A stretch of DNA of 53,791 nucleotides from Escherichia phage mEp010. Below are positions 1 to 53,791 of this stretch, one piece after another. How positions within the stretch are numbered: the first letter of the stretch is position 1; each line of letters opens with the position of its first letter. The notes under the pieces were generated by a model, which saw only the letters and a list, made by a program, of their open reading frames with translations, was not told where the DNA came from and made no database searches. The stretch lies in sequence record PP180001; one strand, given 5' to 3'. The translations under genes and the position numbers were made by a program.

Positions 1-48
1 AGTTTTTCGTCAGTCTACCCATTCAAAAGATAAGTAGGTAACGCCATT

Positions 49-144
49 TCTATCATTTCATATCGTGTCACATCGTCACCGCTTCGCGTTGATTTCAAAA
101 GAAATATTTATTCTATCGTGTCATATCGTTTTCCATCGTGTTAC
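49..144. repeat. Cluster of short direct repeats upstream of int (two ~32-bp imperfect blocks, 49-80 and 112-144, carrying ATCGTGT[CT]A-type 9-mers)
   Basis: TCTATC..TCATATCGT..CATCGT pattern occurs twice; ATCGTGTCA at 62-70 and 115-123, ATCGTGTTA at 135-143; position fits integrase arm-type or int promoter-regulatory sites. Confidence 0.45.
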
Positions 145-161
145 TATCCATGCGTAAAATG

Positions 162-185
162 TGTGTACCAAATAGTGACCAAATT
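162..185. repeat. 24-bp direct repeat, left copy (TGTGTACCAAATAGTGACCAAATT); candidate att core / prophage boundary
   Basis: Matches 53722-53745 at 23 of 24 positions; ends 1 nt before the int ATG at 186. Confidence 0.45.
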
Positions 186-1385
186 ATGCTTACAGATACC
201 AAATTACGAAACATTCACGGCAAGCCATACGACGGCCCGGAAGAAGTGCCGGACGCTGGCGGATTGTCTGCCAGGATAAGCCCGCGCGGCGTTATATCTT
301 TCCAGTATCGCTACCGATTCAACGGCAAGCCTCGACGGATGAAGATTGGCACATACGGAGAAATAACACTCAAAGAAGCGCGGGCGGCGGTGGCGGAGCA
401 TAAAGAATTGCTAAACTCAGGACGAGATCCATCGGTAGCAAAAAGAATGCACCTTTCCCGCGTTACGACACGGGCAACGGTTGAGGATATTGTAAGGGAG
501 TACATGGAATCGCCGCAGGCAAGGAACATGGTCAATTATAAGCAGGTTGAGGCCATGTTAGGTAAGCACGTCATAAAACCATACGGTAGCTATATAGTCG
601 ATGATATGGACGCTATGATGTGGGAGGGAGTTTTTAGAAAGGTAGCTAATGGCGGCGCACCAGTTCAGGCAGGTATAGTTCTCAACAGAATGAAGGCCGT
701 AATAAAATACGCCATTCGCCGCCGCCGCGTGGATCGTGACGACATATCATTACTGTGCGTTAAAGACGTAGGCAAAAAACCAGCGCAAGGCAAGCGCGTT
801 TTGTCAATACAGGAGATCCACCATCTAATCAGCCTTGTAGACAGTTCAAAAATGGCGAGGCTGAATCAGATATTGATGAAGCTGATTATATTTACCGGGT
901 GCAGGACAAGCGAACTGACAAACGCAAGGCGCGAGCATTTCGATCTTGATAGCTGCGTGTGGACTGTTCCGGGTGCATTGAGTAAGAACAGGAATGAGTT
1001 TAAACGCGGTTTATCGGACGTTAGCGTGGCTTTATTGCGTGAGGCTATGGATCTGCATAGCTTTGATTTTGTCTTCGTTCCTGTGCTTTCCGGAAGGGAT
1101 GTGGCGGTGGACAGAAGCGTGCCGAAAACAGCAGCGAGGGATTTAATGATGAGGATGGGCGGCGAGCCGTGGTCGTGTCACGATCTACGCCGCACCGTGA
1201 GGACAAACCTTTCAGCGCTTGGCGTTGCGCCTCACGTTTCGGAAAAGGTTTTGGGGCATAAGCTGGCTGGGATGTTGGCTATATACGATCAGTATGACTA
1301 TGTGAGGGAACAAATAGAGGCGATGAATAAGCTGGCTGATTATTACATGAAGCCCATTGATTTACAAAATGAAATAACGTCCTGA
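186..1385 (+). CDS. int: Tyrosine-type site-specific integrase (P4-like family)
   Basis: Track ORF 138-1385; Met17 at 186 gives the typical MLTDTKLRN N-terminus; C-terminal catalytic signature (TGCRTSEL, HDLRRT, LGHKLAGMLAIYDQYDY). Confidence 0.9.
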   Translation: MLTDTKLRNIHGKPYDGPEEVPDAGGLSARISPRGVISFQYRYRFNGKPRRMKIGTYGEITLKEARAAVAEHKELLNSGRDPSVAKRMHLSRVTTRATVEDIVREYMESPQARNMVNYKQVEAMLGKHVIKPYGSYIVDDMDAMMWEGVFRKVANGGAPVQAGIVLNRMKAVIKYAIRRRRVDRDDISLLCVKDVGKKPAQGKRVLSIQEIHHLISLVDSSKMARLNQILMKLIIFTGCRTSELTNARREHFDLDSCVWTVPGALSKNRNEFKRGLSDVSVALLREAMDLHSFDFVFVPVLSGRDVAVDRSVPKTAARDLMMRMGGEPWSCHDLRRTVRTNLSALGVAPHVSEKVLGHKLAGMLAIYDQYDYVREQIEAMNKLADYYMKPIDLQNEITS

Positions 1386-1561
1386 TAACGGTAAAGAGAT
1401 CCGCCGCGCTTTAACGCTGGCATTCCCTTAACGGGTTCAGGGAATGGAGTACCTGAATCCTTCCATTTTTTAACCAGCTTAAAAAATGCTGACTTACTTA
1501 GCCCGCCTAACATTTTTTGCACTTGCTCACGATTAATAAGAATTGCGCCGATCTTATCCAT
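1343..1561 (-). CDS. xis: Excisionase / AlpA-type HTH DNA-binding protein
   Basis: 72 aa; LSKSAFFKLVKK...FPEPVK...YRYQDVISF resembles AlpA/Xis family; sits next to int, convergent and overlapping its 3' end. Confidence 0.6.
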   Translation of the reverse strand: MDKIGAILINREQVQKMLGGLSKSAFFKLVKKWKDSGTPFPEPVKGMPALKRGGSLYRYQDVISFCKSMGFM

Positions 1562-2223
1562 TATCTTTTCCCCGTGTATTCAACGTGTCCGATACATCCA
1601 TCAATAATAGCTTGCGCCATATTGCGGTAGTCGCACGAAAAATCATTGTCGCGGTTAAAGTTAATCTCTTTTGCTGCGTCTTCACCCATTACCTTAGTAG
1701 CAAGTGCGAACGCGATTTCAGCGAGCGCCTTTTCTTTCGGGCCAATGTGAATGCGGTAAGAGTATTGTTTCCATGCTATTGCTGTTTCCGTATCTGATAC
1801 TAATTTACTGTGAGCGATAGCCCAATTATCACCTAGATATGAAAACTTGACGACATCAAGAATAGTTCCACTTGTCAGACCTACACAATCAAGCCACACA
1901 CCAACCGGAGGCTTTTCGCCTACGGCCCATTCAGTTTTTTCTGGTTGCGTTTCGCAATCACGGCGTTCATCTTCGATTAATTCATCAATGATTTCACTTT
2001 CTTTATTCATACCGTCATCATCCTTATTCGATAAATTAGCGTATTCATCAAATTTCCAGCTTGCAGCCATAACCGAATAAGTGCCGCCAGTGTCAGCGCG
2101 AACACCTAATAAATAGTATGATCCAAAATTATATTCTGTGCGGCATGTTGTTACCTCAAACGATGGGTAACACTCAGGGTTAGTTCGATGGCTAATCACG
2201 CCAATTGCTTTAAGTTTATTCAT
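1561..2223 (-). CDS. Hypothetical protein (220 aa, acidic central region)
   Basis: Track ORF; GAGGA SD 8 nt upstream of ATG; last gene of leftward operon; no motif recognised. Confidence 0.6.
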   Translation of the reverse strand: MNKLKAIGVISHRTNPECYPSFEVTTCRTEYNFGSYYLLGVRADTGGTYSVMAASWKFDEYANLSNKDDDGMNKESEIIDELIEDERRDCETQPEKTEWAVGEKPPVGVWLDCVGLTSGTILDVVKFSYLGDNWAIAHSKLVSDTETAIAWKQYSYRIHIGPKEKALAEIAFALATKVMGEDAAKEINFNRDNDFSCDYRNMAQAIIDGCIGHVEYTGKR

Positions 2224-2237
2224 TTGCTTATCCTCAA

Positions 2238-2414
2238 TTACGCCACAGTTACATTGTCAACTTTGATAAAATATTCAGGGTGGTTTTCTATTTCGTGCTT
2301 AAAGTGCGCATGACACAATCGCCAATCACGCGCCTGATTGTGAAAATAGTAAACGTATTCGCCATCAATCTTGTATAAAATACCTGTAGGTTTAGCCATG
2401 TAGTAACGAACCAT
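2238..2414 (-). CDS. Small hypothetical protein (58 aa)
   Basis: ATG overlaps the ninB stop (TAATG); fills the gap between ninB and the 220-aa gene; below ORF-track size cut-off. Confidence 0.3.
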   Translation of the reverse strand: MVRYYMAKPTGILYKIDGEYVYYFHNQARDWRLCHAHFKHEIENHPEYFIKVDNVTVA

Positions 2415-2845
2415 TATTGCCCCCAGCGTTTTATAAACTCATCGTTTAACTTCGTATCGCCTGACCACTGAACACCATGTTCAGCGCCGAACGAGTAGAT
2501 CAGTTCGATTAATTCGCTAAATTCTGCTTTACTCATCCGGCTGGTTGACGTGCCCAGCACAACAAATCCTGATTTATCCAGGTTAGGGACAACGCCATAT
2601 TTCTTAAGCCCGGCAGTGAATACCGCTTTCCAGTCTTCCGGCGACAGCTTTTTGCCGTACCAATTAACCTGATCGCTAATGTCGGTTAACAGCGCCCAAA
2701 GCAACGCATTTTGACTTAGCGAGCGGGTTTTCTCCTGGATGGTAATTATCAGCGGGCTTTTGCTATCAGGCTGGATCTCTCTTATCTGCCTGATAGCATT
2801 TTCTTTCACGGCGTCGTTTACTATCTCAAATCTAATTTGCCTCAT
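2414..2845 (-). CDS. ninB: NinB (Orf-family) recombination mediator
   Basis: 143 aa; strong resemblance to lambda NinB (IITIQEK.RSL.QN..LWA.L.D.S.QV.W.G..L..E.WK.VFTA). Confidence 0.85.
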   Translation of the reverse strand: MRQIRFEIVNDAVKENAIRQIREIQPDSKSPLIITIQEKTRSLSQNALLWALLTDISDQVNWYGKKLSPEDWKAVFTAGLKKYGVVPNLDKSGFVVLGTSTSRMSKAEFSELIELIYSFGAEHGVQWSGDTKLNDEFIKRWGQ

Positions 2846-3039
2846 AATACACCGTTGCTATTTTTCCATTGTGCCCGTGCGTACATAATCGCCTGCAAAG
2901 AAATTAGCCGCGAGCTTGTCATGAAAGCGCCTTTTAAATATTTCATGTCAACCGTGACAGGTTTATCAGGATCATCGCCGCGCATGTATTCCGCAATTGT
3001 GCTTAAGTCTTCCACGGTCAAATCTAATTCCCTATTCAT
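2842..3039 (-). CDS. Hypothetical protein (65 aa)
   Basis: Track ORF, 4-nt overlap with ninB start; operon packing. Confidence 0.5.
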   Translation of the reverse strand: MNRELDLTVEDLSTIAEYMRGDDPDKPVTVDMKYLKGAFMTSSRLISLQAIMYARAQWKNSNGVL

Positions 3040-3048
3040 GGTCGCCCC

Positions 3049-3255
3049 TTACACAATACGCATTGTGTTTCGTAATTCACCGCGCAACGCCTGCAAAGCG
3101 TAACGAATAGGCACAAAAGCCCGGTTAAATTTTACGTGCCTGTACTTGCGCATTAGTGGAGGCGTATAAACCATCGCGCCGCAAGAATTGCATGGAAATT
3201 TAAAGTGTGATTCGTCAATGAATGTTTCAACTGAATAAAAAATTACCCGTCTCAT
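3049..3255 (-). CDS. Hypothetical protein (68 aa, Cys-containing)
   Basis: Track ORF; start overlaps stop of upstream gene. Confidence 0.5.
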   Translation of the reverse strand: MRRVIFYSVETFIDESHFKFPCNSCGAMVYTPPLMRKYRHVKFNRAFVPIRYALQALRGELRNTMRIV

Positions 3256-3845
3256 AATTCCAACCCCGTTTCACCGTTAAGTTTTTCGATCTCAAATACT
3301 GGCTTATCAGGCAGAAGGCCGTTGTTTTTCCGGTATTCGCTCAGGCGACTATCAAAGTCAAACGCCAGATCATTAGCGTGACCGAATCGCCCAGGTTTAA
3401 ACAGCGAGTAAAAGTTAACCCCGTGCCTATTTGGATCAACGCAAAGCGTTTCATCAATCACCATTAAACGCAGAGTACGAGAAAGATAATTCCACGGTAT
3501 TCCCGTTTCAGCGCTAATGTCGCGCATACGCTTTTTAACGCTGTAGCCACCAAATAACGACGCGACACGCTCACGACGTTCAGCATATAACTGTTTAATA
3601 CGATAACCCAGCAGACGGCGGCGGCGTCCAAAACATGTATACACGCGCTCGACGATACCGTTTTTTATTAAGTGTTTAATTGTCTCAGGCAGTAACCCGT
3701 CTTTGTCATATCCAGCCAATAACCCCGTTTTATTGCGTAACTGGTGCATTGTTGCGATGCCATCAAGTTCAAGGATATTGATAACTTTTGTTTCAAGTTC
3801 AGCGCTCATTGCTTTTAGCCTCATTAAAAACGCGATAACAGCCAC
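3252..3845 (-). CDS. Hypothetical protein (197 aa) downstream of helicase
   Basis: Track ORF in leftward replication operon; no motif recognised. Confidence 0.55.
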   Translation of the reverse strand: MAVIAFLMRLKAMSAELETKVINILELDGIATMHQLRNKTGLLAGYDKDGLLPETIKHLIKNGIVERVYTCFGRRRRLLGYRIKQLYAERRERVASLFGGYSVKKRMRDISAETGIPWNYLSRTLRLMVIDETLCVDPNRHGVNFYSLFKPGRFGHANDLAFDFDSRLSEYRKNNGLLPDKPVFEIEKLNGETGLEL

Positions 3846-3888
3846 CAGAAAGCGGTAAACTTTCCGGTAAGCCGTTTGCTCATATTGA

Positions 3889-5304
3889 TTAAAAAGATGT
3901 GTTATTCTGATTGTTTCGTTGGTTAAAACGGCTTGTGCGATGATTCATTGACTGAATACACGCTGCGGCTGCGCGCGCCTGGTCGCATGGCAAGATATTA
4001 CCGTTGTCATCAAACCGCTGGTAAACAGTTCCAGACTTACCATGACGGTTTTTTGACACAATGATTTCCATGTATTCGCGGGCAACAGACTGCTCGTCGT
4101 AATACCCATCGCGGTAAACCATGATTATTCTGTCGGCATCTTGCTCAAGGTTGCCGGAATCACGCAGATCAGAATTATTAGGGCGCTTGTTTGGTCGTTC
4201 CTCAACTCGTCGTGATAATTGCGCTAGCGCTAACACTGGAACGCGCAATTCTTTTGCCATCATCTTCAACGACCATGACAATTGCCCAACGGCGAGATCA
4301 TGACGTTCTGCCTTAGCCAGCTTCATCAACCCTATGTAGTCAATCATTACCATACCCAGGTTGGGATGTTCCTGTTTCATCCGTTCCGTGGTGGCGCGTA
4401 TTTCCTCAACCGTTAACTGCGACGCGTCAACGATCCACACATCAAGATTAGCAAGTGCGCTCATACCCTGTCCGACATGCGCCCAACCCTCATCATCAAG
4501 TTTTACCGGATTGCGCAGGCAGTCAGTTGATAAATTACCAGCGCCAGCAATGGCCCGCTCAGTCATCTGATCGAGTGACATTTCAAGCGTGAAGAGCAAA
4601 ACGCCAACCCGCTGTTCTTTACTGCCAGGGTAAGGGCGTTCAGCGGCTGCGCGGGCAATTGCCAGCGCCAACGCAGATTTACCAGACCCAGGGCGTCCGG
4701 CGAGAAGTACCAAATCAGTAGCGTTAATGCCGCCCAACATTTCGTCGAGTGGTTCTATACCTGTTTTGATGTTGTCAGAATTGACACCGCATTCCATGCG
4801 CTTGCTTAAAACATCCGTATATTCCTGTACCGCATCGCGCAACAGAACCGGAATGATCTTATCTTTCGTTACCTTTAATTTTGAATACCGGGAATCAAAA
4901 TCTTTCATCGTCTCTTTGACGACCTCAAGCGTCCCCGTTTCCAGTTTGTAGCGCATATCGTCGATGAGTTCCAACATCTGCCGCCGCTGGTGCTCTTCAC
5001 GTAGTAGCTGTGCGTATCCCTTCAGGTTGGCAGCAGACGGGCACGATCGCGCCGTTTGCATTAGCGGTACGAAATTTTCATTACCAATCTCATCACCTAC
5101 CAGCAATGCATCGATGAGGTTCCTGTTTCTTGCTTGCGCCCGGATAATTTCAAAAGCCCGCTTATACAGCGGAATAGTGAACACTTCAGGATCAAGCGTA
5201 GCGAGAACATCTTGCGCGTTAGGAGTAAGGCCGCCCAACAGCAGCCCACCGATAACTGACGCCTCACGTTCCTGCCGTAGTGAGTTTATTTGCTCAGTTA
5301 CCAT
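3889..5304 (-). CDS. Replicative DNA helicase, DnaB family
   Basis: 471 aa; Walker A GRPGSGKSALALAIA, Walker B VMIDYIGLM, DnaB N-terminal domain. Confidence 0.9.
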   Translation of the reverse strand: MVTEQINSLRQEREASVIGGLLLGGLTPNAQDVLATLDPEVFTIPLYKRAFEIIRAQARNRNLIDALLVGDEIGNENFVPLMQTARSCPSAANLKGYAQLLREEHQRRQMLELIDDMRYKLETGTLEVVKETMKDFDSRYSKLKVTKDKIIPVLLRDAVQEYTDVLSKRMECGVNSDNIKTGIEPLDEMLGGINATDLVLLAGRPGSGKSALALAIARAAAERPYPGSKEQRVGVLLFTLEMSLDQMTERAIAGAGNLSTDCLRNPVKLDDEGWAHVGQGMSALANLDVWIVDASQLTVEEIRATTERMKQEHPNLGMVMIDYIGLMKLAKAERHDLAVGQLSWSLKMMAKELRVPVLALAQLSRRVEERPNKRPNNSDLRDSGNLEQDADRIIMVYRDGYYDEQSVAREYMEIIVSKNRHGKSGTVYQRFDDNGNILPCDQARAAAACIQSMNHRTSRFNQRNNQNNTSF

Positions 5305-5894
5305 TATGTCATTACCTCATGTTTACAAAATGTATTTTCGATTGGTAAAGAAATGCCGTGATTACTATGAAAGTTATATATTCTTTCTGCTTCTTTTCTT
5401 GCTTTCACGGCATCATCAAACGAATCACCGTAATAAACGTATATTGTTTTCTTTTTACCATCAGATCCCCTTATACCTATTTGCGCCCGCCATTTATGGG
5501 TTTTCTTGTTCCATGTAACGCCAACGCACCCACTAGTGTTATTTGATGGCATTATTTTATTTCTGTTATTTTCCTGCCTTGTTACCATTCTTAAATTTTC
5601 GATCCTATCGTCACCAGGGATATGGTTTATGTGGTCTATTTCCATTCCATCAGGAATAGGGCCGTTAAACATTTCCCAAATAATGCGGTGACGCCATGTA
5701 CAACAGATACCATTAACGCAGATAGTCCAATAGCCGCGATGATGCTTACTTCCAGCCACGCTACCTGCTTTTATTTTGTTATTTGCGCGGTTACAAGACC
5801 AATATAGAACGCCGTTCTTATAGGTAAATAAATCATCCCACATCATGACATCCCACCATTTCAGGTCTATATACAAAGCGACCAATTTCGCCAT
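5304..5894 (-). CDS. HNH homing endonuclease (HNH plus AP2-like domain)
   Basis: 196 aa; DHINHIPGDDRIENL...NNRNK HNH motif, GYW..CVNG and SGCVGVTWNKKTHKWRAQI AP2-like repeats; wedged between replication genes, overlapping both neighbours. Confidence 0.8.
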   Translation of the reverse strand: MAKLVALYIDLKWWDVMMWDDLFTYKNGVLYWSCNRANNKIKAGSVAGSKHHRGYWTICVNGICCTWRHRIIWEMFNGPIPDGMEIDHINHIPGDDRIENLRMVTRQENNRNKIMPSNNTSGCVGVTWNKKTHKWRAQIGIRGSDGKKKTIYVYYGDSFDDAVKARKEAERIYNFHSNHGISLPIENTFCKHEVMT

Positions 5895-6963
5895 AATCAG
5901 GACTGTAAATTATAACCGCCGCGCAACGTTGCGATCGCCAGCCTCCATTAGTTGAATAAGCGTCTTTTCCCGCTAACGTGCCGTGGTGTTCAACTATGCC
6001 TATAGATGATTCTATTACTGATTTATGGTGCAAATGTCCGACATGGACGTAAACATATTTCGACTTGCCAAAGTCTTCCCGCCAGTCAGACACACAAGCA
6101 GACAATAAATTTTCAGGTTTTTTGATTGTGTGTCCGTGGTGGTAAGCAAGGAATGTTTTGCCGTACTGTGTGTGGTGGACGATGGCAGGGGACACATCAA
6201 CCGTCACGCGCGGTTCATCTTCGTAAAAAGCCGCCAGCGCCGCACGTAGCCAGATCATTCCTGACTGGTCGTGATTGCCTGATAACACTTGGATCTCGAC
6301 GTCTTTGTGGTTTAACAACATCTTTCCAACAGCCCGCCGGACCGAACGGATCGCCACATAAACAAGTTTTGCGTAGCGTGAATCGCAATCAAGTACGTGA
6401 TTGCTTGATGGCGTAACTGGCAACAGTCCGTCAGTGTGAAGAACATCCCCGCCGAGAAGCAATACGGCTTTTTCAGACATCGGAGCAGCGCCTACAGCGT
6501 AGTCAAAGAAGTCATTCAATACGCGCTCAGCGATCCCAGTGTCGTAGCTCTCGCCGCATTCAGCTTTGTGGGCAAGTGCCCCGATATGCAAATCAAATAC
6601 CGGATAAAGGGCCAGGCTTTTTTGAAAATCAATTTCAGGCACTGGCACTGCCTCCGCGCGTGGTATTTCTTCCGTGAATGCGTCGCGGGCAGCTTCCATT
6701 AGCCTTTCCATTTCATCGCGGTCACGGGCTGTTTTAATCCAGCGCATGACCGTATTCCCAGCCTTATCGACAAGAACAGATTCACCAGTAACGCCAAAAC
6801 CCGGCGCGCGGCGCGTTGATAATAAACCGCGTTTCGCCAGCTTTGCGCCCAGCCGCTCGACGTTGCGTTTTGACATGCCATATTTTTCAGCGATCTGTTT
6901 ATACGTCAGACCGTTGTTATATTCAGCGATCAATTGCTCATCGCTGATTTTTCTTTGCGACAT
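5833..6963 (-). CDS. N-terminal HTH fused to calcineurin-like metallophosphoesterase
   Basis: 376 aa; HTH (LTYKQIAEKYGMSKRNVERL) then phosphoesterase motifs DLHIG, GGDVLHTDG, GNHD, GHLHH. Confidence 0.65.
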   Translation of the reverse strand: MSQRKISDEQLIAEYNNGLTYKQIAEKYGMSKRNVERLGAKLAKRGLLSTRRAPGFGVTGESVLVDKAGNTVMRWIKTARDRDEMERLMEAARDAFTEEIPRAEAVPVPEIDFQKSLALYPVFDLHIGALAHKAECGESYDTGIAERVLNDFFDYAVGAAPMSEKAVLLLGGDVLHTDGLLPVTPSSNHVLDCDSRYAKLVYVAIRSVRRAVGKMLLNHKDVEIQVLSGNHDQSGMIWLRAALAAFYEDEPRVTVDVSPAIVHHTQYGKTFLAYHHGHTIKKPENLLSACVSDWREDFGKSKYVYVHVGHLHHKSVIESSIGIVEHHGTLAGKDAYSTNGGWRSQRCAAVIIYSPDYGEIGRFVYRPEMVGCHDVG

Positions 6964-7124
6964 AATGTTAATTCCTCCGGTTTACAGAATGTATATTTAT
7001 TTTCCGTAAAACGCGCTACAACGCAAAAATCCACCGCGTAACCCACTTGTAAGGGTGCAGTGTCTTTTTTGCGCCAGAAGCGCAATCAGGTGGCTAATTT
7101 TTGATTTACAGACTGGTAGGTAGG

Positions 7125-7226
7125 TTATGGATTGACAAGAAGGAACAAACCGCCGAACAAAACCACGTTAACAGCGATTGCAGCGGCGATGGCAAAAGCC
7201 AGGGCGAAAACGTGTTTACCGTCCAT
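7125..7226 (-). CDS. Possible 33-aa hydrophobic micropeptide (MDGKHVFALAFAIAAAIAVNVVLFGGLFLLVNP)
   Basis: Small ORF with AGAGG-type SD in the 400-bp gap between replication genes; speculative. Confidence 0.2.
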   Translation of the reverse strand: MDGKHVFALAFAIAAAIAVNVVLFGGLFLLVNP

Positions 7227-7360
7227 TTTCGAAATCCTCTCTGTAACGCTCTATAACGAGCTAATCGCAAAAAGGTAAGCAAGTGTAGCACCACATGCGA
7301 TTTATCTCGCTGGCGAGCTTGTTTTGCGGGTTATTTTGGGTTTTTGTGGATCGTGGTTGG

Positions 7361-8368
7361 TCAAAGAGCGCCACATCGTGTATCACGTAGCGTTTTTGGT
7401 TTAAGCAGGAAATCAAGTGTCGCTATGAAGCCATTGCCGAAGTAAAAATCTGAAGCCGTGTTTTTGAACGTTTCAAAGTAGGCGACAAAGCCGTTGATGC
7501 TTTTGTCTTTCAGGTAGTCAGTGAACGCATAAATCTTGCGTTCAAGATCCCGATCCAGTTCGGCAGGTGGCAACAGGCCATCAAACGTGCTGTTAAATGC
7601 CTCCACTACGTCGGCAGCGTTTGCAGTGGCTGACAGTTTGCGCCATTTTTCAGCATCAGCCAGATACCCATCAAATTTAGTTACCCGGCAAATGTTTATA
7701 GGCTTAGGTGTTCCACCACGGCTACGCCATTGTGTTAAAGCCCACTCAATCACTAACGTGATCTCACCCTCCGTATACGCTTTACGTGTTTTTGTTTCTG
7801 TCAGTAGTTCTACGAATGGCTTAGCATCACGACATTTGCATCCTGCCTTGTCGTTGTAGAAGGCCAGGCAACGCAATGCCGCCAGGTTAACCTCCCGATC
7901 TTCTTCGCTGATAGACCGGTCTTTTTCCAATACACGGAGTGTATTGTTTTTAATGTTCTCTTTACTGGTTATATATGACTGGTTAGGGTGACTCTGTGAC
8001 ACTACCCCCGGTGACTCTGTGTCACTACCCCGGTGACTCTGTGTCACTACCCCCGGTGTCACTGTGACACTACCATGCAATGACGGAAGGACTATTACAT
8101 AGAAATTACTAGTTTGCTCTTTTCCTCCGATTAAATATCTTGGTTGTTTAATCAACAACCCTTTTTCACAAAGTGAGTCTACAGCCCTCATAGCTGTTCT
8201 TTTGCTGATCTCACACTCCTTTGCTATGTGATGGTAAGAAGGATAACACTCTCCGTTATCATTAGCGTTATCAGCTAACTTCAACAGCACCAGTTTGTGC
8301 ATTGGGTCGCCGACCTCAGTATGGAAGACCTCTACCATTAGCCGCATACTCATAAGCATTAACCTCAT
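7361..8368 (-). CDS. Replication initiator (O-like; winged-HTH N-domain, origin iterons inside gene)
   Basis: 335 aa; iteron array embedded in the coding sequence as in lambda O; adjacent to helicase. Confidence 0.7.
   Translation of the reverse strand: MRLMLMSMRLMVEVFHTEVGDPMHKLVLLKLADNANDNGECYPSYHHIAKECEISKRTAMRAVDSLCEKGLLIKQPRYLIGGKEQTSNFYVIVLPSLHGSVTVTPGVVTQSHRGSDTESPGVVSQSHPNQSYITSKENIKNNTLRVLEKDRSISEEDREVNLAALRCLAFYNDKAGCKCRDAKPFVELLTETKTRKAYTEGEITLVIEWALTQWRSRGGTPKPINICRVTKFDGYLADAEKWRKLSATANAADVVEAFNSTFDGLLPPAELDRDLERKIYAFTDYLKDKSINGFVAYFETFKNTASDFYFGNGFIATLDFLLKPKTLRDTRCGAL
7986..8074. repeat. Origin iterons: four tandem ~22-bp repeats (GGTGACTCTGTGTCACTACCCC), each with a GTGAC-N5-GTCAC palindrome, flanked by an AT-rich stretch (7940-7985)
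   Basis: Seen directly; encodes the GVVTQSH-repeat linker of the initiator. Confidence 0.75.
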
Positions 8369-8374
8369 GACGAA

Positions 8375-8620
8375 CTAAAACATTAACTGATAAACGCAGA
8401 AGAAACCTGGCAGCTGGCTGATTAGGCCGCTTCTTTTCAGTTGATGCAGTGCAGAGATAGTGTCGCGTAACGAAATTTCGCACATTTCCGCGATCTCTTC
8501 TGGCGTTACTTCGCTTTTGCCGTTGCATCCAGCCTTTGTTGCCAGTGCAATTAAGATGAGTTTTTGCGCCGGATCATTGTTATTCAGGCGAATATCAAAA
8601 GCCTTGCGCACGTAATACAT
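8375..8620 (-). CDS. Winged-HTH regulatory protein at the Cro position (paralogous to initiator N-domain)
   Basis: 81 aa; first gene of leftward operon, divergent from repressor; HTH segment EEIAEMCEISLRDTISALHQLKRSGLI parallels the initiator N-terminus. Confidence 0.55.
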   Translation of the reverse strand: MYYVRKAFDIRLNNNDPAQKLILIALATKAGCNGKSEVTPEEIAEMCEISLRDTISALHQLKRSGLISQLPGFFCVYQLMF

Positions 8621-8727
8621 ATTCTTTCTCCTATGATTAGAGTGAACGCGCGGGCGGGCATCCCATTAGCATTAGATAGCAGTGACTGACCGCTCAACAG
8701 ATCCCGCCGTTGCGTGATATTTGTTTT

Positions 8728-8761
8728 TCGCTTCGCAGCGACACCAGATTTTTAAAGAGCT
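8728..8761 (-). promoter_or_regulatory. nutR-like site (boxA AGCTCTTTA plus boxB-like hairpin) on the leftward transcript
   Basis: Minus strand reads GCTCTTTAAAAATCTGGT then hairpin TCGC-TGCGAA-GCGA; same 15-mer as the nutL-like site. Confidence 0.5.
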
Positions 8762-8769
8762 TAAGGAAT

Positions 8770-8923
8770 TGGCCTTTTGTGCTTTCCTTTATCTTTTTTC
8801 TTGCATCATTGCAACTATGGCCTTACCTTGTCTGCAAGTTTACATAATGGCTTTAACAGGTCAAGGCTTGAAAAACACGTTTTGTGACTTGCATCAAACT
8901 TTTTTAGGTTATAGGGTAGCGAC
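8770..8923. promoter_or_regulatory. Divergent immunity-region promoter/operator segment
   Basis: Leftward TTGACC-16-TAAACT (8837-8864, minus); repressor ATG only ~10 nt after a TTATAG -10-like hexamer (leaderless-type); repeated CTTGCATCA half-sites at 8800-8808 and 8888-8896. Confidence 0.4.
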
Positions 8924-9571
8924 ATGAAAACAAAATGGTATGACTTAGCAAAGCAGCTCATGCGGGCGCAGGGCATGAGTCAGGATTCATTGGCTGATCT
9001 CATGGGGATAACCAAAGGTGGCCTTTCGCACTGGCTGAACGGTCGCCGTGAGCCAAATCTTGAAGATATTGCGCGGATCATGCGGGCGCTTGGGCGTCGG
9101 CAGTTTACTGTCACACATGACGGGATGGTTATCGATGATTCTGTTTCTAACACGTTACCGGGAGCGCCACCGCGTGATTTAGGCAGTTACCCGGTTGTTG
9201 ACTGGAAGGATGTAGCAAACAATATGGAAGGCACATGCCGATCAACATTGCCACACATTACTACTAGCGTTATTTGTTCGGATGATAGTTATTGGCTGGT
9301 TGCTAAAGGTGAATCAATGAACGCACCGCAGGGGTTAAGCATCCCGGCGGGGACTATGATACTCGTTGACCCGCACGCGCCAGCTATTGACGGAAAACTT
9401 GTTATAGCACAACTGGAGGAAGGGCAGATACCTACGTTTAAACAGTTGATTATTGATGGAGGCCGAAAACTTTTGCGTTCACTGAATCCGTTGTATCCGC
9501 CGATCCCTATGAATCCAGAATCAAAAATCATAGGCGTGGTGGTTGATGCGAAGATCGTAAACCTGCCATAA
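8924..9571 (+). CDS. cI: CI/C2-type lysogeny repressor (HTH plus S24 LexA-like peptidase domain)
   Basis: 215 aa; C-terminal domain resembles P22 C2/lambda CI (GESMNAPQGLSIPAGTMILVDP, KLVIAQLEEGQIPTFKQL, KIIGVVVDAKIVNLP). Confidence 0.9.
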   Translation: MKTKWYDLAKQLMRAQGMSQDSLADLMGITKGGLSHWLNGRREPNLEDIARIMRALGRRQFTVTHDGMVIDDSVSNTLPGAPPRDLGSYPVVDWKDVANNMEGTCRSTLPHITTSVICSDDSYWLVAKGESMNAPQGLSIPAGTMILVDPHAPAIDGKLVIAQLEEGQIPTFKQLIIDGGRKLLRSLNPLYPPIPMNPESKIIGVVVDAKIVNLP

Positions 9572-9577
9572 ACAATA

Positions 9578-9601
9578 GCCGCCGGATGGCGGCTTTTCTT
9601 T
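9578..9601 (+). terminator. Rho-independent terminator after repressor gene
   Basis: GCCGCC-GGAT-GGCGGC hairpin followed by TTTTCTTT. Confidence 0.7.
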
Positions 9602-9695
9602 GTCTGAAAAAACACCAAAACGTAAACAGAAAACGCTATTTATTGTTTAAATATCAATAGCATATAAAATATTTTAAAAAAGTATACAAAATGGA

Positions 9696-9724
9696 TTGAC
9701 TTGGTGTTTTACGGGGCGTATATT
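9696..9724 (+). promoter_or_regulatory. Rightward early promoter (PL-equivalent): TTGACT-17 bp-TATATT
   Basis: Near-consensus sigma-70 hexamers with 17-bp spacer; recurrent motif GTATACAAAATGG abuts the -35. Confidence 0.65.
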
Positions 9725-9978
9725 GCGAATCAAAGGAAGGGCGTAGGTAACAAAAGCAGCTTCCTGGCACTTTAAAAATCAGGCTTAACACCTTGTCAAC
9801 CGTGGAGTAACTCCCCAATGGGGGACCGAAAGCGGCACTGATAACAAGGCGCATGGGGTGTTTAAAGCGTTACATCCCCCACGAAACCGCACGCAGGGCG
9901 ACGAGTCAGCTTGCTTGGAGTGAGCAAGGTCACGCCGGGAACGGCGATGATTGCGGGATTAGTTGAAAGATGTTAAGC

Positions 9979-10016
9979 CGCTCATTAAAAATCTGGTCAG
10001 CCGCTGGAAGTGCGGC
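9979..10016 (+). promoter_or_regulatory. nutL-like site (boxA CGCTCATTA plus boxB-like hairpin GCCGC-TGGAAGT-GCGGC)
   Basis: 58 nt upstream of the N-like gene; shares GCTC(A/T)TTAAAAATCTGGT with the nutR-like site. Confidence 0.55.
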
Positions 10017-10073
10017 AATTAACGAAGATGATTTTTTTATTAAGTATCATCAAGGATATACGGAGATCAGATT

Positions 10074-10364
10074 ATGAGCGTTACAATTATGTATGGAAAA
10101 TGTGATAGCAAAATGAACGCCAGGGAACGCAGAAGGATAAAAAGAGAAAACGAAAGAAAATCATCACCTGCAATTAATAAAACAGACAATGTGGATAAAG
10201 CTATTCGATTTGCAAACGAGGAAAGGTGCAAACCAAATAGCATTAAAGAACGTCGCAAAGGTTCAGTAAAATGGTATACGGAAAATGAAAGCGGCAACTA
10301 CTACCACGCAACGCAACCACGCCATTTAGGGGAGAAACCCCTGGATAAAGTCCGTTACCATTAA
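10074..10364 (+). CDS. N: N-like antitermination protein (arginine-rich motif)
   Basis: 96 aa; N-terminus MSVTIMYGK..NARERRRIKRENERK parallels P22 gp24 / lambda N ARM; first gene after the nutL-like site. Confidence 0.7.
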   Translation: MSVTIMYGKCDSKMNARERRRIKRENERKSSPAINKTDNVDKAIRFANEERCKPNSIKERRKGSVKWYTENESGNYYHATQPRHLGEKPLDKVRYH

Positions 10365-10513
10365 TACAAAATGTAAACATTCGGAGGTTACATTATGGTT
10401 ATCGAGGCGCTTCAATTCAAACTGGCAGTAGCGGAAATGCTTCATGATGCCGAAATGTGGAGCGCCGCGAATAAAGCCTTATACATAGTGTTAACAGCGA
10501 AGGAGATTAAAGA

Positions 10514-11155
10514 GTGAAAACAGAGTTACACAAAAAGCTGTGGACGATTCAACAAACGTTGAACGCGCCGAAAAATCAGCGTAATAATTTCGGTGGGTAC
10601 AATTACAGGTCGGCGGAGGATATTTTAGAGGCGGTTAAGCCACTGCTTCAAAATATCACGCTGACTGTTAGCGATGAAATCGTCCTGATCGGCAATCGCT
10701 ATTATGTGAAGGCCACAGCTACGCTAAGCGACGGCGAAGATGAAATTGCGGTAACTGCTTACGCCAGGGAAGAAGAAAGCAAGAAGGGAATGGACGCAAG
10801 CCAGTTAACTGGCGCGACATCAAGTTATGCGCGTAAATACGCGTTGAACGGATTGTTCTGTATTGATGATGCGCGAGATCCTGATACTGACGCATACGCC
10901 AAGCAGACAGGCCAGCAGCCTCGCCAACAGAAAAATCCACCAAAACAACAACCACAGCCGCCGAAAGCGCCGCCAAATCCTGATGAAGTATTAGCACGTT
11001 TCTGTGATGCGGCAGCGAAAGCGCCGGACGCTAATAAGTTGCGCGAGATATTCGGGAAGTGCTGGAAGCTACTTCCTAAAGATTCAGAGCAGCAACAGAA
11101 AGCAAAAGACTGTTATGACATTCGCTTAAAAGAGCTTAAAGGGGAGATCAGTTAA
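10514..11155 (+). CDS. erf: Erf single-strand annealing protein
   Basis: 213 aa, GTG start after AAGGAG; close match to remembered P22 Erf (LNAPKNQ..F..Y.YRS.EDILE.VKPLL, DEIVLIG.RYYVKATAT, QLTGATSSYARKY). Confidence 0.9.
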   Translation: MKTELHKKLWTIQQTLNAPKNQRNNFGGYNYRSAEDILEAVKPLLQNITLTVSDEIVLIGNRYYVKATATLSDGEDEIAVTAYAREEESKKGMDASQLTGATSSYARKYALNGLFCIDDARDPDTDAYAKQTGQQPRQQKNPPKQQPQPPKAPPNPDEVLARFCDAAAKAPDANKLREIFGKCWKLLPKDSEQQQKAKDCYDIRLKELKGEIS

Positions 11156-11574
11156 TGAGCTTAAATTCAATCACGCTGGGCGGTAATATCGGGAATGATA
11201 TGGAGGTTCGCTACACGCAAAACGGTAAAGCTATTGGTAGCTTTCCGTTGGCTGTAACGAATGGCTACGGTGATAATAAACGGACTATGTGGATCACTTG
11301 CCTGGTATTTGGCGAGCGTGCGGAAAAATTAGCGCCACATATCCGTAAAGGTGGAAAAATAGTGGTAAGCGGTCGCCTGGATGTTCGGCAATATGACCGG
11401 AACGACGGCACGAAGGGGACTGCGGTAGAAGTGGCAGTCAATGAGTTTGAGTTCATGGCTGTTAACCAGCAAGGTCAGCAGCAAGGTCAGCAGCATAAAG
11501 CGCAGCCGCAGCAGAATCATAGCGGTGGATATAAAGAACCACCAATGGATTTCGATGACTCGATTCCGTTTTAA
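11155..11574 (+). CDS. ssb: Single-stranded DNA-binding protein
   Basis: 139 aa; OB-fold N-terminus, Gln/Gly-rich linker, acidic tail DFDDSIPF; ATGA-coupled to erf. Confidence 0.9.
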   Translation: MSLNSITLGGNIGNDMEVRYTQNGKAIGSFPLAVTNGYGDNKRTMWITCLVFGERAEKLAPHIRKGGKIVVSGRLDVRQYDRNDGTKGTAVEVAVNEFEFMAVNQQGQQQGQQHKAQPQQNHSGGYKEPPMDFDDSIPF

Positions 11575-11589
11575 ATCAATAGGTTAGCG

Positions 11590-11868
11590 ATGGTTGATTA
11601 TTTAAAAACGCCACCGCCACCGCGAACAAAAGAGCAAGTTCTCAAAGAAGCCCGTGATCATATCGATCATGGGCTTTTTTTATGCGGAACGGCAGCGGAA
11701 CGGATGGCAAAAAGATTTAGTGACCTGTACGCAAAACAAATATGGTTCGACAACTGGCAGGCAAGTTTTTACCCACTGCAAAGAAAACCGGATATGCATT
11801 GGCCTGAATATGTCGATCCACGTATGCGCAAATATCGCGGGCGTATGGGCCAGGTTATTAACGATTAA
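11590..11868 (+). CDS. Hypothetical protein (92 aa)
   Basis: Track ORF in rightward early operon. Confidence 0.5.
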   Translation: MVDYLKTPPPPRTKEQVLKEARDHIDHGLFLCGTAAERMAKRFSDLYAKQIWFDNWQASFYPLQRKPDMHWPEYVDPRMRKYRGRMGQVIND

Positions 11869-11882
11869 TGAGGTATTAAATC

Positions 11883-12107
11883 ATGATCGAAGATAAAGAA
11901 GTTGACGTAGAAATTCCTGACAGCGCTGATGAGCTTATCACTTTCGGCGGCGGGCTGTACGAATTCGAGACGTCTGCGGGCTGGGTTGATAAATGGCCTT
12001 TCCCTACTCGACAGGAATTAAGCGAACGTAAATCATTTGGCGAAGATGCCGAACGCCTGGCGAATAATAAATGGCTGGATAAATTCATTGCGGAGGGTGG
12101 CAAATGA
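11883..12107 (+). CDS. Hypothetical protein (74 aa, acidic)
   Basis: Track ORF in rightward early operon. Confidence 0.5.
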   Translation: MIEDKEVDVEIPDSADELITFGGGLYEFETSAGWVDKWPFPTRQELSERKSFGEDAERLANNKWLDKFIAEGGK

Positions 12108-12217
12108 ATATTGCAAAAATTGCCGCATTGGCGGCGGCGTTGGCTGTCGCGGCGATATATCTTAGCGTATCGCTTTATATTACGGTGGCGATCATCAAGC
12201 TGATTACTACTATGTGA
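12104..12217 (+). CDS. Possible 37-aa single-pass membrane peptide
   Basis: ATGA-overlapped with upstream stop; MNIAKIAALAAALAVAAIYLSVSLYITVAIIKLITTM. Confidence 0.35.
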   Translation: MNIAKIAALAAALAVAAIYLSVSLYITVAIIKLITTM

Positions 12218-12225
12218 GGTTAATC

Positions 12226-12345
12226 ATGAAAGTCGGTAAGGATATTGTGACTGTAGCGTTTTGCATTATTTGCTTCCTGTTTGTGGTTGTTTTTTGTGGC
12301 GCATTTGCTGCGCTGGTTAGCTTTATTTTTAGAGGGTTGCTGTGA
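12226..12345 (+). CDS. Possible 39-aa single-pass membrane peptide
   Basis: 8 nt after previous stop; stop overlaps next gene start; MKVGKDIVTVAFCIICFLFVVVFCGAFAALVSFIFRGLL. Confidence 0.35.
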   Translation: MKVGKDIVTVAFCIICFLFVVVFCGAFAALVSFIFRGLL

Positions 12346-12617
12346 TGAAAACATGGGATGCAAAGGCTGGTGATCTTGTTGTGTTGCCTGAATATCGTGA
12401 TGACCCTGGCATGGTTGTACTGAATAAGATGTATAACGATCTCGAGCGCCCGCTAGTGGTTAAATACCTGGACGGAACAATCATAGAACCGCGCTACTTT
12501 GATGAGATTGAACTGAAGGCCCGCAATGTTCGCGTTAAGCCATTCCGGGCTTATGTTGAAGACCACTGGCGGAAATTGTTCGCCGGACTGAATGGGATGT
12601 ACGGCGTATGGCAATGA
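12342..12617 (+). CDS. Hypothetical protein (91 aa)
   Basis: Track ORF, operon packing. Confidence 0.5.
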   Translation: MMKTWDAKAGDLVVLPEYRDDPGMVVLNKMYNDLERPLVVKYLDGTIIEPRYFDEIELKARNVRVKPFRAYVEDHWRKLFAGLNGMYGVWQ

Positions 12618-12799
12618 AAGAAGTAAAGGTTAAACACCTGAAAGGTGGGGAGCGCTTAAAGGCGTGGTGGGGCCGTGAATTTACAGCTACTGCTTTCAAA
12701 TTCAGGCAAGGCGGAGAGGTCATTATATACGACGAAAACATGGATGAAGTTGGTAAATGGCATCTTGAGCAATACGTCGAGGTGTTAAATGAAAATTAA
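12608..12799 (+). CDS. Hypothetical protein (63 aa)
   Basis: Track ORF, operon packing. Confidence 0.45.
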   Translation: MAMKEVKVKHLKGGERLKAWWGREFTATAFKFRQGGEVIIYDENMDEVGKWHLEQYVEVLNEN

Positions 12800-13121
12800 A
12801 TTCCATAAAGCATATGATAGCGAAACAAACAAGCTATCACTATTTATCGAATTCGAACGCCGGATCGTGGTTGTGCCCTGGGCGCGGCGCTTCAATGACG
12901 CTGGCGGTCGGCGGCAATTTGCGGTCGATATGCTGTTACGCGGTTGCGGCCTTATGCGTCCGCTATCTGATTTAAAACGAATGATGCCAGGATCGTTCGG
13001 TCAGATTGATGAAATAGAAATAAGCCAGGAAGAACTGAAACGGGCGCGTGATTTGTTCCTTTCAAGCGAAGGAAACCCGTTCAATCCAGAAACTGAAATG
13101 AAATGGCATCACCCACTATAA
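12789..13121 (+). CDS. Hypothetical protein (110 aa)
   Basis: Track ORF, operon packing. Confidence 0.5.
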   Translation: MKIKFHKAYDSETNKLSLFIEFERRIVVVPWARRFNDAGGRRQFAVDMLLRGCGLMRPLSDLKRMMPGSFGQIDEIEISQEELKRARDLFLSSEGNPFNPETEMKWHHPL

Positions 13122-13134
13122 AAGGATAAATATC

Positions 13135-13755
13135 ATGAACGACATCAAAACAGCTTATTCACTCGGCAGCGAAGGCATGTTAATCACTCGCTACACTGAA
13201 GACGCAAGTTTTCATGAAGTGGAAACGAAGGATTATCACGAAGTATTGAAAGATATGGAAGCTGGCAAGTATGACGCTGATTTGAATCTGGCGTTACACA
13301 TTGTTGATATTATGATGGACGCATCGATCCGCGATTATGTGTCTTTAAACGCTGAAGAAAAAACGGCTGTAGCTCGTTATGTCTTCTGCCTTACTTTCGT
13401 GAAACGCATGGAAGAGGAATTTGGTCGCGTGCCAGTTCCGGAAGAAATTGACCCGCTGGCGTTCGGAAGCGCTGTTATTTTCCCGTTAGATGAAAATCAT
13501 ACTGGTAGCGTTGCGCTGCATTCTATGCGCGGCGTAATGAAAAGTGTCTTTGAGGCTAAGGCGCTACAGAAGTGCGTTGATGAAGGGCACAACGAGGAAG
13601 ACGTAAAGGCGATCATGCCGTTGTTTTATGGCGAAATGGTTGGTAATAACATGCGCGCAAATGATTTAGGTGTGCAGGCGGCTATATCTGTGCTTAATGA
13701 AGCGCGGAAAATGGCACAGCCAATGCCGGAACCGGAAAAACGTGTACTGCATTAA
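13135..13755 (+). CDS. Hypothetical protein (206 aa, acidic)
   Basis: Track ORF with SD; no motif recognised. Confidence 0.6.
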   Translation: MNDIKTAYSLGSEGMLITRYTEDASFHEVETKDYHEVLKDMEAGKYDADLNLALHIVDIMMDASIRDYVSLNAEEKTAVARYVFCLTFVKRMEEEFGRVPVPEEIDPLAFGSAVIFPLDENHTGSVALHSMRGVMKSVFEAKALQKCVDEGHNEEDVKAIMPLFYGEMVGNNMRANDLGVQAAISVLNEARKMAQPMPEPEKRVLH

Positions 13756-13854
13756 CAGCGTGATTGCGATCACATAAATATACATTTTGTGTTGTGATCG
13801 CGTATCCGTTTTGTGAACTGAAATCAAAAGGTTTACAGCGCGGAGGAAAGCAAG

Positions 13855-14073
13855 ATGGAACGTGAATACATGCTTTATTGCGTTGAGGGTGGCGTAGGTA
13901 GCGATGCCTACGTCGCAGGGAAAAGCTATCCAGCCGATGAAGTGCTTTCTAATATGCACTTCCGGGAAAATGAAAGCCGGGTGTCTGTGTGGAAACGGTG
14001 CATTGATGGTATTGAGGTTGTAAGCATCGAACGGTATTTAGGCACGTTTGATTACGGTGTTATTGAGGCTTAA
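13855..14073 (+). CDS. Hypothetical protein (72 aa)
   Basis: Track ORF with GGAGGAAAG SD; preceded by 100-bp gap carrying the recurrent motif and a GCGATCACA/TGTGATCGC inverted repeat. Confidence 0.5.
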   Translation: MEREYMLYCVEGGVGSDAYVAGKSYPADEVLSNMHFRENESRVSVWKRCIDGIEVVSIERYLGTFDYGVIEA

Positions 14074-14171
14074 TTATGGACGACACATTGTTTTATATGT
14101 GCTGTTGCTGGGGTTTTATTGCCTTATGCCTGTTTATCAGGTGGTTTATTGAATACCATATGAGGTGATAT

Positions 14172-14366
14172 ATGAAAAAGGTTGGCGGTTATACGTTGCC
14201 TGATAACGCTAAATTGGCGGGAATTGGTTTTAGCGGCTGTTATTACTACAACAATGTAGGCGATATTTATTGCGTGCGTTTTGTCGATGGTGTACAGCAT
14301 TTTCGCAGACTACCAGACATTGAATTGAGTAAACTTATCCGTGAGGTGTCATTACATGCGGTTTAA
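14172..14366 (+). CDS. Hypothetical protein (64 aa)
   Basis: Track ORF. Confidence 0.45.
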   Translation: MKKVGGYTLPDNAKLAGIGFSGCYYYNNVGDIYCVRFVDGVQHFRRLPDIELSKLIREVSLHAV

Positions 14367-14559
14367 ACATTACAGAGAATGGATGATTCCAGAATCAGCA
14401 ACAAAGGCAGCGCCCGGAATATTTTCGGGCGTTTATTTTTATATGGAAGGTAAATGGTATTTCGGCAGCAGGCCGGATCACTATTATCAAGAATTATGCA
14501 AGCCTCACACATGGGATATTAATGAACGCGTGCAAGGTGGTGTAATAGACGAGGTTTAA
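14341..14559 (+). CDS. Hypothetical protein (72 aa)
   Basis: Track ORF. Confidence 0.45.
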   Translation: MRCHYMRFKHYREWMIPESATKAAPGIFSGVYFYMEGKWYFGSRPDHYYQELCKPHTWDINERVQGGVIDEV

Positions 14560-14560
14560 A

Positions 14561-14797
14561 ATGGTTAAGAGCTTTTTGAACTGGTTAAAGGTGTGGCTTT
14601 TGGCTACGCTTTTTGTTTTTTTGGTGTTCAGCGGCGTCATCGTCATATTTACGCTGGCTGTGATGTTTGTTACATGGTCAGTACCTGAATTTAACGACTT
14701 TGGAGCTATTATTGCCATCGCCCGCGCTTTATTGGCTGGTAGCGCATTTATTGGTTTTTGCTGGACTGTAGCGCCTGATTGGGGTGATGAATGGTGA
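14561..14797 (+). CDS. Hypothetical membrane protein (78 aa, two hydrophobic segments)
   Basis: Track ORF. Confidence 0.5.
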   Translation: MVKSFLNWLKVWLLATLFVFLVFSGVIVIFTLAVMFVTWSVPEFNDFGAIIAIARALLAGSAFIGFCWTVAPDWGDEW

Positions 14798-15035
14798 TCC
14801 TATGGCTTTGTTCAATATGTCAGAACTGCAATTTAATGCCGTAAAAGCTGCCGCCCGCGCAGCGCTTTCTGCCTGCAAAGCGGAGGTAGAGAAAAACGGC
14901 TACAGCGATAAAGCTACGCGGATGATATTAGAAAAGCATTATCGCAAGGTCGCACCACTAATCAGCATTGAGCGTTTTGTCTGGTTGGTGGGATATTTAA
15001 ACAACCGTTGGGGAACGGAACAGGACTATTTCTAG
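14784..15035 (+). CDS. Hypothetical protein (83 aa)
   Basis: Track ORF. Confidence 0.5.
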   Translation: MMNGDPMALFNMSELQFNAVKAAARAALSACKAEVEKNGYSDKATRMILEKHYRKVAPLISIERFVWLVGYLNNRWGTEQDYF

Positions 15036-15047
15036 TGGGTGGTTATA

Positions 15048-15587
15048 ATGAAAAATGATTTTGGAGGCAGCAGCACGCCGAAGGAAATTAAAGACCTGTG
15101 GCAGACACCTAAACCAGTTTTTAGAGGAATGGACCGCGAGTTTGAATTTGTCGCTGACGTGGCGGCAAACAAGGCAAACGCATTAATCCCGCGATATATA
15201 ACCGAAGAAATGGACACGCTGCATTATCCGTGGGGAGCGGTGGCAATGCCTGGTGAATATGTCTGGATGAATCCGCCATACTCAAACCCAGGGCCATTCG
15301 TTGATAAAGCGGCGCTTGAACATCAACGAAATCACATTGGTTGCGTAATGTTGTTGCCCGCTGACGTTTCTGTTAGCTGGTTCATGAACGGCGTTGAGAC
15401 GGCAAACGAATGCAGATTAATAACGCGCGGGCGGCTGGCGTTTATCAATGCTGCGACTGGTAAGCCAGTGAGCGGAAACAATAAAGGTAGCTTGTTTTTG
15501 ATCTGGCATCCACGGTGCAGACATGAATGTATTTTCACACACATAACGCGTAAAGAGCTATATGCAAGAGGTGCAGATAATGACTAG
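15048..15587 (+). CDS. Phage-type DNA N6-adenine methyltransferase (Dam family)
   Basis: LWQTPKPVF, WMNPPYS (motif IV), VMLLPADVSVSWF, GRLAFIN; ATG at 15048 after GGTGG SD. Confidence 0.8.
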   Translation: MKNDFGGSSTPKEIKDLWQTPKPVFRGMDREFEFVADVAANKANALIPRYITEEMDTLHYPWGAVAMPGEYVWMNPPYSNPGPFVDKAALEHQRNHIGCVMLLPADVSVSWFMNGVETANECRLITRGRLAFINAATGKPVSGNNKGSLFLIWHPRCRHECIFTHITRKELYARGADND

Positions 15588-16077
15588 TGCAGCAGATTTA
15601 TTACGACTTGCAGCGGAAACAATCGAGCAAAGGGGTAAACAAAACGGCTACGACAGAAAAGAGGAAAAATCAGCGCCAAAAATAGCCACTATATATAACG
15701 CTAAGAAGGGGACAAATTTAACTCCACTTGATGTATGGGATCTATTGATTTGTCTTAAGGAGGCGCGTTTAGAGGCCATTTTAGTTAATGAAAGCGATCC
15801 TACTGACACTTTGGTTGACTTGATTAGCTACAGCGCACTAAAAGCGGAGCAAATATTGAACGATCAGGAGGAAGAGAAAAAGAAAAAGCAGTTCACTGCC
15901 GCCAATATTGCTGATGGAATAATAAATGATGGGGCTATAACAAGCTGTAAGGGATTGCCGCCTTCTATGCTTAATCCTCAATGTGGTTGTATTTCAACTC
16001 GGCTTGATTTGAATTTTGATAGATCTGAAGCTGTTCGCGACAAGAGGTATGACCCAAATGAAAAAGGTGGCAATTGA
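15580..16077 (+). CDS. Hypothetical protein, possible MazG-like nucleotide pyrophosphohydrolase-related N-domain
   Basis: LRLAAETIEQRGKQNGYD...IATIYNA...LTPLDVWDLLICLKEARL resembles phage dATP/dGTP diphosphohydrolase N-terminal domains; tentative. Confidence 0.35.
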   Translation: MTSAADLLRLAAETIEQRGKQNGYDRKEEKSAPKIATIYNAKKGTNLTPLDVWDLLICLKEARLEAILVNESDPTDTLVDLISYSALKAEQILNDQEEEKKKKQFTAANIADGIINDGAITSCKGLPPSMLNPQCGCISTRLDLNFDRSEAVRDKRYDPNEKGGN

Positions 16078-16561
16078 CAGGTTATTAGCCTGCGTTTATG
16101 TCGCCGTTTTCGTGATCATCAACCTTATTGTTAACCATTGCGGCCCGTGGGTAATTCCGATCACCACGGTAGCCGCTGTGTGTGTCAATATGATGATCCG
16201 TGACTTCTTGTTATATGACGGCGGCCTAAAATGGTCGGCTACAACATGCGCCGCCGCTGGCGCAATCACGGTGCTGATAAATTACGACGCCGGAATGGTA
16301 GCGATCGCGTCATTCGTTGCGGTTGTTTCCGGTGCGCTTATTTCTGGCGGCGTTTACCGGGTTTTACCTGGTGACTTTGATTCGAAACGCTGGCCTGCAA
16401 ATATAGCGTCCGCCATTGGCGATGCGTTAATTTTTCCTACGCTATCGTTTATGGCATTTATGCCTGAAATATCAGCTATGCAATTCATCTCAAAAATGGC
16501 AGCGGTAACGGTGATCACTATCATCATGCGCCGCTATTTCACGTTTGAAGGCAGAAAATGA
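16049..16561 (+). CDS. Multi-pass inner-membrane protein, possibly VUT/YhhQ-like (queuosine-precursor transporter family)
   Basis: About five predicted TM helices; loose resemblance only; ATGA-coupled to the cytosine methyltransferase gene. Confidence 0.35.
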   Translation: MTQMKKVAIDRLLACVYVAVFVIINLIVNHCGPWVIPITTVAAVCVNMMIRDFLLYDGGLKWSATTCAAAGAITVLINYDAGMVAIASFVAVVSGALISGGVYRVLPGDFDSKRWPANIASAIGDALIFPTLSFMAFMPEISAMQFISKMAAVTVITIIMRRYFTFEGRK

Positions 16562-17340
16562 GCAAGGCTAAACACTGGTTTAATAATTGGCTTAGAAGTT
16601 GGGTGGTATGGTCGCTGTACGACGGCAGCGGGTACGCAGTTAAAGATTGGGCGGAAGCTGGATATAAGTGCTATTGCTTCAACTATGACGGCGCAAATCA
16701 CGGCGATTATGAAGGCGTTAAAATCATTCATCCAAACATTGAATACGTTAACGTATGGATTGACAGCCATTTCCTGGTAATGTTCTCCCCTGAATTGTCT
16801 GTTTATCCAGAGCCTGACATTATCTTGGGCTTCCCTCCATGCGACGATCTCGCTGTGTCTGGCGCTCGCTGGTTCGCTGATAAACGGAAAAAAGATCCTG
16901 ACTTCCAGGTGAAGGCGGCGAATAGCGCAAAACTGGTAGAAAAACTGGCGGATATGCACAACGTGCCGTGGATGGTGGAAAATCCGGTGGGAGCACTGTC
17001 AACGCTATGGCGCAAACCTGATTTTATCTTCAACCCGTGCGCTTACGGTGGCTACCTGCCTGAAGATGACAAACATCCTGCTTTCCCTGATGTTTACCCG
17101 CCGCGAGACGCGTACACGAAGAAAACTTGTATTTGGTGCGGCAACGGACTTAAACAGCCGCTTTTTAGACCTGTAGATCTTAACTCTGGTGATAACCCTG
17201 GGTGGGCGAAAACCGGAGGCAGGACGAAACGAACAAAGATGATCCGCTCACTAACGCCGCGTGGCTTTGCCCGTGCTGTATTCCTGGCTAACGACCGGGC
17301 CATCAATCGTACTACGCTCAACCGCGTTTTACCGGACTGA
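16558..17340 (+). CDS. DNA cytosine-5 methyltransferase (short form)
   Basis: Motif I-like LYDGSG, PC motif GFPPCDDLAVSG, ENV motif MVENPVGAL. Confidence 0.65.
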   Translation: MSKAKHWFNNWLRSWVVWSLYDGSGYAVKDWAEAGYKCYCFNYDGANHGDYEGVKIIHPNIEYVNVWIDSHFLVMFSPELSVYPEPDIILGFPPCDDLAVSGARWFADKRKKDPDFQVKAANSAKLVEKLADMHNVPWMVENPVGALSTLWRKPDFIFNPCAYGGYLPEDDKHPAFPDVYPPRDAYTKKTCIWCGNGLKQPLFRPVDLNSGDNPGWAKTGGRTKRTKMIRSLTPRGFARAVFLANDRAINRTTLNRVLPD

Positions 17341-17499
17341 AGTTTACAAAATGGCGTCATTGCGTGATGTGGATCACATAATGGCGCTTTTCACCTTGTT
17401 CTGGTGTATCCATTTTGTATACTTCAAACAAGCAAAATGCTCTTTAAAAATCCGGCAGCGCTGAAATGCGTAGAAATCACCTGAAAAGGAGAGAGCATT

Positions 17500-17676
17500 A
17501 TGCCTTTTGATAATTACCAATGGCATGACGACTATGAACGAGAAAGCGTCATGCGTGCAATGTGCAATGTATGCAGCACGAAGAAAGGAGACTGCAACGA
17601 GTGCAACGAATGTTTAGATCATTGGCTAAGGGCCGGACACGCCGAAAGGCTGAACGAAACAGAGAATCAAAAATAA
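17500..17676 (+). CDS. Small Cys-rich protein (58 aa; CNVC..CNECNEC)
   Basis: AAGGAG SD 7 nt upstream; below ORF-track cut-off; immediately upstream of ninG. Confidence 0.4.
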   Translation: MPFDNYQWHDDYERESVMRAMCNVCSTKKGDCNECNECLDHWLRAGHAERLNETENQK

Positions 17677-17690
17677 TCGGGGTGGTTTTT

Positions 17691-18296
17691 ATGAAAAACC
17701 CTAAAAAACCCATAAAACGCCGTTGCAAATGCTGCGGCGTTTTTTTTGAGCCTAAATATCACAATCAAACGTGGTGCAGTGATGAATGTCTGGAAGAACT
17801 GAAGTTTGACCAGCTATGCCGCGACCGTGAAAAGGCTATGAAGGCTATGGAGCGGAAGAAACGCCGTGATAGCCAGAGGGAAGAACGCAACCGGAAGCGG
17901 AAGCAGTTACACCCGCGAAGTTACTGGATTCACCAGGCGCAAACTGTATTTAACGCATACATACGCGAACGTGATGCAGGACAACCGTGTATATCTTGCG
18001 GGACTTACTACGGTGATCAATGCGGTTGGGATGCTGGGCATTACAGGACAGTAGCGGCGGCTGGGCATCTTCGATTCAACGAGGATAACGTGCATCGTCA
18101 ATGCAAACAATGCAATCAGAGACTGGACGGTAACATATCTGCTTATCGCCCAGCGCTGATTAGAAAAATTGGCCTGGCTAGGGTGGAAGCGCTGGAGAAC
18201 AACAACGAAATTCACAAATGGACTATCGAAGAATGTAAGGAGATCGCAAAAGTTTATCAGGCTAAGTTAAACGCCTTAAGGAGAAAGGCGGCATGA
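17691..18296 (+). CDS. ninG: NinG / Rap recombination protein
   Basis: Close match to lambda NinG (RRCK..C...F.P, PRSYWI.QAQ..NA.IRERD...PCISCGT, WDAGHYRT.AAA..LRFNE.N.H.QC..CN, WTIEECK); Met44 of track ORF 17562-18296. Confidence 0.9.
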   Translation: MKNPKKPIKRRCKCCGVFFEPKYHNQTWCSDECLEELKFDQLCRDREKAMKAMERKKRRDSQREERNRKRKQLHPRSYWIHQAQTVFNAYIRERDAGQPCISCGTYYGDQCGWDAGHYRTVAAAGHLRFNEDNVHRQCKQCNQRLDGNISAYRPALIRKIGLARVEALENNNEIHKWTIEECKEIAKVYQAKLNALRRKAA

Positions 18297-18694
18297 ATGA
18301 ATATTCTTTTAGCCTACCTTACCCGCCATCGAATAACCGCTATTACCGACATTCGCGCGGTTTTCACTATATCAGCAAAGTGGGGAAGGAATACCGGGAA
18401 CAAGTAAAAGACATCATCGAGCTATTAAATTTAAACATCAACCTATCTTGCCGACTGGCAATTACCATTCATGCTGCGCCGCCGGATAACCGGATCAGAG
18501 ATCTGGATAATATCCCAAAATGCCTTTTTGATAGCCTTACTTACGCCGGATTCTGGAATGATGACGGACAAATCGACGCAATAAAAATTGTTCGCTGCCG
18601 GAAGGTAAAAGGCGGGCGATTGTTTATTAAGGTGCGCGAACGCGGCGACCTGTTACCGGATATTGGTGAATACGAAACTAATATGTGGGGGTGA
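18293..18694 (+). CDS. rusA: RusA Holliday-junction resolvase
   Basis: LPYPPSNNRYYRH.RG, RDLDN..K...D.LT.AGFW.DD, KGGRL match RusA. Confidence 0.95.
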   Translation: MNEYSFSLPYPPSNNRYYRHSRGFHYISKVGKEYREQVKDIIELLNLNINLSCRLAITIHAAPPDNRIRDLDNIPKCLFDSLTYAGFWNDDGQIDAIKIVRCRKVKGGRLFIKVRERGDLLPDIGEYETNMWG

Positions 18695-18697
18695 CAA

Positions 18698-18880
18698 ATG
18701 AAAAACGAAATTAAAGATCTGCAAATAGATATTCAGCGCGATGAGCATGATTTAGAGACTGTGCGACAAATACAGGCTTTTCACATGAGAGAATTGCTTG
18801 CACTTAAAGAGCTTGAAATAAAGTTGGTGCAGGCAATATCTGATCGCAAAAGACTGGTTGCGCGTTACGGGGGCAAATAA
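18698..18880 (+). CDS. Hypothetical coiled-coil protein (60 aa)
   Basis: Track ORF. Confidence 0.45.
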   Translation: MKNEIKDLQIDIQRDEHDLETVRQIQAFHMRELLALKELEIKLVQAISDRKRLVARYGGK

Positions 18881-19608
18881 TGAATCTGGAATCAATTCTG
18901 AAATTCCACTTTCCAAAATCTCCGCGTTTATCAGATGAGAGCCGGGGCACGTCCCCGGATGCGCTTAATACTACGGATGCACTAACCGCTGCGGGTATGG
19001 CGCAATCGCGCGTGGAGCTTGGCTACAGCGCTTTTTTGGGGAAGATGGAACTATCACAAGCCGAAAAACATAAGGCCGTGGTTTTGCTTACAGAGCGTTT
19101 AAGTGCTATGGCAAAAGACTACGAATATGTTATGGAACTGGACGAGGCCAAACGCAATGATCTCATTATTCTTGTTGCCGTTTTCGCGTTTCGGGATTAT
19201 TGCCAGAGTGCAGCGACAGAAAAAGTTTGTCCTAAGTGCGGCGGTCACGGGCATTTACCAAATCCATATTGCGAATACACATCAACAATTTGCGCACGGT
19301 GCGGCGGCAAAGGCTACGTTAAAAACCATTGCCAGCGGTGCAAGGGCCGTGGCGAAGTACCGGATAAAGCAGCCAGCGAAGCGGCGGAAATGCCAGTGTT
19401 CAAAACGTGCCAGCATTGCGGCGGGCGCGGGTACTCGCGTTTCCCTGTAGATCTTGTCCGGCAGGCGGTTAATCAGCTTGTTTTTCCGGTAAGCCGATCA
19501 ACGTGGTGGAAGAAATACCGTGCTTTCTATGAAGACGCCATTGGTGAATTGTTCAAAGAAGAGGCGCGGGCTGATAACGAAATTAAACGAGTGACGCGGG
19601 GTGAATAA
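18880..19608 (+). CDS. DnaJ-type zinc-finger protein (four CxxCxGxG repeats) at the Q-antiterminator position
   Basis: CPKCGGHG, CARCGGKG, CQRCKGRG, CQHCGGRG; follows ninG-rusA as Q does in lambdoid phages, but Q identity unproven. Confidence 0.5.
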   Translation: MNLESILKFHFPKSPRLSDESRGTSPDALNTTDALTAAGMAQSRVELGYSAFLGKMELSQAEKHKAVVLLTERLSAMAKDYEYVMELDEAKRNDLIILVAVFAFRDYCQSAATEKVCPKCGGHGHLPNPYCEYTSTICARCGGKGYVKNHCQRCKGRGEVPDKAASEAAEMPVFKTCQHCGGRGYSRFPVDLVRQAVNQLVFPVSRSTWWKKYRAFYEDAIGELFKEEARADNEIKRVTRGE

Positions 19609-19811
19609 TGGATAAGCTGGAAATAAACGATCAGTTTGCCGTTATTTTGTTTGAAGATAAAACGGGCGGCGCATGGTGTAAGAAAGTCACTGGCGCAGAA
19701 GCGCGTTTGGTATTGGGTATGGCAAGCGCGTTAAATGATGGTGAATTGCCAGCCGTGCCAATTGAGCCGGTTCATATTTACGGGCGGAGTAACGACAATG
19801 AAAATACTTAA
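19608..19811 (+). CDS. Hypothetical protein (67 aa)
   Basis: Track ORF, ATG overlaps upstream stop. Confidence 0.45.
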   Translation: MDKLEINDQFAVILFEDKTGGAWCKKVTGAEARLVLGMASALNDGELPAVPIEPVHIYGRSNDNENT

Positions 19812-20145
19812 TATTGGGTGGCTGTATTGCGAAAACTGCGACGATGACGGCATGGTAGTAAAAACTGAAAAAGGTTGCGGCTTCATGCTGTATCAAGACG
19901 ATAAGTTTGTTTGCCCGCGATGCGGTGGTCGTGGTGAGATAGAAATCGTTTATGATATTGCTACCGCACCTAAGCCATCGCGTATTGTCCTTGACGAAAA
20001 AATAAAAATTCATCCTGCTTTATTGCAGCAAATTATCGATCACGTATCGGCAGCCGCAATCTATAGCGATAACAATTATCAGCGTGAAATGAACGTCAAA
20101 CGTGCGATTGAGCAGTATTTCGAGGGTGGTGATAATGAAGCCTAA
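19798..20145 (+). CDS. Hypothetical zinc-ribbon protein (CENC...CPRCGGRG)
   Basis: Met22 of track ORF 19735-20145. Confidence 0.5.
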   Translation: MKILNIGWLYCENCDDDGMVVKTEKGCGFMLYQDDKFVCPRCGGRGEIEIVYDIATAPKPSRIVLDEKIKIHPALLQQIIDHVSAAAIYSDNNYQREMNVKRAIEQYFEGGDNEA

Positions 20146-20407
20146 ATTAAAAGAACATATTTACCGCCAGTTGGTTAACGATCTGACGGAAACGGCGCGC
20201 CATTACGCTGGAACACAACAGTTACGCGGGCGGTTGTCTTCAGTTGTCAACCGTTACATTGATGCAGGATGTCACCGCAAAGGTGAAATAACGATGGATG
20301 ATGCCATCAAGCGCCGTTCGGCTGATTGGTCAGTTAGTAACACAGGGTTAACCGGATACATTGAAGGATATAACGACTGTTTACAGGAACATAGCAATGA
20401 AAAGTAA
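20135..20407 (+). CDS. Hypothetical protein (~90 aa)
   Basis: Met12 of track ORF 20102-20407. Confidence 0.45.
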   Translation: MKPKLKEHIYRQLVNDLTETARHYAGTQQLRGRLSSVVNRYIDAGCHRKGEITMDDAIKRRSADWSVSNTGLTGYIEGYNDCLQEHSNEK

Positions 20408-20609
20408 CCGCAAGCGCCTTGTAAGGGCGTACGACAAAGCATTAAAGGCTTTTGATGATCTGCGACACAATAAACGCCAGCGCCGTAAATGGGCGCGTAT
20501 GCTTGTAAGAGAATGGCATAGCGAGGACTATTTCCTTGATGCCAGACACATGACGCAGGATGTAGCTGACATGTTAGCTGACGAGAACGTTTATTATATG
20601 ATGTGGTGA
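20397..20609 (+). CDS. Hypothetical basic protein (~70 aa)
   Basis: Met13 of track ORF 20361-20609. Confidence 0.45.
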   Translation: MKSNRKRLVRAYDKALKAFDDLRHNKRQRRKWARMLVREWHSEDYFLDARHMTQDVADMLADENVYYMMW

Positions 20610-20613
20610 TAAC

Positions 20614-20979
20614 ATGAAAATAATCATTGATTATCTTTGTCATGCTGTGAATACGCTTTTTGGTTTTTATCAACAACCATTCCTCAAAGAATGGGATGAA
20701 ATGCTCAATGACATCATTGACAAAGGGTTAATAATGGAGGTTGACGATCTCACAATCAAATTTAATTACGATGGTAAAGAATATCAAATTTGGGTAGGTA
20801 ATAGATGGTATGCATACGGACATATTTATTCAATTGGCGGTAAATACATTAAACGAAGCCAGGAGTTCAGGCCGCGATTCAGAACAATGCGCAGACTGCA
20901 TGACCTGCATATGAATATATTTGAAGATCAGGAAGAGCGCGAACTATTTAAGATCTACGGGGATAAATCATGGAGCTAA
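20614..20979 (+). CDS. Hypothetical protein (121 aa)
   Basis: Track ORF. Confidence 0.5.
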   Translation: MKIIIDYLCHAVNTLFGFYQQPFLKEWDEMLNDIIDKGLIMEVDDLTIKFNYDGKEYQIWVGNRWYAYGHIYSIGGKYIKRSQEFRPRFRTMRRLHDLHMNIFEDQEERELFKIYGDKSWS

Positions 20980-21200
20980 AAATCTGGTGTGCTATCGACG
21001 TTGTTGATAATGAATTGTCTATGTTCGCCACTAACGGGAAACGCGTTGTGATCGCTACATGGACACGTAACCATGATGATATTGCTTTCCGTCGCGCGGC
21101 GGCTGAATTGCTTTTCGCTGATGGCGGCTACACGATGAACATCGCACAGCTTGCCAGAATGAAAGATGAAATACTGACTGACAGCTACACAACTGCATAA
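20970..21200 (+). CDS. Hypothetical protein (76 aa)
   Basis: Track ORF. Confidence 0.45.
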   Translation: MELKIWCAIDVVDNELSMFATNGKRVVIATWTRNHDDIAFRRAAAELLFADGGYTMNIAQLARMKDEILTDSYTTA

Positions 21201-21215
21201 CTTGGGTGGGTTGAT

Positions 21216-21449
21216 ATGCGTATCTATGAACACAAGCGCGACAAAACGCGCTTTTTTGTCCGTGCTGGCGTGGCGTACCAGTATCACGAATGCGGTTACA
21301 TTGAGGCGCTTGCTTACGATCTGGATTTTGAGCAAGAAAAGGCATGGTTCGATTTTAAAATTTACCGGAAACGCAAACCAACGCGCGACGAGCGACACGC
21401 TATCCGTGACTTTTTAATCAGTATTGAGCGCTGGGGGACAGAGGAATGA
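21216..21449 (+). CDS. Hypothetical protein (77 aa)
   Basis: Track ORF. Confidence 0.45.
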   Translation: MRIYEHKRDKTRFFVRAGVAYQYHECGYIEALAYDLDFEQEKAWFDFKIYRKRKPTRDERHAIRDFLISIERWGTEE

Positions 21450-21739
21450 GAACTAAGAAAACAGCAGATCAGAAAGCGTTAGTTATAGCCACAACGGATG
21501 TTTCGTTATTCACGAAGGGTGAAGAGATAGAACTTAAATTGCTTTTCGGCATGTTTGAGCCACACGAAAAGCCGTGGTTCGTGCATGAAGATAAACAAGG
21601 CAATATGCGCGTAGTAGTGCCTGACAGTAAAAGCGATATATTTTTTGGTATTCCAGATCCGTTACATGACGGTGAGATGTTGGCGGTATTGTTGATCTCT
21701 GATGCTGTTACTTACAAGGGAAAGAAACATGAAAGTTAA
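21446..21739 (+). CDS. Hypothetical protein (97 aa)
   Basis: Track ORF. Confidence 0.5.
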   Translation: MRTKKTADQKALVIATTDVSLFTKGEEIELKLLFGMFEPHEKPWFVHEDKQGNMRVVVPDSKSDIFFGIPDPLHDGEMLAVLLISDAVTYKGKKHES

Positions 21740-21956
21740 ATTCTTGCACGATCACGGTTATCCGTCACTGAAACAGGTTGTTGGTAAGGTGGTTGCCGTC
21801 GTTCATAGTGATAATGTCACATGCATGATTAACGGTGCTGACCTCATTGCCGCTGGCGCTGATGACCATTACATCAATCCGGCATGGTCGTATACGTTCA
21901 GCCTGGCAGAGTTCGTAGGCGACAAGGGGCGAGGGCTGGAAGTAGTCGAGGGTTAA
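21729..21956 (+). CDS. Hypothetical protein (~75 aa)
   Basis: Met10 of track ORF 21702-21956. Confidence 0.45.
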   Translation: MKVKFLHDHGYPSLKQVVGKVVAVVHSDNVTCMINGADLIAAGADDHYINPAWSYTFSLAEFVGDKGRGLEVVEG

Positions 21957-21960
21957 AATC

Positions 21961-22209
21961 ATGGACGTTTACGAAGATCTATACCTCCAGACAAACACTT
22001 GCACTTTTTATTTTCTGAAAAACGGCGTCGTATATCGCAGCGATGACGGGGTAATAATGAAAGAGTGGTTATTCAAGCGTAAAGACCTACTCGACGATCT
22101 GGTTTTTGCCGGGATATTCCGTAAACGTCCTGCCAACCTGGAAGAAGAAATGTTGATAGAGGTATTTCAAAATGAAAATCAGGGTAAGTTATTTCCGGGC
22201 GAAAGATAA
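21961..22209 (+). CDS. Hypothetical protein (82 aa)
   Basis: Track ORF. Confidence 0.45.
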   Translation: MDVYEDLYLQTNTCTFYFLKNGVVYRSDDGVIMKEWLFKRKDLLDDLVFAGIFRKRPANLEEEMLIEVFQNENQGKLFPGER

Positions 22210-22423
22210 GGCAACGGGAAAGCAGATGGCGATCCTGGTTAACGAGGCGCAATACATGTTTGTCCTTCAGCCGTGGTGTGTTGTAGACCTTAACGACAAT
22301 TGCCGCCGTCACGCTGCGCGGAGTGCTGTAGGTATGAAAGGCTGGCAACCGCGCGACATGGAAAGCTATTGTGAATGGAAATTGGTAGCAAAATATACGG
22401 TAGACTATAAAGGGGTTTTCTGA
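22172..22423 (+). CDS. Hypothetical protein (83 aa)
   Basis: Track ORF. Confidence 0.45.
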   Translation: MKIRVSYFRAKDKATGKQMAILVNEAQYMFVLQPWCVVDLNDNCRRHAARSAVGMKGWQPRDMESYCEWKLVAKYTVDYKGVF

Positions 22424-22425
22424 TT

Positions 22426-22641
22426 ATGTTTGCAAGGTGCGTTTATTCTGACACTGTGTGCTTTACTGTTGGGGAATTGTATAGCGTTGACCTTCTTAAC
22501 GGGTGTAAGCGCGGCGCTGGCGGTATTCATTATGTAAAAGATAATGATGGCGATGCGTGGCAATTTTACGGCGATTATGCAAAAGGGGTTGTTAAGGGTA
22601 GTTTTGATAATCGTGTAATGGCGCGTTTCGTTAAGTGGTGA
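22426..22641 (+). CDS. Hypothetical protein (71 aa)
   Basis: Track ORF. Confidence 0.45.
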   Translation: MFARCVYSDTVCFTVGELYSVDLLNGCKRGAGGIHYVKDNDGDAWQFYGDYAKGVVKGSFDNRVMARFVKW

Positions 22642-22650
22642 GGTAGTGTC

Positions 22651-22890
22651 ATGAGCCGGAATCAGAGATACCAGTGCACATATTCACGATGTAGCGCGTT
22701 TTTTAAGAATGGCAAGATCTACGAAGTCGGCGCGGCATTGGTTGACGCAAAGAATCAGGAATATATTCACGCCATTACTGACGACCAGGGCCAGTTATGG
22801 CGATTTTATAAGATGGGGTGTGGCACGGCGCTTGTTTATGCGCGTGCTGGTGGTGGCGCTTTTGCTGCGTTTTCGTATGTGGGGTATTAG
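22651..22890 (+). CDS. Hypothetical protein (79 aa)
   Basis: Track ORF. Confidence 0.45.
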   Translation: MSRNQRYQCTYSRCSAFFKNGKIYEVGAALVDAKNQEYIHAITDDQGQLWRFYKMGCGTALVYARAGGGAFAAFSYVGY

Positions 22891-22891
22891 A

Positions 22892-23110
22892 ATGACTATT
22901 TTAACGTGTCACGGATCTGATCTTGATTGTTTCGAAGACGGTTGCCAGTACGAAGCGGAAAAACCAGGCGGATTACCGAAAAACCCGTTTTTAGTAGTTA
23001 CAGACACTTACGGTCACTTATGGTATGCAGCGCCCAGCAAGGCGCGCGGCTGGTGGCTGATTCAGAATGACGATCGCGAGGTTGTAGTGGCCTTTAAGCA
23101 GGATGAATGA
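22892..23110 (+). CDS. Hypothetical protein (72 aa, Cys-containing)
   Basis: Met62 of track ORF 22709-23110, starting 1 nt after previous stop. Confidence 0.45.
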   Translation: MTILTCHGSDLDCFEDGCQYEAEKPGGLPKNPFLVVTDTYGHLWYAAPSKARGWWLIQNDDREVVVAFKQDE

Positions 23111-23209
23111 AAAGCGTGATCTACCTCGCAAAGTATACGAAATGGCATTGTTTCGGCAGTGCCGTTTTGTTATATATAAGTCAAAGAAGACGGAAGGGGA
23201 GACAAGAAA

Positions 23210-23335
23210 ATGAACGCTAACGCTAAATATCCGGCCTGGGTTTTTGAGTTATATGCCCGCTATTTTGAATTGCTTGCACCAGATGAAGAAGCATTAAGCA
23301 TTGACGAATACGCTGAGTGTTTAGGGTTCAAATGA
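23210..23335 (+). CDS. Small hypothetical protein (41 aa)
   Basis: GGAGACAAG SD; preceded by TTGTTT-17-TATATA promoter-like element (23148-23176) and the recurrent motif. Confidence 0.3.
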   Translation: MNANAKYPAWVFELYARYFELLAPDEEALSIDEYAECLGFK

Positions 23336-23393
23336 GACAAAGAAGAATAAAGCACGGGGCCGGATGGCCCCATCAAACAAGAAGGTTGCAATC

Positions 23394-23693
23394 ATGAAAA
23401 GCGATAAATTCATTGCTTGCTGTTTTGTTGAAGTGCCTAAATGTGATGTTTTCTGCAATTATGAATTTAAAGACAGTTTAGGACGATCTCATGTTGTTGT
23501 CGGCAAGCGCGGAGAATGGTTATATATAACAGACGACGACATGATTTTTACCAGAAATCAACTATTTCACATCAACTCATTAAATAATTATGCGCCAGTT
23601 GCCGCTATATCCATGATGGATCTTAAATCTAATATGTGGCTTGAAAAGGACACTGTGAATAAAGCGCGTAGCTTACCTGGTGCGGAGTTTTAA
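23394..23693 (+). CDS. Hypothetical protein (~99 aa)
   Basis: Met11 of track ORF 23364-23693. Confidence 0.5.
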   Translation: MKSDKFIACCFVEVPKCDVFCNYEFKDSLGRSHVVVGKRGEWLYITDDDMIFTRNQLFHINSLNNYAPVAAISMMDLKSNMWLEKDTVNKARSLPGAEF

Positions 23694-23695
23694 TT

Positions 23696-23953
23696 ATGGT
23701 TGTGTTCAGACTGTGGCGCGGTAATAGCATACTTGATGGCGAGTACAGCCGCGTTATTGAAGATGTTAATCGCGGTCGCTTTTATGAACTGGCATACAGG
23801 GAGGCAATGGAGAACACCTATTTTGATGAGTCGATCCCTATGTGGCGGAAGATGTCTGGCGAAATAGCTTTCGCAATGCGTCACGGGTTTTATACAGATC
23901 ACAACACGTTAACAGATGCAGAACTGGTAACAATTCTTTACGAAGGAGAATAA
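23696..23953 (+). CDS. Hypothetical protein (85 aa)
   Basis: Track ORF. Confidence 0.5.
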   Translation: MVVFRLWRGNSILDGEYSRVIEDVNRGRFYELAYREAMENTYFDESIPMWRKMSGEIAFAMRHGFYTDHNTLTDAELVTILYEGE

Positions 23954-23956
23954 CAA

Positions 23957-24280
23957 ATGTCTAAATTTATCAGTGTTAAAGTTTTCCGTGGCACTTTTCC
24001 AGAAGATGAAAAAAATGGACAATTCGCCGGACAGCCTGGCGCATGTTTCCGTGTAGCCACTGACGACGAGGCGGGCGTTAAATGCTTCCACGTAGCTGAA
24101 CCTCCTTTTGACGTGAAAGACCTTGATAATGCAGATCACGTTAAATTTTTTATCTTAGTATCATTGGAACTTAATCCGTTCCCTGGTGCTGAAGTGGAAT
24201 TGATTGGTGCTGAACTGGTGGCGGAATACAAAATGACTGAAGGTGTGACAGGGGGAATTGACATTGAGCGCATCAAATAA
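23957..24280 (+). CDS. Hypothetical protein (107 aa)
   Basis: Track ORF with AGGAG SD. Confidence 0.5.
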   Translation: MSKFISVKVFRGTFPEDEKNGQFAGQPGACFRVATDDEAGVKCFHVAEPPFDVKDLDNADHVKFFILVSLELNPFPGAEVELIGAELVAEYKMTEGVTGGIDIERIK

Positions 24281-24509
24281 GCTATATAAGATCAGGTGTA
24301 AAGGCGAATATCCTGGCTTTACGACTGGATGCGAATACCTGGGAAATATTGGGTATGGCCCTTTCGGTGAATTAGGGATGAACACGATGGACGACGACGG
24401 CGACAGCAGGACGCTTGATCTTGATTCTGATGATTTCGAATACATCCCGCCGATAACTTACCGCGACGTTGATGATTTCATGGCTGAACATGACGACGAG
24501 GACGATTAA
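24258..24509 (+). CDS. Hypothetical acidic protein (83 aa)
   Basis: Track ORF. Confidence 0.45.
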   Translation: MTLSASNKLYKIRCKGEYPGFTTGCEYLGNIGYGPFGELGMNTMDDDGDSRTLDLDSDDFEYIPPITYRDVDDFMAEHDDEDD

Positions 24510-24567
24510 ATGGAAGAGTGGTATAAAAATTTATTAATCATGTTTCTTTCTGAAAATTGGGCGCTAT

Positions 24568-24831
24568 TTGAGCGTTTTTGCGAGGAACATGGTGAAGACC
24601 CTAACGATATTTATCACGATCTTGGTGGTGAAGATGACTGAATGCCTTATTGTTGCGGTAGTTATAATTTACCTGGCTGGTGTCATTTTAATGGGCGCTT
24701 TTCAGAAGGCTGTTGATAGTGACGGCGTTATTTGGTTCGAGCTAGTCTTCTGGCCTTTCATTACGATATACGCATTCAGTGATGCTATGCGTATTAACAT
24801 CATGCGAGCCATTAAGGAGCGCAAAAAATGA
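24568..24831 (+). CDS. Hypothetical membrane protein (87 aa, 2 TM)
   Basis: Track ORF. Confidence 0.5.
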   Translation: MSVFARNMVKTLTIFITILVVKMTECLIVAVVIIYLAGVILMGAFQKAVDSDGVIWFELVFWPFITIYAFSDAMRINIMRAIKERKK

Positions 24832-25010
24832 TTGAAGATGGGGTGTACGCAGCAACAGTAGTCGACGGGTTGTTTTACCGCGTGGAAGGTGATGATATTC
24901 GTATCCGTGTTGGCGGTGGCGAGTGGGTAGCGCCAATCATTAAGACGACGCGAGAAACAATTAAAATATTTCTTGATGCTGGTGAACTGGTAAAGGTTAG
25001 CGACCTATGA
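24828..25010 (+). CDS. Hypothetical protein (60 aa; MIEDGVY... paralog A)
   Basis: Track ORF; N-terminus paralogous to next gene. Confidence 0.45.
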   Translation: MIEDGVYAATVVDGLFYRVEGDDIRIRVGGGEWVAPIIKTTRETIKIFLDAGELVKVSDL

Positions 25011-25183
25011 ACGAGATCGAAGATGGCATCTATTTGCATAAGGTATTTGACATCGCCTATTTGGTAAGAGGCGAAGAGGTGATGATAAGGAATGAAGATG
25101 TTCCTTATTGGGAATTAAGCGACATGGATCGCGAACACATGCAAACATTGCTTGATAACGGACTGATATACAGAACTGCGTAA
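25007..25183 (+). CDS. Hypothetical protein (58 aa; MNEIEDGIY... paralog B)
   Basis: ATGA-coupled to previous gene; below ORF-track cut-off. Confidence 0.4.
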   Translation: MNEIEDGIYLHKVFDIAYLVRGEEVMIRNEDVPYWELSDMDREHMQTLLDNGLIYRTA

Positions 25184-25191
25184 AGCCGTAT

Positions 25192-25220
25192 TTGTGGGTC
25201 GAAAACAAACAGATTAAAAT
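25192..25220 (+). promoter_or_regulatory. Candidate late promoter (PR'-like): TTGTGG-17 bp-TAAAAT
   Basis: Lies 8 nt after the last small gene and ~30 nt before a terminator hairpin, i.e. promoter then short terminated leader upstream of lysis genes, as at lambda PR'-tR'. Confidence 0.45.
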
Positions 25221-25248
25221 ATTACCTAACAATGCGAAACTGTAACTA

Positions 25249-25270
25249 CCCGGCCCCGCGCCGGGTTTTT
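25249..25270 (+). terminator. Rho-independent terminator (tR'-like) upstream of holin
   Basis: CCCGGC-CCCGC-GCCGGG hairpin plus TTTTT. Confidence 0.6.
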
Positions 25271-25290
25271 GCTTTGTTGGAGGAAAATCT

Positions 25291-25491
25291 ATGTTCGACA
25301 GAATACGGGAGGCGTGTGCGTATGTGACTGGGGCCGTAACTGCTTTTTTCGGCGCTATAACCATCAATGACGTCGCTGTTTTCGTTGGTATCTTATCAAC
25401 CATAGGCACATTTGCCGTTAATTATTACTTCAAATCACAGGAGAACAAGCGGGCGCAAGAGGAACACGACGCGCGAATGGGGAATAAGTAA
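25291..25491 (+). CDS. Holin, two-TMD pinholin type (S21-like)
   Basis: 66 aa, two TM segments, C-terminus NYYFKSQENKRAQEE resembles phage 21 S; GGAGGA SD. Confidence 0.75.
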   Translation: MFDRIREACAYVTGAVTAFFGAITINDVAVFVGILSTIGTFAVNYYFKSQENKRAQEEHDARMGNK

Positions 25492-25983
25492 ATGATTAGC
25501 CAATCGCTGAAAAACAAGATTGTTGCGGCGGCGGCTGGTGGGGCGATCGCTATTGCGGCGGTGATGATTAAGCCATTAGAGGGCGTGGAATACGATCCTT
25601 ATCGTGATGTTGTTGGCGTATGGACTGTTTGCTACGGTCACACCGGAAAAGACATCATGCTTGGGAAGACTTACACGCAATCAGAATGCGATGCTTTGTT
25701 GAACAAAGATCTACATAAGACCGCAAAAGCGATTGACCCATATATCAAAGTCGAAATATCAGATTTTACCCGCGCTGCACTTTATTCATTCGCCTATAAC
25801 GTAGGCGCAACCAACTTCAAAACATCAACCTTATTAAAGCTACTCAATGACGGCAAGAAATCAGAGGCGTGCGCACAGCTTAAGCGCTGGGTATACGCTG
25901 GCGGTAAGAAGTGGCAAGGCCTGGTTAACCGCCGCGAGGTTGAATATGCCGTTTGCGAATGGGGTGAGAAATGGACAAGGTGA
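25492..25983 (+). CDS. SAR endolysin (GH24 lysozyme with N-terminal signal-anchor-release domain)
   Basis: Strong resemblance to phage 21 R: Gly/Ala-rich SAR helix, EGV.Y.PY.D.VGVWTVC.GHTG, YSF.YNVGA.NF.TSTLL. Confidence 0.9.
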
Positions 25984-26441
25984 AGACGTTAATCATCGCC
26001 GTTGTTGTTTGCATTATTGCCGGACTGATCGCCGTAACGTGTTATTACCAGGGTGAAACGGCAAGGTTACAGGAAGAAGTCACGGTGACGAAAGGCGCAC
26101 TGAAGACAGCAAGTAACACTATTCAGCAGATGAAGGAGCGATACGCCGAACTGTCAAAACTTGATAAGAGGTATCACGATGAGATTAAAGCTATCAGATC
26201 TGACATTGCCGATCTGCGCACTGGCATTGATAACGGCACTATCAGGCTGCGCGTCAACGCAATACCCGTGCGAGTGTCCGACTCCGCCGAATCCGCCAGC
26301 CGCATTGATGGAGCCTCCTGTAGACTCACTCCCGACGCTGAATCGGCTTATCTATCCCTCAGAGAACAACTAAAAGAGAAAGATGCGAAGATAACCGCGC
26401 TTCAGGGCTACATCAAAACACAGTGCTTACGCAAAGAATAA
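25971..26441 (+). CDS. Rz: Rz-type i-spanin
   Basis: 156 aa; N-terminal TM then coiled-coil periplasmic domain; follows endolysin. Confidence 0.75.
26179..26373 (+). CDS. Rz1: Rz1-type o-spanin lipoprotein, embedded in +1 frame inside Rz
   Basis: Lipobox LSGC, Pro-rich mature part; AAGAGG SD; Met7 of track ORF 26161-26373. Confidence 0.75.
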   Translation: MRLKLSDLTLPICALALITALSGCASTQYPCECPTPPNPPAALMEPPVDSLPTLNRLIYPSENN

Positions 26442-26777
26442 CAGTGCGTTGACGTGTCGCCGTTTCTGCCAGCCAGCCATAACCGGGCCAATCCTTCCCG
26501 CGAGCGACGGCGGAAATTCAAAAACACGTAATACCGGATCAACAGTCCCATTAACAGGTCGGGCGCTACCTGGGTAGAAGAAAGCGCCATTACTCACCTG
26601 CCACGCGTAGGACGAGCGCCCGGATCTGTTTATCAGAGATGTTAAGCAGGTCCAGTTTTATAAAATTCTGCAAACGGTACTCACTAAGCGCCGTTTTCAG
26701 TGTTTTATAGCTGTTTTCACTCCCTGCGGTGTCGAGTTTTGCGGGGGTTATATTTTTCAGGATAGAGGAATATTCTG

Positions 26778-27335
26778 ATGGCTAAGGGTAAAGGCATTAA
26801 GTTGCCTCAATTCAAAGTCCCGCTCTTTGAGCATACAACAGTTTTCTTCTGCCCGACTCGCGACATGTTCTATGAATTTTGCGAAAAGGCAGGGATTCCG
26901 ATCGAACCTGATTTTGAACTGGCTGGAGGATTAACACTTACTTGCACTGGCGAGAAAGGCGGTAACTTCTACGTGATCGCAGTATTCGATAATGAGCTTG
27001 GTACGCTGGTCCATGAAGCGGCCCACACTACGTTCCACGTTTTAAGTGATGTAGGCGTCGTGGCGACCACTGATCCCAGCCATCCGGCAAACGAGACTTA
27101 TGCTTACATGGTAGGCCGTATCTTTGATGCTTTCTTCCCCATCCTGGCAGAATCAAATGAAGCACAGGTGGCAGCAATGCAGGCAGAAGAAATAACCGAA
27201 CGTCTTAGCGCACAAGAGGCAAGGGATATTGCTAATGAGGCAAAAGACAAGCAAAAGCCAGCTAAGAAAGGCAAACGTAAGCCTAAAGCAAAAGAGGCGC
27301 TTGTGCCGCGTGTTATGAGCTTTAAACGGGGGTGA
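26778..27335 (+). CDS. Hypothetical protein with HExxH motif and Lys-rich C-terminal tail
   Basis: 185 aa; LVHEAAHTTFH; C-terminus KDKQKPAKKGKRKPKAK. Confidence 0.55.
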   Translation: MAKGKGIKLPQFKVPLFEHTTVFFCPTRDMFYEFCEKAGIPIEPDFELAGGLTLTCTGEKGGNFYVIAVFDNELGTLVHEAAHTTFHVLSDVGVVATTDPSHPANETYAYMVGRIFDAFFPILAESNEAQVAAMQAEEITERLSAQEARDIANEAKDKQKPAKKGKRKPKAKEALVPRVMSFKRG

Positions 27336-27337
27336 TT

Positions 27338-28162
27338 ATGGGTATCCTTCTGGTATGTGTATTTATTGCTTTAGTTGCGATGGAGGTATTGCTCCCCATT
27401 TGGGCGGCAACCTGGATGATGCAAGATGATTGACCCGCTCATTATCCTTTCTGCCTGCGTCGCTGTATGGCTGGCGATCATGATATTCATTGAAAGTTAA
27501 AGGTTCTCATCATGAATATTTACGATCTAATCTGGTGGTCGTTGGTCGCCGTCATTATCTATTTCTGGTGGAAGAATGTTGTATAGGTGACGGCATGGAT
27601 ATATTCGAATTACTGGCGATTATGTTCGGAATGATGTTAAGCATTGTCGCCATAATTATCATCATCGGCCTTGTTATGGGTAGCATCAAATGAACGCATA
27701 CGAAATGCTATTGCTGGTGGCTGTTATTACAGTTATCGCCGTAGATTTTTATCGAGGGTTGAAAAGATGAGAGAAGCAGACTTCTTTTGCATGATTATAG
27801 TGATCGTCATCGTTGCCGTGCTTTTAAGCGTTAACTGAATCGCAGGAGGTTAAAAATGAAATTGCTTGATTTCTTTTTCCTGATTGTTGCGATTGTTCTT
27901 ACCATGACCGCGCTGACTCAATAGGTGAATATATGGAAACTATCGAAGCAGTATTATTCGTGTGCATCGCTGCGGTTGTTATTGTTGGGTTTATTATCAA
28001 TGTCTGACGTCGATTTCTTAATCATAGCTATAAGTTCGCTGTTAGTCGTTATCGTTTTCTTCGCATAAAGGGTAAGCAATGAAAGAGCTATTCGACTGGT
28101 TGGAAGTATTAACATACTGCGCAAGTTTTGTGGCTTGCGTATATATCATCAATAAATATTGA
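27338..28162 (+). other. Tandem array of ten micro-ORFs (22-32 codons each) encoding paralogous single-pass membrane micropeptides
   Basis: ORFs 27338-27433, 27426-27500, 27512-27586, 27595-27693, 27690-27770, 27767-27838, 27856-27924, 27933-28007, 28000-28068, 28079-28162; together fill the 837-bp gap exactly; SD sequences and ATGA couplings. Confidence 0.6.
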
Positions 28163-28172
28163 GAGGTGAATT

Positions 28173-28658
28173 ATGGCCCGCACTAAAAAGGCAAAAGCTG
28201 ACGATAAAAAGCCAGCCGCAAAAAGGGTGGGCCGTCCGCATGGTTATACCGAAGAAAAAGCATTAGAAATCTGTGAGCTGGTGGCGGACGGTCAGAGTGT
28301 TAACAAAATTTCGAAGATGCCTGGTATGCCTACCCGTTCAACAATTCTTAAATGGTTCAGAGACGTGCCGGAATTCTCGGACATGTACATGCGCGCGAAG
28401 GAAATCGGCTTCGAGGTGTTAGCTGATGAGATCCTCGATATAGCTGATGATGCTAAGAACGTTGATAAAGACCAACTACGCCGCCACCAACTAATGATTG
28501 AAACGCGTAAATGGTTACTGGCAAAACTGCAACCGCGCAAATATGGCGAACGCGTCACACAGGAGATCGTCGGCAACAAGGAAGAAGCGCCCGTCCAGGT
28601 TGAAGTCACGAAAGAAGAGATCGCCCGCATCGTCCAGGAAGTAGAAGACGAGGTGTGA
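28173..28658 (+). CDS. Terminase small subunit
   Basis: 161 aa; Lys-rich N-terminus, HTH (EICELVADGQSVNKISKMPGMPTRSTILKW), overlaps terL start. Confidence 0.8.
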   Translation: MARTKKAKADDKKPAAKRVGRPHGYTEEKALEICELVADGQSVNKISKMPGMPTRSTILKWFRDVPEFSDMYMRAKEIGFEVLADEILDIADDAKNVDKDQLRRHQLMIETRKWLLAKLQPRKYGERVTQEIVGNKEEAPVQVEVTKEEIARIVQEVEDEV

Positions 28659-30139
28659 TTATGTTGTCCATCAAAGAAAGGGTTATTCAGTCAAAATGTG
28701 AAAACGATGGCCTGTTTTTCAATCGCTATTTCTATAAACAAGCGAACGGAACGAAGATGTTAATATCAGGCCATCATTTAGCCATCCGTGATGCACTGCA
28801 ACGCGTTATTAATGGTGAGATAACCCGCCTCATCATTAACATTCCCCCAGGGTACGGTAAAACCATGATCGCTACTATCAACATGATGGCGCGGTCCCTC
28901 GCAATAAATCCCCGCACAAGATTCCTTCACGTTTCCTATTCCAACAACCTGGCATTACTCAATTCCTCGACTGTAAGAAACATGATCTGTACGCCTGAAT
29001 ATCAGGCAATGTGGCCCATGAAGATCCGCAACGATGCCAACAGTAAATCGATGTGGTGGACTGAATACGGTGGCGGTGTGTATGCAACGTCATCGCTTGG
29101 TCAGGTTACTGGGTTCCGTGCAGGGTATATGGAGCCAGGATTTAACGGCGCGTTAATCATCGACGACCCATTAAAACCCGCTGATGCTTACTCTGACGTG
29201 GTGAGAAAGCAGGTAAACACAAACTACAACGACACGCTTGCTTCACGTCTGGCAGTGCAAACAACGCCTGTTATCGTCATCATGCAGCGCATCCACTACG
29301 ATGATTTGTCCGGCTACCTGCTACGCGGTGGGAGCGGTGAAAAGTGGTATCACCTTAATCTGCCAGTAAAGATAGACAATAGCCTGGACTACTGGGATCT
29401 GTACCCTGAAAACGAATTCGCAATCCCTATTCCTCACAACCTGCCGGACGGCTGGCTATGGCCTAAAAAGCACAATGACGCCCATGAAGCTGGACTGAAA
29501 GCACACAGACGGTCATTTGAGGCCCAGTACATGCAGCGCCCGCGTAAATTCGACGAAGATGGTGCATTGTGGACTGAAGCCATGATAACCGCAGCGCACA
29601 GGATGCAGATAACGCAGGATAAGGTTCGCACGGTGATAGCCATCGACCCGGCGACAACGTCATCTGACGAATCTGACGAAACGGGGATCGTGGCATGTTC
29701 AGCCTATGGTGGCGGCAAGTATGCCCAATACTCAGTAGACGGTGACTATTCAGGCCGTATGTCTCCTAACGACTGGGCGCAAGCCTCAATAAACGCCTAC
29801 AACATCCATGAAGCTGACGCGATAGTTATCGAAACCAACCAGGGCGGTGAAATGGCAGAGGCAACGTTGCGTAATGCCGGATTTAAGGGCCGCATTGTTA
29901 AGGTGCATGCAAGCAAAGGTAAATTCGCCCGTGCCGAACCAATATCTGCACTGTATGCACAAGGAAGGGTAGCCCACACTGGCGAACTGTACACGCTGGA
30001 AAATCAAATGATGGAATACGTGCCAGCCACCGCCAAAAAATCCCCTGACCGTATGGACGCAATGGTATGGGGTATCACCGAACTAAGCCAGCCACAGGCA
30101 ATGGGCCTCATGTTACCGAAGCGCCTGCGCGGATTTTAA
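28655..30139 (+). CDS. Terminase large subunit
   Basis: 494 aa; Walker A-like PPGYGKT, nuclease domain; typical position. Confidence 0.85.
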   Translation: MIMLSIKERVIQSKCENDGLFFNRYFYKQANGTKMLISGHHLAIRDALQRVINGEITRLIINIPPGYGKTMIATINMMARSLAINPRTRFLHVSYSNNLALLNSSTVRNMICTPEYQAMWPMKIRNDANSKSMWWTEYGGGVYATSSLGQVTGFRAGYMEPGFNGALIIDDPLKPADAYSDVVRKQVNTNYNDTLASRLAVQTTPVIVIMQRIHYDDLSGYLLRGGSGEKWYHLNLPVKIDNSLDYWDLYPENEFAIPIPHNLPDGWLWPKKHNDAHEAGLKAHRRSFEAQYMQRPRKFDEDGALWTEAMITAAHRMQITQDKVRTVIAIDPATTSSDESDETGIVACSAYGGGKYAQYSVDGDYSGRMSPNDWAQASINAYNIHEADAIVIETNQGGEMAEATLRNAGFKGRIVKVHASKGKFARAEPISALYAQGRVAHTGELYTLENQMMEYVPATAKKSPDRMDAMVWGITELSQPQAMGLMLPKRLRGF

Positions 30140-30217
30140 AATCTGCCTCACAATCACCCGCAAGTTTTTCTATTTTTCGCGTAGCAACGCGTAAACATGT
30201 ATTCAGGAGTAAACATT

Positions 30218-31588
30218 ATGCCATCCAATTTAGAATTGGCGGTTAATGCTGCCTTGTCACAACGCCAGGCTGCCTATGCCCGCTATGCCGCAGCCAACCC
30301 ATTCACTATGGGGATAGATGCAAAACGTGATGCCGCATGGAGTGAATACGGATTCAAAGAAGAGATCACGTATGACGATTTATACAAACTGTATCGTCGA
30401 GGCGGTATAGCTCACGGTGCTGTGGAAAAGATTGTTACAACTTGCTGGCGCACCATGCCAACGCTAATTGAAGGAACGGAAGACGAGAAAGCCGAAAAGG
30501 AAACACCATGGGAAAGAGAAATCAAGAAACAATTCGACAACAGATTTTGGCGCATTATTGCCGAATGTGACCGCCGCCGCCTCATTGGTCGTTATGCTGG
30601 TCTGTTGATTCATGTCAGAGATAACCAGCCGTGGGATCGTCCTGTGACAAAAGGCGTAGGCATTGCCAAATTTACCCCGGCATGGGCTGGTGCTCTTACT
30701 CCGAAGGAGTTCGAAGAAGACCCGAACAGTGAAAACTATGGCCTGCCGACGTGGTGGGAATACAAAGAACGCATTAACAGTAAGACCATAGCCAGAAGGA
30801 TCCACCCTGACAGAATATTCATATTTGGTGACTATTCTGATGATGCTATCGCTTTTCTTGAGCCGTCCTATAACGCCTTTGTGTCACTGGAGAAAGTGGA
30901 AGGCGGTAGCGGTGAATCGTTCCTGAAAAACGCTGCCCGTCAGCTTGCTATCTCATTCGATAAGGAAATTGATTTCCGCTCCCTGGCCGCTACATACGAT
31001 TGCGACGTTACAGAGTTACGCGAAAGATTTAATGAGGCAGCGGCTGAAATGAATAAGGGTAACGATGTGATGATGGCATTACAAGGGGCAACAGTAAGCC
31101 CGCTGGTGACTGCCGTATCTGACCCTTCAGCAACCTATGACGTCAACCTGCAAACCGCCGCCGCTGGTATTGATATTCCGACCCGCATCCTGGTTGGGAA
31201 CCAGCAGGGAGAACGCGCATCAACCGAAGACCTGCGCTACTTCAACAGCCGCTGTATGACCCGCAGGGAGGAAATCGGTGGTGAGCTTGAAGATCTGTTT
31301 AGCAAGATGGCAGCGCTACGCCTTATCAGTATGCCAGTTGATATATCAGTGATATGGGACGACCTGAACGCCATTACCAAAGCCGAACTACTGGAAGCGG
31401 CATACAAAATGGCACAAATCAATCAGGCTTGTCTGGCTACTGGTGAAGAAATATTTAGCGGCGATGAGATCCGTGAGGCCGCCGGATACGATGGCCCAGC
31501 CAGTGAAGTAGAAACGGAAGAGGAGGACGATGATGAGGGTGAAGAAGATAATCAGGCGAATACCTCCAGCCGCGATAATGCCATCTAA
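30218..31588 (+). CDS. Portal protein
   Basis: ~456 aa after AGGAG SD; acidic C-terminal tail; position after terL. Confidence 0.7.
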   Translation: MPSNLELAVNAALSQRQAAYARYAAANPFTMGIDAKRDAAWSEYGFKEEITYDDLYKLYRRGGIAHGAVEKIVTTCWRTMPTLIEGTEDEKAEKETPWEREIKKQFDNRFWRIIAECDRRRLIGRYAGLLIHVRDNQPWDRPVTKGVGIAKFTPAWAGALTPKEFEEDPNSENYGLPTWWEYKERINSKTIARRIHPDRIFIFGDYSDDAIAFLEPSYNAFVSLEKVEGGSGESFLKNAARQLAISFDKEIDFRSLAATYDCDVTELRERFNEAAAEMNKGNDVMMALQGATVSPLVTAVSDPSATYDVNLQTAAAGIDIPTRILVGNQQGERASTEDLRYFNSRCMTRREEIGGELEDLFSKMAALRLISMPVDISVIWDDLNAITKAELLEAAYKMAQINQACLATGEEIFSGDEIREAAGYDGPASEVETEEEDDDEGEEDNQANTSSRDNAI

Positions 31589-31604
31589 CACCGAAGACCC
31601 GACA

Positions 31605-32474
31605 ATGACAGGGAAGTTAAGGTCTGGTGCTATTAAGCGTTTTAAAGCCTGCCTGAAGAAAGTTGCAGATCCGTATATCGCCATACTGGACAGAATACAA
31701 TATACCCTGGCTGTTAATAAGAAATACACTTTCCAGATCTACATTGACGAATTACATGACTTGCTGGAAGACGCCAGCGACATGATTGATGAGATATTCG
31801 AGTTAACCGACCCGGAAAACTTCTGGTTCTGGCAGGAATACGTGAAGGTGGCATATCAACGCGGCACTTCACAGGAATATGCCAACCTCGCTAACCAGTC
31901 AGTCACATATTCCAGGGTTTACCCTGAAGTGTCGGCGGTATTAACCAGTCAGACCTATCGCACACGCCTTGCCCTTGTTCGGACCCGTGTATTTGAAGAG
32001 ATGCGCGGGCTGACCGCACAGATCAAGAAGGACATGGCCCGCAGATTAACCGAAGGCATGGCCCGTGGCTTAAACCCACTCGAAATAGCGCGCACATTGC
32101 AGCAGGAAACGCAATTGCCGCTATACAGGTGCAAACGTATTGCCCGTACTGAAATATGCACAGCGTTGCGCACAGCGCGTATGGATGAGGCAGAAGCGGC
32201 GACGGAAGAGCTTAACTTGCGCACTATGCAGATGCATATTTCGGCATTATCACCGACTACCAGGCTGTCACATGCACAGCGTCACGGGAAAACGTACACC
32301 ATAGAAGAGCAGCGAGAATGGTGGAGCAGATCCCCTAATTCAATTAACTGCAAATGTAGCACGATTACCGTATTAGTTGATGAAGACGGTAATATATTAA
32401 ACAAACGAATATTAGATCGGGCGCAAGAAAACTATAAGGTTGCGCACGCTAAATATGGCGAAGATTGGGAGTAA
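31605..32474 (+). CDS. Head morphogenesis protein (Mu F / SPP1 gp7-like)
   Basis: Position after portal; size and composition typical; start uncertain (track ORF from 31530). Confidence 0.6.
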   Translation: MTGKLRSGAIKRFKACLKKVADPYIAILDRIQYTLAVNKKYTFQIYIDELHDLLEDASDMIDEIFELTDPENFWFWQEYVKVAYQRGTSQEYANLANQSVTYSRVYPEVSAVLTSQTYRTRLALVRTRVFEEMRGLTAQIKKDMARRLTEGMARGLNPLEIARTLQQETQLPLYRCKRIARTEICTALRTARMDEAEAATEELNLRTMQMHISALSPTTRLSHAQRHGKTYTIEEQREWWSRSPNSINCKCSTITVLVDEDGNILNKRILDRAQENYKVAHAKYGEDWE

Positions 32475-32479
32475 AAACC

Positions 32480-33748
32480 GTGAGTAAAGAATTGATTCAG
32501 GTTAATACCAAATTAACCGCTAACACCATCCGCCGGGAAACATATAACGGGCGTGAACACATTGTAGTCCCGTCATATACGTTGCCCTTCAATATCGTTA
32601 TGAATCGGGAATATTACCCGGAAGCTGAAATCATTGCTAATTATCAATCTCTGGAAGGCACGCTCGCACCGCTGGGCCATCCTACGGTTGACGGCGAATT
32701 TGTTTCCGCATTTAGCCCGGAAGGTCTGAATATTGGCTTTTGTGGAGCGTGGAACAGAAATGTTGAATTACGCGGCAACCGTGTTTATGTGGAAAAATGG
32801 GTGGATGTGGAAACCGCCAGCCATTCAGAACAAGGACGCGAATTATTAAGCCGACTGGAAGCGCTGGAAAAAGGCGAAAGCAAAGATCCGATCTGGTCAT
32901 CTGTTGCCGTATATCGTCAGCGTATGCCAGCTACTGAAGAAATGAAAGCCCAGGGTGCTGACAGCGTGGTAAAAATCATGTCAATCGACCATGACGCTAT
33001 CCTGCTTCACGAACCGCCTGCCGCATCACCTGAACAGGGAGTTGGCCTGATGGTTAACACTGACCAGGCGAAGCCGTTAATGGCGGTAGCAATGAAAGAA
33101 AACAGCTATCGCACGCTTGAAAGACAATTGGAAGAAGCTGCGCGTGAACTGTTCCCCGATGCAGATTATGTCTATGTTGTGGACTTCACCGATAAAGAAG
33201 TGACGATTGCCACTAATACCGAAAGTGCTCAAGTTTGCACATATGAAAAACAGGCTGATAAAATTATTCTCAATAATGGCGAGCTTGCAACCAATGAGGA
33301 AAGTAAATCCTGGTTCGCTCAGTTCGCTGAACACTTGTCTAATCTTTTCTCCCTGAATGAAAAAATTAAGGCCAATAAATCGGAGGACGATCCCATGCCT
33401 TTGACTAAAGAAGAACGCGCCGAACTGGTAAAAGAAATTAACGAAGGTTTATCCGCTAATATCGCCAGTGCAGTAGCTGAAGCACTTAAACCAGTACAGG
33501 CAAGCGTAGAAGAATTACAGACAAATCAGAAAGCGATTAAAGAAGAGATCGCAGCAAACGCAGATAAAGAAGTAGCAGAAAAACGCGCCGCAGTAGCAAA
33601 AGTGCACGGCGAAATTGTTGCTAACGCATTAAGTGGTGAAGCGTTAGAAGCAATGTTTAAATCCCTGGGAAAAGCGTCGCCAATGGCAACCAACGCAGCA
33701 AGCGAAGGTAAAAAAGGCGAAGTACCAGACTTTAACACTTATTTCTAA
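32480..33748 (+). CDS. Prohead protease / scaffolding fusion-type protein
   Basis: GTG start after GGGAG; N-terminal globular part and C-terminal Ala/Lys/Glu-rich coiled coil; precedes capsid genes. Confidence 0.55.
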   Translation: MSKELIQVNTKLTANTIRRETYNGREHIVVPSYTLPFNIVMNREYYPEAEIIANYQSLEGTLAPLGHPTVDGEFVSAFSPEGLNIGFCGAWNRNVELRGNRVYVEKWVDVETASHSEQGRELLSRLEALEKGESKDPIWSSVAVYRQRMPATEEMKAQGADSVVKIMSIDHDAILLHEPPAASPEQGVGLMVNTDQAKPLMAVAMKENSYRTLERQLEEAARELFPDADYVYVVDFTDKEVTIATNTESAQVCTYEKQADKIILNNGELATNEESKSWFAQFAEHLSNLFSLNEKIKANKSEDDPMPLTKEERAELVKEINEGLSANIASAVAEALKPVQASVEELQTNQKAIKEEIAANADKEVAEKRAAVAKVHGEIVANALSGEALEAMFKSLGKASPMATNAASEGKKGEVPDFNTYF

Positions 33749-33764
33749 TTAAAAGGGGATCACA

Positions 33765-34193
33765 ATGTTTCGTTTTCGTCGTGTAAATATTGATGGTAAG
33801 TCAATTACCGAAACCCGCCTCGCTGGTGCTGAATTAAAACCAGGCGAACTGGTTAAACTGGCTGAAGGTAAATTTGTTAAAGCGGCCCTTGCAGATGTTG
33901 GCAAGGCCCAACTTTTCATTGTTAACCCGGCATTCCATGAAGGCAAAACCATTGCTGATGCAATCTCTGCAAATGCAACCGTTGTAGCCGATTATGTGGA
34001 ACAGGGGCGTGAGTTTGCTCTTCGTGTTCCTGCTGCAACCTACACCAAAGGCGCAGCTATTGCTCTCTCTGCCACTGGCATCAAGCTGTTTACCGCGCCT
34101 AGTGGTGATGATGCTGCGGACCCAATCATCGCATACTGCCAGGAAGACGTAACCCTGGATGCGGAAGACTTCATCCGCGTTCGCGTTGCTTAA
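33765..34193 (+). CDS. Capsid-associated structural protein (decoration/cement candidate)
   Basis: 142 aa, immediately upstream of major capsid gene. Confidence 0.5.
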   Translation: MFRFRRVNIDGKSITETRLAGAELKPGELVKLAEGKFVKAALADVGKAQLFIVNPAFHEGKTIADAISANATVVADYVEQGREFALRVPAATYTKGAAIALSATGIKLFTAPSGDDAADPIIAYCQEDVTLDAEDFIRVRVA

Positions 34194-34210
34194 TTTAAAA
34201 GGGGAAAAAC

Positions 34211-35263
34211 ATGTACTTTACCAAAGAAAACCTTGCTACCAACGCCCGTATGCAGGGCCATTGGAGCGAACTGTGGGCGCAGCGCAATATCTTCAACGCT
34301 CAGCATGACGCCATGATTGCAGCAAATAAAGCAAACATGACTTCTGAAATGCTTGCCTGCAACGCTGTTGGTGGCTTCGCAAAAGAGTTCTGGAAAGAAA
34401 TTGATAACCAGATCATCGAACTGAACACCGAGGAGATCGGTATTGAGATTGTCAACGACCTGATGGGTGTGCAAACCGTACTGCCTATCGGTAAAACGCT
34501 GAAAATGTACAGCGTATCCGGCGACATCAACGATGAAGTCGTAATGTCTATGGATGGTCAGGCGCCTCACGGCTATGATCACACAGAATACGGCAGCGAT
34601 GGCGACCCGATCCCGATGTTCGCAGCGGGTTACGGTGTTAACTGGCGTTTAGCCCAGGGCTTAAATACTGTAGGCATCGACCTTGCCCTGGACAGTCAGC
34701 GCCTGAAACTGAAAAAATTCAACAAAGCACGCGTTAAATTCTACCTTGAAGGTAACGAAAACATCGTGGTTGATGGTCATAAAGCTATGGGTATTAAAAA
34801 ACATAAAAACACCCAGCAACTGACTCTGACCGCTGACCTTACCACTGCAAAATTTGACGCACTGATCGACTTCTTCACCGTTGGTGAATTTGGTGTTCTG
34901 GCCCGCAATAACTTCGTTGCTAAATATGATGTTATGTGGGTATCACCTGAAATCATGGCTAACCTGGCCCGCCCGCACATCGTTAACGGTGCTGTAGTTG
35001 GCAGCGTGCTCAATACGGTTATGCCGTTCGCCCCGGTTGGTGAAATCCGCCAGACCTTTGCACTGAAAGGCAACGAAATCATTGCTTATCAGCGCCGCCG
35101 TGACGTTATCACCCCGCTGATCGGTATGACCACTGGCGTAGTACCTGTACCGCGCACCATGCCTACCGATAACTACAATTTCAAAATCATGTCTGCCGAA
35201 GGTTTACAAATCACCTGCGACATGTTAGGCCGTTCCGGTGTCGTTTACGGCAAAAATTCTTAA
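34211..35263 (+). CDS. Major capsid protein
   Basis: 350 aa; strong SD; followed by strong terminator, typical of major capsid genes. Confidence 0.75.
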   Translation: MYFTKENLATNARMQGHWSELWAQRNIFNAQHDAMIAANKANMTSEMLACNAVGGFAKEFWKEIDNQIIELNTEEIGIEIVNDLMGVQTVLPIGKTLKMYSVSGDINDEVVMSMDGQAPHGYDHTEYGSDGDPIPMFAAGYGVNWRLAQGLNTVGIDLALDSQRLKLKKFNKARVKFYLEGNENIVVDGHKAMGIKKHKNTQQLTLTADLTTAKFDALIDFFTVGEFGVLARNNFVAKYDVMWVSPEIMANLARPHIVNGAVVGSVLNTVMPFAPVGEIRQTFALKGNEIIAYQRRRDVITPLIGMTTGVVPVPRTMPTDNYNFKIMSAEGLQITCDMLGRSGVVYGKNS

Positions 35264-35283
35264 TTAGAACGTTTCCTGTAACT

Positions 35284-35311
35284 CCCCGGCGCAATGCCGG
35301 GGATTTTTTTT
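35284..35311 (+). terminator. Rho-independent terminator after major capsid gene
   Basis: CCCCGGCGCAATGCCGGGG hairpin plus T8. Confidence 0.8.
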
Positions 35312-35328
35312 GTATGTGGAGAAGACAA

Positions 35329-35715
35329 ATGGTCACTACAGAACAGGCGCGGGAATATCTTGAAAGCCAGGGTATTGACCTGCCAGACGTTATCTTATCC
35401 TTGCTGGTGGAGCAGGCAAACAGCGTTAATGAATGCCTTGATGCCAACTATCCGGCCTCCACTGCAACATTGGTTCAACTTTATCTGATTGGCCTGCTAG
35501 GACTCACACAGGCGAATAAATACGTTTCCTCACACACAGGTCCGAACGGTGCAAGCCAGTCTTACCGCTATGTCGATTTCAATAAAAAATGGAAGGCGGC
35601 CTATTCGTTGCTTTACTCACTGGACAAACACCATTGCACAGCAGAACTGATTCCGCCGGATCCAGAAAACACCGCGCACGCCGGGCTGTGGATAGGTAAA
35701 AGCGGGAGGATGTGA
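35329..35715 (+). CDS. Head-tail connector / head completion protein (putative)
   Basis: Met6 of track ORF 35314-35715 with GGAGAAG SD; position. Confidence 0.5.
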   Translation: MVTTEQAREYLESQGIDLPDVILSLLVEQANSVNECLDANYPASTATLVQLYLIGLLGLTQANKYVSSHTGPNGASQSYRYVDFNKKWKAAYSLLYSLDKHHCTAELIPPDPENTAHAGLWIGKSGRM

Positions 35716-35903
35716 CGATGTGGAACGACCTGACATTACCGGATCCGCTATTGCCGAAACTGTTTACCCGCGTGTGGGTGAAGACTGACACCGGGCGACA
35801 GGTGGCGGCCTACCTCAATGATGCTGGTGAATGGGTAATTCTTTGCCCGCGCGTGGCGAAAACCCATCCGAAAATCGTTAAATGGAGCTATGGCTATGAG
35901 TAA
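35712..35903 (+). CDS. Hypothetical head-tail joining protein (63 aa)
   Basis: Track ORF, coupled. Confidence 0.45.
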   Translation: MTMWNDLTLPDPLLPKLFTRVWVKTDTGRQVAAYLNDAGEWVILCPRVAKTHPKIVKWSYGYE

Positions 35904-36264
35904 GATCGCGAGATTCAGTTATAAGGCATTAGCCACCATTTACCCAGTGACGCGTGACGACTGGACAAACTCCGACGTATACGGAACGCCATACCTGATT
36001 GATTGTGCATGGGAACGCACTGACGGAACCGCAACAGACGCAAACGGGAATGAGGTTAGCAACACGATAACCGTATATACCGAACTGCTTCACAAGATGC
36101 AGCCAGTACAGCGCCCGGAAAAAGGGTGGATGCTTGCCACTGGTGACACTACTGCTATTTCCGACCCGCTGGCGGCTGGGGCCAACTTTATAACCGGGAT
36201 CGTTGAATGGGACATGAGCATGTTTAACGATACGCCTGATTATAAGATCGTCACAGGAGGTTAA
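35890..36264 (+). CDS. Head-tail joining protein (putative)
   Basis: Track ORF 124 aa; position. Confidence 0.5.
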   Translation: MAMSKIARFSYKALATIYPVTRDDWTNSDVYGTPYLIDCAWERTDGTATDANGNEVSNTITVYTELLHKMQPVQRPEKGWMLATGDTTAISDPLAAGANFITGIVEWDMSMFNDTPDYKIVTGG

Positions 36265-36266
36265 TC

Positions 36267-36740
36267 ATGCCACTAAAAGGCGTCAAACGCGTCCGTATGA
36301 AAATGACGGAGGAAATCAGGAATATAGCAGACAAAAAGACTTATGAAGTGCTATGGATTGTTGGCAATGTCGCGTCCGGCCTTGCATCTGGAATGACGCC
36401 AGTTGATACGGGTTTTTTAATTAACAGCATGTACCAGACTGTCGAGAAAAACGGTAACGGCCTTTGTCTCATGGTTGGATATACCGCCCGCTATGCTGAA
36501 TGGGTGCATGACATGCCGGGGACATTAATGGGACAGCCTCGCGAGCATTTCGGGAAAACCAATAACCTTTCAGATTTCGGCCCGAAACAGGTAGTTGAGT
36601 TCGGCGGCGGTACTGGGAAGGGTTATTACTGGGATCCAAACGCGGAACCTGAATTTTTGCGCAAGGCGTTCGAGGAACCAGATAATTTCAATGAGATCTG
36701 GAACACGATTAAACTTGGGTACTGGACGAAACAATCATGA
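36267..36740 (+). CDS. Tail completion / neck protein (putative)
   Basis: Track ORF 157 aa; position. Confidence 0.5.
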   Translation: MPLKGVKRVRMKMTEEIRNIADKKTYEVLWIVGNVASGLASGMTPVDTGFLINSMYQTVEKNGNGLCLMVGYTARYAEWVHDMPGTLMGQPREHFGKTNNLSDFGPKQVVEFGGGTGKGYYWDPNAEPEFLRKAFEEPDNFNEIWNTIKLGYWTKQS

Positions 36741-37123
36741 AACGCAGCGAAGTATATGACGAAATAAGGGATTGGATTAAATCCCACGGGTACGACGAAG
36801 GTTATATTTTGCAGGCCCGTTTCTGGAATGAGCGATCCAATTCGAATAACAGCAGATATATTGTCATACAGCAAAACGGCGGTGCGGCTGGTGAAGAAGC
36901 AGTAACCCGTGACTATTTTCGCATCCTGGTTATTTCAGCGCGGAATGACGCAAATATCAGTGAAGTGGAAGATCTCGCCGACGCAATACGCCAGAGTATG
37001 ATAACAGAATATAAAACTGATAAAATTACACACATGAAACCAATTGGCGCGATTCCCGCAATGCAGACAAGGGAAGGGCGCTTCATCTTTACCGTAGCTT
37101 TCCAAACCATCATATCCAGATAA
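36737..37123 (+). CDS. Tail terminator-like protein (putative)
   Basis: Track ORF 128 aa; position before major tail gene. Confidence 0.5.
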   Translation: MKRSEVYDEIRDWIKSHGYDEGYILQARFWNERSNSNNSRYIVIQQNGGAAGEEAVTRDYFRILVISARNDANISEVEDLADAIRQSMITEYKTDKITHMKPIGAIPAMQTREGRFIFTVAFQTIISR

Positions 37124-37136
37124 GAGGTAACTAAAC

Positions 37137-37613
37137 ATGTCTCAGACTTGCGAAAAAGGTTCGTTTTTAGGCCGTGACGTTGCCGCATTCTATGCTATCG
37201 CCTGCCCTAATGCGAAACCTGAAGAAGGCGCTTATAAAGCGTTAGGCATGATGCGTGGCAAATCGCTTTCCGTAGAATGGGAAACCGCAGACGCCACCGC
37301 TGATAAATCAGCAGACTATACCAAAGAATCAATGGTAACTTACAAGTCCGTTTCTTTCTCCGGCGACGGCGTATCCCGCACCGAAGAAATCCACAACCAG
37401 AAAGCACTTAAACGCCATGTTATTAACCCTGGCGAAACAACTGGTGCGCAGCCTTACGTCTGGCTAAAACTTGTTTCCCCGCTCGACGTAACCGAAGGCC
37501 CATTCCTTTGCACCTCCTTTAAAGAAGAAGATCCGCACGACGATGTGTCCACTTGGTCCATTGAGTGCGAAAGCGCTGGCAAGGTCACAGTAGGTGACGT
37601 TCCGTCAATGTAA
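37137..37613 (+). CDS. Major tail (tube) protein
   Basis: 158 aa; position upstream of chaperone and tape measure genes. Confidence 0.6.
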   Translation: MSQTCEKGSFLGRDVAAFYAIACPNAKPEEGAYKALGMMRGKSLSVEWETADATADKSADYTKESMVTYKSVSFSGDGVSRTEEIHNQKALKRHVINPGETTGAQPYVWLKLVSPLDVTEGPFLCTSFKEEDPHDDVSTWSIECESAGKVTVGDVPSM

Positions 37614-37658
37614 CAGTAAATATTAACATCGGGGCCATTTGGCCCCTTTATTTTTAGG

Positions 37659-38348
37659 GTGACAGTTATGATTCATGTTCGAACAGGACAATTTGCGGTT
37701 GTGGTTGATGGCAGACGTTACGAGTTCAATCCCTGCTTTGCTGCAATGGCTAAGATCGGCAGCGACAGGGAGCTGGTAGAATACTTCGCAACGGTGCACG
37801 GTGGCAGATACCCACAACGTTTGCCAACTGATTCAGACCTCCGCAATCGCATTCTGGCGCGTTGTTATGGTGAACTTGTGCAAACGTCCATCCACGTACT
37901 GAAATGTTGCTCAGAATGCGAAATAGGCCCGTTATTGGGCGAATGCAGCTTTACCCCTTCTGGTAAGTTAAGACTAAAACCTGGATTGATGCCCACCAGC
38001 GACGTTATCACACTGGCGCAACACTGCATGTATCACGGTTTAATTGGTGACGGACCAGATGAGGACACTGGCGAGGAGCAGGAAGGCGACTATAAACAGA
38101 CGTTTGACATCCTTGAATACGTTTACTCCGCCGTTGCTCACCTGGGGTTATCTGAATCTGAAGCATGGGGCATGACAATGACCGGATATAGGGCAGCTGT
38201 ACGCGCTAAAACGCCACCAGACGAAAGAAAAGAGACAGGTAAGCCAAACGTTCATATAAATAAACGTGATTATGATGAGCAAATGGAGGCCGCTAAAAGG
38301 GTGCTGGAATTGATGAAAAAACGCGAGCAAGAAAAAGCCCGGGGTTAG
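37659..38348 (+). CDS. Tail assembly chaperone (putative)
   Basis: Position between major tail and tape measure genes; acidic segment; no frameshift site identified. Confidence 0.4.
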   Translation: MTVMIHVRTGQFAVVVDGRRYEFNPCFAAMAKIGSDRELVEYFATVHGGRYPQRLPTDSDLRNRILARCYGELVQTSIHVLKCCSECEIGPLLGECSFTPSGKLRLKPGLMPTSDVITLAQHCMYHGLIGDGPDEDTGEEQEGDYKQTFDILEYVYSAVAHLGLSESEAWGMTMTGYRAAVRAKTPPDERKETGKPNVHINKRDYDEQMEAAKRVLELMKKREQEKARG

Positions 38349-38388
38349 CCGGGCGTTATATGTCGATGATGCTTTTTGATAGTGCCTA

Positions 38389-38805
38389 TTATCTGAACCT
38401 TACTATTTCAATTCTGCCGTTGCCCAAGTCAATGATGGCATGATTTTTTATACCCGCGCCGCCTTCGTTAAATATTCTTTCAGCAAATGCGGCTTTATCA
38501 GCGTTACACTCATTGGCTATTCTGTTTCTTATTTCATCGTTGCCTTCGAATACGACGCCTACAGCAGCCTCCTTCACAAGTCCCCAGTTAAACCATCTTG
38601 CGTAAACTGGTTTACCTTCGAAATGATCGTCAATTGCTTTATAAAAAACCTTGATAGCTGCGGGTTCCTTCTTGAAGATTTTGTGGTATTCGGCAACATT
38701 ATTAGCTACATCATCGCAGTTTATATTCATCACATCGTTTGCGTTGGCGTTGAATGCTAAACCTACCATTACCGCCATCACTGCCGCTTTAATTAGCCGT
38801 TTCAT
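38389..38805 (-). CDS. Secreted/periplasmic protein with signal peptide (moron)
   Basis: 138 aa; N-terminal MKRLIKAAVMAVMVGLAFNANA; opposite strand inside tail module. Confidence 0.6.
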   Translation of the reverse strand: MKRLIKAAVMAVMVGLAFNANANDVMNINCDDVANNVAEYHKIFKKEPAAIKVFYKAIDDHFEGKPVYARWFNWGLVKEAAVGVVFEGNDEIRNRIANECNADKAAFAERIFNEGGAGIKNHAIIDLGNGRIEIVRFR

Positions 38806-38817
38806 ACCCCACCCCGC

Positions 38818-38904
38818 TTATTTTTTGTTTTTAAGTGCTTTCAGCATTTCTTCGATAAAGTCGGCATAGTGCTCATGCTCGTTGGGTCGGTAGTAGTTTT
38901 TCAT
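38818..38904 (-). CDS. Possible 28-aa leader peptide upstream of secreted protein gene
   Basis: AAGAGG SD; MKNYYRPNEHEHYADFIEEMLKALKNKK; coordinates +/-1. Confidence 0.25.
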   Translation of the reverse strand: MKNYYRPNEHEHYADFIEEMLKALKNKK

Positions 38905-39060
38905 TTTCTTATCCTCTTTTGCTTCCTCCGGTTAATCCGGCCTTCTAAATCCCTTTACTCTATCCCTTTCCTTTAGCCTCTTTATACAAAATGTATTCGT
39001 TGAAGTGAAGCCATTTTGTATAAAATAGAGATCAGGATCACACTTTTACGAGGTTAAATC

Positions 39061-41409
39061 ATGTCCACCAGTTTAGGTACAATTTATTACGAAGTTGATG
39101 CAAAAACTGGTCAACTTCTGGTCGCTCAGCGACAGGCTGACCAGGCTTTTGACAGTATCGAGCGTGGCGCAAAACGCGCTGACCGCCAGGTGAACACGCT
39201 TAAGACTTCAATCAAAGCACTATCCAGGGTTATTCATCTGTTACTTGCTGCGGAGGCTGTACGCCAGTTTATTGACATGGCGGAGCAAGCAAAAATGCTT
39301 CGCGTAAAAATCAAATTGCTTACAGGTGAAGCGGAGGCAACGGAACGCGTTTTCAATAGACTGAAAGAAATATCAAAAGAAACAGGCCAAAGCCTCAAGG
39401 ATACTGGCGACCTGTGGCAAGGGCTTGCTATATCGCTAAAAAACACATCCGCTACGGAAGGCCAGGTCCTCAACCTGGTTAGCACGCTGCAAAAACTCGG
39501 CAACCTGGGCGGCGTATCTGCGGAACAACTATCAAACTCCATGCGCCAGTTCCGCCAGGCTATTGATGCTGGCGTATTGCAGGCGGAAGAATTTAACTCA
39601 ATACGTGACAACACCCCAACAATCATACAGGAAATGGCCCGACAGATGGGGTTGTCAATGGGTCAGTTCCGCGCTGAAATGCTGGACGGCAAGATCACGG
39701 CTGAAAGGATGCTCAACGCGATCCAGGCCGCCACGCAGGAAACAAACGAGAAGTTTGCGCAGTTGCCGCGCACATCCGGCATGGCCTTCAACGAGCTTAA
39801 AGTTGAGGTGATGGGACTTGTCGAACAGCTAGACGATCTTTTCGGCATATCAGATGGCGTTGTGTCGGCAATAGACTTAATCACTGGTGGCGTTGAGGGA
39901 TTAGGTAAATGCGCAAAATTCGCCGCAACATGTTTCAATACACTAAAAACTGCTGGCAGCGAATTTATCGACATGTTTGACGATGTTGCTGTTAAGGCTG
40001 GCGAGGTGGCGGAAGAAATCATCAGAATGGTAACGCCAATCAAGGCGCTAATGGATGGCTACAAATGGATGAAGGAAATCATTGACAAGCGCAAGGAAGA
40101 GCTAAATAGCAACAACGAGAAGAAATTTGGCCCCACCATTGGCAAATTCATGACGTTTAAGAATGACATCGAAAAAGCTACAGCCGCTTATGATGAGTTC
40201 ATGCAGAAACAGGGTGAGGCTGACGACGGCAAGATCACCGGATTCGATCAGCCAGTTGGTAAACCGAAAAAAGGGAAAAAGGGCAAAAAGGACAAGAAAT
40301 CCGAAGCTGATCGGCTTGGTGATGAAGGTATAAACGTCTCTGACCAGTACAACAAAGACGCCGCCGCTATGCGTAAAGCACTGGAGAACGGCAAGGCCAT
40401 TGACGCTGCGTTTGCTCAGGGCAAAATAACCCTCCTTGAGTACAAGGCCGCGCAAAAGGGGATAGGCAAGGAACTGAAGGACGAATTAGCACAAATCCCG
40501 GTGGAAGAATTGCAAGACAAATGGGCGCACATAGTAAGCCCGATGGATCAGCTTAAGGGCGAAATTGACCCAATAAAACAGGTTCAGAATGAATGGGCAG
40601 TAAGGAAACAAATGCTATTGGACCTGGGCGCTACAGAGGCGCAACAAAGACAGGCACAGTTGGAATACGAACAACAGATCAGAGATCTGAAATGGGAACA
40701 ATGGCAGGCGCAAAGCGACACAAACGGCCTGATTGGAGCGTGCGTCAGCGGCCTGAAAGGTGGCATGGGTAATGCCCTTACCGGACTGCTAAACGGTACT
40801 CAATCGCTAAGTGAGGTTTTCGCCAACCTGGGAAGCAGCATACTCAATACTGTTGGCAATAAACTATCAGAAATTGCCGCAAACTGGATAGCAGATCAGT
40901 TGATGATGGAAACACAAAGCAAGGCCACGCAAGCAAGTACCACGGCTGGCGCGGTAGCGGCACAAGGCCAGATTGCAGCGGCGGCGGCCCCGGCGGCTGC
41001 GGCAACGGCTGCGTCAACTGGTGGTAGCTGGGCTGCGGCTGGTGCTGCGGCGCTTTCTGCGATCATGTCGCTGGCAACGTCAATTTTTGGCGGCGGGCGT
41101 TATAATGGTGGTTCTGTTAATGGTGGTAGTCTGTATCGCGTAGGTGAACACGGGATTCCTGAGCTATTCCAGACGAGCAACGGGCGTCAGTATATGATTC
41201 CTGGCGAGAATGGTAGGGTGATTCCTGGCCGTGATCTCTTCAATGGTGGCGGCATCAATATGCCTGTTAACATCAACGTCCATACCACAAACGGGTTTAG
41301 CGACGAAGACGGTCGCAGACTTGAACAGACTATGGAGCGCGTAGCAATGAAGATGATGGCAAGGGAATCACAACGACCTGGAGGAATGTTGCAACCGCGC
41401 CGCAAATAA
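39061..41409 (+). CDS. Tail tape measure protein
   Basis: 782 aa, coiled-coil rich, Gly/Ala-rich C-terminal region; position. Confidence 0.85.
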   Translation: MSTSLGTIYYEVDAKTGQLLVAQRQADQAFDSIERGAKRADRQVNTLKTSIKALSRVIHLLLAAEAVRQFIDMAEQAKMLRVKIKLLTGEAEATERVFNRLKEISKETGQSLKDTGDLWQGLAISLKNTSATEGQVLNLVSTLQKLGNLGGVSAEQLSNSMRQFRQAIDAGVLQAEEFNSIRDNTPTIIQEMARQMGLSMGQFRAEMLDGKITAERMLNAIQAATQETNEKFAQLPRTSGMAFNELKVEVMGLVEQLDDLFGISDGVVSAIDLITGGVEGLGKCAKFAATCFNTLKTAGSEFIDMFDDVAVKAGEVAEEIIRMVTPIKALMDGYKWMKEIIDKRKEELNSNNEKKFGPTIGKFMTFKNDIEKATAAYDEFMQKQGEADDGKITGFDQPVGKPKKGKKGKKDKKSEADRLGDEGINVSDQYNKDAAAMRKALENGKAIDAAFAQGKITLLEYKAAQKGIGKELKDELAQIPVEELQDKWAHIVSPMDQLKGEIDPIKQVQNEWAVRKQMLLDLGATEAQQRQAQLEYEQQIRDLKWEQWQAQSDTNGLIGACVSGLKGGMGNALTGLLNGTQSLSEVFANLGSSILNTVGNKLSEIAANWIADQLMMETQSKATQASTTAGAVAAQGQIAAAAAPAAAATAASTGGSWAAAGAAALSAIMSLATSIFGGGRYNGGSVNGGSLYRVGEHGIPELFQTSNGRQYMIPGENGRVIPGRDLFNGGGINMPVNINVHTTNGFSDEDGRRLEQTMERVAMKMMARESQRPGGMLQPRRK

Positions 41410-41441
41410 ACAAAAACCCCGGTACAATGCCGGGGTTATCT
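41410..41441. terminator. Bidirectional rho-independent terminator
   Basis: CCCCGG-TACAAT-GCCGGGG hairpin with A-run upstream and T-rich downstream; separates tape measure gene from minus-strand cassette. Confidence 0.7.
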
Positions 41442-41624
41442 TTATTCAATTTCATCATTATTAAATTCGCCGCTTGCATAAAGCTGTAATGCTCTTATCA
41501 GTTCGTCAGCTTGCTTTTTGTTTATTACAATCATCTCGCAGTCGCTAACGATCCATAATCTTCCATCATCTTCAACACTAAGATCAATCCTTCTGCATTC
41601 TTCAGTCTCGTGAATAATCATCAT
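41442..41624 (-). CDS. Hypothetical protein (60 aa, acidic C-terminus)
   Basis: Track ORF; last gene of minus-strand cassette. Confidence 0.5.
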   Translation of the reverse strand: MMIIHETEECRRIDLSVEDDGRLWIVSDCEMIVINKKQADELIRALQLYASGEFNNDEIE

Positions 41625-41662
41625 AAACCTTCATTATGTTATTAATTTACTGAATAAATTTA

Positions 41663-41830
41663 CTAAAATCTTGTATATCCTCTCTCAATTTTCCCTCCGT
41701 GTACACTTCTGGCAAATACCGCGTCAGTATACCTGAAAAATGGACATGTATATGTATCCCCTTTGCTATCCATATATTTTAGCACCCATGCCATGCGTTT
41801 TACGTTGCTTTTGTTTGCCTGATTTTTCAT
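41663..41830 (-). CDS. Hypothetical protein (55 aa)
   Basis: GGAGG SD 10 nt upstream; Met12 of track ORF 41663-41863. Confidence 0.45.
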   Translation of the reverse strand: MKNQANKSNVKRMAWVLKYMDSKGDTYTCPFFRYTDAVFARSVHGGKIERGYTRF

Positions 41831-41849
41831 TTTTATTTTCCTCCGTAAA

Positions 41850-41942
41850 TCACAACCTGCCATTTCTTGCTATGTAGCTGCGAGCAAACATTACCTGCCA
41901 GATGTTCCAGATCTCCCGCCAGGTGAATTTATCGTCATCCAT
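41850..41942 (-). CDS. Possible 30-aa protein (MDDDKFTWREIWNIWQVMFARSYIARNGRL)
   Basis: GAGGTGA SD; 8 nt after upstream stop. Confidence 0.25.
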   Translation of the reverse strand: MDDDKFTWREIWNIWQVMFARSYIARNGRL

Positions 41943-41950
41943 ATTTCACC

Positions 41951-42205
41951 TCATTTATGCGCCCCTTTTACGCCACAGTGGCGGTTGTATTCCAGATGGT
42001 CAATAATTAACCACATCTTTAAATCTTCGCTGAATAACCGCCAATCGGGGTTGATGTCAAATTTATAGCCGTAGCCATCGCGTAATTTTTTGGGGTTGGC
42101 CTCTTTTTTCAGGAAAGAATTTAATAAAGCCTTGCCTTTTTTGATGATCCGTTCCTGTGCGTTTTTCTGTGCTTTCAGGTTTTTGCCAATCGCCACCAAT
42201 TTCAT
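41951..42205 (-). CDS. Hypothetical basic protein (84 aa)
   Basis: Track ORF, 20 nt after upstream gene. Confidence 0.5.
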   Translation of the reverse strand: MKLVAIGKNLKAQKNAQERIIKKGKALLNSFLKKEANPKKLRDGYGYKFDINPDWRLFSEDLKMWLIIDHLEYNRHCGVKGAHK

Positions 42206-42225
42206 AACTCACCCCACGCAATCAA

Positions 42226-42381
42226 TCAGTTGACCACTTTCAGGAAGAAATCACGGTATTCATCTTCTTTTGCATTCATCATGAATTGACCGTATTTGAA
42301 TGCATCATCAAAACCCTTCACAATCGCAACTTCCACCTGTTCGAATGCTTTGTTTAGCATTACCACTACATAGCGTTCCAT
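42226..42381 (-). CDS. Hypothetical protein (51 aa)
   Basis: Met64 of track ORF 42226-42570 with AGGGGG SD; first gene of cassette. Confidence 0.4.
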   Translation of the reverse strand: MERYVVVMLNKAFEQVEVAIVKGFDDAFKYGQFMMNAKEDEYRDFFLKVVN

Positions 42382-42553
42382 ATTGGCCCCCTTTGTTGGT
42401 ACTGCTTTCTCTTCTTGCTTTCTGTATACATCTTGTTGCGTCCTGTGTGAAGCCATTTCGTAAACTGGGTATAATTCTTGTGACGAAGTTATCATTTTTC
42501 GCGTAGAAGCGCGTAAAGATGTATGCAATATGTAACTTATGATGGGGGAAATC

Positions 42554-42907
42554 ATGCCTGAAGTTTTCAAATGGACGCCGCAAAGAAGCTACAGCGTAAA
42601 CACTGAACCAAACGTGTCCGTCGTTAAACTTGGTGACGGTTATGAGCAGCGCCAGGCGAAAGGGATCAACACGTTACTTGATACTTATACCCTGGTTTTC
42701 AAAGGAAGTAGTGCAGGATGCGGTGCAGCCGGAAATGTCGCGCTACAGGTTGACGCATTTTTAAGGGCGCGCGGCGCGGTCGAGGCGTTTTACTGGACTC
42801 CATCGACCGACGGGGTGCAAAGGCTTTTCGTTTGTCGTAGCTGGAGTATGACCAAAGACGGGCCTGTTTGCACGCTAAACGCAACGTTTGAACAAGTTGT
42901 TGGCTAA
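42554..42907 (+). CDS. M: Minor tail protein M
   Basis: Resembles lambda gpM (F.W.P.....SV...V.FGDGY.QR); Met6 of track ORF. Confidence 0.75.
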   Translation: MPEVFKWTPQRSYSVNTEPNVSVVKLGDGYEQRQAKGINTLLDTYTLVFKGSSAGCGAAGNVALQVDAFLRARGAVEAFYWTPSTDGVQRLFVCRSWSMTKDGPVCTLNATFEQVVG

Positions 42908-42921
42908 TGGTGGGGGTTGTT

Positions 42922-43107
42922 ATGTACGGTTTTTGTGTGGTTGATAAGACTGAATCTTTTACATTATTTGCAGACTATGAGATCAACGACCTTGCTGTAA
43001 GAGCTGACAATGGCGATACATGGTATTTGCATGATATGGGTGACGGGTATGTCGGGTGCAGATCCAGGGAGGGTAAGGAGGTTTTATTTTTGGTTGATGG
43101 CGTATAA
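42922..43107 (+). CDS. Hypothetical protein (61 aa) between M and L
   Basis: Met6 of track ORF 42907-43107; GGGGG SD. Confidence 0.45.
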   Translation: MYGFCVVDKTESFTLFADYEINDLAVRADNGDTWYLHDMGDGYVGCRSREGKEVLFLVDGV

Positions 43108-43137
43108 AAACAACCCCGCGCGAAGCGGGGTTTTTCT
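43108..43137. terminator. Bidirectional rho-independent terminator (same hairpin as at 51247-51263, inverted)
   Basis: CCCCGC-GCGAA-GCGGGG hairpin plus TTTTT. Confidence 0.7.
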
Positions 43138-43139
43138 TG

Positions 43140-43277
43140 TCAGTAGTGGATATACAGCAAGCTCATTGGGTGAGCGTGCGCCATGTTGTTTGCTATTGCC
43201 GCCCAGTCCCAATCAGCAGCGTGAATGCCAAATACTATCAGTCCCATTATTATTAGCGCCAAAACTTCTATTTTCAT
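43140..43277 (-). CDS. Possible 45-aa hydrophobic membrane peptide
   Basis: MKIEVLALIIMGLIVFGIHAADWDWAAIANNMAHAHPMSLLYIHY; 10 nt after upstream stop. Confidence 0.3.
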   Translation of the reverse strand: MKIEVLALIIMGLIVFGIHAADWDWAAIANNMAHAHPMSLLYIHY

Positions 43278-43287
43278 AATCTGTCAC

Positions 43288-43536
43288 CTATAAGTTATCA
43301 CGCAGATAATTAACGCCTTTATCAGTGACGAATGAATGATTGACCTGGTTTTCGTCCGTCATGATTATGAATAGCTTTTCCTGTAGGTATTTCGCTTTCG
43401 GGTACAGCGTTAAACAGACCTGGTACAGTATCCCGCGCTCAATCAGCAAATCAATAAATTCGTGCTCATGATAACCGACGAGGCGGGCGGCCTGTTTTAA
43501 CGTGTACACATAATCGCCGTGATTGCGCCGCCCCAT
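43288..43536 (-). CDS. Hypothetical protein (82 aa)
   Basis: Track ORF. Confidence 0.5.
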   Translation of the reverse strand: MGRRNHGDYVYTLKQAARLVGYHEHEFIDLLIERGILYQVCLTLYPKAKYLQEKLFIIMTDENQVNHSFVTDKGVNYLRDNL

Positions 43537-43544
43537 GTTGCCGC

Positions 43545-43895
43545 CTATTTATCGAATGCAGACAAATTGTCGATACAGAAGTCTTTAGCAGCCTTTTCGT
43601 ATTCGCGTTTTGCTTCTGGATTGTCAGCCGGGAAACCTTTTGCGTGTATTTCACCAGGGCAAGATTGATCCATAGAGTCTGCAAAGTTAACATTGGCGTT
43701 GAAGTTAATATCTTTCGGGTTCATCTCTTCCACCTTATCCGGCACTTGGACCGGAGTAATATCAAAATCACGAGCGTTAGACCAACAGCGAAGTAATTCA
43801 CGACCTTCATCACGAGCTGCGACATATGTATCAAACAGCCCCATGCGCTCCCATTCACATTTATCAGTCCATATTTCTAAACTGTATTTTTGCAT
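43545..43895 (-). CDS. Hypothetical protein (116 aa)
   Basis: Track ORF; start codon embedded in recurrent motif GTTTAACAAAATGC. Confidence 0.55.
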   Translation of the reverse strand: MQKYSLEIWTDKCEWERMGLFDTYVAARDEGRELLRCWSNARDFDITPVQVPDKVEEMNPKDINFNANVNFADSMDQSCPGEIHAKGFPADNPEAKREYEKAAKDFCIDNLSAFDK

Positions 43896-43907
43896 TTTGT
43901 TAAACTC

Positions 43908-44063
43908 TCATTTGACAGGTTCGATCCTGTACCCTAAAACTCGTTCGTCTTCAGCGAGTAAAAGCGCGTCAGTAAGTGCCTCGCCTTCATCTTTATACAG
44001 GGCCACAGTCATTTTTCTGCCATCCGCCAGGAATACCGTCAACCTCCACACCTTATCATCCAT
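43908..44063 (-). CDS. Hypothetical protein (51 aa; may start at 44081)
   Basis: GGAGGTG SD before Met26 of track ORF 43908-44138; alternative Met20 lies in recurrent motif. Confidence 0.4.
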   Translation of the reverse strand: MDDKVWRLTVFLADGRKMTVALYKDEGEALTDALLLAEDERVLGYRIEPVK

Positions 44064-44191
44064 ATCACACCTCCGCGCCATTTTGTTAACCCTGCTTCCT
44101 TTTGAGTACAATATACATATTGTAAAAAACGCGATCAACCGTTTTGGTATGATTTGGCGTGACAGCGATCACAAAATGACAAGGTGAAAAA

Positions 44192-44896
44192 ATGCGCAGC
44201 ATACCTACAGAAATGATTATTGATTCCGTCGATGCTGGAGTCGGCGCGGTAATTGACTTGTTTGAATTAGACCTCACGCCCCTGGGTGGCGAGGTTATCC
44301 GCTTCCATTCCGGCGCGAATGGCTATTACGGCCCGGTTATCTGGAAGGGAGTGACTTACAACAGCTACCCTATCGAGGCCACTGGCTTCGAAATGAAAAA
44401 CGAAGGCGTTTACTCGCGCCCGCAAATGGTAGTAGCCAACATTGGCGGGCTAATCACCGGGATGAACAACGATTTTAACGACCTGCGAGGAATGAAGGTT
44501 ACGCGCCGCCAGGTGGAAGTAAAATATCTGGACGCTGTCAACTTCCCCAATGGCAACCCGGATGCAGATCCGTCTATCGAGGCTGTATCTTTTTACGTCG
44601 TTGAGGCGATGAGCGAAGAAACAGCCGACCAGGTGCAATATGAACTTTCAACGCCAATTGATGCCGACAAGGCGGTTATCCCTGGGCGCACAATCCTCGC
44701 TGACGTTTGCCAGTGGCAATACCGGGGCGACGGTTGCGGATACAGTGGCGGCCCTGTAGCTACAGATAAAGACGAATCGACCAGTGATCCAAAACTGGAT
44801 AAATGCAGCCACCGCCTGAGCGGTTGCCGTTTGCGTTTCCCGCACCCCAATCCGTTACCAATTTCATGTTTCCCCGGATCAAGCAAGGTCGGTTAA
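44192..44896 (+). CDS. L: Minor tail protein L
   Basis: Resembles lambda gpL, including Cys cluster CQWQYRGDGCGYSG. Confidence 0.85.
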   Translation: MRSIPTEMIIDSVDAGVGAVIDLFELDLTPLGGEVIRFHSGANGYYGPVIWKGVTYNSYPIEATGFEMKNEGVYSRPQMVVANIGGLITGMNNDFNDLRGMKVTRRQVEVKYLDAVNFPNGNPDADPSIEAVSFYVVEAMSEETADQVQYELSTPIDADKAVIPGRTILADVCQWQYRGDGCGYSGGPVATDKDESTSDPKLDKCSHRLSGCRLRFPHPNPLPISCFPGSSKVG

Positions 44897-44898
44897 TT

Positions 44899-45630
44899 AT
44901 GGCACTTGAAGATAAAATGATTCGCTATGCGGCAGCCCACCCGCGCGAGGAAGTGTGCGGGCTGGTGATAGATAACGATTATTTTTACCCGTGCGCTAAC
45001 GTGTCTGAAACGCCGCACAACAGCTTTAAAATCTCGCCTGACGATTATATCAAAGCTGACGAATTAGGCGTTATAACAGCCGTTTTCCACTCCCATACTG
45101 ACAATTCATTGGTATTGTCAGCACGGGATCGACAACAGCAGGTTATTTCCGGCCTGCCGTGGTTTTTATGCTCCGGTGGCAGGGTTAGAAAATTCCGCCC
45201 GGTAGCGCACCTGTTAGGCCGTAAATTTGAGCACGGGAAAACGGATTGTTACTCGCTTTTCCGTGACGCCTATCACCTTTGCGGCGTGGATCTTCCTAAC
45301 TTTGAGCGCCACGATGGGTGGTGGCTGCGTGGGGAAAACCTGTACATAAAGAACCTGCCATTGAACGGTTTTTTCATGGTTGACGCGCAAAGCATTCAGC
45401 CAGGTGACGTGATTATTCGCCAGCCGTTTAAAGGCGCTGACCCATGCCACGCGATGATTTACCTGGGCGATAACACTGTTTTGCATCATGACAATGCCGG
45501 ACTGTTAAGCCGCCGAGAGCAAATGCGGCCCGCGTATGTTCGACAGACCAATTCAATATGGAGATCTGACAAATGCTCAAATTTAGACTTACGGGCAATC
45601 TTCGAAGATATTACGGCAAGGTGTGTTTAA
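44899..45630 (+). CDS. K: Tail assembly protein K (JAB/MPN plus NlpC/P60-like)
   Basis: Resembles lambda gpK; Met33 of track ORF. Confidence 0.8.
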   Translation: MALEDKMIRYAAAHPREEVCGLVIDNDYFYPCANVSETPHNSFKISPDDYIKADELGVITAVFHSHTDNSLVLSARDRQQQVISGLPWFLCSGGRVRKFRPVAHLLGRKFEHGKTDCYSLFRDAYHLCGVDLPNFERHDGWWLRGENLYIKNLPLNGFFMVDAQSIQPGDVIIRQPFKGADPCHAMIYLGDNTVLHHDNAGLLSRREQMRPAYVRQTNSIWRSDKCSNLDLRAIFEDITARCV

Positions 45631-46103
45631 ACGTTGATACGCCAGCACAAGGACTTCGCTTATTGACCGCACAGAATCAGGAGTTCAAGAAGGCTTTTTT
45701 AAGCACACCATTGCGCTTACGAATTGCCGGGAAAGATTATGACGAAAAGACCGCGCCAGCAGCGGTTAACAGTAAATACCCTGACGGGACTACCGTCATT
45801 GTTGCGCCAGTGGTGGAAGGCGGTATTGCAGGGATTGGCGTTGTAGGCTGGATTTTGATCGGTGTTTCGGTTGTTAGCGTTGCGTTCTCGATCTTCATGT
45901 CACGCAACATGAAGATAAAAACATCAGCAGAAAGCGCACAAGATAACACCATATCTAACAACACATACACCAGCGTTGAAAACAAGGTTGGCCAGGGTAG
46001 ACCAGTGCCGATCCTGTTGGGTGAAATGAAAATAGGTTCAAACGTCGGATCGTTAGGCATAGACACAAGTAATAACAAAGACGCCTTAGACGTTGTAAGT
46101 TAA
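45573..46103 (+). CDS. I: Tail assembly protein I
   Basis: Resembles lambda gpI, Gly/Ala/Ile-rich hydrophobic centre; overlaps K as in lambda. Confidence 0.75.
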   Translation: MLKFRLTGNLRRYYGKVCLNVDTPAQGLRLLTAQNQEFKKAFLSTPLRLRIAGKDYDEKTAPAAVNSKYPDGTTVIVAPVVEGGIAGIGVVGWILIGVSVVSVAFSIFMSRNMKIKTSAESAQDNTISNNTYTSVENKVGQGRPVPILLGEMKIGSNVGSLGIDTSNNKDALDVVS

Positions 46104-46116
46104 CAGGAGAAAAGCC

Positions 46117-49100
46117 ATGAGTAGCGGCGGCGGCAAAGCCAAAACACCAACATTATTAAACGATAACCTGTATCATAAACAGTTTTATCGTGTTTTAGAC
46201 ATTCTCAGTGAGGGGCCAATATACGGCCCTGTAAACCAGAAAGCGCCATTAAACAGCGTAATGCTTAATGACACGCCTATCACTGACGCCAACGGTAATA
46301 CATCAGTCCCCGGCGTTAGCGTGGCGTGGCGCAATGGTACGGCTGACCAGTCACCAATCAACGGCTTCAACGCCATTGAATCAACCGTTATTGTCAACGC
46401 AAAAGTAACTCACGATACACCAATAATCAGGACCATTTCAGATCCCAACGTTAACCGCGTAAGGCTGAATCTTGGCGTCGATTCTCTGGTTCAGTCAGAT
46501 GATAAGGGCAATCAGTACAATACATCCGTCACGTTGATGGTTGATGTTAAGCCTTCATCTTCAACAACGTGGTCACTGGTTAAAGATATTCACATCGGCC
46601 CGGGTAAACAAAGCGGCGAGTACCTCGAAGCGCACATCATCAAAGCGCCGGATGAAAAACCGTTTGATATTCGCGTTCGTCGCGTAACGCCGGACAGCAC
46701 GGGAGATCTTCTTCACAATGATACCAGGTGGAGCAGTTACAGCGAGATAATCGACGATAATTTATCTTATCCTCACACCGCTGTAGCAGGCGCGGTAATT
46801 GACCACGATCAGTATACTGACACGCCGACACGCACCTATCACATGCGTGGTCTGATTGTTGATGTCCCTGATAACTACGACCCGGAAACGCGCACGTACT
46901 CAGGTTTATGGCTTGGTGGCTTTAAAAAGGCGTACACCAATAACCCTGCATGGCTTTTCCGGTATCTGGTTAAAAATGAACGCTTCGGGCTTGCCCGCCA
47001 CGCTGGTTACATCGACATTGATGACGGAGCACTGTATACGCTTTCTCAATACTGCGACCAGTTGGTAAACGACGGTTACGGCGGCTTTGAACCTCGCATG
47101 ACGCTTAATGCTTACATCACTGAGCAAATGAGCGCCCGCGACCTACTGGATAATATTGCAGGCATGTTCCGTGGTATCGCGTTATGGGACGGGCAGCGCC
47201 TTACGGTGATGATTGATGCACCGCAGGATCCAATTGCCACCATCACAAATGCCAATGTCGTTGATGGCGCGTTTACTCGTTCAAGTATCGCCCGCGCAGA
47301 ATCTTACAACGCCGTGATCGTGTCATGGACTGACCCGGAAAACGGTTGGGAACAATCAAAAGAATACGTGGCAGATGACGAACTGATCGCCCGCGATGGT
47401 TACAACGAAACCACGTTGGAGGCTTTCGGTTGCACGTCACGCGGGCAGGCGTACCGCGCTGGCAAATGGCTGATAGAAACAGCAAAGCGCGAACCATCAA
47501 AATTCACGTTTAAAATGGCCCGTGACGCAATTCACTTCACACCAGGGGATATTATCGAGATACTCGACAATAACCGCGCTGGCGCTCGTTTGGGCGGTCG
47601 TATCGTGGCGAATAACGGGAAGGTTATAACTGTAGACAAGGTTGATTCTGACCTGGTGGCGGCTGGTGACACTATCAGCTTGCTGGATAGCGACGGCAAG
47701 TTTAAAAAACATCAGATCACTGGAGTTAACGGAAACAATATTACCCTTGCAGCCGCGCCAGCATGGATTCGCAACGGAACCGTATTTGCTGTTTCTACTG
47801 AATCCGCAAAACCTGTTCTGTGTCGAATCACCAGCGTAGCAGAAACCGAAAATAACAGCGTGTACACCATCGAGGCTGCGCAGCATGATACGCACAAACA
47901 GGCCGTAGTTGATGAAGGCGCGATCTTCGAGGTAAACAACGACACGCTTAATCACTTCCGCGTGCCGAACATTGAAAACCTGAAGGTGTTAAATGTTGGT
48001 TCTGAAACTGTTCAATGTCGCGCTACATGGGAAACACAGACGACAACGCATCGCCTGACCTTTGAGATCCGCGTATATAACGCGGAAGGCCGAGTGGTGG
48101 CAGCTTATGAAACAACGAATTACCGCTATGATTTTTATGGCCTCGATGCTGGCAGCTACACGCTTGGTATTCGCGGTCGTAATGACACTGGCATGAAGGG
48201 GGCGGAAAGTATTGTGGACCTAGTTATTGGTGCGCCAGCGGCCCCGATTGGAGTTAATTGGGTTCCCGGTGTTTTCCAGGCAACAGTGTACCCAATCAGC
48301 AAAACAACCCTGACCACTGATACGGCATATGAGTTCTACTTCTCAGGTGAAAACCAGATCACAGACCCATCAAAAGTAACCACGCTGGCGCAGTTCACCG
48401 GGCGCGGCTACCAATGGACGTTTGGCGGCATGAATACGGGCCACACATATTACGTTTATGTGCGCACACGCAATGCTTTTGGCGTGTCTGACTTTGTGGA
48501 GGCATCAGGTAAGCCTACAGAGAATTTTGATGAAATCAGTGACTACGTCACAAAAGACGTGATTAATTCAGAACAGTTTAAAGGGATGATTGGCGACATT
48601 AAAGATCTAGGCGACCGCGCAGACCTTATCGAAAGCGCTACAAATGACCTTAAAAACGCTACTGACAGCCTCAAAACTGCAACTGATAACCTGACAAACA
48701 TCACTGAAGATTTGAGGACTGACACGGACGGCCTAATCACAGAAACTGGGGCCATAAAAGCTGATACGGACACACTGAAAAAAGAAACGGAAGATCTTTA
48801 TAAAAAGGTTGGGGAAAACACCGATGGTATTGGACAACATGAGGTAAGAATTGACTCGCTAGAGGTATCCAGCGAAAGAATCGACAGCGAACTGGCGCAA
48901 GCAAAAGCAAGCCTGCAAAACGCATCTTTGGCGCTAATCAATAACTCGCTTGCACAGACCAACACGCGGGTTACGCTCACTGCACAGTACAAGAAAGGGA
49001 AATCAGAAACCAACGCGCAAATTGACCGCATTGACAACGTTATTGCTGAAGAGAAAAAGGCTACAGCTGAATCACTGAAAACCATCACTGCAGAAATGAA

Positions 49101-51240
49101 CACGATGGATTCTAACCTCAAAAGTCAGATCTCCAGTGTGGAACGTGCAGTGGCTGACGAAACAAGTGCCCGCGCTGAAGCAATTAACAGCGTGAACGCA
49201 TCAATAAGCAATCTCGACAAGAAAACCGACGCCAGCGTGAACCGCCTTGATCAAGCCATCGCAGACGAAACAAGCGCCCGCTCACAGGCTATCAGCGGCG
49301 TGAATGCGTCAATAAGCAATCTTGAAAGCAAAACAGACGCCAGCGTTTCACGTCTTGATAAGGCAATATCTGACGAAACGCAGGCAAGAAGCGACGCAAT
49401 AACAGAGGTCAAAGCTGATTTAACAACGCTCGAAAGTAACACAAACGCCAGCGTTAAACGCTTAGACCAGGCTATTGCTGACGAATCAAGCGCCCGTGCT
49501 CAGGCTATATCTGGAATCAGCGCCGAACTTGGCAAGGTTGAAAATAACGTTGACAAGAACAGCGACGAAATAAGCCAGACCAAAGCAAGCCTGCAAAACG
49601 CCTCGATTGCGCTGATTAACAACTCAATCGCTCAAACCAACACGCGTGTTACGCTTACGGCCCAATACAAGAAAGGACGCAGCGAAACCAACGCGCAAAT
49701 TGACCGCATTGACAACGTTATTGCTGAAGAGAAAAAGGCTACAGCGGAAGCAGTTAGCGTGGTGAAAGCATCGATCACGGATCTTGATAAGAAGACTGAC
49801 GCGAGTGTTTCCCGTCTCGACAAGGCTATCGCTGACGAAACCAGCGCACGCAGCGAGGCGGTAAGCGACGTTAACGCAAGCGTTTCAGCGCTCGACAAGA
49901 AAACCGACGCCAGCGTTAAACGCCTGGACCAGGCAATTGCAGATGAGACAAGCGCAAGAACTGAAGCTATCAGCGGTGTGAACGCAAGCATTAACACGCT
50001 TGAAAGCAACACTGAATCTGAAGTTAACAGAATTGACCAGGCAATCGCTGACGAGGCCAGCGCCCGCGCTCAGGCCATCAGCGGCGTGAACGCATCAATT
50101 TCCACGCTTGATAGCAAGGTTACAAGCAACGTGACCCGCATCGACAAGGCCATTGCAGACGAAACGAAGGCACGCACTGACGCAATAAGTAGCCTTAATT
50201 CATCGCTTACCAGTACGATTAACTCGAAGGTGTCTGAGGTATCAACGGCGCTTTCTACACATGAAGCATCAAGCGCGGAAAAATTCGGCCAGATCTCAGC
50301 GTCTTTCGAATCCGTAAACTCAAGTATTACAGAATGGTCGCAGGCCATGACAACCGCTGACGATGCATTGTCAACCAAAATTGATCAGTTAACAGTAACC
50401 GTTAACGGGAACACAACGGCGATAGAGACAACATCGAAAGCGTTAACAGACTTCAAAGGCAATGTTGATGCGTCGTACTCTATCAAGCTGGCAACCGACA
50501 ACAACGGCATGAAGTACGCGACAGGTATGTCGCTTGGCCTTACTGGTGACGGCACTAACTTTCAATCGCAGTGTATTTTCCTGGTTGACAGGTTCGCGCT
50601 AATGACTGCGGCAAACGGCACATATCAAACGCCTTTCTATATCGAAAATGGTGCAATGTATGTACGGGAAGCGTTTATTAAAAACGGTTCAATCGACAAT
50701 GCAAAAATAGGCAATGTCATAACGTCCTACAACTGGAACGGCAACGATCAAGGGTGGGCGATAGTTAAAGATGGCTGGGCTGTATTTAACAACGTTACAG
50801 TACGCGGCACGGTATACGCTAATGCTGGGGTGTTTAACGGTACTGTTTACGCAAATGACGGTAAATTCTCTGGAACAGTGGAGGCAAATTCATTTATCGG
50901 TGATGTTGCAAATATGTACACAGGATCTGACGTTAGCAGGTCAAACAATGGTGTACTTCAAAAAGTAATTACATATACAGACACAACAGCAGCAGCCCAC
51001 AGGAGACATATTTGCGTTATGGCAAACGTTAAAGGTAACGGTGCTTGCACAGTAAACATTAACGGATCAGAAAAGGGCTTGTCTGTAAATGATAATGAAC
51101 GGCTTATCATGCACTCTGCGGCGGTATATGGACAGAACGTTACAGTAGTGATTAGCATATCCGCTCAGAATGGTAGGGGTGCGTATATATTCTCACCGAC
51201 CGTTATAGTATCGCGCGGCTCTGGTTCATTCTCTGGATAA
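46117..51240 (+). CDS. J: Central tail fibre / host specificity protein J (expanded, 1707 aa)
   Basis: N-terminal and C-terminal thirds resemble lambda gpJ; ~540-aa internal coiled-coil repeat insertion. Confidence 0.85.
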   Translation: MSSGGGKAKTPTLLNDNLYHKQFYRVLDILSEGPIYGPVNQKAPLNSVMLNDTPITDANGNTSVPGVSVAWRNGTADQSPINGFNAIESTVIVNAKVTHDTPIIRTISDPNVNRVRLNLGVDSLVQSDDKGNQYNTSVTLMVDVKPSSSTTWSLVKDIHIGPGKQSGEYLEAHIIKAPDEKPFDIRVRRVTPDSTGDLLHNDTRWSSYSEIIDDNLSYPHTAVAGAVIDHDQYTDTPTRTYHMRGLIVDVPDNYDPETRTYSGLWLGGFKKAYTNNPAWLFRYLVKNERFGLARHAGYIDIDDGALYTLSQYCDQLVNDGYGGFEPRMTLNAYITEQMSARDLLDNIAGMFRGIALWDGQRLTVMIDAPQDPIATITNANVVDGAFTRSSIARAESYNAVIVSWTDPENGWEQSKEYVADDELIARDGYNETTLEAFGCTSRGQAYRAGKWLIETAKREPSKFTFKMARDAIHFTPGDIIEILDNNRAGARLGGRIVANNGKVITVDKVDSDLVAAGDTISLLDSDGKFKKHQITGVNGNNITLAAAPAWIRNGTVFAVSTESAKPVLCRITSVAETENNSVYTIEAAQHDTHKQAVVDEGAIFEVNNDTLNHFRVPNIENLKVLNVGSETVQCRATWETQTTTHRLTFEIRVYNAEGRVVAAYETTNYRYDFYGLDAGSYTLGIRGRNDTGMKGAESIVDLVIGAPAAPIGVNWVPGVFQATVYPISKTTLTTDTAYEFYFSGENQITDPSKVTTLAQFTGRGYQWTFGGMNTGHTYYVYVRTRNAFGVSDFVEASGKPTENFDEISDYVTKDVINSEQFKGMIGDIKDLGDRADLIESATNDLKNATDSLKTATDNLTNITEDLRTDTDGLITETGAIKADTDTLKKETEDLYKKVGENTDGIGQHEVRIDSLEVSSERIDSELAQAKASLQNASLALINNSLAQTNTRVTLTAQYKKGKSETNAQIDRIDNVIAEEKKATAESLKTITAEMNTMDSNLKSQISSVERAVADETSARAEAINSVNASISNLDKKTDASVNRLDQAIADETSARSQAISGVNASISNLESKTDASVSRLDKAISDETQARSDAITEVKADLTTLESNTNASVKRLDQAIADESSARAQAISGISAELGKVENNVDKNSDEISQTKASLQNASIALINNSIAQTNTRVTLTAQYKKGRSETNAQIDRIDNVIAEEKKATAEAVSVVKASITDLDKKTDASVSRLDKAIADETSARSEAVSDVNASVSALDKKTDASVKRLDQAIADETSARTEAISGVNASINTLESNTESEVNRIDQAIADEASARAQAISGVNASISTLDSKVTSNVTRIDKAIADETKARTDAISSLNSSLTSTINSKVSEVSTALSTHEASSAEKFGQISASFESVNSSITEWSQAMTTADDALSTKIDQLTVTVNGNTTAIETTSKALTDFKGNVDASYSIKLATDNNGMKYATGMSLGLTGDGTNFQSQCIFLVDRFALMTAANGTYQTPFYIENGAMYVREAFIKNGSIDNAKIGNVITSYNWNGNDQGWAIVKDGWAVFNNVTVRGTVYANAGVFNGTVYANDGKFSGTVEANSFIGDVANMYTGSDVSRSNNGVLQKVITYTDTTAAAHRRHICVMANVKGNGACTVNINGSEKGLSVNDNERLIMHSAAVYGQNVTVVISISAQNGRGAYIFSPTVIVSRGSGSFSG
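48880..50250 (+). repeat. In-frame tandem repeats inside J (about ten ~36-aa/~110-bp units; plus a ~170-bp block duplicated 678 bp apart at ~48904 and ~49582)
   Basis: Units of form DASV.RLD.AIADETSAR..AISGVNASIS.L.SKT; antisense track ORFs here are repeat artefacts. Confidence 0.7.
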
Positions 51241-51270
51241 ACAAAACCCCGCTTCGCGCGGGGTTTTCTT
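51241..51270. terminator. Bidirectional rho-independent terminator between J and the lipoprotein gene
   Basis: CCCCGCTTCGCGCGGGG hairpin plus TTTTCTTT. Confidence 0.75.
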
Positions 51271-51519
51271 TTAGTAGTTAGCTACACAATTAGAAGGGCT
51301 ACCGATGCGGCGCATATTGTGATCGAGTTCATGACACCATTGACCAGTATAAGGCAGTTTTTCAGTGTCATAGACAAGATGACCACTACCATCATAAACA
51401 ACATCCTGTGGAATTACTCCGCTATTCGGCAGGTTATGCAATGCAGCCTCTTTGTCAACAGCACAACCAGTAAGAGCTACAGCCGCAGCGAACAAAACCA
51501 CTTTGAATACGTTTTTCAT
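51271..51519 (-). CDS. Small lipoprotein (moron; candidate superinfection-exclusion or outer-membrane factor)
   Basis: 82 aa; signal peptide with lipobox LTGC; opposite strand between J and side tail fibre gene, the slot where lambdoid phages carry lom/cor-type morons. Confidence 0.65.
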   Translation of the reverse strand: MKNVFKVVLFAAAVALTGCAVDKEAALHNLPNSGVIPQDVVYDGSGHLVYDTEKLPYTGQWCHELDHNMRRIGSPSNCVANY

Positions 51520-51696
51520 CTTTGAATCCTCATTCTTGTTGGTTCATCCGGTTTATCCGGTGACTTGAATATCCGACAAAACCACATTTCGTATATTGAT
51601 ATAAATCAACAAATACATTTTGTGTAAGCAGAAAATGCAACATAGATCACAAAATGGTAGAATTATTCCGTTAATTAACATAATGGAGTCATTGCG

Positions 51697-53664
51697 ATGA
51701 TTTACACAACTGGAACAATTGCCATCAACGGCAACACTGTTACAGGCACGGGGACAAACTTTTCCGCGCCGCTTTCCCTCATCCGTGTAGGGTGCACGCT
51801 CATTGCCATCGGCAATCCTGTACAGATCTTTACCATTACGGAAATCAAAAACGGTACTGAACTATCAGTGACGCCAGCGGCTAACCCTGCGATCCCTGCC
51901 GGAACAAAATTTAGTATTCTGCTTTCTGATTCGATCTCAGTTGATGGGCTTGCCCAGGACGTAGCTGAAACGTTGCGCTACTATCAGAGTAAAGAAACAG
52001 AAGTAGCTGAGGCGCTTGAATGGAGTCAGGACCATATCGCAGACAAGATTGGGCTTGGTGCTGAACACCGAAACTGGCCTGATTGCAACGATCCTACTGG
52101 TTATATAGGTTTTTGTCGTGCTGTAGAAGCTGAATCACGTAACTTTCCGTCGATTGCATCTGGCGAAGTTTACTTGGTGGGTTGGCTTGCGCGTGGTGAC
52201 AATGCCGTTATTAACGGCTGTTTCGTTGGTACTATAAGCCTTTCACTGTACACATACAGATATAACCCAACAGATGGTACGAAAGTATGGACACGACACG
52301 CAAGAAAAGATGAGGTAAGCAGATTGACCCAGAGTGTATCTGAAACTGCTTTGCGGGCCGCAGGAGGGAAGCAAAAATTTGTTCTGTGGGATGGGGGTGA
52401 TGGGAATACTCTATCTTGGGGTGTTTGGGATGATGATGTTAGTCAATGGAGTCCGTTAGCAATAGCGCAGGGCGGTACTGGTGCGCTTGATGCTTTAACT
52501 GCTAGGAACAATCTAGGGGTGGGCGTGGGTGACAGTCCTCAATTCAGGGATGTGACTCTATCACGCTCAACAGATAACTCATCTGGCTGGGTATCTGGTG
52601 GTATACAAAGATCCGTACTTTTGGGATCTGACGGTACTACACGTGCAGAAGGTTTATTTTATGCAGAATACCAACAAGGTGAACCAACACAAATAACGCT
52701 TGCTGTACATGGAGTTAACGAAGGTTATGGCTATTTATGCTTCAATACAAGGGGGCAGATTTTAGCAGAGACAGCCATTTTAAGATCAACATACAATAAT
52801 CCACTTCTTATTAAAAGCAGCACACCAACAATCTGCTTCAATGAAGTGGAACGCCCTGACGGATCACCTTTTTACAACTTAATTTTTGATAGTGGTAACT
52901 GGCGCATTCAGAAAAACGGTGATGGGTATAATGGTGAATATGTAATAAGCTACAACTATACTTTTGATGAAATGGAGCTTCCCAACCTGCTTACAAAGGA
53001 TATTAAATTAAAATCAAATAATAGCGAAAAATCATTGGGGATTAAAGTAGAAGATAGCACAAATGTTAGCTCGTCAATAAGAGTATTTGGTTACGAAGCA
53101 GAAGGAAGGGAATCAGTTTTTGAGTTCGGTTATCTTAATAAAGAAACATCTGAATACGATAAATACGGCTTTTACTGCCAGCTTAACACTGACAATTCAA
53201 TTCATTTTCAGGTTAACGGCGCTGTAAATTGTACAACCTTAAATCAATCATGTGACCGCGACCTGAAAGACAACATCCAGGTTATAGATGATGCAACTGA
53301 AGCCATCCGCAAAATGAACGGGTACACCTACACGCTTAAGGAAAACGGCCTGCCTTACGCTGGTGTTATCGCTCAAGAGGTCATGGAGGCGCTGCCGGAG
53401 GCTGTAGGATCGTTTACTCATTACGGTAAAGCATTGCAAGGCCCGACCATTGACGGCAACGAGCTACGCGAAGAAACGCGTTACCTCAATGTTGACTATG
53501 CTGCAGTGACTGGCTTACTTGTCCAGGTGGCACGCGAAACAGATAATCGCGTCACCGAACTGGAAGAGGAAAACGCCAGCCTACGCGCCAACATTGCCGC
53601 AATGGATGAGCGGATCGCAAAACTTGAAGCGCTTGTCCTACAGTTAACCGGAAGCGAAAAATAA
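51697..53664 (+). CDS. Side tail fibre with C-terminal intramolecular chaperone (peptidase S74-type) domain
   Basis: 655 aa; C-terminal CDRDLKDNIQ...GVIAQEVMEALPEAV then coiled coil, typical self-cleaving chaperone module. Confidence 0.75.
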   Translation: MIYTTGTIAINGNTVTGTGTNFSAPLSLIRVGCTLIAIGNPVQIFTITEIKNGTELSVTPAANPAIPAGTKFSILLSDSISVDGLAQDVAETLRYYQSKETEVAEALEWSQDHIADKIGLGAEHRNWPDCNDPTGYIGFCRAVEAESRNFPSIASGEVYLVGWLARGDNAVINGCFVGTISLSLYTYRYNPTDGTKVWTRHARKDEVSRLTQSVSETALRAAGGKQKFVLWDGGDGNTLSWGVWDDDVSQWSPLAIAQGGTGALDALTARNNLGVGVGDSPQFRDVTLSRSTDNSSGWVSGGIQRSVLLGSDGTTRAEGLFYAEYQQGEPTQITLAVHGVNEGYGYLCFNTRGQILAETAILRSTYNNPLLIKSSTPTICFNEVERPDGSPFYNLIFDSGNWRIQKNGDGYNGEYVISYNYTFDEMELPNLLTKDIKLKSNNSEKSLGIKVEDSTNVSSSIRVFGYEAEGRESVFEFGYLNKETSEYDKYGFYCQLNTDNSIHFQVNGAVNCTTLNQSCDRDLKDNIQVIDDATEAIRKMNGYTYTLKENGLPYAGVIAQEVMEALPEAVGSFTHYGKALQGPTIDGNELREETRYLNVDYAAVTGLLVQVARETDNRVTELEEENASLRANIAAMDERIAKLEALVLQLTGSEK

Positions 53665-53694
53665 GAGGTGATGTGCGAAGAACATCGCCGCGCG

Positions 53695-53721
53695 AAACGA
53701 GGCTAACGCCTCGTTTCTTTT
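53695..53721 (+). terminator. Rho-independent terminator after tail fibre gene
   Basis: ACGAGGC-TAAC-GCCTCGT hairpin plus TTTCTTTTT. Confidence 0.7.
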
Positions 53722-53745
53722 TGTGTACCAAATTGTGACCAAATT
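53722..53745. repeat. 24-bp direct repeat, right copy (TGTGTACCAAATTGTGACCAAATT); candidate att core / prophage boundary
   Basis: 23 of 24 identity with 162-185; directly follows the tail-fibre terminator. Confidence 0.45.
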
Positions 53746-53791
53746 GATAAATCAAAAACAAAAACAAAGCATAAGATGTTGAATACAAATT

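Follow-up and report, generated by a model that had tools for sequence, protein, structure and literature searches.

The 53,791-nucleotide sequence of Escherichia phage mEp010 (PP180001), the whole of which is referred to here as the window, carries direct repeats of 24 bp at its two ends, one beside the integrase gene int and the other beyond the tail-fibre gene. This raises the question of whether the sequence represents an integrated prophage, flanked by short stretches of host DNA, or a free phage genome, and what role the repeats play. The original prediction favoured a prophage with the 24-mers as its attL and attR cores, and gave as an alternative a linearised circle in which the two copies surround attP. 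The mEpimmI group (mEp021, mEp010, mEp013, mEp044 and others) has the gene order and record start point of the window, with the integrase of the window also found in mEp044, and the group is described as Nus-dependent, non-lambdoid temperate coliphages (PMC11893012). The features discussed below are collected in Table 1.

Table 1. Features of the attP region and adjoining genes, in window coordinates
Feature	Position	Strand	Description
Intrinsic terminator of tail-fibre gene	53694-53717	+	10-bp stem with 6 G-C pairs, then TTTTTGTGTA
P-arm 24-mer	53722-53745	+	TGTGTACCAAATTGTGACCAAATT; its two ACCAAAT units are a candidate pair of distal arm-type Int sites
P-arm spacer	53746-53791, running on into 1-19	+	A-tract rich
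attP core region	20-40	+	CATTC at 20-24; attB-identical block AAAAGATAAGT at 25-35; polymorphic right half at 36-40
Type II-specific P'-arm repeats	48-143	+	Two clusters of three 10-bp-phased yATCrT units
Short conserved island	137-150	+	GTGTTACTATCCAT; TGTTAMTATCC (138-148) in all types; 12 nt upstream of P' 24-mer
P'-arm 24-mer	162-185	+	TGTGTACCAAATAGTGACCAAATT; directly before the start codon of int; holds two candidate distal arm-type Int sites
int, tyrosine integrase	186-1385	+	399 aa, type II of the mEpimmI group; arm-binding, central and catalytic domains
72-aa HTH protein	1343-1561	-	Convergent with int; last of the leftward early genes; candidate excisionase/RDF

The two 24-mers are 23/24 identical and lie in direct orientation on the + strand. 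The pattern TGTGTACCAAATWGTGACCAAATT has only these two matches in the whole window at up to three mismatches and none in 100 dinucleotide-preserving shuffles, which confirms the pair at the predicted positions. Each copy is composed of two ACCAAAT units in tandem, 11 bp or one helical turn apart. The final base of the P' copy lies directly 5' of the ATG at 186, and this ATG is taken as the true int start because the Arm-DNA-bind_3 profile aligns from its position 1 at residue 2 of the protein, backing the predicted contact between repeat and start codon; a longer ORF opening at GTG-138 is also present and is not needed. The P copy begins 4 nt past a hairpin with a T-run downstream of the tail-fibre ORF (51697-53664, 655 aa), just past the terminator as expected. 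Joined as a circle, the window places 46 + 161 = 207 bp between the 24-mers (231 bp from start to start), in agreement with the predicted gap, and ARAGORN finds no tRNA or tmRNA in the whole window, the ends included, where none had been noticed. A third copy of ACCAAATTA occurs at 198-206, 20 nt past the copy at 178-186, and is rejected as a site; it spells int codons 5-7 (Thr-Lys-Leu), its DNA is not kept in type I phages beyond coding need, and its presence is probably a coincidence of the coding sequence.

The 24-mer recurs nowhere else in the window, even as a near-copy, and this includes the repressor/early-promoter region at 8620-8924. Operators for the immunity repressor (Rep021 type) would be expected there first, so although one immunity group and the 24-mers are both common to all mEpimmI phages, it is highly improbable that the 24-mers are such operators, silencing int or tail-operon read-through in lysogens.

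The ends of the window are joined in related phages. Window 1-1500 has 96% DNA identity with the first 1500 bases of the mEp013 and mEp044 records, and the last ~590 bases match the final bases of these records. In phage MagusPhagus, which has a differently permuted record, the segments equivalent to window 53170-53790 and 12-1498 are adjacent on one strand and 13 bases apart, and the window end and start are also contiguous in circular IMG/VR contigs, with 53746-53791 plus 1-161 forming contiguous phage DNA in both. An exact-motif scan of IMG/VR finds 38 stretches; contigs running through the region have the 24-mers 231 bp apart, as in the window, or 241 bp apart, as in another integrase type, and prophage-derived contigs have a single copy near each end. 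Because the 24-mers lie in contiguous phage DNA in non-integrated relatives, the window is a closed phage genome without host DNA, and the int-proximal repeats, which the original prediction had conditionally treated as phage DNA, are phage DNA. The gene order of the window is that of a prophage. The window comprises in full the genome of a temperate mEpimmI coliphage with a type II integrase, opened 24 bp left of the attP core, and its ends joined (53722-53791 plus 1-185) form one attP of ~255 bp. The alternative put forward with the original prediction, a linearised circle with the 24-mers around attP, is correct.

The boundary between phage and host is located by a search with the window end joined to the window start against 5,426 complete E. 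coli genomes. In thirteen chromosomal prophages the match begins no earlier than query position 526 (window 25) and continues through int, mostly with an abgT fragment under or beside it, and prophages with int regions 90-97% identical sit between ogt/abgT' and 'abgT-abgB. The K-12 empty site in abgT reads ccaccAAAAAGATAAGTGGATAggg (more fully ...ccataccaccAAAAAGATAAGTGGATAgggcaagac..., ~90 nt before the abgT stop codon) and the window core reads ...ctacccattcAAAAGATAAGTAGGTAacgcc, giving a common block AAAAGATAAGT of 11 bp at window 25-35 followed by the partly matching GGATA/AGGTA, in which 2 of the 5 bases differ between the window attP and the K-12 attB. In the lysogen GN04592 the int-side junction reads host ...ccataccaccAAAAAGATAAGcGGATAacgcc (longer reading host ...cagcagccataccaccAAAAAGATAAGcGGATAacgccatttctatc...) and the tail-fibre-side junction phage ...ccattcAAAAGATAAGtGGATAgggcaa, host (longer reading phage ...aatccaaccattcAAAAGATAAGtGGATAgggcaaaactaacg..., host). 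Eight further IMG/VR prophage junctions break at the same place, window ~25-40. The phage/host boundary is thus at window ~25-40, and relatives integrate at the 3' end of abgT, the junction mapping reproducing the locus assigned to type II integrases of the group (PMC11893012). Integration in abgT is seen for close relatives with Int 93-98% identical, and the phage of the window would be expected to use the same site; in a K-12 lysogen of this phage the junctions are expected at AAAAGATAAG, at abgT codon ~478.

These junctions also decide what the 24-mers are not. They sit 70 bp left (P arm) and 126 bp right (P' arm) of the core, have no match at up to five mismatches in 6 kb around the K-12 abgT site, and in GN04592 stay inside the prophage at both ends (position 3138 of L002 and ~8597-8620 of L003), with the P-arm copy ~70 bp from the junction. 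A duplicated core forming attL and attR, with the window as a prophage between short host flanks, would suit direct repeats at both window ends with int at one and tail genes at the other, but the window ends are contiguous in non-integrated relatives, the junctions fall at window 25-40 and not at the 24-mers, the K-12 empty site has no 24-mer, and window 1-24 is unlike the host flank at the equivalent place in lysogens. The empty-site comparison, which had been named in advance as the means of refuting the prophage reading, refutes it by placing the boundaries away from the repeats, and the chance that this reading is correct is negligible. The sequence is to be read as a free phage genome opened at attP and not as a prophage with host flanks.

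In GN04592 the variable base of the core that follows GATAAG is the phage C at the int-side junction and the host T at the tail-side one, and because it segregates between the two junctions the exchange is placed left of position 35. One metagenomic type II prophage (IMGVR_UViG_3300045988_111075; L016 ~2390 and L032 ~75, minus orientation) lies inside an alpA-like HTH regulator gene; >500 E. coli genomes contain the reconstructed empty site for it, uninterrupted and 100% identical. The secondary and primary attB share only GATAAGTGG, which narrows the likely overlap to ~29-37, and the crossover probably occurs within about these positions.

Integration also alters the host gene. AbgT is cut from 508 to 481 residues (window 20-35, minus strand; K-12 abgT codon ~478, L004 3248-4774), and the phage CATTCA supplies a TGA stop two codons past the abgT junction, so that the last predicted membrane segment of AbgT is lost without phage-encoded replacement residues.

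The attP regions of the group are compared in an alignment of 18 distinct sequences, 10 of type II and 8 of type I (Ia and Ib, which insert in ydaM), drawn from IMG/VR contigs and from phage records, the ends of some records having been joined, and the pattern having first been seen with 6 sequences. Both 24-mers are present in all 18, at a spacing of 231 or 241 bp. The intervening ~200 bp cannot be aligned between types II and I apart from a few islands, the only conserved ones being the terminator with the P 24-mer, the P' 24-mer, CATTC left of the core and TGTTAMTATCC at 138-148; neither the core nor the 48-143 repeats are shared between types. The terminator is kept along with the P 24-mer in 18/18 sequences, and the P 24-mer hardly varies among Int types II, Ia and Ib, while the DNA from it to the core diverges. 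On the other arm, TGTGTACCAAAnnGTGACC of the P' 24-mer is invariant in 18/18 with unalignable DNA on its left. The spacing is equally constrained, with the P 24-mer 87 bp from CATTC in type II and 86 bp in type I, and CATTC 144 bp from the P' 24-mer in all type II and 155 bp in all type I sequences, a step of 11 bp or one helical turn. Between the P' 24-mer and the int ATG, by contrast, the spacing is not constant and ranges from 22 to 36. The P' 24-mer is placed relative to the core and not to the start codon, since the former distance is fixed within a type and the latter is not.

This pattern bears on the idea that the 24-mers are mosaic joints, short homologies for swapping int/att modules with no protein-binding role. 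They do bracket a segment wholly different between phage types, and they can apparently recombine, as two contigs have exactly the inter-repeat interval deleted. However, int belongs to the variable module yet lies outside the interval, leaving the P' copy internal and not needed as a joint; 19 invariant bases amid unalignable DNA in three types point to the sequence itself being under selection, and the 11-bp spacing step between types fits a structural role, making mosaic joints an improbable account. The two contigs, L029 (~3149, minus orientation) and L041 (~537), come from one metagenome and have a type II int 96.8% identical; they run from the tail-fibre terminator through a single 24-mer directly to the int ATG, with 207 bp including the attP core missing. 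This loss is due either to the direct repeats having recombined, which would give a phage unable to integrate, or to assembly collapse.

Beyond the group, species-representative genomes yield no usable close relatives of the integrase. A scan of these genomes for the 24-mer core gives 101 matches, about the chance level for 16 specified bases, none of which adjoins an Arm-domain ORF; three Pectobacterium matches are one homologous locus without such an ORF, and the motif is not found with related integrases outside the mEpimmI group in this set. In an unrelated phage contig (L024 7186-7205, IMGVR_UViG_3300002898_000029) TTGTACCATTTTTTGTACCAAATAGAGACCAAAC follows a tRNA-like 3' end and a terminator at the contig end; no integrase can be seen in what remains of the contig, ARAGORN calls no tRNA, and the occurrence is treated as chance.

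The conservation of the 24-mers is matched in the integrase. Int has Pfam matches to Arm-DNA-bind_3 (1.3e-20), Phage_int_M (8.7e-7) and Phage_integrase (2.7e-16), all above curated cut-offs, and is 98.2% identical to the type II Int of mEp044, 51% identical to the type I Int of mEp021 and ~23% identical to the HK633 'prointegrase IntS'. Compared with either type I protein, the type II Int is 72-73% identical over residues 1-60 (arm), 34-38% over residues 61-190 (core-binding) and 53-54% in the catalytic domain, although this arm-domain identity is no proof of shared specificity, much of it being family-wide. N-terminal conservation of the integrase within the group has also been noted previously (PMC11893012).

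Taken together, the 24-mers are probably paired arm-type Int sites that mark the outer limits of the ~255-bp attP. This assignment is favoured by several observations: the 24-mers are near-invariant between types while the core region diverges, Int is best conserved in its arm domain, in a pattern matching that of the 24-mers, and the two copies flank the core in the same orientation at a spacing fixed within each type. Conservation and position point to Int as the protein that would bind them. The N-terminal arm-binding domain would hold the 24-mers and the remaining domains of each Int molecule the core, and this bridging together with DNA bending would build a recombination complex as in phage lambda. 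A three-domain Int, a core identical in attP and attB, and non-core repeats on both arms are all present, an architecture classical for heterobivalent tyrosine integrases.

Bending of the P arm is suggested by its spacer, where phased A-tracts at 53746-53770 (AAATCAAAAACAAAAACAAAG) suggest intrinsic bending or a site for a bending protein. A single IHF-consensus-like site, a weak match with one mismatch, lies at 53772-53784 on the minus strand and is the only such match. Type I phages have a comparable A-tract-rich stretch of different sequence at the equivalent place.

The P' arm contains the second set of repeats, for which the predicted int-proximal direct repeats at 49-144 are recovered at 48-143. 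The yATCrT units start at 51, 61 and 71 and at 114, 124 and 134, in clusters 63 bp apart, and are contained in two 29-nt copies (48-76 and 111-139) that are 83% identical; YATCGTKTYM occurs 8 times in the window compared with 2.2 expected, 4 of the 8 falling within 61-143. The repeats are confined to the int side of the core and are absent from type I phages, which have their own motif (GTGTTnnnnnCCGTTCA, three copies) at the equivalent place.

Their phasing is like that of arm sites, and they could themselves be the true arm sites. On such an account the 24-mers would bind a host nucleoid protein or a conserved phage regulator common to the mEpimmI group, shaping attP or controlling int translation. 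It draws support from the 10-bp phasing in two triplets, like lambda P'1-P'3, from the way the repeats change together with integrase type, and from the lack of a Shine-Dalgarno sequence in type II int, where the P' 24-mer fills that position over the 24 nt before the ATG. However, the repeats lie on one side of the core only, and bivalent integrases normally need both arms, on both of which the 24-mers are present; the P' 24-mer keeps its spacing to the core and not to the ATG, the 24-mer bears by eye no resemblance to the consensus of CRP or of IHF and does not occur in the immunity region, and the arm-binding domain is the most conserved part of Int. This assignment is unlikely, though it has the most credit of the alternatives to Int arm sites at the 24-mers. 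With the 24-mers as the arm sites, the 48-143 repeats are most likely candidate sites for a type-specific accessory protein (excisionase/RDF) or for extra type-specific Int contacts. Recombination directionality factors are described in one account as typically binding direct repeats one helical turn apart (PMC7498355).

The obvious candidate for such a factor, not an established one, is the 72-aa HTH protein, whose gene overlaps the 3' end of int by 43 nt (1343-1385). The protein has no Pfam match and nothing in NCBIfam, and gives a weak match to a PHROG 'DNA binding protein' (E=4e-4); its homologues are named only 'helix-turn-helix domain-containing protein', and the homologue in mEp021, 44% identical, matches HTH_23. 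The AF2 model (pLDDT 82) has a beta-alpha-alpha...beta-alpha topology, and a Foldseek search of this model against the PDB gives no significant match (E>=0.23), the best being MerR-like winged-helix domains and a putative excisionase. As the HTH gene and int overlap convergently, leftward early transcription would run antisense into int.

The int gene adjoins the core (25-40) with only arm repeats between them and is read away from it, and therefore the whole P' arm is the upstream region of int as well. No sigma-70 consensus promoter is found in window 1-400 or in the MagusPhagus equivalent, and a -10-like TAAAAT at 155-160, picked by eye as a possible int promoter, is discarded as it has no usable -35. 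The type II int has no recognisable Shine-Dalgarno sequence, ACCAAATT standing directly before the ATG (window 181-185); type I phages (mEp021, L006 160-185) have a 10-14-nt insertion with GAGG/GGGG at that place, and type II phages differ among themselves in the length of the A-run that follows the P' 24-mer. Integrase autoregulation with an att arm over the int upstream region has been shown for KplE1 IntS and reported for P4 Int (PMC2951348). Int bound at 162-185 would damp its own expression in the same way, and autoregulation through this 24-mer is a plausible proposal here. The explanation as a whole, an opened mEpimmI genome with a ~255-bp attP, the 24-mers as arm sites, accessory repeats and Int autoregulation, is judged somewhat better than an even bet.

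In lambda, attP (POP') contains the arm-type sites P1, P2 and P'1-P'3, and the lambda and HK022 integrases have common arm sites and a conserved arm domain with different cores. The present attP of ~250 bp is like that of lambda in having a short core identical to attB and tandem non-core motifs at one-helical-turn spacing near the outer limits of both arms, with an integrase that has a separate N-terminal arm-binding domain, and, as with lambda and HK022, relatives have a conserved arm domain and arm motifs with different cores. Differences from lambda are that Int is of the Arm-DNA-bind_3 (P4-like) lineage, that int reads away from the core whereas that of lambda reads towards it, that two candidate arm units per arm are predicted from sequence in place of the 2 + 3 of lambda, and that attB is inside a protein-coding gene, which is truncated by the insertion. 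In KplE1 IntS/TorI and P4 Int/Vis, int likewise adjoins the core and points away, the arm doubles as the int upstream region, and the RDF gene, here a candidate, is transcribed separately from int. The int-proximal arm of KplE1 holds RDF and arm sites as well as the int promoter, which overlaps attL (PMC2951348), whereas the sigma-70 consensus scan identifies no such promoter here, and KplE1 and P4 insert in tRNA genes rather than in abgT. A literature search found nothing directly comparable among mapped arm sites of P4-like integrases.

The published description of the mEpimmI group reports short 'insertion motifs' and host loci only, and its text makes no mention of attP, arm-type sites, direct repeats or excisionase (PMC11893012). 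The integration locus and integrase typing are thus already published, and the 24-mer pair, the type-specific P' repeats and the spacing rules are small additions undescribed there. They provide a base-level attP map for a common group of gut coliphages so far described by short 'insertion motifs', and they are of use chiefly for annotation and as well-defined sites for testing. If the 24-mers are shared arm sites, closely related integrases would have identical arms and different chromosomal targets, a set helpful for studies of target change by tyrosine integrases or for its engineering. It is possible, at somewhat under even chances, that one invariant arm-site pair and a conserved arm-binding domain serve at least three core specificities (abgT and two ydaM motifs) with the arm-to-core distance shifted by exactly one helical turn, that retargeting of the integrase involves exchange of nothing but the core, the core-binding domain and the accessory sites, and that the direct repeats occasionally delete the core to give non-integrating phages; mppA and one further site are other integration targets in the literature on the group. 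If true, this would make the mEpimmI phages a natural example of such retargeting.

Follow-up and report, generated by a model that had tools for sequence, protein, structure and literature searches.

An HNH endonuclease gene at the 3' end of a phosphoesterase gene, and a recurrent leader, in the replication region of Escherichia phage mEp010

Genes of the locus

The sequence analysed, referred to hereafter as the window, is the 53,791-nt record PP180001 of Escherichia phage mEp010, a temperate coliphage of the mEp021 group (mEpimmI). Its replication operon, on the minus strand, runs from an O-like initiator to a phosphoesterase (PE) gene and a DnaB helicase gene, and every gene of the PE/HNH/helicase region lies on that strand (Table 1). 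Both the PE and the helicase genes are uninterrupted. The PE protein, of 376 aa in the HNH+ allele of the window versus 372 aa in HNH-less alleles, matched PHROG 704 “DNA repair exonuclease” (E 1e-141) and is labelled “metallophosphoesterase family protein” in RefSeq, while a Pfam search of it returned no match. Five metallophosphoesterase motifs could be read in its translation, and the name phosphoesterase is consistent with these motifs and with the PHROG and RefSeq labels.

The protein encoded between PE and the helicase was recognized as an HNH endonuclease by Pfam HNH_3 (E 7.8e-22, 77 bits for a cut-off of 24.8 bits) and by PHROG (phrog_99 “HNH endonuclease”, E 4e-60), and its catalytic motif EIDHINH...ENLR...ENNRN is intact. 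An earlier note on this DNA had named it an HNH-AP2 endonuclease. The HNH half of that name is well supported, whereas the AP2 half rests on a Pfam match of 23 bits (E 9.6e-5), under the 33.3-bit gathering threshold; “AP2 domain protein” is also the annotation carried by one homologue. Comparison by sequence with solved structures gave no match. As first reported, the gene overlaps both neighbours. Its longest ORF (5304..5894) shares base 5304 with the helicase gene, whose ATG overlaps the HNH stop as TAATG, and its overlap with PE, whose stop codon is at 5833-5835, amounts to 62 nt for the longest ORF, or 11 nt if the conserved start (5843) is used. This start, the second ATG of an ATGATG pair, is considered as the shared start because the IMG/VR viral contig locus L011 lacks the first ATG. 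The likely Shine-Dalgarno sequence (SD) has counterparts in other HNH+ alleles, in the form of GGTGGGG, GGTTGGG or GGTGGAG. The gene is free-standing, with no intron or intein around it and with its own SD and start after the PE stop region, and dN/dS between its sublineages is about 0.08. From its sequence, it can be regarded as a putative, ordinary free-standing homing endonuclease gene at a new site.

Table 1. Features of the PE/HNH/helicase region and of the leader copies in the window
Feature	Position	Strand	Basis or remark
DnaB-type replicative helicase gene	3889..5304	-	ORF; Pfam DnaB_C E 1.5e-75
HNH(-AP2) homing-endonuclease gene (putative)	5304..5843	-	179 aa from conserved start; longest ORF up to 5894
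Leader D of helicase: ATACATTTTGTAAAC, ATGAGG SD, TAATGACATA, ATG at 5304	5305..5335	-	
11-nt substitution: AATCGAAAATA in place of CTGAATTTTC	5333..5343	-	versus mEp021, mEp515, IMG/VR L010 and L011
Inserted segment, 522 bp (521 bp in mEp021)	5338..5859	-	PE-start to helicase-start distances
PE gene, N-terminal HTH and metallophosphoesterase / “DNA repair exonuclease”	5833..6963	-	ORF, 376 aa, HNH+ allele
GGTGGGA, likely HNH Shine-Dalgarno	5851..5857	-	7 nt before ATG 5843, within last PE codons
CCTGAA, insertion point	5860..5865	-	last bases common with HNH-less alleles; four codons before ancestral PE stop
HNH-linked divergent PE 3' tract, putative co-converted or imported haplotype	5860..6064	-	fixed differences and group identities
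Leader U of PE: ATACATTCTGTAAAC (6980-6994), CGGAGG SD, AATTAACATT, ATG at 6963	6964..6994	-	
Third leader copy: ATACAAAATGTAAAC, CGGAGG, TTACATT	10364..10394	+	between N-like gp17 homologue and 40-aa ORF starting 10395
Fourth leader copy: ATACATAGTGTTAAC, AAGGAG	10481..10513	+	before GTG start 10514 of Erf-type recombinase gene

Insertion site and linked tract

The HNH gene is carried by nine genomes or contigs, namely the window, mEp021, mEp515, two IMG/VR contigs (L010 and L011) and four Logan contigs, and is absent from four related phages (mEp044, mEp554, mEp013 and MagusPhagus). Among 5,426 complete E. coli genomes there was no carrier, the gene being missing from each of their 32 related prophages. 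HNH+ is the minority state (nine genomes versus at least 36 HNH-less), and the gene is a sporadic insertion, present or absent at one fixed site in close relatives. Comparison with HNH-less relatives, which the earlier note had advised, placed the insertion after CCTGAA, four codons before the PE end. The 31 E. coli prophage alignments listed all stop at CCTGAA (query position 216, window 5860). The empty junction reads ...TTTGTTTATTACCCTGAA|TTTTCCATTTTGTAAACNNGAGGTAATNACATAATG in the four HNH-less phages and in three E. coli prophages; HNH+ junctions were compared in mEp021, mEp515, the two IMG/VR contigs and the Logan contigs L204 and L205. The distance from the PE start to the helicase start is 1659 nt in the window and 1658 nt in mEp021 versus 1137 nt in HNH-less genomes. 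The insert brings new C-terminal PE codons (MVGCHDVG and stop), the HNH SD and the HNH gene, and a vestige of a PE end of the HNH-less type (TTTACCCTGAA) is left downstream of HNH. In mEp021-type alleles, CCTGAA is repeated on both sides of the insert, and the repeat may comprise as much as about 15 nt of the PE 3' end; its right copy is destroyed in the window. Such a short direct repeat is reminiscent of a transposon target-site duplication; however, its left copy seems to be part of the diverged PE 3' end that was imported, not the product of a staggered cut, and the insert has neither transposase nor terminal inverted repeats. This repeat is distinct from the 15-bp element described below.

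The insert is accompanied by a sharply bounded divergence of its target gene. All 24 fixed differences between HNH+ and HNH-less alleles are located at 5872-6060, within the 190 nt that immediately precede the insert; the remainder of the 2.3 kb compared, comprising the rest of PE and the helicase gene, has none. Identity in the tract reaches 96.9% within HNH+ and 87.5% within HNH-less alleles, falling to 73.6% between the two groups, against about 89–91% between groups in the rest of PE and the helicase gene. The 32 PE homologues of complete E. coli genomes are all 74–80% identical in the tract. Outside it, the PE 5' part and the helicase 3' part of the window are 98–100% identical to those of the HNH-less mEp044 but only 81–90% identical to those of the HNH+ phages mEp515 or mEp021. 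The PE 3' end of about 200 nt, tightly linked to HNH, is probably a foreign version. A search for its donor was unsuccessful, since sequences outside the mEp021 group matched it at 67–69% identity at best. A polymorphism at one fixed site with a linked flanking haplotype bears out the proposal that an HNH endonuclease gene was inserted between replication genes.

Alternatively, HNH could be ancestral to the mEpimmI group, most members of which would later have lost it or exchanged it for a PE 3' end of the HNH-less type. In favour of this, the two HNH sublineages differ by a dS of about 0.39, comparable to the background (about 0.32 in the flanking genes), the PE-HNH pairing is old and present in other phage families, and the flanking CCTGAA repeats could mediate precise deletion. 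This scenario is nevertheless very unlikely: a simple deletion could not produce the 24 linked substitutions, HNH-less tracts are far more diverse than HNH+ ones, carriers are in the minority, and an HNH-less-type PE end is left downstream of HNH. Diversity and parsimony, in an unrooted comparison, suggest that HNH and its tract were gained rather than that an ancestral HNH+ allele was replaced. Because dS is no smaller for HNH than for the flanking genes, the HNH element is old in the gene pool, and ordinary homologous recombination could therefore have been enough to spread it.

The 15-bp element and its leader

The element ATACATT(T/C)TGTAAAC has exactly two exact matches in the window, both on the minus strand, ATACATTTTGTAAAC at 5321-5335 and ATACATTCTGTAAAC at 6980-6994. 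An exact search confirmed the arrangement described in the earlier note, each 15-mer being followed by NNGAGG and by an ATG exactly 16 nt downstream (helicase, 5304-5302; PE, 6963-6961). Two exact copies in 53.8 kb are far beyond chance, and the likeness of leaders U and D spans their full 34 nt, of which 27 positions are identical. Leader U is kept before PE in 13 of 13 relatives whatever the upstream gene, at least five unrelated upstream contexts abutting it. Leader D lies in the window inside the read-through tail of HNH, and its core (CATTTTGTAAAC-NN-GAGG...ACATAATG) is found in all relatives, including the HNH-less ones. In the latter, the PE stop codon falls inside the downstream copy, and PE coding (EFSIL and stop) could account for part of its conservation.

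These two copies had been interpreted as a translation-initiation cassette (15-bp element and SD) duplicated when the endonuclease gene was inserted, one copy being a by-product. Two exact 15-mers at identical spacing, one of them inside the HNH 3' end, would fit such an event. However, both copies occur with the same 16-nt spacing in all seven HNH-less relatives aligned, that is, in empty-site alleles. Since every HNH-less relative examined has both copies, the insertion did not duplicate the leaders. In addition, the upstream copy is 1.1 kb away from the insertion point, beyond the PE gene and outside the insert, and the opposite strand has a third and a fourth copy, in front of unrelated genes. 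The exact identity of the two 15-mers is due to the 11-nt substitution specific to the sublineage of the window (Table 1), also present on Logan contigs L204 and L205, which eliminates the HNH TGA stop and at the same time gives the downstream motif its ATACA half. Without this stop, the HNH ORF extends across the helicase leader as far as TAATG. In four other HNH+ genomes, the downstream copy begins with TTCCATT and not ATACATT, and in the Logan contigs sharing the junction of the window, the upstream copy differs, reading GTATACATTTTGTTAAC. Duplication by the insertion is thus scarcely credible, and the element turns out to be a generic motif without relation to the insertion, an outcome that the earlier note had itself set against its proposal.

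The leader is in fact recurrent. Four exact ATACANNNNGTWAAC sites occur in the window, every one 16–21 nt before the start of an early gene (PE, helicase, the 40-aa ORF and erf), whereas about 0.05 would be expected by simple arithmetic. The consensus, of about 35 nt, consists of ATACA-N4-GTWAAC, 2–5 nt, GGAGG, about 8 nt including ACAT, and the start codon; TATACA and GTWAAC are conserved on either side of a centre that alternates between TTTT, AAAA and TTC, and an SD, GGAGG or GAGG, is present in the leaders. The third copy is also conserved in mEp021 and mEp044. Further copies were found outside the window, one before the accessory gene mEp044_11 and an orphan half-copy after a zinc-ribbon gene in the E. 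coli LP-26 prophage, and the leader is placed at joints where accessory genes are swapped. All four leaders of the window fold less stably than shuffled controls (z from +0.5 to +1.3). Sequences related to the leader also adjoin both early promoters.

Taken together, the leader most likely acts as a translation-initiation leader, judging from its sequence and position, and a generic leader of this kind is modestly interesting. The leader of T7 gene 10 is an A/U-rich translational enhancer upstream of the SD. The leaders of the window are likewise unstructured, A/U-rich and directly 5' of a strong SD, and can be aligned with it (AATAATTTTGTTTAAC...GGAG...ATACATATG in T7 versus TATACATTTTGTTAAC..GGAGG..TAACATTATG in the window, by alignment only). 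Only ATTTTGT(T)TAAC and ACAT-ATG are common to both in the alignment with T7 22919-22975, the spacing to the SD is shorter in the window, and the window leaders do not have the T7 epsilon element TTAACTTTA as such in this alignment. A second likeness is with boundary sequences, first described in the original lambdoid phage papers. These are short conserved (linker) sequences at lambdoid mosaic joints (summarised in PMC3029335). Similarly, the leader is kept at gene starts with unrelated sequence immediately upstream between relatives, and its copies, one of them an orphan half-copy, bound interchangeable accessory genes. Unlike boundary sequences, it has an obvious translational role through its SD and start codon, which might by itself account for its conservation. 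Recombination inside the leader is suggested by its 5'-half variants (TTTT, AAAA, TTC), which co-vary with the upstream module, and short homology for module exchange may be offered as a side effect.

The leader could instead be a specific cis-regulatory site, such as an operator for a phage or host regulator that binds RNA or DNA and coordinates the early genes, or a dedicated recombination linker. Its conserved flanks around a flipping centre, its four copies all preceding early genes, the copies and orphan half-copy at accessory-gene joints and the related sequences beside both early promoters would agree with such a role. Against it, ten early ORFs had no RegA-like or RNA-binding Pfam match, yielding no candidate regulator, and no conserved RNA structure was detected (0 compensatory pairs, with a percentage of paired bases equal to the shuffled mean). 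Furthermore, only four copies occur per genome, and the likeness to generic A/U-rich enhancer leaders such as that of T7 gene 10 suggests a non-specific role. A specific site or linker is accordingly rather unlikely. Such a function would be compatible with the HNH insertion described here.

Proposed insertion history and related systems

We consider it quite probable that a homing HNH gene and a foreign tract were inserted in PE, the leader being pre-existing and unrelated. The HNH gene would have been inserted four codons before the PE end together with the foreign PE 3' end, and this imported tract would provide both the ribosome-binding site of HNH and a PE C-terminus of the PEMVG... type. 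When two phages co-infect a cell, or when a phage meets a prophage, HNH would cut or nick HNH-less PE alleles near the insertion site, and repair from the HNH+ genome would copy the gene and the adjacent tract (co-conversion); both the cleavage specificity and homing by this route are predicted from sequence features. On the helicase side, the original join would have been illegitimate, leaving the last 6–15 nt of the recipient PE (…TTTACCCTGAA) after HNH. In the sublineage of the window, ribosomes translating HNH would continue across the helicase leader and stop only at the helicase start, TAATG, which may couple the translation of the two genes. The 15-bp element is the 5' half of the unstructured A/U-rich leader and has no part in the insertion event.

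HNH might also no longer home and be kept for a function useful to the phage, the linked tract being a hitch-hiker; attack on competing phages or prophages and a role in replication or recombination are candidate functions. Strong purifying selection, long persistence in the gene pool and a place in the replication module with apparent translational coupling to PE, and to the helicase in the sublineage of the window, would speak for retention. Yet most relatives do without the gene, T1-like phages carry hundreds of sporadically distributed members of its family at many different sites, and the linked, sharply delimited tract in the adjoining target gene is a classic homing signature. Loss of homing is therefore quite unlikely.

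Homing, the preferred reading, has well-known counterparts. T4 MobE is a free-standing phage HNH homing endonuclease (PMC2790892), and phage homing-endonuclease genes have been reported beside essential or replisome genes (PMC10448857). As in these systems, the HNH gene of the window is small, intron-less and located between essential replication genes, it is sporadic among close relatives at one site, and the adjacent target gene has the sharply bounded tract expected from co-conversion. Unlike theirs, its activity and target are putative; it overlaps the 3' end of its putative target and supplies its last codons, and in the sublineage of the window it reads through the ribosome-binding site of the next gene. 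Enzymes with an N-terminal HNH and a C-terminal AP2 domain have been discussed as IPA-HNH HEGs (PMC10448857), a class from which the window protein differs in that its AP2 domain is detected only below the Pfam threshold.

The paper describing the mEpimmI group never mentions HNH or homing (PMC11893012). For this recently described, gut-prevalent group of temperate coliphages, the present comparison defines where HNH is inserted, which allele represents the empty site and which tract is inherited with the gene, and cultured HNH+ (mEp021, mEp515) and HNH-less (mEp044, mEp554, mEp013) phages provide a pair for homing tests. A repeat beside a mobile gene calls for caution, since it may be pre-existing regulatory furniture and not an insertion footprint. 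The recurrent leader can also serve as a small testable example of translation signals coinciding with mosaic recombination points.

Two further readings, which we jointly regard as possible but doubtful, would extend these results. The leader may be a plug-in adaptor, a dedicated mEpimmI cis-element acting as shared operator or translation enhancer, whose homology could allow accessory and HNH genes to be swapped in and out, always landing before a ready ribosome-binding site. The HNH gene and the exonuclease 3' end may form a travelling pair, in which the HNH lineage would have specialised over a long time in the 3' end of a single exonuclease gene family and would move between virulent T1-like and temperate mEp021-like phages, taking the target-gene piece along. 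The pairing itself is observed in other phage groups and also agrees with the preferred reading of homing. In the Drexlerviridae phage vB_EcoS_ACG-M12, the HNH protein gp17 shares 65% aa identity with that of the window and the exonuclease (PE homologue) 55%. ACG-M12 belongs to another family, is virulent and T1-like, and differs in its downstream gene, a polynucleotide kinase. Phages of this type are not the direct donor of the tract, because their exonuclease tract DNA is only 67–69% identical. The same order, exonuclease directly followed by HNH, is found in ACG-M12 and in the IMG/VR contigs L052-L054, L059 and L060, whose PE proteins end in PEM(I/F)G, the exonuclease C-terminus being RPKMFG and stop or PEMIGG... 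versus RPEMVG... in the HNH+ allele of the window. Contigs L054 and L059 also share with the window an overlap between the stop of the exonuclease gene and the start of HNH.

The HNH insertion and the tract linked to it

All the genes from 3.8 to 8.7 kb lie on the minus strand of the window, where the order of transcription is O-like initiator, phosphoesterase (PE), HNH ORF and DnaB helicase. The PE protein gave no match in the Pfam scan, and five metallophosphoesterase motifs were seen in its translation. For the HNH protein, AP2 reached only 23 bits, below the Pfam threshold, no solved structure was matched by sequence, and no second HNH copy was found within the window. As the earlier note had described, the HNH ORF overlaps both of its neighbours, since it ends on the helicase start (TAATG) and shares 11 nt with the PE stop when counted from the ATG at 5843. 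This ATG, which follows GGTGGGA at 7 nt, was retained as the conserved start because the one three bases upstream is missing in the IMG/VR locus L011. Besides, a strongly hydrophobic 33-aa ORF (MDGKHVFALAFAIAAAIAVNVVLFGGLFLLVNP) is located between the O-like gene and PE, and a CDS of the same size (102 nt) is annotated at the equivalent spot in mEp044, mEp554, mEp013, mEp515, MagusPhagus and the Logan contigs; its product is probably a small membrane protein.

Coordinates of the features of the window
Feature	Coordinates	Strand	Match or description
DnaB helicase	3889..5304	-	DnaB_C E 1.5e-75
HNH ORF	5304..5894	-	HNH_3 E 7.8e-22; phrog_99 E 4e-60
PE, 376 aa	5833..6963	-	phrog_704 'DNA repair exonuclease', E 1e-141; RefSeq homologue label 'metallophosphoesterase family protein'
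O-like initiator	7361..8368	-	HTH_36
33-aa ORF	7125-7226	-	strongly hydrophobic
Insertion point	5860-5865		CCTGAA
PE 3' tract	5860-6064		linked to HNH state
15-bp element before helicase	5321-5335	-	exact match
15-bp element before PE	6980-6994	-	exact match
Leader motif before 40-aa ORF	10364	+	exact match to pattern
Leader motif before Erf	10481	+	exact match to pattern
Accessory slot	6995-7360		between O-like gene and PE
BoxA-like copies	8743-8760	-	
	9767-9783	+	
	9980-9997	+	
Leftward early promoter	8864-8837		TTGACC-16-TAAACT
Opposite-strand 17-mer	9680-9696		upstream of TTGACT-17-TATATT
31-nt inverted repeat	17324-17354 / 17410-17440		imperfect, 77%
CRP-like site	~44150-44170	-	

The window shares 88-93% identity with the mEp021 / mEpimmI phages, a group described in PMC11893012. 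The comparison with HNH-less relatives that the earlier note had suggested defined one fixed insertion site. In HNH- alleles (mEp044, mEp554, mEp013, MagusPhagus and the E. coli prophages of strains N1286, LP-26 and LSU61), PE encodes 372 aa and the helicase gene follows 18 nt later, ...CGCTTTGTTTATTACCCTGAA meeting TTTTCCATTTTGTAAAC-NN-GAGGTAATNACATA-ATG at the junction, with the TAA stop of PE falling within GTAAAC. In the HNH+ relatives (mEp021, mEp515 and the IMG/VR contigs L010 and L011), ...TTTGTATATAGGCCTGAA is joined to ATGGTGGGG...HNH...CACGGTATTTCTTTACCCTGAA, which is in turn joined to TTTTCCATTTTGTAAAC... The insert, of 521 bp in these relatives and 522 bp in the window, starts four codons ahead of the ancestral PE stop, and the HNH+ PE of 376 aa has a new C-terminus, ...FVYRPEMVGCHDVG, replacing ...FVYYPEFSIL. 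This HNH was found in 0 of 5,426 complete E. coli genomes, where the last 200 nt of 32 PE homologues share only 74-80% identity with the window, and the 31 alignments displayed for them all stop at the A of CCTGAA, window 5860. In IMG/VR, the junction specific to the window, CGAAAATACATTTTGTAAAC, had no match, and a metagenome scan for HNH+ junctions with the 17-mer CACGGYATTTCTTTACC gave 120 matches, all due to chance, this pattern being too short. The words "HNH" and "homing" occur 0 times in PMC11893012, and the presence of HNH at a defined site in mEpimmI phages is a point missing from that paper.

Then, seven HNH+ and seven HNH- genomes were compared across 2.6 kb. The columns without any base common to both groups numbered 24, all at 5872-6060, and none was observed in the remaining ~900 nt of PE or in the 1,416-nt helicase gene.

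Mean nucleotide identity within and between the two groups of genomes
Region	Within HNH+	Within HNH-	Between groups
PE 3' tract	96.9%	87.5%	73.6%
PE 5' part	91.6%	88.5%	89.0%
Helicase	93.6%	89.6%	90.6%

Beyond the tract, the genomes have mosaic backgrounds that do not follow HNH state. This is illustrated by parts of PE and helicase in which the window is 98-100% identical to the HNH- phage mEp044 but only 81-90% identical to the HNH+ phages mEp515 or mEp021. With a dN/dS of ~0.08 and a dS of ~0.39, compared with a dS of ~0.32 for PE and helicase, the HNH gene is under purifying selection. A sporadic distribution, a single fixed site and a linked tract with sharp limits beside a conserved gene are together what a free-standing homing endonuclease with co-conversion is expected to leave; T4 MobE (PMC2790892) and homing-endonuclease genes next to replisome genes (PMC10448857) offer comparisons. 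The earlier proposal of an HNH homing endonuclease lodged between replication genes is supported by comparative evidence, the cleavage activity of the enzyme being putative. Besides, the protein of the HNH- PE allele in the E. coli O157:H7 LSU61 prophage is an intermediate (...HTGHLHHQSVVETSLGIVEHH...), carrying GHLHH and IVEHH like the HNH+ alleles yet ending YYPEYSIL, which may hint at an older exchange in the tract.

Relatives of the insert in other phages

This HNH family has very many members in T1-like phages: 3,378 phage records were matched by tblastn. The closest homologue beyond the mEp021 group (65% protein identity) belongs to phage ACG-M12, in which the gene immediately upstream of it is a "DNA repair exonuclease", 55% identical to PE and ending ...GRFICRPKMFG. 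In five IMG/VR contigs (L052-L054, L059 and L060), the end of the PE homologue falls ~15 nt or less from where the HNH begins; its ending in L054 and L059 is ...SPEMIGGIN, with a stop codon that overlaps the beginning of the HNH, the arrangement also seen in the window. Two other contigs, L034 and L035 (3001-3490), have an HNH of the same family immediately upstream of a PE homologue (64% identical) ending ...YPEMIA, so that the exonuclease gene attracts this HNH family at either end. There, the last HNH codons (CACGGAGTTTAA) provide the SD of the PE homologue. From the endings of PE homologues in other phages, the PEMVG-type C-terminus of the HNH+ allele is normal for the exonuclease family and was not invented by the insert.

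The PE 3' end and the HNH would have come into the mEpimmI pool together, as a single unit, from a lineage not yet sampled. No donor was found for the PE tract, the best DNA match outside the mEp021 group being 67-69% identical. HNH homologues end ...NHG(xx), and in mEp021-type genomes the TTTCTTTACCCTGAA following HNH resembles the recipient PE end TTTGTTTATTACCCTGAA over 10 nt ungapped, or at 14/15 positions with a 3-nt gap. Most simply, this is a remnant of the recipient PE end, which an illegitimate right-hand join would have left after HNH; it forms a genuine short repeat at the flanks of the insert, distinct from the 15-bp element discussed below. In ACG-M12 (L209), AATAGCAC(A/T)TTTTG followed by a GC-rich hairpin occurs on both HNH flanks (2431-2500 and 2996-3070). 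This duplicated intergenic element, surrounding an HNH of the same family next to a homologous exonuclease gene, is the kind of duplication that the earlier note had proposed, but in another phage.

A leader motif at gene starts and module joints

The 15-bp element ATACATTYTGTAAAC has exactly two perfect matches in the window, each followed by NNGAGG and by an ATG 16 nt after the element, as first reported, and the two leaders are identical at 27/34 positions. It had been taken for an initiation cassette duplicated with the insertion. However, both copies are present with the same spacing in all HNH- relatives, which refutes this origin and makes the element a generic motif unrelated to the insertion. 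The window contains four exact copies of the pattern ATACANNNNGTWAAC, for ~0.05 expected by our arithmetic, and six copies when one mismatch is allowed, for a shuffled mean of 1.87. The four exact copies all stand on the coding strand, 16-21 nt before the start codon with an SD between, and precede PE, helicase, a 40-aa ORF beyond the N-like gp17 homologue and the Erf recombinase. Among relatives, another copy is found before the accessory gene mEp044_11, and in the LP-26 prophage the zinc-ribbon gene is followed by an orphan half-copy. At least five groups of relatives have unrelated sequences ahead of the PE leader, with homology starting at the motif, the centre of which (TTTT, AAAA or TTC) co-varies with the upstream module. 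The PE leader motif is always the downstream edge of a variable accessory slot (compare L001 4697-6184, L002 4173-5527, L007 2139-2858 and L008 1792-2715), with the 33-aa ORF as its sole content in the window, MagusPhagus and the LSU61 prophage, and with genes added in other relatives for a zinc-ribbon protein, Rha/ANT-type regulators or a DNA-binding protein.

According to the best reading, the 15-bp element would be part of an A/U-rich translation-initiation leader and would also act as short homology at module joints, for which a "boundary sequence" idea is summarised in PMC3029335. The leader resembles that of T7 gene 10, ATTTTGT(T)TAAC...GGAG...ACAT-ATG, but is without the T7 epsilon element. 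An RNA hairpin around the SD, pairing UGUAAA with UUAACA, was rejected, as no compensatory changes were seen and the proportion of paired cells, 71.7%, was no higher than the shuffled mean (71.8%); the four leaders are all unstructured, with less stable folds than the shuffled controls (z +0.5 to +1.3). A promoter within the leader was dismissed as well, the consensus scan giving 11 promoter-like sites against 11.8 in shuffled sequence and none at the PE or helicase leader. In PMC11893012, a virion protein is reported to resemble RB69 RegA weakly, but Pfam scans of ten early or middle ORFs gave no such match, and a RegA-like translational repressor is not supported. That the leader recurs where early genes start and at mosaic joints is of modest interest.

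The perfect match of the two 15-mers depends on the window's own junction. Four HNH+ relatives read TTTACC(C/A)TGAAT(T/A)TTCCATTTTGTAAAC where the window reads TTTACCAATCGAAAATACATTTTGTAAAC, an 11-nt substitution (5333-5343) for 10 nt of the relatives, wholly upstream of the conserved core. It removes a TGA stop and thereby extends the HNH from 167 to 179 aa, now ending ...ISLPIENTFCKHEVMT; homologues cease aligning at residues 164-168, and the ORF crosses the helicase SD and terminates at TAATG. Identical proteins of 179 or 180 aa were found on four other assemblies by exact-protein look-up, so the read-through variant represents a real sublineage rather than a sequencing error. The two assemblies fetched, the Logan contigs L204 and L205, pair the window's junction with another upstream leader, GTATACATTTTGTTAAC; the exact identity is therefore a coincidence of the alleles combined in the window. 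Gene conversion between the copies, considered as the source of ATACATT, is not supported: both share GAAAATA upstream but indels would be needed, and it is also opposed by the different upstream variant of the Logan contigs. A small inversion was rejected as the source of the substitution because its ends do not fit.

Further motifs in the window

A boxA-like sequence, GCTCTTTAAAAATCTGG, occurs three times, one copy leftward and two rightward with respect to the repressor gene; these are probably the nut sites described for the group in PMC11893012. The inverted repeat bearing CCATTTTGTAAAC and CCATTTTGTATAC is placed around the 17340-17562 intergenic gap, its left arm overlapping the end of ORF 16558..17340. 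The 17-mer ATCCATTTTGTATACTT has a second, opposite-strand copy immediately before the -35 of a promoter, and the leftward early promoter includes CATTATGTAAAC. The repeat and these two sequences may be regulator-binding sites related to the leader motif. Finally, TGTGATCGCTGTCACG resembles the CRP consensus TGTGA-N6-TCACA and stands beside further CATTTTGT-type motif variants.

Follow-up and report, generated by a model that had tools for sequence, protein, structure and literature searches.

Escherichia phage mEp010, represented here by the 53,791 nucleotides of sequence record PP180001 (the window), is an mEpimmI-type coliphage with about 90% identity to mEp044 and mEp021. A short sequence recurs along the window at gene starts and promoters, in both orientations. 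A preliminary description of this DNA had offered several readings of it: a binding site for a phage or host regulator, a promoter-associated UP-like element, a conserved start context, or a sequence linked to the acquisition of gene cassettes. The question is therefore which protein, if any, reads the motif and to what effect.

Abundance and Distribution of the Motif

The window was scanned for the motif with shuffled-sequence controls. With at most one mismatch allowed, GTWTACARAATGK was observed 12 times against 0.75 expected. TACAAAATG occurred 10 times against 0.90 expected, a number reached in none of 100 shuffles, TACANNNTGTA six times against 0.70, and TACAWWWTGK 17 times against 2.85. 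Low-complexity words aside, the motif was the top-enriched 9-11-mer of the window. These results confirmed that its frequency is above chance, and all 14 positions named in the preliminary description carried the sequences given for them. That description had overlooked eight copies, a strong one at 42449-42465 and others at 9707-9723, 10362-10378, 10479-10495, 13802-13818, 42424-42440, 44111-44127, and 51580-51596. The copy at 43892-43905 was present yet weak (11.7 bits) and may reflect chance plus coding.

A strong class was defined by a 13-mer position weight matrix with a cut-off of at least 16 bits. It comprised the copies at 5321, 6980, 8838, 9682, 17342, 17410 (minus strand), 23133, 38982, 39011 (minus), 42453 (minus), and 44078 (minus); an additional copy above the cut-off at 31400, within the portal gene, is probably fortuitous. 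Ten of these 12 copies were wholly intergenic, and intergenic DNA makes up 9.6% of the window (binomial P = 3.7e-9). About 22 sites were recognized in total. They span positions 5321 to 51690 and also lie far from the repressor gene.

Among 90 related loci (1.70 Mb), 471 matches were found, i.e. 0.28 per kb. The motif was absent from 39 other phage loci (0.68 Mb scanned), which had been drawn from a viral-contig collection by way of remote homologues of Rep and the minor-tail protein. A literature search with the motif sequence itself returned only unrelated primers.

Structure of the Site

The motif had been taken for a unit of about 13 bp. The functional unit proved to be a 17-bp pseudo-dyad, GTWTACA-NNN-TGTAWAC, with an A/T-rich 3-bp centre. 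An arm-only dyad model gave seven sites of at least 14 bits against 0.3 expected, and C5 and G11 were invariant across the motif copies. The start codons of the helicase gene (ATG 5304) and of the gene beside it (ATG 6963) had correctly been noted to lie 16 nt from a copy. Relatives have the motif in one or the other orientation before the same gene start, and either way the 17-mer stops 16 nt short of the ATG; the distance is constant only in the 17-mer frame. Two sequences known from shorter stretches are parts of such units: 13780-13790 belongs to the 17-mer 13778-13794, and 51649-51658 to a weak copy at 51645-51661.

The copies take two placements on predicted promoters, either over the spacer and -10 (centre about -16) or ending within the -35 (centre about -41); these values are model-dependent, because all transcription starts are predictions from hexamer matches. 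Still others are found at about +21 or, within operons, immediately ahead of a ribosome-binding site. Often one arm is degenerate, since it also has to serve as part of the -35 or -10 hexamer, and orientation tracks which arm overlaps the hexamer, not the direction of transcription. Paired copies are spaced 25 bp start to start (9682/9707, 38982/39007, and 42424/42449) or 24 bp (13778/13802). About five of the 22 copies are near gene starts, and the remainder are 37-380 nt away.

Rep and the Early Promoters

The immunity region contains the following elements.

8924..9571, plus strand, Rep, lambda-CI-type repressor and proposed binder of the motif, with HTH_3 and Peptidase_S24 domains
8375..8620, minus strand, small winged-HTH gene in the Cro position, first gene of the leftward early operon
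8838..8854, plus strand, candidate PL operator GTTTACATAATGGCTTT, over spacer and -10, centre about -16
8864..8837, predicted leftward early promoter PL, TTGACC-16-TAAACT
9682..9698, plus strand, candidate PR distal operator GTATACAAAATGGATTG, its last 3 nt being the TTG of the -35, centre about -41
9696-9724, predicted promoter PR, TTGACT-17-TATATT
9707..9723, candidate PR proximal operator TTTTACG GGG CGTATAT, covering the -10 and starting 25 bp past the distal one

Rep matched HTH_3 (5e-13) and Peptidase_S24 (1.7e-18) in Pfam and aligned with lambda repressor 3bdn (E = 1.6e-18) across residues 15-208, C-terminal domain included. Its homologue Rep021, gp15 of mEp021, confers immunity, and in lambda CI the S24 C-terminal domain mediates dimerization (PMC11893012). 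The Cro-position protein gave weak Pfam matches to HTH_36 and HTH_Crp_2.

Downstream of PL lies a boxA/nutL-like sequence. The PL operator was conserved while the neighbouring spacer varied (28 distinct relatives), and the distal PR operator was invariant in 35 distinct relatives; fine phylogenetic footprinting of the immunity region is limited by the close relatives being too similar. The proximal PR dyad ranked 9 of 53,775 positions in the arm-only dyad model, and its ACG..GCGTATAT is conserved in relatives. In the window, PL thus has a single site and PR two, and tandem sets of three do not occur.

Comparative Link between the Motif and Rep

The diverged, syntenic loci L130-L132 encode a Rep that is 56-57% identical overall and 100% identical in the helix 2-3 region. 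Their Cro-position protein is an unrelated HTH_3 protein (BLASTP E = 6.6). Motif density in these loci was 0.29-0.34 per kb, in the same kinds of places. As judged from these sequence comparisons, it is Rep, rather than the Cro-position gene, that the motif follows.

Four loci from unrelated Enterobacter, Tatumella, and Citrobacter prophages (L133-L136) encode Rep homologues that are 43-51% identical; among the genes checked, only generic lambdoid gene families are otherwise common to them and the window. They carry the dyad as triple operators in two places, the cro-cI interval and the N/early promoter, and such triple sets were found only in these loci. In L134 and in L135, three sites lie between cro and cI and a further two or three at the early/N promoter, and the architecture of their early promoters is matched by the distal PR operator of the window. 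In L133 and L136, a variant, TAATACA-NNN-TGTATTA, occupies the positions used in L134 and L135. Operator spacings in the four loci are 25-26 and 33 bp. Where the recognition helix was the same, as in L130-L132, the same sequence stood in operator positions. Similar helices accompany GTATACA-type dyads in L134 and L135, and K-to-Q and S-to-G replacements, which turn TKGGLSHW of Rep into TQGGLGHW in the L133 type, accompany TAATACA-type dyads in L133 and L136. In an ungapped alignment of PR of the window with promoters of these prophages, TATACA..TG..TTG(-35)..AC..GTATA.T(-10) was invariant. Three unrelated phage loci with a Rep-like protein (L047-L049, 37% identical) do not contain the motif and are uninformative.

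Copies in the Remainder of the Genome

Outside the immunity region, the following copies and neighbouring elements were recognized.

5321..5337, plus strand, candidate operator before the helicase gene, 16 nt upstream of ATG 5304 (minus strand), abutting the Shine-Dalgarno (SD) sequence
5833-6963, 376-aa HTH-containing gene next to the helicase gene, ATG at 6963
6980..6996, plus strand, candidate operator GTTTACA GAA TGTATAT, 16 nt upstream of ATG 6963
10362..10378, plus strand, operator-like dyad TAATACA AAA TGTAAAC at the N-like gene stop, also in mEp021 and mEp044
10479..10495, intergenic dyad TTATACA TAG TGTTAAC, 18 nt upstream of the erf start (10514)
13778..13794, plus strand, candidate distal operator ATATACA TTT TGTGTTG of a predicted rightward promoter, near-identical to OR2 of L134 and L135
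13802..13818, minus strand, candidate proximal operator, its arm forming the -10 (TGAACT here, TAAACT in mEp021)
17342..17358, plus strand, candidate operator directly after the stop of the cytosine-methyltransferase gene, about 80 bp upstream of the nutR2 promoter start
17406..17422, minus strand, candidate proximal operator of the nutR2 promoter, TTGTTC-16-TATACT (17396-17423), which precedes boxA/nutR2
23133..23149, plus strand, candidate distal operator of a predicted promoter, TTGTTT-17-TATATA
38982..38998, plus strand, candidate operator of two divergent overlapping promoters, the distal one of the tape-measure promoter and the proximal one of the leftward moron (accessory gene) promoter
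39007..39023, minus strand, its partner, starting 25 bp away, with distal and proximal roles swapped
42424..42440, plus strand, candidate proximal operator GTATACA TCT TGTTGCG covering the -10 (TATACA) of the second minus-strand cassette's leftward promoter
42449..42465, minus strand, candidate distal operator GTTTACGAAATGGCTTC, strong, of the same cassette's promoter, TTCACA-17-TATACA
42521..42537, plus strand, decayed copy GTATGCA ATA TGTAACT, with the likely start of the minor-tail gene (42554) 16 nt further on; ATATACAAAATGTAACT in relatives
44074..44090, minus strand, candidate operator of the third cassette, between the predicted leftward promoter start and the SD of the first gene (ATG 44063)
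44111..44127, candidate proximal dyad ATATACA TAT TGTAAAA over spacer and -10 of leftward TTGATC-17-TATATT (44138..44110)
51580-51596, 51611-51627, 51645-51661, and 51674-51690, four weaker copies in the interval from the small minus-strand gene 51271-51519 to the tail-fibre gene 51697

An operator-plus-SD module is common to the helicase gene and the adjacent one. The copy at 5321..5337 is retained with three different upstream contexts in relatives, and at the position of 6980..6996 relatives carry the motif with the opposite A-tract orientation. Internal promoters are a doubtful account of these two copies: the would-be -10 does not have the T at -7, and the predicted start falls inside or after the SD. 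The copies at 10479-10495 and 6980-6996 tied for the top score in the dyad model. Short intergenic spaces inside operons hold the copies at 5321, 6980, 10479, and 44074. The ATG within 44076-44090, proposed as a start codon, is probably not one; the annotated mEp021 homologue begins at the next in-frame ATG (44063), after GGAGG. The copy at 23133..23149 is present in mEp044 and absent from mEp021. No promoter could be assigned around the four copies of 51580-51690, nor to the gene 51271-51519. The position of nutR2 agrees with that reported (PMC11893012).

No operator was found at the best late-promoter candidate, which lies before the holin gene. The lambda late promoter PR' is not known to be under repressor control, and this match was counted in favour of Rep operators.

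Several operator-bearing promoters also have a CRP-like site near -60. Seven CRP-like sites were seen in all: TGTGACTTGCATCAAA at 8883..8898, about 60.5 bp upstream of the predicted PL start, and six more at 13759-13774, 17363-17378, 23115-23130, 39027-39042, 42479-42494, and 44158-44173.

A Proposed Model of Dispersed Rep Operators

The analysis shows a sequence pattern with a characteristic geometry and, by comparison among loci, ties it to the helix-turn-helix of Rep; binding, repression, cooperativity, and roadblocking are inferred from these. We consider it very probable that the motif is the operator of Rep, the comparative evidence carrying most weight. A Rep dimer would read the 17-bp pseudo-dyad via its helix-turn-helix, and every sigma-70-type promoter except the Q-dependent late one would have one or two operators. 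The promoters guarded in this way would be PL, PR, an internal early promoter, the promoter before nutR2, and the divergent promoters from three minus-strand tail-region cassettes; single operators would also stand just upstream of the ribosome-binding sites of several genes within operons. In the lysogen, Rep at about -16 and -41 would occlude RNA polymerase, pairs spaced by 24-25 bp would permit CI-like cooperative binding, and operators within operons would act as roadblocks to read-through. Upon induction, cleavage at the S24 domain would free all sites at once.

Several observations count against this assignment. PL has one recognizable operator with a single good arm. The strong preference for G at position 12 and the polar A-tract make most copies less symmetric than typical CI operators. 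The model would silence cassette genes that might be expected to be on in lysogens, and it does not account for the copies that abut ribosome-binding sites. Lambda CI activates PRM from an operator that ends in the -35 (centre about -41); because some copies share this geometry, they could activate rather than repress.

Other Possible Readers of the Motif

Of the two possibilities raised earlier, a phage or a host regulator, the comparative evidence favours a phage protein and narrows it to the CI-type repressor. It is unlikely that another phage regulator takes the place of Rep, the candidates being the winged-helix protein in the Cro position (8375-8620) and the 376-aa protein with an HTH (5833-6963). 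Members of the close group conserve both proteins, each of which bears HTH signatures, and in the lambda paradigm Cro uses the operators of CI, making a second binder besides Rep plausible. However, the motif is kept in L130-L132 despite an unrelated Cro-position protein. L133, L135, and L136 have no other mEpimmI genes in the called neighbourhood, yet the dyad lies beside the Rep homologue in canonical positions; L134 likewise has the dyad, in a locus that begins 208 bp upstream of rep and leaves the genes further upstream outside.

RNA polymerase itself might read the motif, either as an UP-like alpha-CTD site upstream of the -35 or as an extended -10 region (CCATTTTG-TAWACT) inherited by duplicated promoters. 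The reversed motif does supply the -10 hexamer of PL, the nutR2 promoter, and others, and the forward motif covers -50 to -38, flanked by a CRP-like site and the -35, which is the position of alpha-CTD in class I promoters. We nevertheless regard this reading as very improbable. An UP element is A/T-rich and polar, has no invariant G or C, and lies only at -40 to -60, whereas here C5 and G11 are invariant in a pseudo-dyad that occurs at about -16, -41, and +21, at gene starts, and before ribosome-binding sites inside operons, and that flips orientation at one position. The triple-operator arrangement in relatives and the absence of the motif from 680 kb of other loci also argue against a promoter element. 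As an extended -10 region alone (CCATTTTG plus TAWACT), the motif suits PL and the nutR2 promoter and fails for copies upstream of the -35, past transcription starts, or before ribosome-binding sites.

Equally little probability was assigned to a linker or start-associated sequence, whether as an aid to translation initiation or as short homology for swapping gene cassettes. Several copies do stand at a fixed 16 nt before start codons, two neighbouring genes share the operator-plus-SD module, and one flank is often kept while the other is replaced. The conserved start context holds for about five of the 22 copies and not for the rest. The constant distance belongs to the symmetric 17-bp DNA unit, and the occurrence of either strand orientation at the same start argues against a role at the RNA level. 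Such repeats are known from Cluster K mycobacteriophages, whose start-associated sequences are short repeats at a fixed short distance upstream of some starts, by the ribosome-binding site; some copies here resemble them in this respect, whereas most lie elsewhere, and the site is a symmetric DNA element found also over promoter hexamers. With regard to cassettes, copies do occur where modules join, since every minus-strand cassette carries with it, or lies next to, an operator-guarded promoter of its own; such placement is expected anyway of promoter/operator DNA between modules, and no evidence was found for the motif as a mediator of insertion. An RNA hairpin or translational operator was rejected, since only fully palindromic copies could fold and the orientation flips.

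A host transcription factor is the least probable reader: although the motif is AT-rich, partly resembles the ArcA, Fis, PhoP, and TyrR half-sites, and has CRP-type sites nearby, it is group-specific and accompanies Rep homologues, in operator positions, in Enterobacter, Tatumella, and Citrobacter prophages, and the consensus sequences of ArcA, Fis, PhoP, TyrR, OmpR, RstA, IHF, and DnaA do not appear to fit the invariant positions. A likeness between CCATTTTGTTAAC and the XerD arm of dif was also dismissed, because arms and spacer are arranged differently and the copies stand in promoters.

Comparison with Known Repressor Systems

As Rep operators, the sites resemble the lambda CI/Cro operators in several respects. 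Both are 17-bp pseudo-dyads with one better and one poorer arm, and the presumed reader here is an HTH plus S24 repressor homologous to lambda CI. At both divergent early promoters, predicted ones in the window, -10 and -35 are overlapped. Neighbouring operators are about 24-26 bp apart (about 2.3 helical turns, the spacing of pairwise cooperativity), and the full triple arrangement occurs with the sequence of the window in L134 and L135. In contrast, the half-site is unlike that of lambda, TATCACC. Classical lambdoids have two triple-operator clusters; the window has none, with one site at PL and two at PR, and about 18 further copies are distributed over 46 kb, including the tail-gene region and the interior of operons. 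The novel feature is the dispersal of the operators.

Dispersed operators are known from two other systems. C1 of phage P1 is not known to be related to CI or to belong to the S24 proteins. Its site is asymmetric (ATTGCTCTAATAAATTT), whereas the site here is a dyad and the repressor CI-like. The likeness lies in the layout, one repressor with about 20 scattered 17-bp operators in many separate transcription units (PMC8546580). Mycobacteriophage L5 and its Cluster A relatives contain more than 20 copies of a 13-mer, in promoters and, as here, in short intergenic spaces within operons, and these operators/stoperators are proposed to block both initiation and elongation (PMC9283540). In L5, a monomer (gp71) with two DNA-binding domains binds asymmetric sites, in contrast to pseudo-dyads and an S24 repressor here, and the orientation of the L5 sites strictly follows transcription, whereas here it flips at the same position.

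Implications for the Phage Family

A 2025 description of the phage family left the operators of Rep021 undefined and considered that its HTH probably reads sequences other than those of lambda CI (PMC11893012). The present analysis proposes an operator sequence and a map of about 22 sites. A CI-type repressor would here be used in a dispersed fashion, as in P1 or L5, instead of in the textbook two-cluster switch, and the promoters of the tail-region cassettes are placed in its regulon. The CRP-like sites suggest a nutritional input.

That the CI-type repressor serves as a genome-wide silencer, with about 20 dispersed operators, roadblocks at gene starts, and guards on every cassette promoter, is a more tentative proposal that we hold to be somewhat doubtful. 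If it were true, most operator-bearing promoters would also be class I CRP-dependent, tying induction and cassette expression to the carbon status of the host. The specificity of Rep would be evolutionarily locked, because about 20 sites would need to change jointly. Such locking would explain the invariant recognition helix even at 56% Rep identity, and it would explain the single immunity group of this abundant gut coliphage family.

Enrichment and Structure of the Motif

The window was assigned by Megablast to the mEpimmI temperate coliphages, with ~90-93% identity to mEp044, mEp013, mEp021, mEp515, and mEp554, and 35 related prophages were present in complete E. coli genomes. In the recent description of this group (2025, PMC11893012), Rep021, the repressor of mEp021, confers immunity and Gp17 acts at nutL, nutR1, and nutR2; the operators are undefined and the repeat is unmentioned there. 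The gene order agreed with the annotated mEp021 and mEp044 records:

integrase gene
leftward early operon: small HTH gene, replication gene, 376-aa gene, HNH gene, DnaB-type helicase gene
HNH gene in the window (5304-5894, minus strand): HNH_3 + AP2 homing-endonuclease-like ORF, an insertion separating the helicase and 376-aa genes
8924-9571, rightward: CI-type repressor gene (rep), followed by a terminator
rightward operon, first gene an N-like antiterminator
Q, lysis, head, and tail genes; the tail region contains three short cassettes on the minus strand

A different HNH gene occupies the HNH position in mEp021, and none is found there in mEp044. The region between PR, the predicted rightward early promoter, and the N-like gene (9764-9964) was common to only ~60-85% of relatives and has nearly invariant flanks; the nutR1 and leader part seems to exist as two alleles.

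The preliminary description had reported a recurrent ~13-bp sequence occurring far above chance and mostly between genes or at their starts. The sequence was present at every position listed there, and its excess was borne out: TACAAAATG was observed 10 times (0.90 expected) and GTWTACARAATGK, at one mismatch or fewer, 12 times (0.75 expected). Trivial ones excluded, the motif was the top over-represented 9-11-mer of the window. With a PWM built from 11 copies, 12 strong sites (at least 16 bits) stood apart from a tail of weaker variants. Ten of these 12 were fully intergenic, as against an intergenic share of 9.6% computed from a hand-curated gene list (P = 3.7e-9). The eleventh strong site lies within the final codons of the HNH-endonuclease ORF. 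The twelfth, a strong-looking copy inside the portal gene, GCATACAAAATGG (31400-31412, 16.4 bits), is probably fortuitous; coding constraint, and not operator function, probably explains its conservation in relatives.

Several copies were palindromic (the preliminary description had called some near-palindromic), and TACA-NNN-TGTA was enriched as well (6 observed versus 0.70 expected). Relatives carried ATATACA TTC TGTAAAC or ATATACA AAA TGTATAC in the same place at the 376-aa gene start. Where the motif lies 5' of a gene, the gap between 13-mer and ATG was 16 nt for one orientation and 20 nt for the opposite one; measured to the edge of a 17-mer, it was 16 nt in both. A model consisting of the two 7-bp arms only gave 7 sites of at least 14 bits versus 0.3 expected and added sites with non-A centres. 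In this model, TTTTACG GGG CGTATAT (9707-9723) ranked 9 of 53,775, and TTATACA TAG TGTTAAC (10479-10495) was added. The motif unit is a 17-bp pseudo-dyad, GTWTACA-NNN-TGTAWAC. In most copies, only one arm is good (GTWTACA); the other, TGG[A/C]T, is degenerate and is usually the arm overlapping a -35 element. Copies favour G at position 12 and carry a polar A-tract.

Loci from IMG/VR were anchored on Rep homologues (47) or on the minor tail gene (80). The motif was found in every mEpimmI locus (471 matches of at least 15 bits in 1.70 Mb, i.e. 0.28 per kb), and no match was seen in 39 IMG/VR loci of other phages (0.68 Mb). It is specific to the mEpimmI family. Clustering of flanks from relatives yielded ~20 independent sequence contexts. 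In the immunity region, the motif was invariant or nearly so among relatives, and the neighbouring promoter spacers were variable. Conservation over ten families was 0.97 in motif columns versus 0.84-0.86 in the flanks, a difference inflated by PWM selection; close relatives were too alike for fine footprinting.

Arrangement of Sites at Predicted Promoters and Gene Starts

Transcription starts were predicted from hexamer matches, so that all promoter offsets are model-derived. The association with promoters claimed earlier resolved into two recurring geometries at predicted promoters. Proximal sites, centred at ~-16, extend over the spacer and five -10 bases, with the arm TAWAC giving the hexamer. 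Distal sites place their final two or three bases within the -35 element and are centred at ~-41. At four promoters, distal and proximal sites start 24-25 bp apart. A third class lies directly 5' of ribosome-binding sites within operons.

proximal: PL, the predicted leftward early promoter (TTGACC-16-TAAACT), with a boxA-like nutL downstream
proximal: promoter before nutR2 (TTGTTC-16-TATACT)
proximal: 13802-13818, 42424-42440, 44111-44127
proximal and also distal: both sites of the 38982/39007 pair, at two divergent overlapping predicted promoters
distal: PR, 9682-9698, followed by TTGACT-17-TATATT
distal: 23133, 42449-42465, 13778-13794
third class: helicase gene, 376-aa gene, erf, first gene of the third cassette; minor tail gene in relatives

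Outside the late operon, the strongest intergenic promoter predictions nearly all had a putative operator. None was found at or near the top sigma-70-like promoter prediction 5' of the holin gene (25192-25220, TTGTGG-17-TAAAAT), which is likely the Q-dependent late promoter. For a better-conserved rep promoter candidate (TTGTGA-17-TAGGTT), the PL operator lies at -71; relative to another, weak candidate reading rightward, it would be centred at ~-42, and an additional stimulation of rep transcription by this operator is speculative.

The tail-region cassettes on the minus strand end in structures resembling bidirectional terminators, namely GC-rich hairpins that have T-runs on both strands (38337-38354, 41415-41437, 43112-43132). 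Thus, each cassette would be insulated and would carry a predicted, operator-guarded promoter of its own. A ~33-bp module of operator, SD, and spacer is duplicated before the helicase and 376-aa genes (5305-5337, 6964-6996), with the variants ...TGTAAAC ATGAGGTAATGACATA ATG (window; CGGAGG... in most relatives) and ...TGTAAAC CGGAGGAATTAACATT ATG. The HNH_3 + AP2 ORF runs through the putative operator of the helicase gene, its stop and the helicase ATG overlapping in TAATG. Sequences like boxA (GCTCTTTAAAAA and variants) lie just 3' of operator-guarded promoters, in agreement with the published nutL, nutR1, and nutR2:

8745-8757, minus strand: boxA-like sequence
9768-9781, plus strand: boxA-like sequence
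17438-17450, plus strand: boxA-like sequence

By eye, the first ~30 predicted transcribed bases are alike in PL (TTGCAGACAAGGTAAGGCCATAGTTGCAA; 8795-8829, minus strand) and PR (TTGCGAATCAAAGGAAGGGCGTAGGTAACAA; 9724-9758); a leader RNA element common to both, or an additional DNA site, could account for this.

Many operator-linked predicted promoters also have sequences like the CRP consensus TGTGA-N6-TCACA (8883-8898, 13759-13774, 17363-17378, 23115-23130, 39027-39042, 42479-42494, 44158-44173). GTGA-N6-TCAC was observed 6 times in the window versus 0.53 expected, and matches to at least 9 of 10 core positions 5 times versus 1.6. PL and the nutR2 promoter are among those concerned; the nutR2 site is a perfect TGTGA TGAATG TCACA in most relatives. 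The main offset from the proximal operator centre was +43.5 or +44.5 bp in the window and the group; for six promoters, this puts the CRP-like site ~60 bp 5' of the predicted start, and for one more promoter ~70 bp. With starts as predicted, this is the geometry of class I CRP activation and suggests that these operator-guarded promoters are class I CRP-dependent.

Connection of the Motif with the Repressor

Rep is homologous to lambda CI over both domains. It was compared with homologues from one diverged lineage (L130-L132) and four heterologous loci (L133-L136). L130-L132 are syntenic, and their repressor P0008 is 56-57% identical to Rep overall; by segment, identity is 100% (helix 2-3 region), 36% (linker), and 57% (C-terminal domain). 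The gene at their Cro position, which in the window is the small HTH gene that begins the leftward early operon, encodes an unrelated 75-aa HTH_3 protein (BLASTP E = 6.6). The motif is retained in these loci at 0.29-0.34 per kb, in the cro-like gene/rep interval, abutting the PR -35, and at gene starts.

Homologues of 43-51% identity occurred in unrelated prophages:

L133: Citrobacter prophage
L134: Enterobacter prophage
L135: Tatumella prophage of classical lambdoid type, carrying CII, O, DnaB, and N genes
L136: metagenome contig

The cro-cI interval of L134 and L135 contains three dyads (GTATACR TTT CGTATNN, ATATACA TTT TGTGTCT, KWATACR NNT YGTATKA), and the promoter 5' of boxA or N has two or three more (GTATACA TTT TGTATTG, GGATACG TTT TGTATAT), at spacings of 25-26 and 33 bp. 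L133 (9921-9999) and L136 (2926-3000) carry TAATACA-NNN-TGTATTA dyads at the same positions, and the recognition helix of their repressors reads TQGGLGHW versus TKGGLSHW (K-to-Q, S-to-G); judged from sequence, helix and operator possibly changed together at outer half-site positions. The core WTACR-NNN-YGTAW is restricted to the immunity region in L133-L136, with one exception, whereas it is scattered in the window. The motif co-occurs with one HTH type in otherwise unrelated prophages.

When the window PR was aligned without gaps to the early promoters of L130, L134, L135, and mEp021, TATACA..TG, the -35 TTG, AC, and the -10 GTATA.T were invariant. The distal/proximal pair at the window PR thus corresponds to O2/O1 at an early promoter of the conventional lambdoid type. 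This argues that, for PR at least, the -41 sites serve to repress and not to activate. By analogy with lambda, the Cro-position protein may share these sites.

Proposed Mechanism and Comparison with Known Systems

We propose that Rep dimers bind the 17-bp sites and would block RNA polymerase by occlusion at ~-16 and ~-41. Binding to pairs spaced by 25 bp may be cooperative via the CI-like C-terminal domain, and Rep at single sites before ribosome-binding sites would stop read-through transcription. RecA-stimulated self-cleavage of Rep would release all sites simultaneously.

Among the sequence features of CI/Cro operators, only the triple cluster is absent from the window. Similar dispersal is seen in P1, with 22 C1 operators of 17 bp (PMC8546580), and in mycobacteriophage L5, whose operators and stoperators number >20 (PMC9283540). 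Three points differ from P1 and L5: in the window, the sites are dyads, their orientation is independent of transcription direction, and an S24 CI homologue is the proposed repressor. As an operator, the motif is of the ordinary CI/Cro kind; what sets it apart from lambdoid systems is its deployment, with ~22 sites over 46 kb.

Follow-up and report, generated by a model that had tools for sequence, protein, structure and literature searches.

An HTH-tethered metallophosphoesterase beside dnaB in phage mEp010 belongs to a widespread phage family and is a candidate accessory DNA nuclease

The pre-early A1 protein of bacteriophage T5 is a predicted metallophosphoesterase (MPE) with an N-terminal DNA-binding domain, and it resembles both double-strand-break repair nucleases and the proofreading subunits of polymerases. 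A1 is necessary and sufficient for host DNA degradation and, like DenB, triggers retron Eco2, a system that is inactive on Drexlerviridae. The small subunit DP1 of archaeal PolD is a 3'-5' proofreading exonuclease, Pyrococcus Mre11 carries a motif II of the form GDxxH, and lambda NinI, the lambda protein phosphatase (PPP), is a phage-encoded member of the same superfamily. Finally, Escherichia phage Bas1 (AugustePiccard) escapes the defence system DRT7 through missense or frameshift mutations in Bas01_0050, a gene that is toxic in E. coli when expressed alone, and lambda escapes DRT7 through loss of gam, another DNA-metabolism gene (bioRxiv 10.64898/2026.02.16.706125).

Here we analyse the Bas01_0050 orthologue of the temperate Escherichia phage mEp010 (sequence record PP180001; the window is the whole stretch of 53,791 nt). 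The gene (mEp010_12; 5833..6963, minus strand) encodes 376 aa, carries a GGAGG ribosome-binding site 10 nt 5' of its ATG, and has a product 100% identical to the GenBank entry "hypothetical protein mEp010_12". Its median dN/dS of 0.078 (against 35 alleles) reveals strong purifying selection. The phrog_704 HMM matches the protein with an E-value of 1.4e-141, aligning residues 4-370 to profile positions 2-389/390, and the match therefore runs over the full length with the helix-turn-helix (HTH) region included. Bas01_0050 has the same length, falls into the same PHROG and shares 55% identity across 376 aa (E 3e-154). The first-pass annotation had read this ORF as a fusion of an HTH with an MPE, and that fusion is real: the ORF is confirmed, the MPE motifs are intact and the HTH matches solved folds.

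The binuclear MPE domain occupies residues 117-365 (5869..6615, minus strand). Its motifs were read from the sequence and then checked in an alignment of 83 diverse family members, which shows motif I as an invariant D124-x-H126, motif II as an invariant G172-D173 followed by H176 and D178, motif III as G229-N230-H231-D232, motif IV as H276 within HHGH, and motif V as G309-H310-x-H312. Residues D124, H126, D173, N230, H231, H276 and H312 are invariant across the 83 members, and H310 is nearly so. All five ligand motifs of the calcineurin-like superfamily (DxH, GD, GNH[D/E], H, GHxH) are thus intact, the domain has the fold of that superfamily, and the AF2 model reaches a pLDDT of 93.8. Of the motif set proposed earlier, D.H, GNHD and GH.H are present, but the "GD..D" form is absent, motif II reading GDVLHTD in the Mre11-like "GDxxH" form.

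Comparison with solved structures places DNA nucleases first. Searched against the PDB, the family profile of the catalytic domain finds Thermotoga maritima Mre11/SbcD as its best match, at an E-value of 0.058 that lies below significance; "Nuclease MPE" is also among the matches, and no small-molecule phosphodiesterase is among those listed. In profile and fold comparisons taken together, PolD DP1, SbcD and Mre11 come out on top, with protein phosphatases far lower. A PDB search with the single query sequence gave nothing useful, and Pfam and NCBIfam searches with the query gave sub-threshold HTH matches only, with Metallophos absent even at an E-value of 0.1. Among the relatives, PF00149 matches 19 of 83 and PF12850 matches 17 of 83, in both cases weakly (best E 3.9e-5). 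PHROG 704 is thus a divergent MPE branch that Pfam-A misses.

The N-terminus folds into a tri-helical HTH at residues 8-44 (helices 8-16, 21-27/28 and 32-44; 6832..6942, minus strand). The N-terminal family profile matches GerE (E 2.9e-4), sigma-H region 4 (E 4e-4) and RhlR (E 1.2e-3) in the PDB. With profile and structural matches to solved DNA-binding domains of the LuxR/GerE and sigma-70 region 4 class, this region is a genuine DNA-binding fold. A beta-hairpin and helix at residues 56-97 (6673..6798, minus strand), assigned from secondary structure and carrying the consensus "KGxSTLxDxxGxxxxxWVKT" with nearly invariant G69 and W75, join it to the catalytic domain. The HTH is found throughout PHROG 704 but its subtype diverges; it is the least conserved part of the protein, whereas the catalytic residues are invariant, and some members of 310-320 aa are without the N-terminal region.

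The fused form, which had been taken as unusual, is the standard and already catalogued architecture of PHROG 704. Homologues occur in 2045 phage records, mainly of Escherichia, Klebsiella, Salmonella and Vibrio phages, and 4554 cluster representatives (50%-identity clusters) match the family; since the protein belongs to this large catalogued family, the fusion is real yet not new. The family label, "DNA repair exonuclease" or "putative phosphoesterase" in T1-like phages and numerous further siphophages, is an annotation and not an experimentally derived function. The first-pass annotation had held that placement in a DNA repair exonuclease family without an HTH would speak against it; the family is indeed so named, but it includes the HTH. 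The literature searched yielded no biochemistry for PHROG 704 members, the mEp-group genome paper does not discuss the gene, and the phage Tn-seq preprint is without T1-like data.

In mEp010 the gene lies in a replication module, in a leftward operon between a replication initiator (HTH_36/O-like/DnaD-like; 7361..8368, minus strand) and a DnaB-type replicative helicase (3889..5304, minus strand; DnaB_C 1.5e-75), as the first-pass annotation stated. We note two additions to that arrangement. First, a homing-type endonuclease gene (5304..5846, minus strand; Pfam HNH_3 7.8e-22 and AP2) separates the MPE gene from dnaB, and its first 14 nt lie within the 3' end of the MPE gene. Second, a hydrophobic ORF of 33 codons (MDGKHVFALAFAIAAAIAVNVVLFGGLFLLVNP; 7125..7226, minus strand), conserved at 76-100% in many mEp-like loci, sits in the 400-bp gap 5' of the MPE gene. 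A promoter-like site, TTGACC-16-TAAACT (8837..8864, minus strand), is divergent from cI and is a candidate operon start by consensus match only, and shuffled versions of the region contain more such sites than the region itself. A promoter and terminator scan of 3000-10000 gave counts at or below the shuffled expectation, with no notable internal site around the MPE gene. A search for operator-like inverted repeats 5' of the gene found none, the sole pair lying inside codons 6-14.

The link to dnaB is fixed within the mEp lineage, where dnaB is the conserved immediate downstream gene of the MPE. Relatives' loci were sampled with single-protein queries, which reach only close relatives; in IMG/VR, the MPE gene is directly upstream of dnaB in all 43 of 43 close DnaB relatives, with a spacing of 34 bp in mEp-like loci without the HNH insertion. 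The DnaB proteins of these 43 loci are at least 92% identical, so the loci represent one close lineage and the linkage only one observation. The HNH gene is present in only five mEp-like loci (the mEp010 window, mEp021, L012, L013 and L048) and is outside the conserved unit.

Gene contexts sampled for other homologues include Drexlerviridae, Jerseyvirus and Dhillonvirus. In T1-like phages, the PHROG 704 gene is part of a DNA-metabolism operon that also encodes a DNA methylase, a VRR-NUC protein and a helicase. Its place in Bas1 and other Drexlerviridae is distinct from that in mEp010, as it follows a helicase, a methylase and several small genes and lies just before the lysis cassette. In the other groups sampled (T1-like, Dhillonvirus, Jerseyvirus, Vibrio and marine phages), the gene does not adjoin replication genes and instead closes early operons beside lysis or terminase genes. 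Because context varies so widely between phage groups, the association with replication may be incidental. The location inside the replication module, as described in the first-pass annotation, is thus fixed beside dnaB in the mEp lineage, but this context is not kept in the other phage groups sampled.

Similarly to the mEp010 locus, the MPE gene of Bas1 carries the same catalytic motifs and is directly followed by an HNH homing endonuclease gene, whose product is 38% identical to the mEp010 HNH. Since mutations in Bas01_0050 confer escape from DRT7, this orthologue is a DRT7 sensitivity determinant rather than a demonstrated counter-defence protein. This is the sole experimental link between the family and the counter-defence role suggested in the first-pass annotation. 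Both the toxicity and the DRT7 escape would fit a non-nuclease activity as well.

Comparison with the described systems reveals likenesses of different kinds. T5 A1 and PHROG 704 share an N-terminal DNA-binding region and a C-terminal MPE domain, and the A1 relatives (PHROG 1745) carry Pfam HTH domains. A1 and Bas01_0050 are both toxic on lone expression, and mutations in either gene free the phage from a defence built on a reverse transcriptase (retron Eco2 in the case of A1, DRT7 in that of Bas01_0050). However, A1 is a protein of 556 aa that is essential, whereas Bas01_0050 tolerates frameshifts; motif II of A1 is not of the GD type, and A1 falls into PHROG 1745 rather than 704. Aligning the family profiles of A1 and PHROG 704 with hhalign gives a probability of 20.7% (E 1.1e-3) over 55 columns around motif III, the single A1 sequence gives a weak 15%, and A1 is absent from the top 50 of the BFVD fold search. 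Because this homology is weak, we treat A1 as an analogue only.

Mre11/SbcD is likest in its catalytic domain, being the best PDB profile match and sharing the GDxxH-type motif II and the GNHD motif III. In contrast to the mEp010 protein, in which 64 residues follow motif V, it has a capping domain, and it lacks the N-terminal HTH. No Rad50/SbcC partner was found among the window ORFs of at least 200 aa that were profiled (the early region and ten more; the other large ORFs lie in the late, virion-gene region), nor among the genes annotated around the homologue in ten other phages, and an SbcCD-type complex was rejected because this partner ATPase was not found. As for PolD DP1, mEp010 has neither the DP2 catalytic partner nor a polymerase gene in the operon, and the MPE protein shows no sign of DP1's other domains. 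The calcineurin-like defence effectors Metis and PUA-Cal-HAD are other proteins.

We infer a DNA substrate and a biological role in DNA metabolism or host takeover, and consider it somewhat better supported than otherwise that the protein is an HTH-tethered, stand-alone DNA nuclease with an accessory function, analogous to T5 A1. Structurally, the enzyme would class with Mre11, SbcD and PolD DP1 as a two-metal phosphodiesterase, and a flexible linker would connect it to the N-terminal HTH of the LuxR/sigma-region-4 type. The HTH may keep the enzyme on DNA, where the MPE domain would cleave phosphodiester bonds from ends or as an endonuclease; additionally or alternatively, the HTH may autorepress the MPE gene. 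From the structure of the operon, the gene is probably transcribed with the initiator and the DnaB helicase as part of an early leftward unit, and it would therefore act in lytic DNA metabolism. Its role would be accessory and not essential, whether in processing DNA ends or intermediates of replication and recombination or in attack on host DNA. Such a role would parallel that of A1, a protein with an N-terminal DNA-binding domain and an MPE nuclease that is unrelated in sequence.

A substrate other than DNA, a nucleotide signal or a phosphoprotein, had been proposed in the first-pass annotation, and both versions are disfavoured by the nuclease-first ranking in sequence profile and fold. In the first version, the MPE would hydrolyse a small phosphodiester (a cyclic (oligo)nucleotide, Ap4A or an NAD-derived signal), thereby blunting a nucleotide-signalling defence, with the HTH only autoregulating a toxic gene, much as Aca-type HTHs autoregulate anti-CRISPR genes. 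The MPE gene often ends operons of small early genes, a typical site of host-takeover and anti-defence genes, Bas1 frameshift mutants are viable, and the gene is linked genetically to a defence system, all of which would suit such an enzyme. We nevertheless consider it unlikely. Bas1 mutations give escape from DRT7, the opposite of what losing a counter-defence to DRT7 would do, and nucleotide signalling is not known for DRT7. An anti-defence family match is likewise absent, since the query matches no PADLOC model and a Csa3 hit on the HTH region is at chance level (E 0.047), and a DNA substrate is the simpler explanation for a DNA-binding domain kept across the family.

The fixed position beside dnaB raises the alternative of a replisome accessory, a DP1-like 3'-5' exonuclease or a fork or flap processor that would act physically with DnaB or the initiator and be recruited by its HTH near the origin. 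Its case is the position directly upstream of dnaB in all 43 mEp-like loci, described above, together with probable co-transcription with the initiator. That position, however, is one observation from one lineage, the gene lacks replication neighbours in the other phage groups sampled, Bas1 missense and frameshift mutants are viable, and HNH insertion between the MPE gene and dnaB is harmless, which makes this reading quite unlikely.

We regard as improbable that the protein is mainly a transcription factor, with its HTH on promoters or RNA polymerase (e.g., in early-to-late timing) and the MPE as a regulatory or sensor module. The LuxR/GerE and sigma region 4 class of the HTH would suit this role, as would the position of the gene on the border to the lysis or terminase genes in several virulent phages and the reported effect of T5 A1 on pre-early transcription. 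Yet the catalytic residues are invariant beside a variable HTH that some members do without, and the viable frameshift mutants speak against an essential late-gene activator. A NinI-like Ser/Thr/Tyr phosphatase acting on host or phage phosphoproteins shares the superfamily fold and metal-ligand motifs, and a PPP phosphatase is indeed found in lambdoid phages, but this reading was rejected as highly improbable on motifs and fold ranking, GDVLHTD and GNHD standing in place of the PPP signatures GDxVDRG and GNHE and Pfam and NCBIfam PPP matches being absent.

A broader picture may be drawn, although we find it unlikely as a whole. PHROG 704 would be a second, very widespread class of phage host-attack nucleases built from a DNA-binding domain and an MPE, analogues of A1 in which divergent HTHs set, phage by phage, the target or the choice between self and host and whose DNA products are sensed by reverse-transcriptase defences such as DRT7. 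The replication module of the mEp-type temperate phages would have gained its copy from T1-like phages, probably through HNH-assisted transfer, with the enzyme now coupled to the DnaB helicase.

PHROG 704 is a large family with members in many T1-like, Klebsiella and Salmonella phages that are candidates for therapy, and knowing its substrate would name a gene left "hypothetical" in most phage annotations. It could also explain what DRT7 senses, and prophage induction makes the temperate mEp phages a genetically tractable system for studying the gene.

The ORF at 5833-6963 (-), 376 aa with GGAGG 10 nt 5' of its ATG, encodes a protein 100% identical to mEp010_12, a GenBank 'hypothetical protein'. 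Among the records of the phage collection, mEp021 comes closest, with a homologue that is 97% identical; both phages have been placed in the Nus-dependent, non-lambdoid mEp-immI group, in a genome paper that does not discuss the gene (PMC11893012). It lies on the minus strand within a run of co-oriented genes headed by a promoter-like site that faces away from cI (8864-8837 (-)). An 81-aa HTH protein (8375-8620 (-)) is the first gene of this leftward operon, followed by an O/DnaD-like initiator (7361-8368 (-)), a 33-codon ORF (7125-7226 (-)), the metallophosphoesterase (MPE) gene, an HNH endonuclease gene (5304-5846 (-)) that shares 14 nt with the MPE 3' end, a DnaB-type helicase (3889-5304 (-)), and NinB and further genes. 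A promoter and terminator scan found no convincing internal element between these genes.

Several neighboring features deserve mention. The 81-aa protein matches the N-terminal HTH_36/O-like/DnaD_N region of initiators, not Cro-type repressors, and appears to duplicate the DNA-binding domain of the initiator as a separate protein; it is ~35% identical in many relatives, versus ~90% for neighboring genes. The strongly hydrophobic 33-codon ORF (MDGKHVFALAFAIAAAIAVNVVLFGGLFLLVNP; RBS AGAGGA) is unannotated in mEp021 and is 76-100% conserved across many loci of the close, mEp-like relatives. A perfect 8-nt inverted repeat with a 9-nt spacer (6923-6947; TCAGCGAT / ATCGCTGA) falls within MPE codons 6-14 and may well be chance; none was found in the intergenic region 5' of the gene. 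Downstream of dnaB, a 197-aa protein (3252-3845 (-)) has a weak match to a MarR-like PHROG and no other, and occurs as two very different allelic forms in mEp-like loci (~84-97% or ~31-41% identity). mEp010 also carries a P22-like recombination set (10514-11868 (+), 2414-2845 (-), 17562-18296 (+)) comprising an Erf-type recombinase, SSB, the Abc2 anti-RecBCD protein (phrog_656, E 1e-31), NinB/Orf and NinG/Rap; anti-RecBCD function is thus already present apart from the MPE protein.

Alignment of the protein with 82 diverse relatives (30-57% identity, drawn from 4554 cluster representatives matching at E<=1e-3) reveals D124, H126, G172, D173, T184, N230, H231, H276, G309 and H312 as invariant and H176, D178, D232 and H310 as nearly so. 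These residues form the five metal-ligand motifs of metallophosphoesterases. The first-pass annotation was right about the complete motif set, although its 'GD..D' is literally absent: motif II reads GDVLHTD, a 'GDxxH' form like that of Pyrococcus Mre11. The AlphaFold2 model from this alignment is confident (pLDDT 93.8, pTM 0.76), with three helices (residues 8-16, 21-27, 32-44), a linker of lower confidence, a conserved β-hairpin and helix (56-97) and the MPE domain (117-365). Every N-terminal Pfam match of the query itself is sub-threshold; the HTH is settled because family members match Sigma70_r4_2 (1.5e-9), GerE (2.4e-8), HTH_1, HTH_8 and others, and because the N-terminal family profile matches GerE (2.9e-4), sigma-H region 4 (4e-4), RhlR (1.2e-3), NarL, ComA and FixJ in the PDB. 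The fusion of HTH and MPE domain was thus correctly observed at the outset. It is not an unusual form, but a typical member of a catalogued family, phrog_704 (E 1.4e-141), with residues 4-370 covering profile positions 2-389 of 390. The profile search does place it under the label 'DNA repair exonuclease', half of what would have refuted the first-pass annotation, but the match spans the N-terminus too.

The family is a divergent branch of the MPE superfamily: Pfam Metallophos has no match with the query and weak matches in 19 of the 83 sequences. Two independent comparisons, one by fold and one of the family profile against PDB sequences, ranked nucleases first. In the latter, T. maritima Mre11/SbcD gave the best catalytic-domain matches (E 0.058, alone not significant), and a 'Nuclease MPE' was also present. 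A canonical Mre11/SbcD was rejected: the model leaves no more than 64 residues after motif V and hence no capping domain, and the profiled ORFs of the window yielded no Rad50/SbcC-type gene, nor did the annotated contexts inspected in ten other phages. Margins between nuclease and non-nuclease neighbors are small, so that DNA is a likely rather than a demonstrated substrate; the case for it gains from the DNA-binding domain fused to the enzyme, from neighboring genes of DNA metabolism and from the genetics of phage Bas1.

The orthologue in Bas1, Bas01_0050 (Escherichia phage AugustePiccard, MZ501051), has 376 aa, 55% identity over its full length (E 3e-154) and the same PHROG. In a preprint of 2026 on the DRT7/UG10 reverse transcriptases, the Bas1 escapers of DRT7 that were sequenced all had missense or frameshift changes in Bas01_0050, named there a putative nucleic-acid-targeting phosphoesterase; its toxicity in E. 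coli precluded co-expression with DRT7, and lambda escapes DRT7 by loss of gam (10.64898/2026.02.16.706125). Together, these observations suggest that Bas1 can form plaques without Bas01_0050, that the activity of this protein is harmful to the cell, and that it or its products reveal the phage to DRT7.

In function, the protein that comes closest is T5 A1, a predicted MPE with features like those of double-strand-break repair nucleases and polymerase proofreading subunits, and with an N-terminal DNA-binding domain. A1 is both necessary and sufficient for host DNA degradation, is toxic and triggers retron Eco2. Its relatives (P0343, P0345-P0349, P0373, P0385; 45-48% identity, ~530 aa) carry precomputed N-terminal Pfam HTH domains (HTH_23, HTH_38, HTH_7, CENP-B_N), so that the architecture 'HTH + MPE nuclease' recurs among phages, in at least two families. 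However, a specific homology between A1 and the mEp010 protein did not emerge: their PHROGs differ, and family-versus-family hhalign gives a weak match (21% probability) around motif III. On balance, we lean toward a DNA nuclease of the Mre11/SbcD/DP1 structural class that stands alone and is tethered by its HTH; it would act early, as an accessory in DNA metabolism or host takeover.

A phosphodiesterase for small molecules or, as first proposed, for nucleotide signals, with an HTH that regulates its own gene, is unlikely; no small-molecule phosphodiesterase is among the matches listed for the family profile against the PDB. As to its suggested counter-defense role, the sole genetic datum points the opposite way for DRT7, since mutations in the gene benefit the phage.

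Quite unlikely, too, is a replisome accessory coupled to DnaB. The gene lies directly upstream of dnaB in 43/43 close DnaB relatives (>=92% identical), and ~40 IMG/VR loci share the order cI, HTH, initiator, variable segment of 0.4-1.5 kb, MPE, DnaB. These mEp-like loci are close relatives, so this linkage counts as one evolutionary observation. The place between initiator and helicase, emphasized in the first-pass annotation, is fixed in this lineage and confined to it; the other phage groups inspected provide different contexts. T1-like phages have the gene last in an operon of helicase, DNA methylase and small ORFs (in JK16 also a VRR-NUC protein), directly before the lysis cassette; Dhillonvirus has it between endolysin and small terminase genes; and Vibrio, Jerseyvirus, Proteus, Ruegeria and Pseudoalteromonas phages have it at the end of small early-type units.

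We consider it distinctly improbable that the protein is chiefly a transcription factor: the HTH is the least conserved segment of the family, and a few members of ~310-320 aa seemingly lack it. HTH subtype also differs between members. A NinI-like protein phosphatase is extremely improbable, as the protein lacks the PPP signatures GDxVDRG and GNHE.

Two sites beside the gene vary. The initiator-MPE segment (6964-7360; 5104-7000 in L001, the mEp021 locus) is a variable cargo site across mEp-like loci, 0.4 kb in the window and 1-1.9 kb elsewhere; in mEp021 it holds a gene for a 496-aa 'zinc-ribbon domain' protein, of which ~10 loci have a shorter version (69-75% identical). On the other side, the HNH_3+AP2 homing-type gene between MPE gene and dnaB is sporadic, present in only five mEp-like loci (the window, L001, L012, L013, L048). 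Related HNH genes lie downstream of the MPE gene in Bas1 (38% identical) and a Vibrio phage, and directly upstream in several T1-like IMG/VR contigs; the loci compared include L011 (39208-39693) and L004 (7208-7717). The MPE gene appears to be a site of repeated homing. At its 3' end (window 5833-5880 (-)), HNH-less alleles encode 372 aa ending in ...GRFVYYPEYSIL, and HNH-bearing ones end in ...GRFVYRPEMVGCHDVG (376 aa) or ...GRFVYRPGMSNYGME, the latter resembling the T1-like C-terminus (...YRPGM in Bas1). This difference would fit co-conversion of flanking sequence as the HNH gene homed, and possibly exchange with T1-like phages.

The family occurs in 2045 of 50,697 phage records (tblastn), most commonly under the names Escherichia (559), Klebsiella (468), Salmonella (373), Vibrio (254) and Campylobacter (60). 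Matches listed include Drexlerviridae, Webervirus, Jerseyvirus, Dhillonvirus and Proteus, Ruegeria, Pseudoalteromonas and Flavobacterium phages, and by fold, a BFVD search also brings up uncharacterised look-alikes in phages of Lactobacillus, Bacillus, Cellulophaga and Caulobacter. Purifying selection on the gene is strong (median dN/dS 0.078; 35 alleles, dS 0.39 to 1.05). Of 5426 complete E. coli genomes, 35 have the gene, in each case on the chromosome and annotated as a 'hypothetical protein'; phage annotations range over 'hypothetical protein', 'putative phosphoesterase', 'DNA repair exonuclease', 'nuclease' and even 'oxidoreductase'. The family is already catalogued and an orthologue flagged in a defense-escape screen; peculiar to the window are the gene's capture into the replication module of a temperate phage and the HNH insertion. 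The remaining interest of the gene lies in the size of its family.

Follow-up and report, generated by a model that had tools for sequence, protein, structure and literature searches.

A probable replication origin within the initiator gene of mEpimmI temperate coliphages

Positions 7920-8074 of the 53,791-nucleotide stretch of Escherichia phage mEp010 analysed here (record PP180001; the whole stretch is called the window below) very probably serve this temperate coliphage of the mEp021 type (mEpimmI) as its vegetative replication origin, a reading to which we assign a probability of roughly 85%. The proposed origin lies in the linker-coding part of the phage's own initiator gene. Read along the gene strand, four dyad sites are followed by two direct repeats of AACCAGT(C/A)A in a 30%-GC stretch and then by a short inverted repeat. 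An earlier note on this DNA had suggested a lambda-like origin inside the initiator gene, and sequence comparison supports the suggestion: each sequence-level prediction that could be tested here was borne out, including a winged-helix initiator, repeats between its domains, an AT-rich segment on the promoter-distal side, arrays in relatives, half-site bases that co-vary with one another and with the recognition helix, constrained synonymous sites and an annotated rep_origin at the equivalent position in P22.

The architecture is the known lambda/P22 design of the textbooks and leaves current understanding unchanged. What is gained is a probable location of the replication origin in the mEpimmI coliphages, a group of Nus-dependent, non-lambdoid temperate phages that includes mEp044, mEp554, mEp021 and mEp013 (PMC11893012). 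The genome paper on this group mentions neither an origin nor iterons (PMC11893012), and origin annotation is absent from all five mEp GenBank records inspected.

The initiator and its iteron array

The initiator gene (7361-8368, minus strand) was taken as the longest open reading frame, of 335 amino acids; in relatives, annotation places the start 3 or 5 codons downstream. Its product has a winged helix at the N-terminus and a helical C-domain, joined by a linker predicted to be disordered. Against Pfam it matches HTH_36 with an E-value of 5e-15 and 55.5 bits (cut-off 25), and PHROG 428, 8540, 345 and 270, described as 'replication initiation O-like', match with E-values of 1e-24 to 1e-37. 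The Pfam scan at E <= 0.01 returned HTH_36, MarR_2 and DnaD_N only and gave no match to any lambda O-type family, a comparison made with Pfam models. By sequence, the protein thus falls outside the lambda O family and groups with those HTH_36-type initiators that have a P22-gp18-like C-terminus.

An AlphaFold (AF2) model built on 36 homologues shows a confident winged helix at residues 1-91 and a confident helical C-domain at residues 150-330. Between these two domains, pLDDT falls below 50 for residues 92-148 (window 7910-8080), a segment that covers exactly the repeats, the AT-rich stretch and the inverted repeat at 7928-7946. The repeats are thus predicted to lie in a disordered linker between the N- and C-domains. 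The HTH_36 domain itself (8081-8353, minus strand), with its recognition helix at about residues 55-68, is presumed to be the iteron-binding module. A PDB sequence search with the family profile returned weak matches to generic winged-helix regulators only, and Foldseek gave no match below an E-value of 0.001.

At the other end of the protein, residues 250-335 (7364-7621, minus strand) are homologous to the C-terminus of the P22 gene 18 protein (36% identity over 90 amino acids, E 5e-14 by BLASTP), the C-terminus alone being alignable; tblastn matched it to P22-like phages as well. This segment is presumed to recruit the helicase. A gene for a DnaB-type replicative helicase (3889-5304, minus strand; DnaB_C E 1.5e-75, DnaB N-domain E 8e-12) lies downstream of the initiator gene in the same orientation and operon, with an exonuclease-like gene and an HNH gene in between. 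Its product is the presumed partner of the initiator C-domain, in the manner of P22 gene 12.

The tandem repeats of about 22 bp that the earlier note placed inside the initiator gene are real. Tandem Repeats Finder reports an array at 7987-8074 with a period of 23, 3.9 copies, 90% matches and a score of 141, the second-highest in the window. When the whole window was searched for GGTGWCNNNNNGWCACTACC with up to two mismatches, exactly four matches were obtained, starting at 7987, 8010, 8032 and 8055; 0.15 matches are expected by chance, and four were reached in none of 100 shuffles. The units stand head-to-tail with lengths of 23, 22, 23 and 20 bp and form four dyad-symmetric 20-bp sites that are 22-23 bp apart, or roughly two helical turns. 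Each had been said to contain GTGAC-N5-GTCAC, which holds for iteron 2 (8010-8031, GGTGACTCTGTGTCACTACCCC) and iteron 3 (8032-8054, GGTGACTCTGTGTCACTACCCCC). Iteron 1 (7987-8009, GGTGACTCTGTGACACTACCCCC) is instead an imperfect palindrome with the hybrid half-sites GTGAC and GACAC, likewise five bases apart, and iteron 4 (8055-8074, GGTGTCACTGTGACACTACC) has the dyad GTGTC-N5-GACAC, with 7-bp arms in GTGTCAC-T-GTGACAC.

Because the spacing alternates between 23 and 22 bp, neighbouring repeats are translated in different frames. One DNA unit therefore encodes two unrelated peptides in the series GSVTVTP / GVVTQSHR / GSDTESP / GVVSQSHP. The repetition of GVVTQSH that the repeats were thought to force on the protein does exist, but it is two-fold, as alternate units are read in the other frame.

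Tandem-repeat and pattern scans found no second array with such properties in the window. For further iteron copies, for example in the promoter, the window scan gave only one loose core match at 65-79, which sits inside a different repeat set and was judged unrelated, both as an extra iteron and as an autoregulatory one. A likeness of the sites to a CRP site (TGTGA-N6-TCACA), judged by eye, was rejected because the spacing is unsuitable.

The function of the array can be pictured by analogy with lambda O at ori-lambda and with P22 gp18/gp12. Dimers of the N-terminal winged-helix domain would bind the four sites, one monomer per half-site, and the variable inner base pair would be read by residue 57 (Arg or Ser), where the recognition helix begins. 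The nucleoprotein complex, together with supercoiling and early-operon transcription through the origin, would melt the adjacent AT-rich/AACCAGTCA segment, whereupon the P22-gp18-like C-domain would bring in the phage's DnaB-type helicase. As the initiator has no Pfam match to the lambda O-type family, we infer this mechanism from analogy and from the partial C-terminal homology to P22 gp18. Cumulative GC skew has its minimum at 7-9 kb, which is consistent with an origin there; it was rejected as independent evidence because it coincides with the switch in transcription direction at about 8.7-8.9 kb.

The same sites could, in principle, be operators through which the initiator or another regulator exerts control, with the true origin elsewhere, an explanation that we consider improbable. 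Autoregulation, a transcriptional roadblock, copy control by handcuffing and binding of a paralogous protein are all possible variants of it. Plasmid iterons serve control functions too, and a candidate regulator is at hand: the first gene of the early operon, just upstream of the initiator gene, encodes an 81-amino-acid stand-alone paralogue of the initiator N-domain (8375-8620, minus strand; 37% identity over 59 amino acids, E 2e-10). Further, the least stable duplex DNA of the window is found at 9593-9696 and not beside the array. However, the window holds no other repeat array of these properties, and this one goes together with an AT-rich segment and with the junction of the N- and C-domains, as in the genetically proven origins of lambda and P22. 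The 81-amino-acid paralogue stays of the same type beside a different type of initiator with swapped repeats, and it is missing from three prophages that retain the iterons; it was set aside on these two grounds and is probably not an iteron binder. Moreover, roles in control and in initiation are mutually compatible.

Specificity types and constraint among close relatives

The replication/immunity region aligns in full with that of the Escherichia phages mEp044, mEp554 and mEp021 at 90-94% identity, and over 81% of its length with that of mEp013 at 95% identity. An array in the same register is present in four mEp phages, seven E. coli prophages and five IMG/VR contigs, and across all of these the frame ACTACCCC(C)GGT is invariant. 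Most arrays have four copies, that of strain RM9245 has two, and those of strain N1286 and one IMG/VR contig have six. Among relatives, copy number always changes in steps of 45 bp (15 codons); with alternating 23/22-bp spacing, the gene stays intact only if the array changes in such steps. Absence of iterons from relatives, which the earlier note had named as evidence against an origin, was not what was found: all 15 close relatives with the same N-domain retain the array, and more distant homologues have arrays of their own.

The iteron cores fall into three types, GTGAC/GTCAC, GTGTC/GACAC and GTTGC/GCCAC. Both half-sites switch their inner base pair together (A-T, T-A or G-C), so that the dyad is preserved. 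The core type goes with the sequence of the recognition helix. Helices reading ...SKRTAMRAVDS... (R57, S65) accompany GTGAC sites, helices reading ...KSTAMRA(V/I)DA... (S57, A65) accompany GTGTC sites in two otherwise different N-domain backgrounds, and ...NKSTAMRAIEALCK... accompanies GTTGC sites. The N-domain of mEp554 differs from that of the window at three residues only (D21N, R57S and S65A), yet every one of its sites belongs to the GTGTC type. Further, Vibrio-type homologues of about 50% identity that carry [KR]RTAMR again have GTGAC-N5-GTCAC cores, which by sequence is an independent recurrence of the Arg57 association. Replacement of Arg57 by Ser appears to act as a naturally occurring switch in iteron specificity, from A-T to T-A.

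It should be noted that the recognition helix and the iterons are encoded only about 150 bp apart, and this linkage may partly explain their association. The number of specificity types, about three, also implies few independent events.

Constraint on the DNA is visible in third codon positions. Across 16 distinct genes, third-position diversity is 0.34-0.47 in the 3' part of the N-domain, drops to 0.04-0.13 over the repeats, is about 0.12 over 7949-7993 (the AT-rich/AACCAGT segment) and returns to 0.25-0.41 beyond that segment. The positions that do vary inside the repeats are core bases that change amino acids.

This pattern bears on the idea that the repeats are selected as a flexible peptide linker (PGVVxQSH / GSxTxxP) and that the symmetry of the DNA is incidental. 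The segment does code for a linker predicted to be disordered, and the length of that linker differs between relatives. However, selection on the peptide fits poorly with one DNA unit yielding two unrelated peptides in two frames, with third-position diversity being lowest here while amino-acid-changing positions vary, with half-site changes that are compensatory and preserve the dyad, and with a cassette that is translated in different frames across lineages. We therefore regard a purely peptide-level role as very unlikely.

Module exchange and the AT-rich flank

Of 35 E. coli prophage matches, 28 share only the C-terminal half of this gene (window 7361-7882), as do mEp515 and MagusPhagus, at 91-96% nucleotide identity. 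The two of these that were inspected, mEp515 and the FAH prophage, carry a different N-domain (Lin1244/Lin1753) and, at the equivalent position, a different array of 4.2 copies of TTCATGACCCT with the palindrome TCATGA, which adjoins an AT-rich, TTCTAA-rich run. In these two cases, as among the iteron types above, repeats and N-domain change and swap as one specificity unit, the two being physically tightly linked.

Homologous N-domains with 45-52% identity are found in SfV, ST64B, Stx2 phages, Min27, ZF40, Stenotrophomonas BUCT709 and Vibrio phages, as well as in 80 IMG/VR loci. These distant homologues have one to six tandem dyad repeats of 21-24 bp after the N-domain, in family-specific sequence, for example CTGTGC-N9-GCACAG, GGGCAG-GAG-CTGCCC or TAGTGAC-N5-GTCACC. 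SfV, ST64B, Min27, ZF40, BUCT709 and Vibrio D186 each have three to five dyad repeats of their own right after the N-domain. Some Min27-type relatives have a single repeat only, which means that members of the wider family do not always have more than one copy.

The note's further observation that the repeats adjoin an AT-rich segment is correct, 7920-7979 having a GC content of 30%. The segment as a whole (7920-7986, about 30% GC) lies at the 99.3-99.7 percentile for duplex stability and is among the 1% least-stable duplex windows of the entire window. The opposite flank (8092-8151) is equally AT-rich, but it codes for the conserved N-domain. The DNA-unwinding region is presumed to be 7920-7986, promoter-distal of the iterons. 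At its far end lies the inverted repeat CAATACAC-N3-GTGTATTG (7928-7946), which phages with another N-domain also retain; where relatives have a different allele, a different inverted repeat occupies this position.

Directly after the iterons, a candidate origin element (7953-7986, minus strand) consists of DNA that is near-invariant among close relatives. It contains the two direct copies of AACCAGT(C/A)A (7976-7984 and 7962-7970, minus strand), and the gene strand past the last repeat reads CCCT-AACCAGTCA-TATAT-AACCAGTAA (window 7962-7984, minus strand). Of 79 distinct related initiator genes, drawn from phages of enterobacteria, Vibrio, Pectobacterium and Stenotrophomonas, 73 have the AACCAGTCA motif after the repeats. 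The 250 nt that follow the N-domain in these 79 genes contain the 7-mer core AACCAGT 118 times, a density of 6.0 per kb; the remainder of the same loci has 0.18 per kb. Its usual form is (G)AACCAGTCA in two or three copies. The motif is translated in all three frames, as RTSH, EPV, NQS and ITSK, and in one subgroup both copies have changed in parallel to AACCTGTCA.

The motif persists although iteron sequence, C-domain and helicase partner differ, which argues for a role at the DNA level in the unwinding region. On this comparative evidence, the (G)AACCAGTCA direct repeats may tentatively be put forward, at somewhat less than even odds, as a previously undescribed, lineage-wide origin element of phage initiators of the HTH_36 type. 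They could, for example, be a sequence-specific single-strand binding site or a helicase-entry site, a role that would liken them to the Rep-bound 13-mers of plasmid unwinding elements (DUE) or to DnaA-trios. No description of the element was found in the literature searched, and a search for the string AACCAGTCA returned unrelated primers and miRNA sequences only.

Could these conserved sequences simply mark a recombination joint between exchangeable N- and C-terminal modules, kept by descent and devoid of any function in cis? The mosaic make-up of the gene is plain: the match to Lin1244-type prophages stops near window 7882, and C-domains differ among relatives that have the AACCAGTCA motif in common. 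However, the megablast breakpoint falls outside the iterons, at a distance of about 100 bp, and motifs of 7-9 bp are presumably too short to drive homologous exchange. A joint would also fail to account for the tandem arrangement of four dyad sites, for the way in which they co-vary with the recognition helix and for the variation in copy number, and we give this explanation very little credence.

Least probable of all are RNA hairpins formed by the dyads in the early mRNA (for translation pausing, stability or attenuation), since, even though compensatory arm changes would keep RNA stems too, the sense strand folds no better than shuffled sequence (z = -0.42; 62 of 200 shuffles fold as well), which led to the rejection of an RNA-structure role, the stems are just 5 bp, and the hybrid GTGAC/GACAC and the GTTGC/GCCAC repeats introduce non-wobble mismatches that are too disruptive for stems so short. 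For recognition by half-site, the mismatches of the hybrid and GTTGC/GCCAC repeats are tolerable.

Implications and comparison with known systems

Beyond a probable origin for the mEpimmI coliphages, these arrays offer a natural series for the study of how a winged helix reads its site, with three specificity types, hybrids, and two, four or six copies. They are also an example of a cis-acting element and a coding sequence sharing the same bases. The conserved AACCAGTCA repeats suggest a testable origin-opening step shared across many phages. The parts most deserving of experiment are this element and the Arg57/Ser57 specificity switch.

One parallel is with plasmids of a different host group. 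Schumacher et al. reportedly found in 2014 that the winged-helix N-domain of staphylococcal RepA_N initiators, such as pSK41 RepA, binds repeats located midway along the gene that encodes it, where the linker is specified. The layout of pSK41-type RepA plasmids is comparable to that seen here, with a winged-helix N-domain and repeats in the linker-coding part of the initiator gene. The top Foldseek matches to the present initiator include the RepA N-domains 4pql, 5kbj and 4pt7, a resemblance of fold that is slight and of a kind common to winged helices (E 0.01-0.07, TM about 0.45). There is no sequence homology: no relationship to plasmid Rep_3 or RepA_N proteins was detected in the Pfam scan or in the PDB sequence search.

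Another parallel is offered by the HTH_36 initiators of SfV, ST64B, Min27/Stx2, ZF40 and Vibrio phages, which have a homologous N-domain (45-52% identity) with dyad repeats directly after it. Phages with such 'O-like' initiators also share (G)AACCAGTCA after the repeats in two or three copies, and several have the same site frame, TAGTGnn-N5-nnCACC. Unlike the present phage, they have different C-terminal domains and helicase partners, and their repeat periods are multiples of 3 (21 or 24 bp) and not 23/22. In the eight records of this kind that were inspected, none of the arrays is annotated as an origin, and the literature searched yielded no descriptions of iterons for SfV, ZF40, ST64B or Min27.

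P22 provides the homologous C-terminus of the initiator (gene 18; 36% over 90 amino acids, E 5e-14) and, in the same operon, a gene for a DnaB-like helicase (gene 12). Its annotated rep_origin occupies about codons 118-166 of gene 18, compared with about codons 99-150 here, and has the same order of repeats, AT-rich run and inverted repeat. In contrast, the N-terminal DNA-binding domain and the repeats of the two phages are unrelated in sequence, and in the present phage the exonuclease-like and HNH genes separate the initiator gene from the helicase gene.

Finally, in the lambdoid design gene O carries iterons and an AT-rich tract at its centre, and the iterons number four or six depending on the phage (PMC7466680). 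In lambda, as here, four tandem, imperfectly palindromic initiator sites of roughly 20 bp lie mid-gene and are followed by a promoter-distal AT-rich tract and then an inverted repeat. Copy number varies in both settings, between four and six in lambda and Stx phages (PMC7466680) and between two, four and six here, and in both the N-domain and the iterons form one exchangeable specificity module. The initiators themselves differ, that of the present phage being of the HTH_36 type with no lambda O family membership detectable with Pfam, and the iteron sequences are unrelated. The presumed partner of the initiator is a DnaB-type helicase of the phage's own where lambda has the P loader for host DnaB. 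Further, the spacing here alternates between 23 and 22 bp, with repeats read in two frames, and the AT-rich part holds the conserved AACCAGTCA repeat.

Paralogue of the initiator N-domain in the early operon

The early operon starts with a gene for an 81-aa protein (window 8375-8620, minus strand) that sequence similarity identifies as a stand-alone paralogue of the winged-helix N-domain of the initiator (37% identity over 59 aa, E 2e-10). The cI-like repressor gene faces the 81-aa gene, and the paralogue is possibly a Cro-position regulator. In mEp515 and the FAH prophage, a paralogue with 35-38% identity lies beside the unrelated Lin1244-type initiator; three prophages have no paralogue. Directly downstream of the cI-like repressor gene lies the stretch of lowest duplex stability in the whole window (9593-9696, 13-21% GC), where Tandem Repeats Finder detected no array.

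Gene content between initiator and helicase

Cargo in the slot that separates the initiator from the exonuclease-like gene varies among relatives (window 6963-7361; compared loci L001, L005 and L009-L011). In mEp021 (L001), this cargo includes a zinc-ribbon gene with 5.9 copies of a 183-bp repeat (2491-3614), and Rha-family regulators occupy the slot in several prophages; that of the window is only ~400 bp long with small ORFs. On the helicase side, insertion of an HNH/AP2-type endonuclease gene (5304-5894, minus strand) separates the helicase gene from the gene of the 376-aa protein assigned to the PHROG 'DNA repair exonuclease' (5833-6963, minus strand); the endonuclease and exonuclease genes overlap by 62 bp.

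Repeats in the late region and at the window ends

The top-scoring tandem repeat of the window is a 108-bp unit present in 2.1 copies in the late region (49153-49379; 77% matches, score 270). Near the left end, a cluster of (C/T)ATCGTGTCA-like 9-10-mers spans 45-150. One of these (65-79, GTGTCACATCGTCAC) matches the loose iteron core pattern; the cluster is probably a protein-binding array distinct from the iterons, for a terminase or a regulator. The motif (T/G)TGTGTACCAAA is common to both ends (158-171 and 53721-53746), which suggests that the window represents an entire genome, with its two ends meeting inside a regulatory region that contains repeats.

Repeats and inverted repeats around the probable origin in the window and relatives

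Initiator genes of the Min27-type loci (L061, L065, L071 and others) are near-identical except for the GGTGGGGCAGGAGCTGCCC repeat, which is present in 1 to 5.8 copies. The repeat period, 21 or 24 bp, is divisible by three, which is why the copy number can vary in steps of one unit. In E. coli strain 190 (L005, 1501-2435), the initiator gene is broken into two ORFs, with the split downstream of intact iterons; this locus is probably a decaying prophage.

An inverted repeat, CAATACAC-N3-GTGTATTG, together with a T-run (window 7928-7946), scores as terminator-like on the antisense strand of the initiator gene, an observation that draws also on loci L003, L026 and L020 of relatives. Where relatives carry another allele, the inverted repeat is a different one, GATATA-N6-TATATC, accompanied by CCCCCT repeats. 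This latter arrangement is similar to the right end of the origin annotated in P22 (TACCCCCTTACCCCCTAAAGGGGG).
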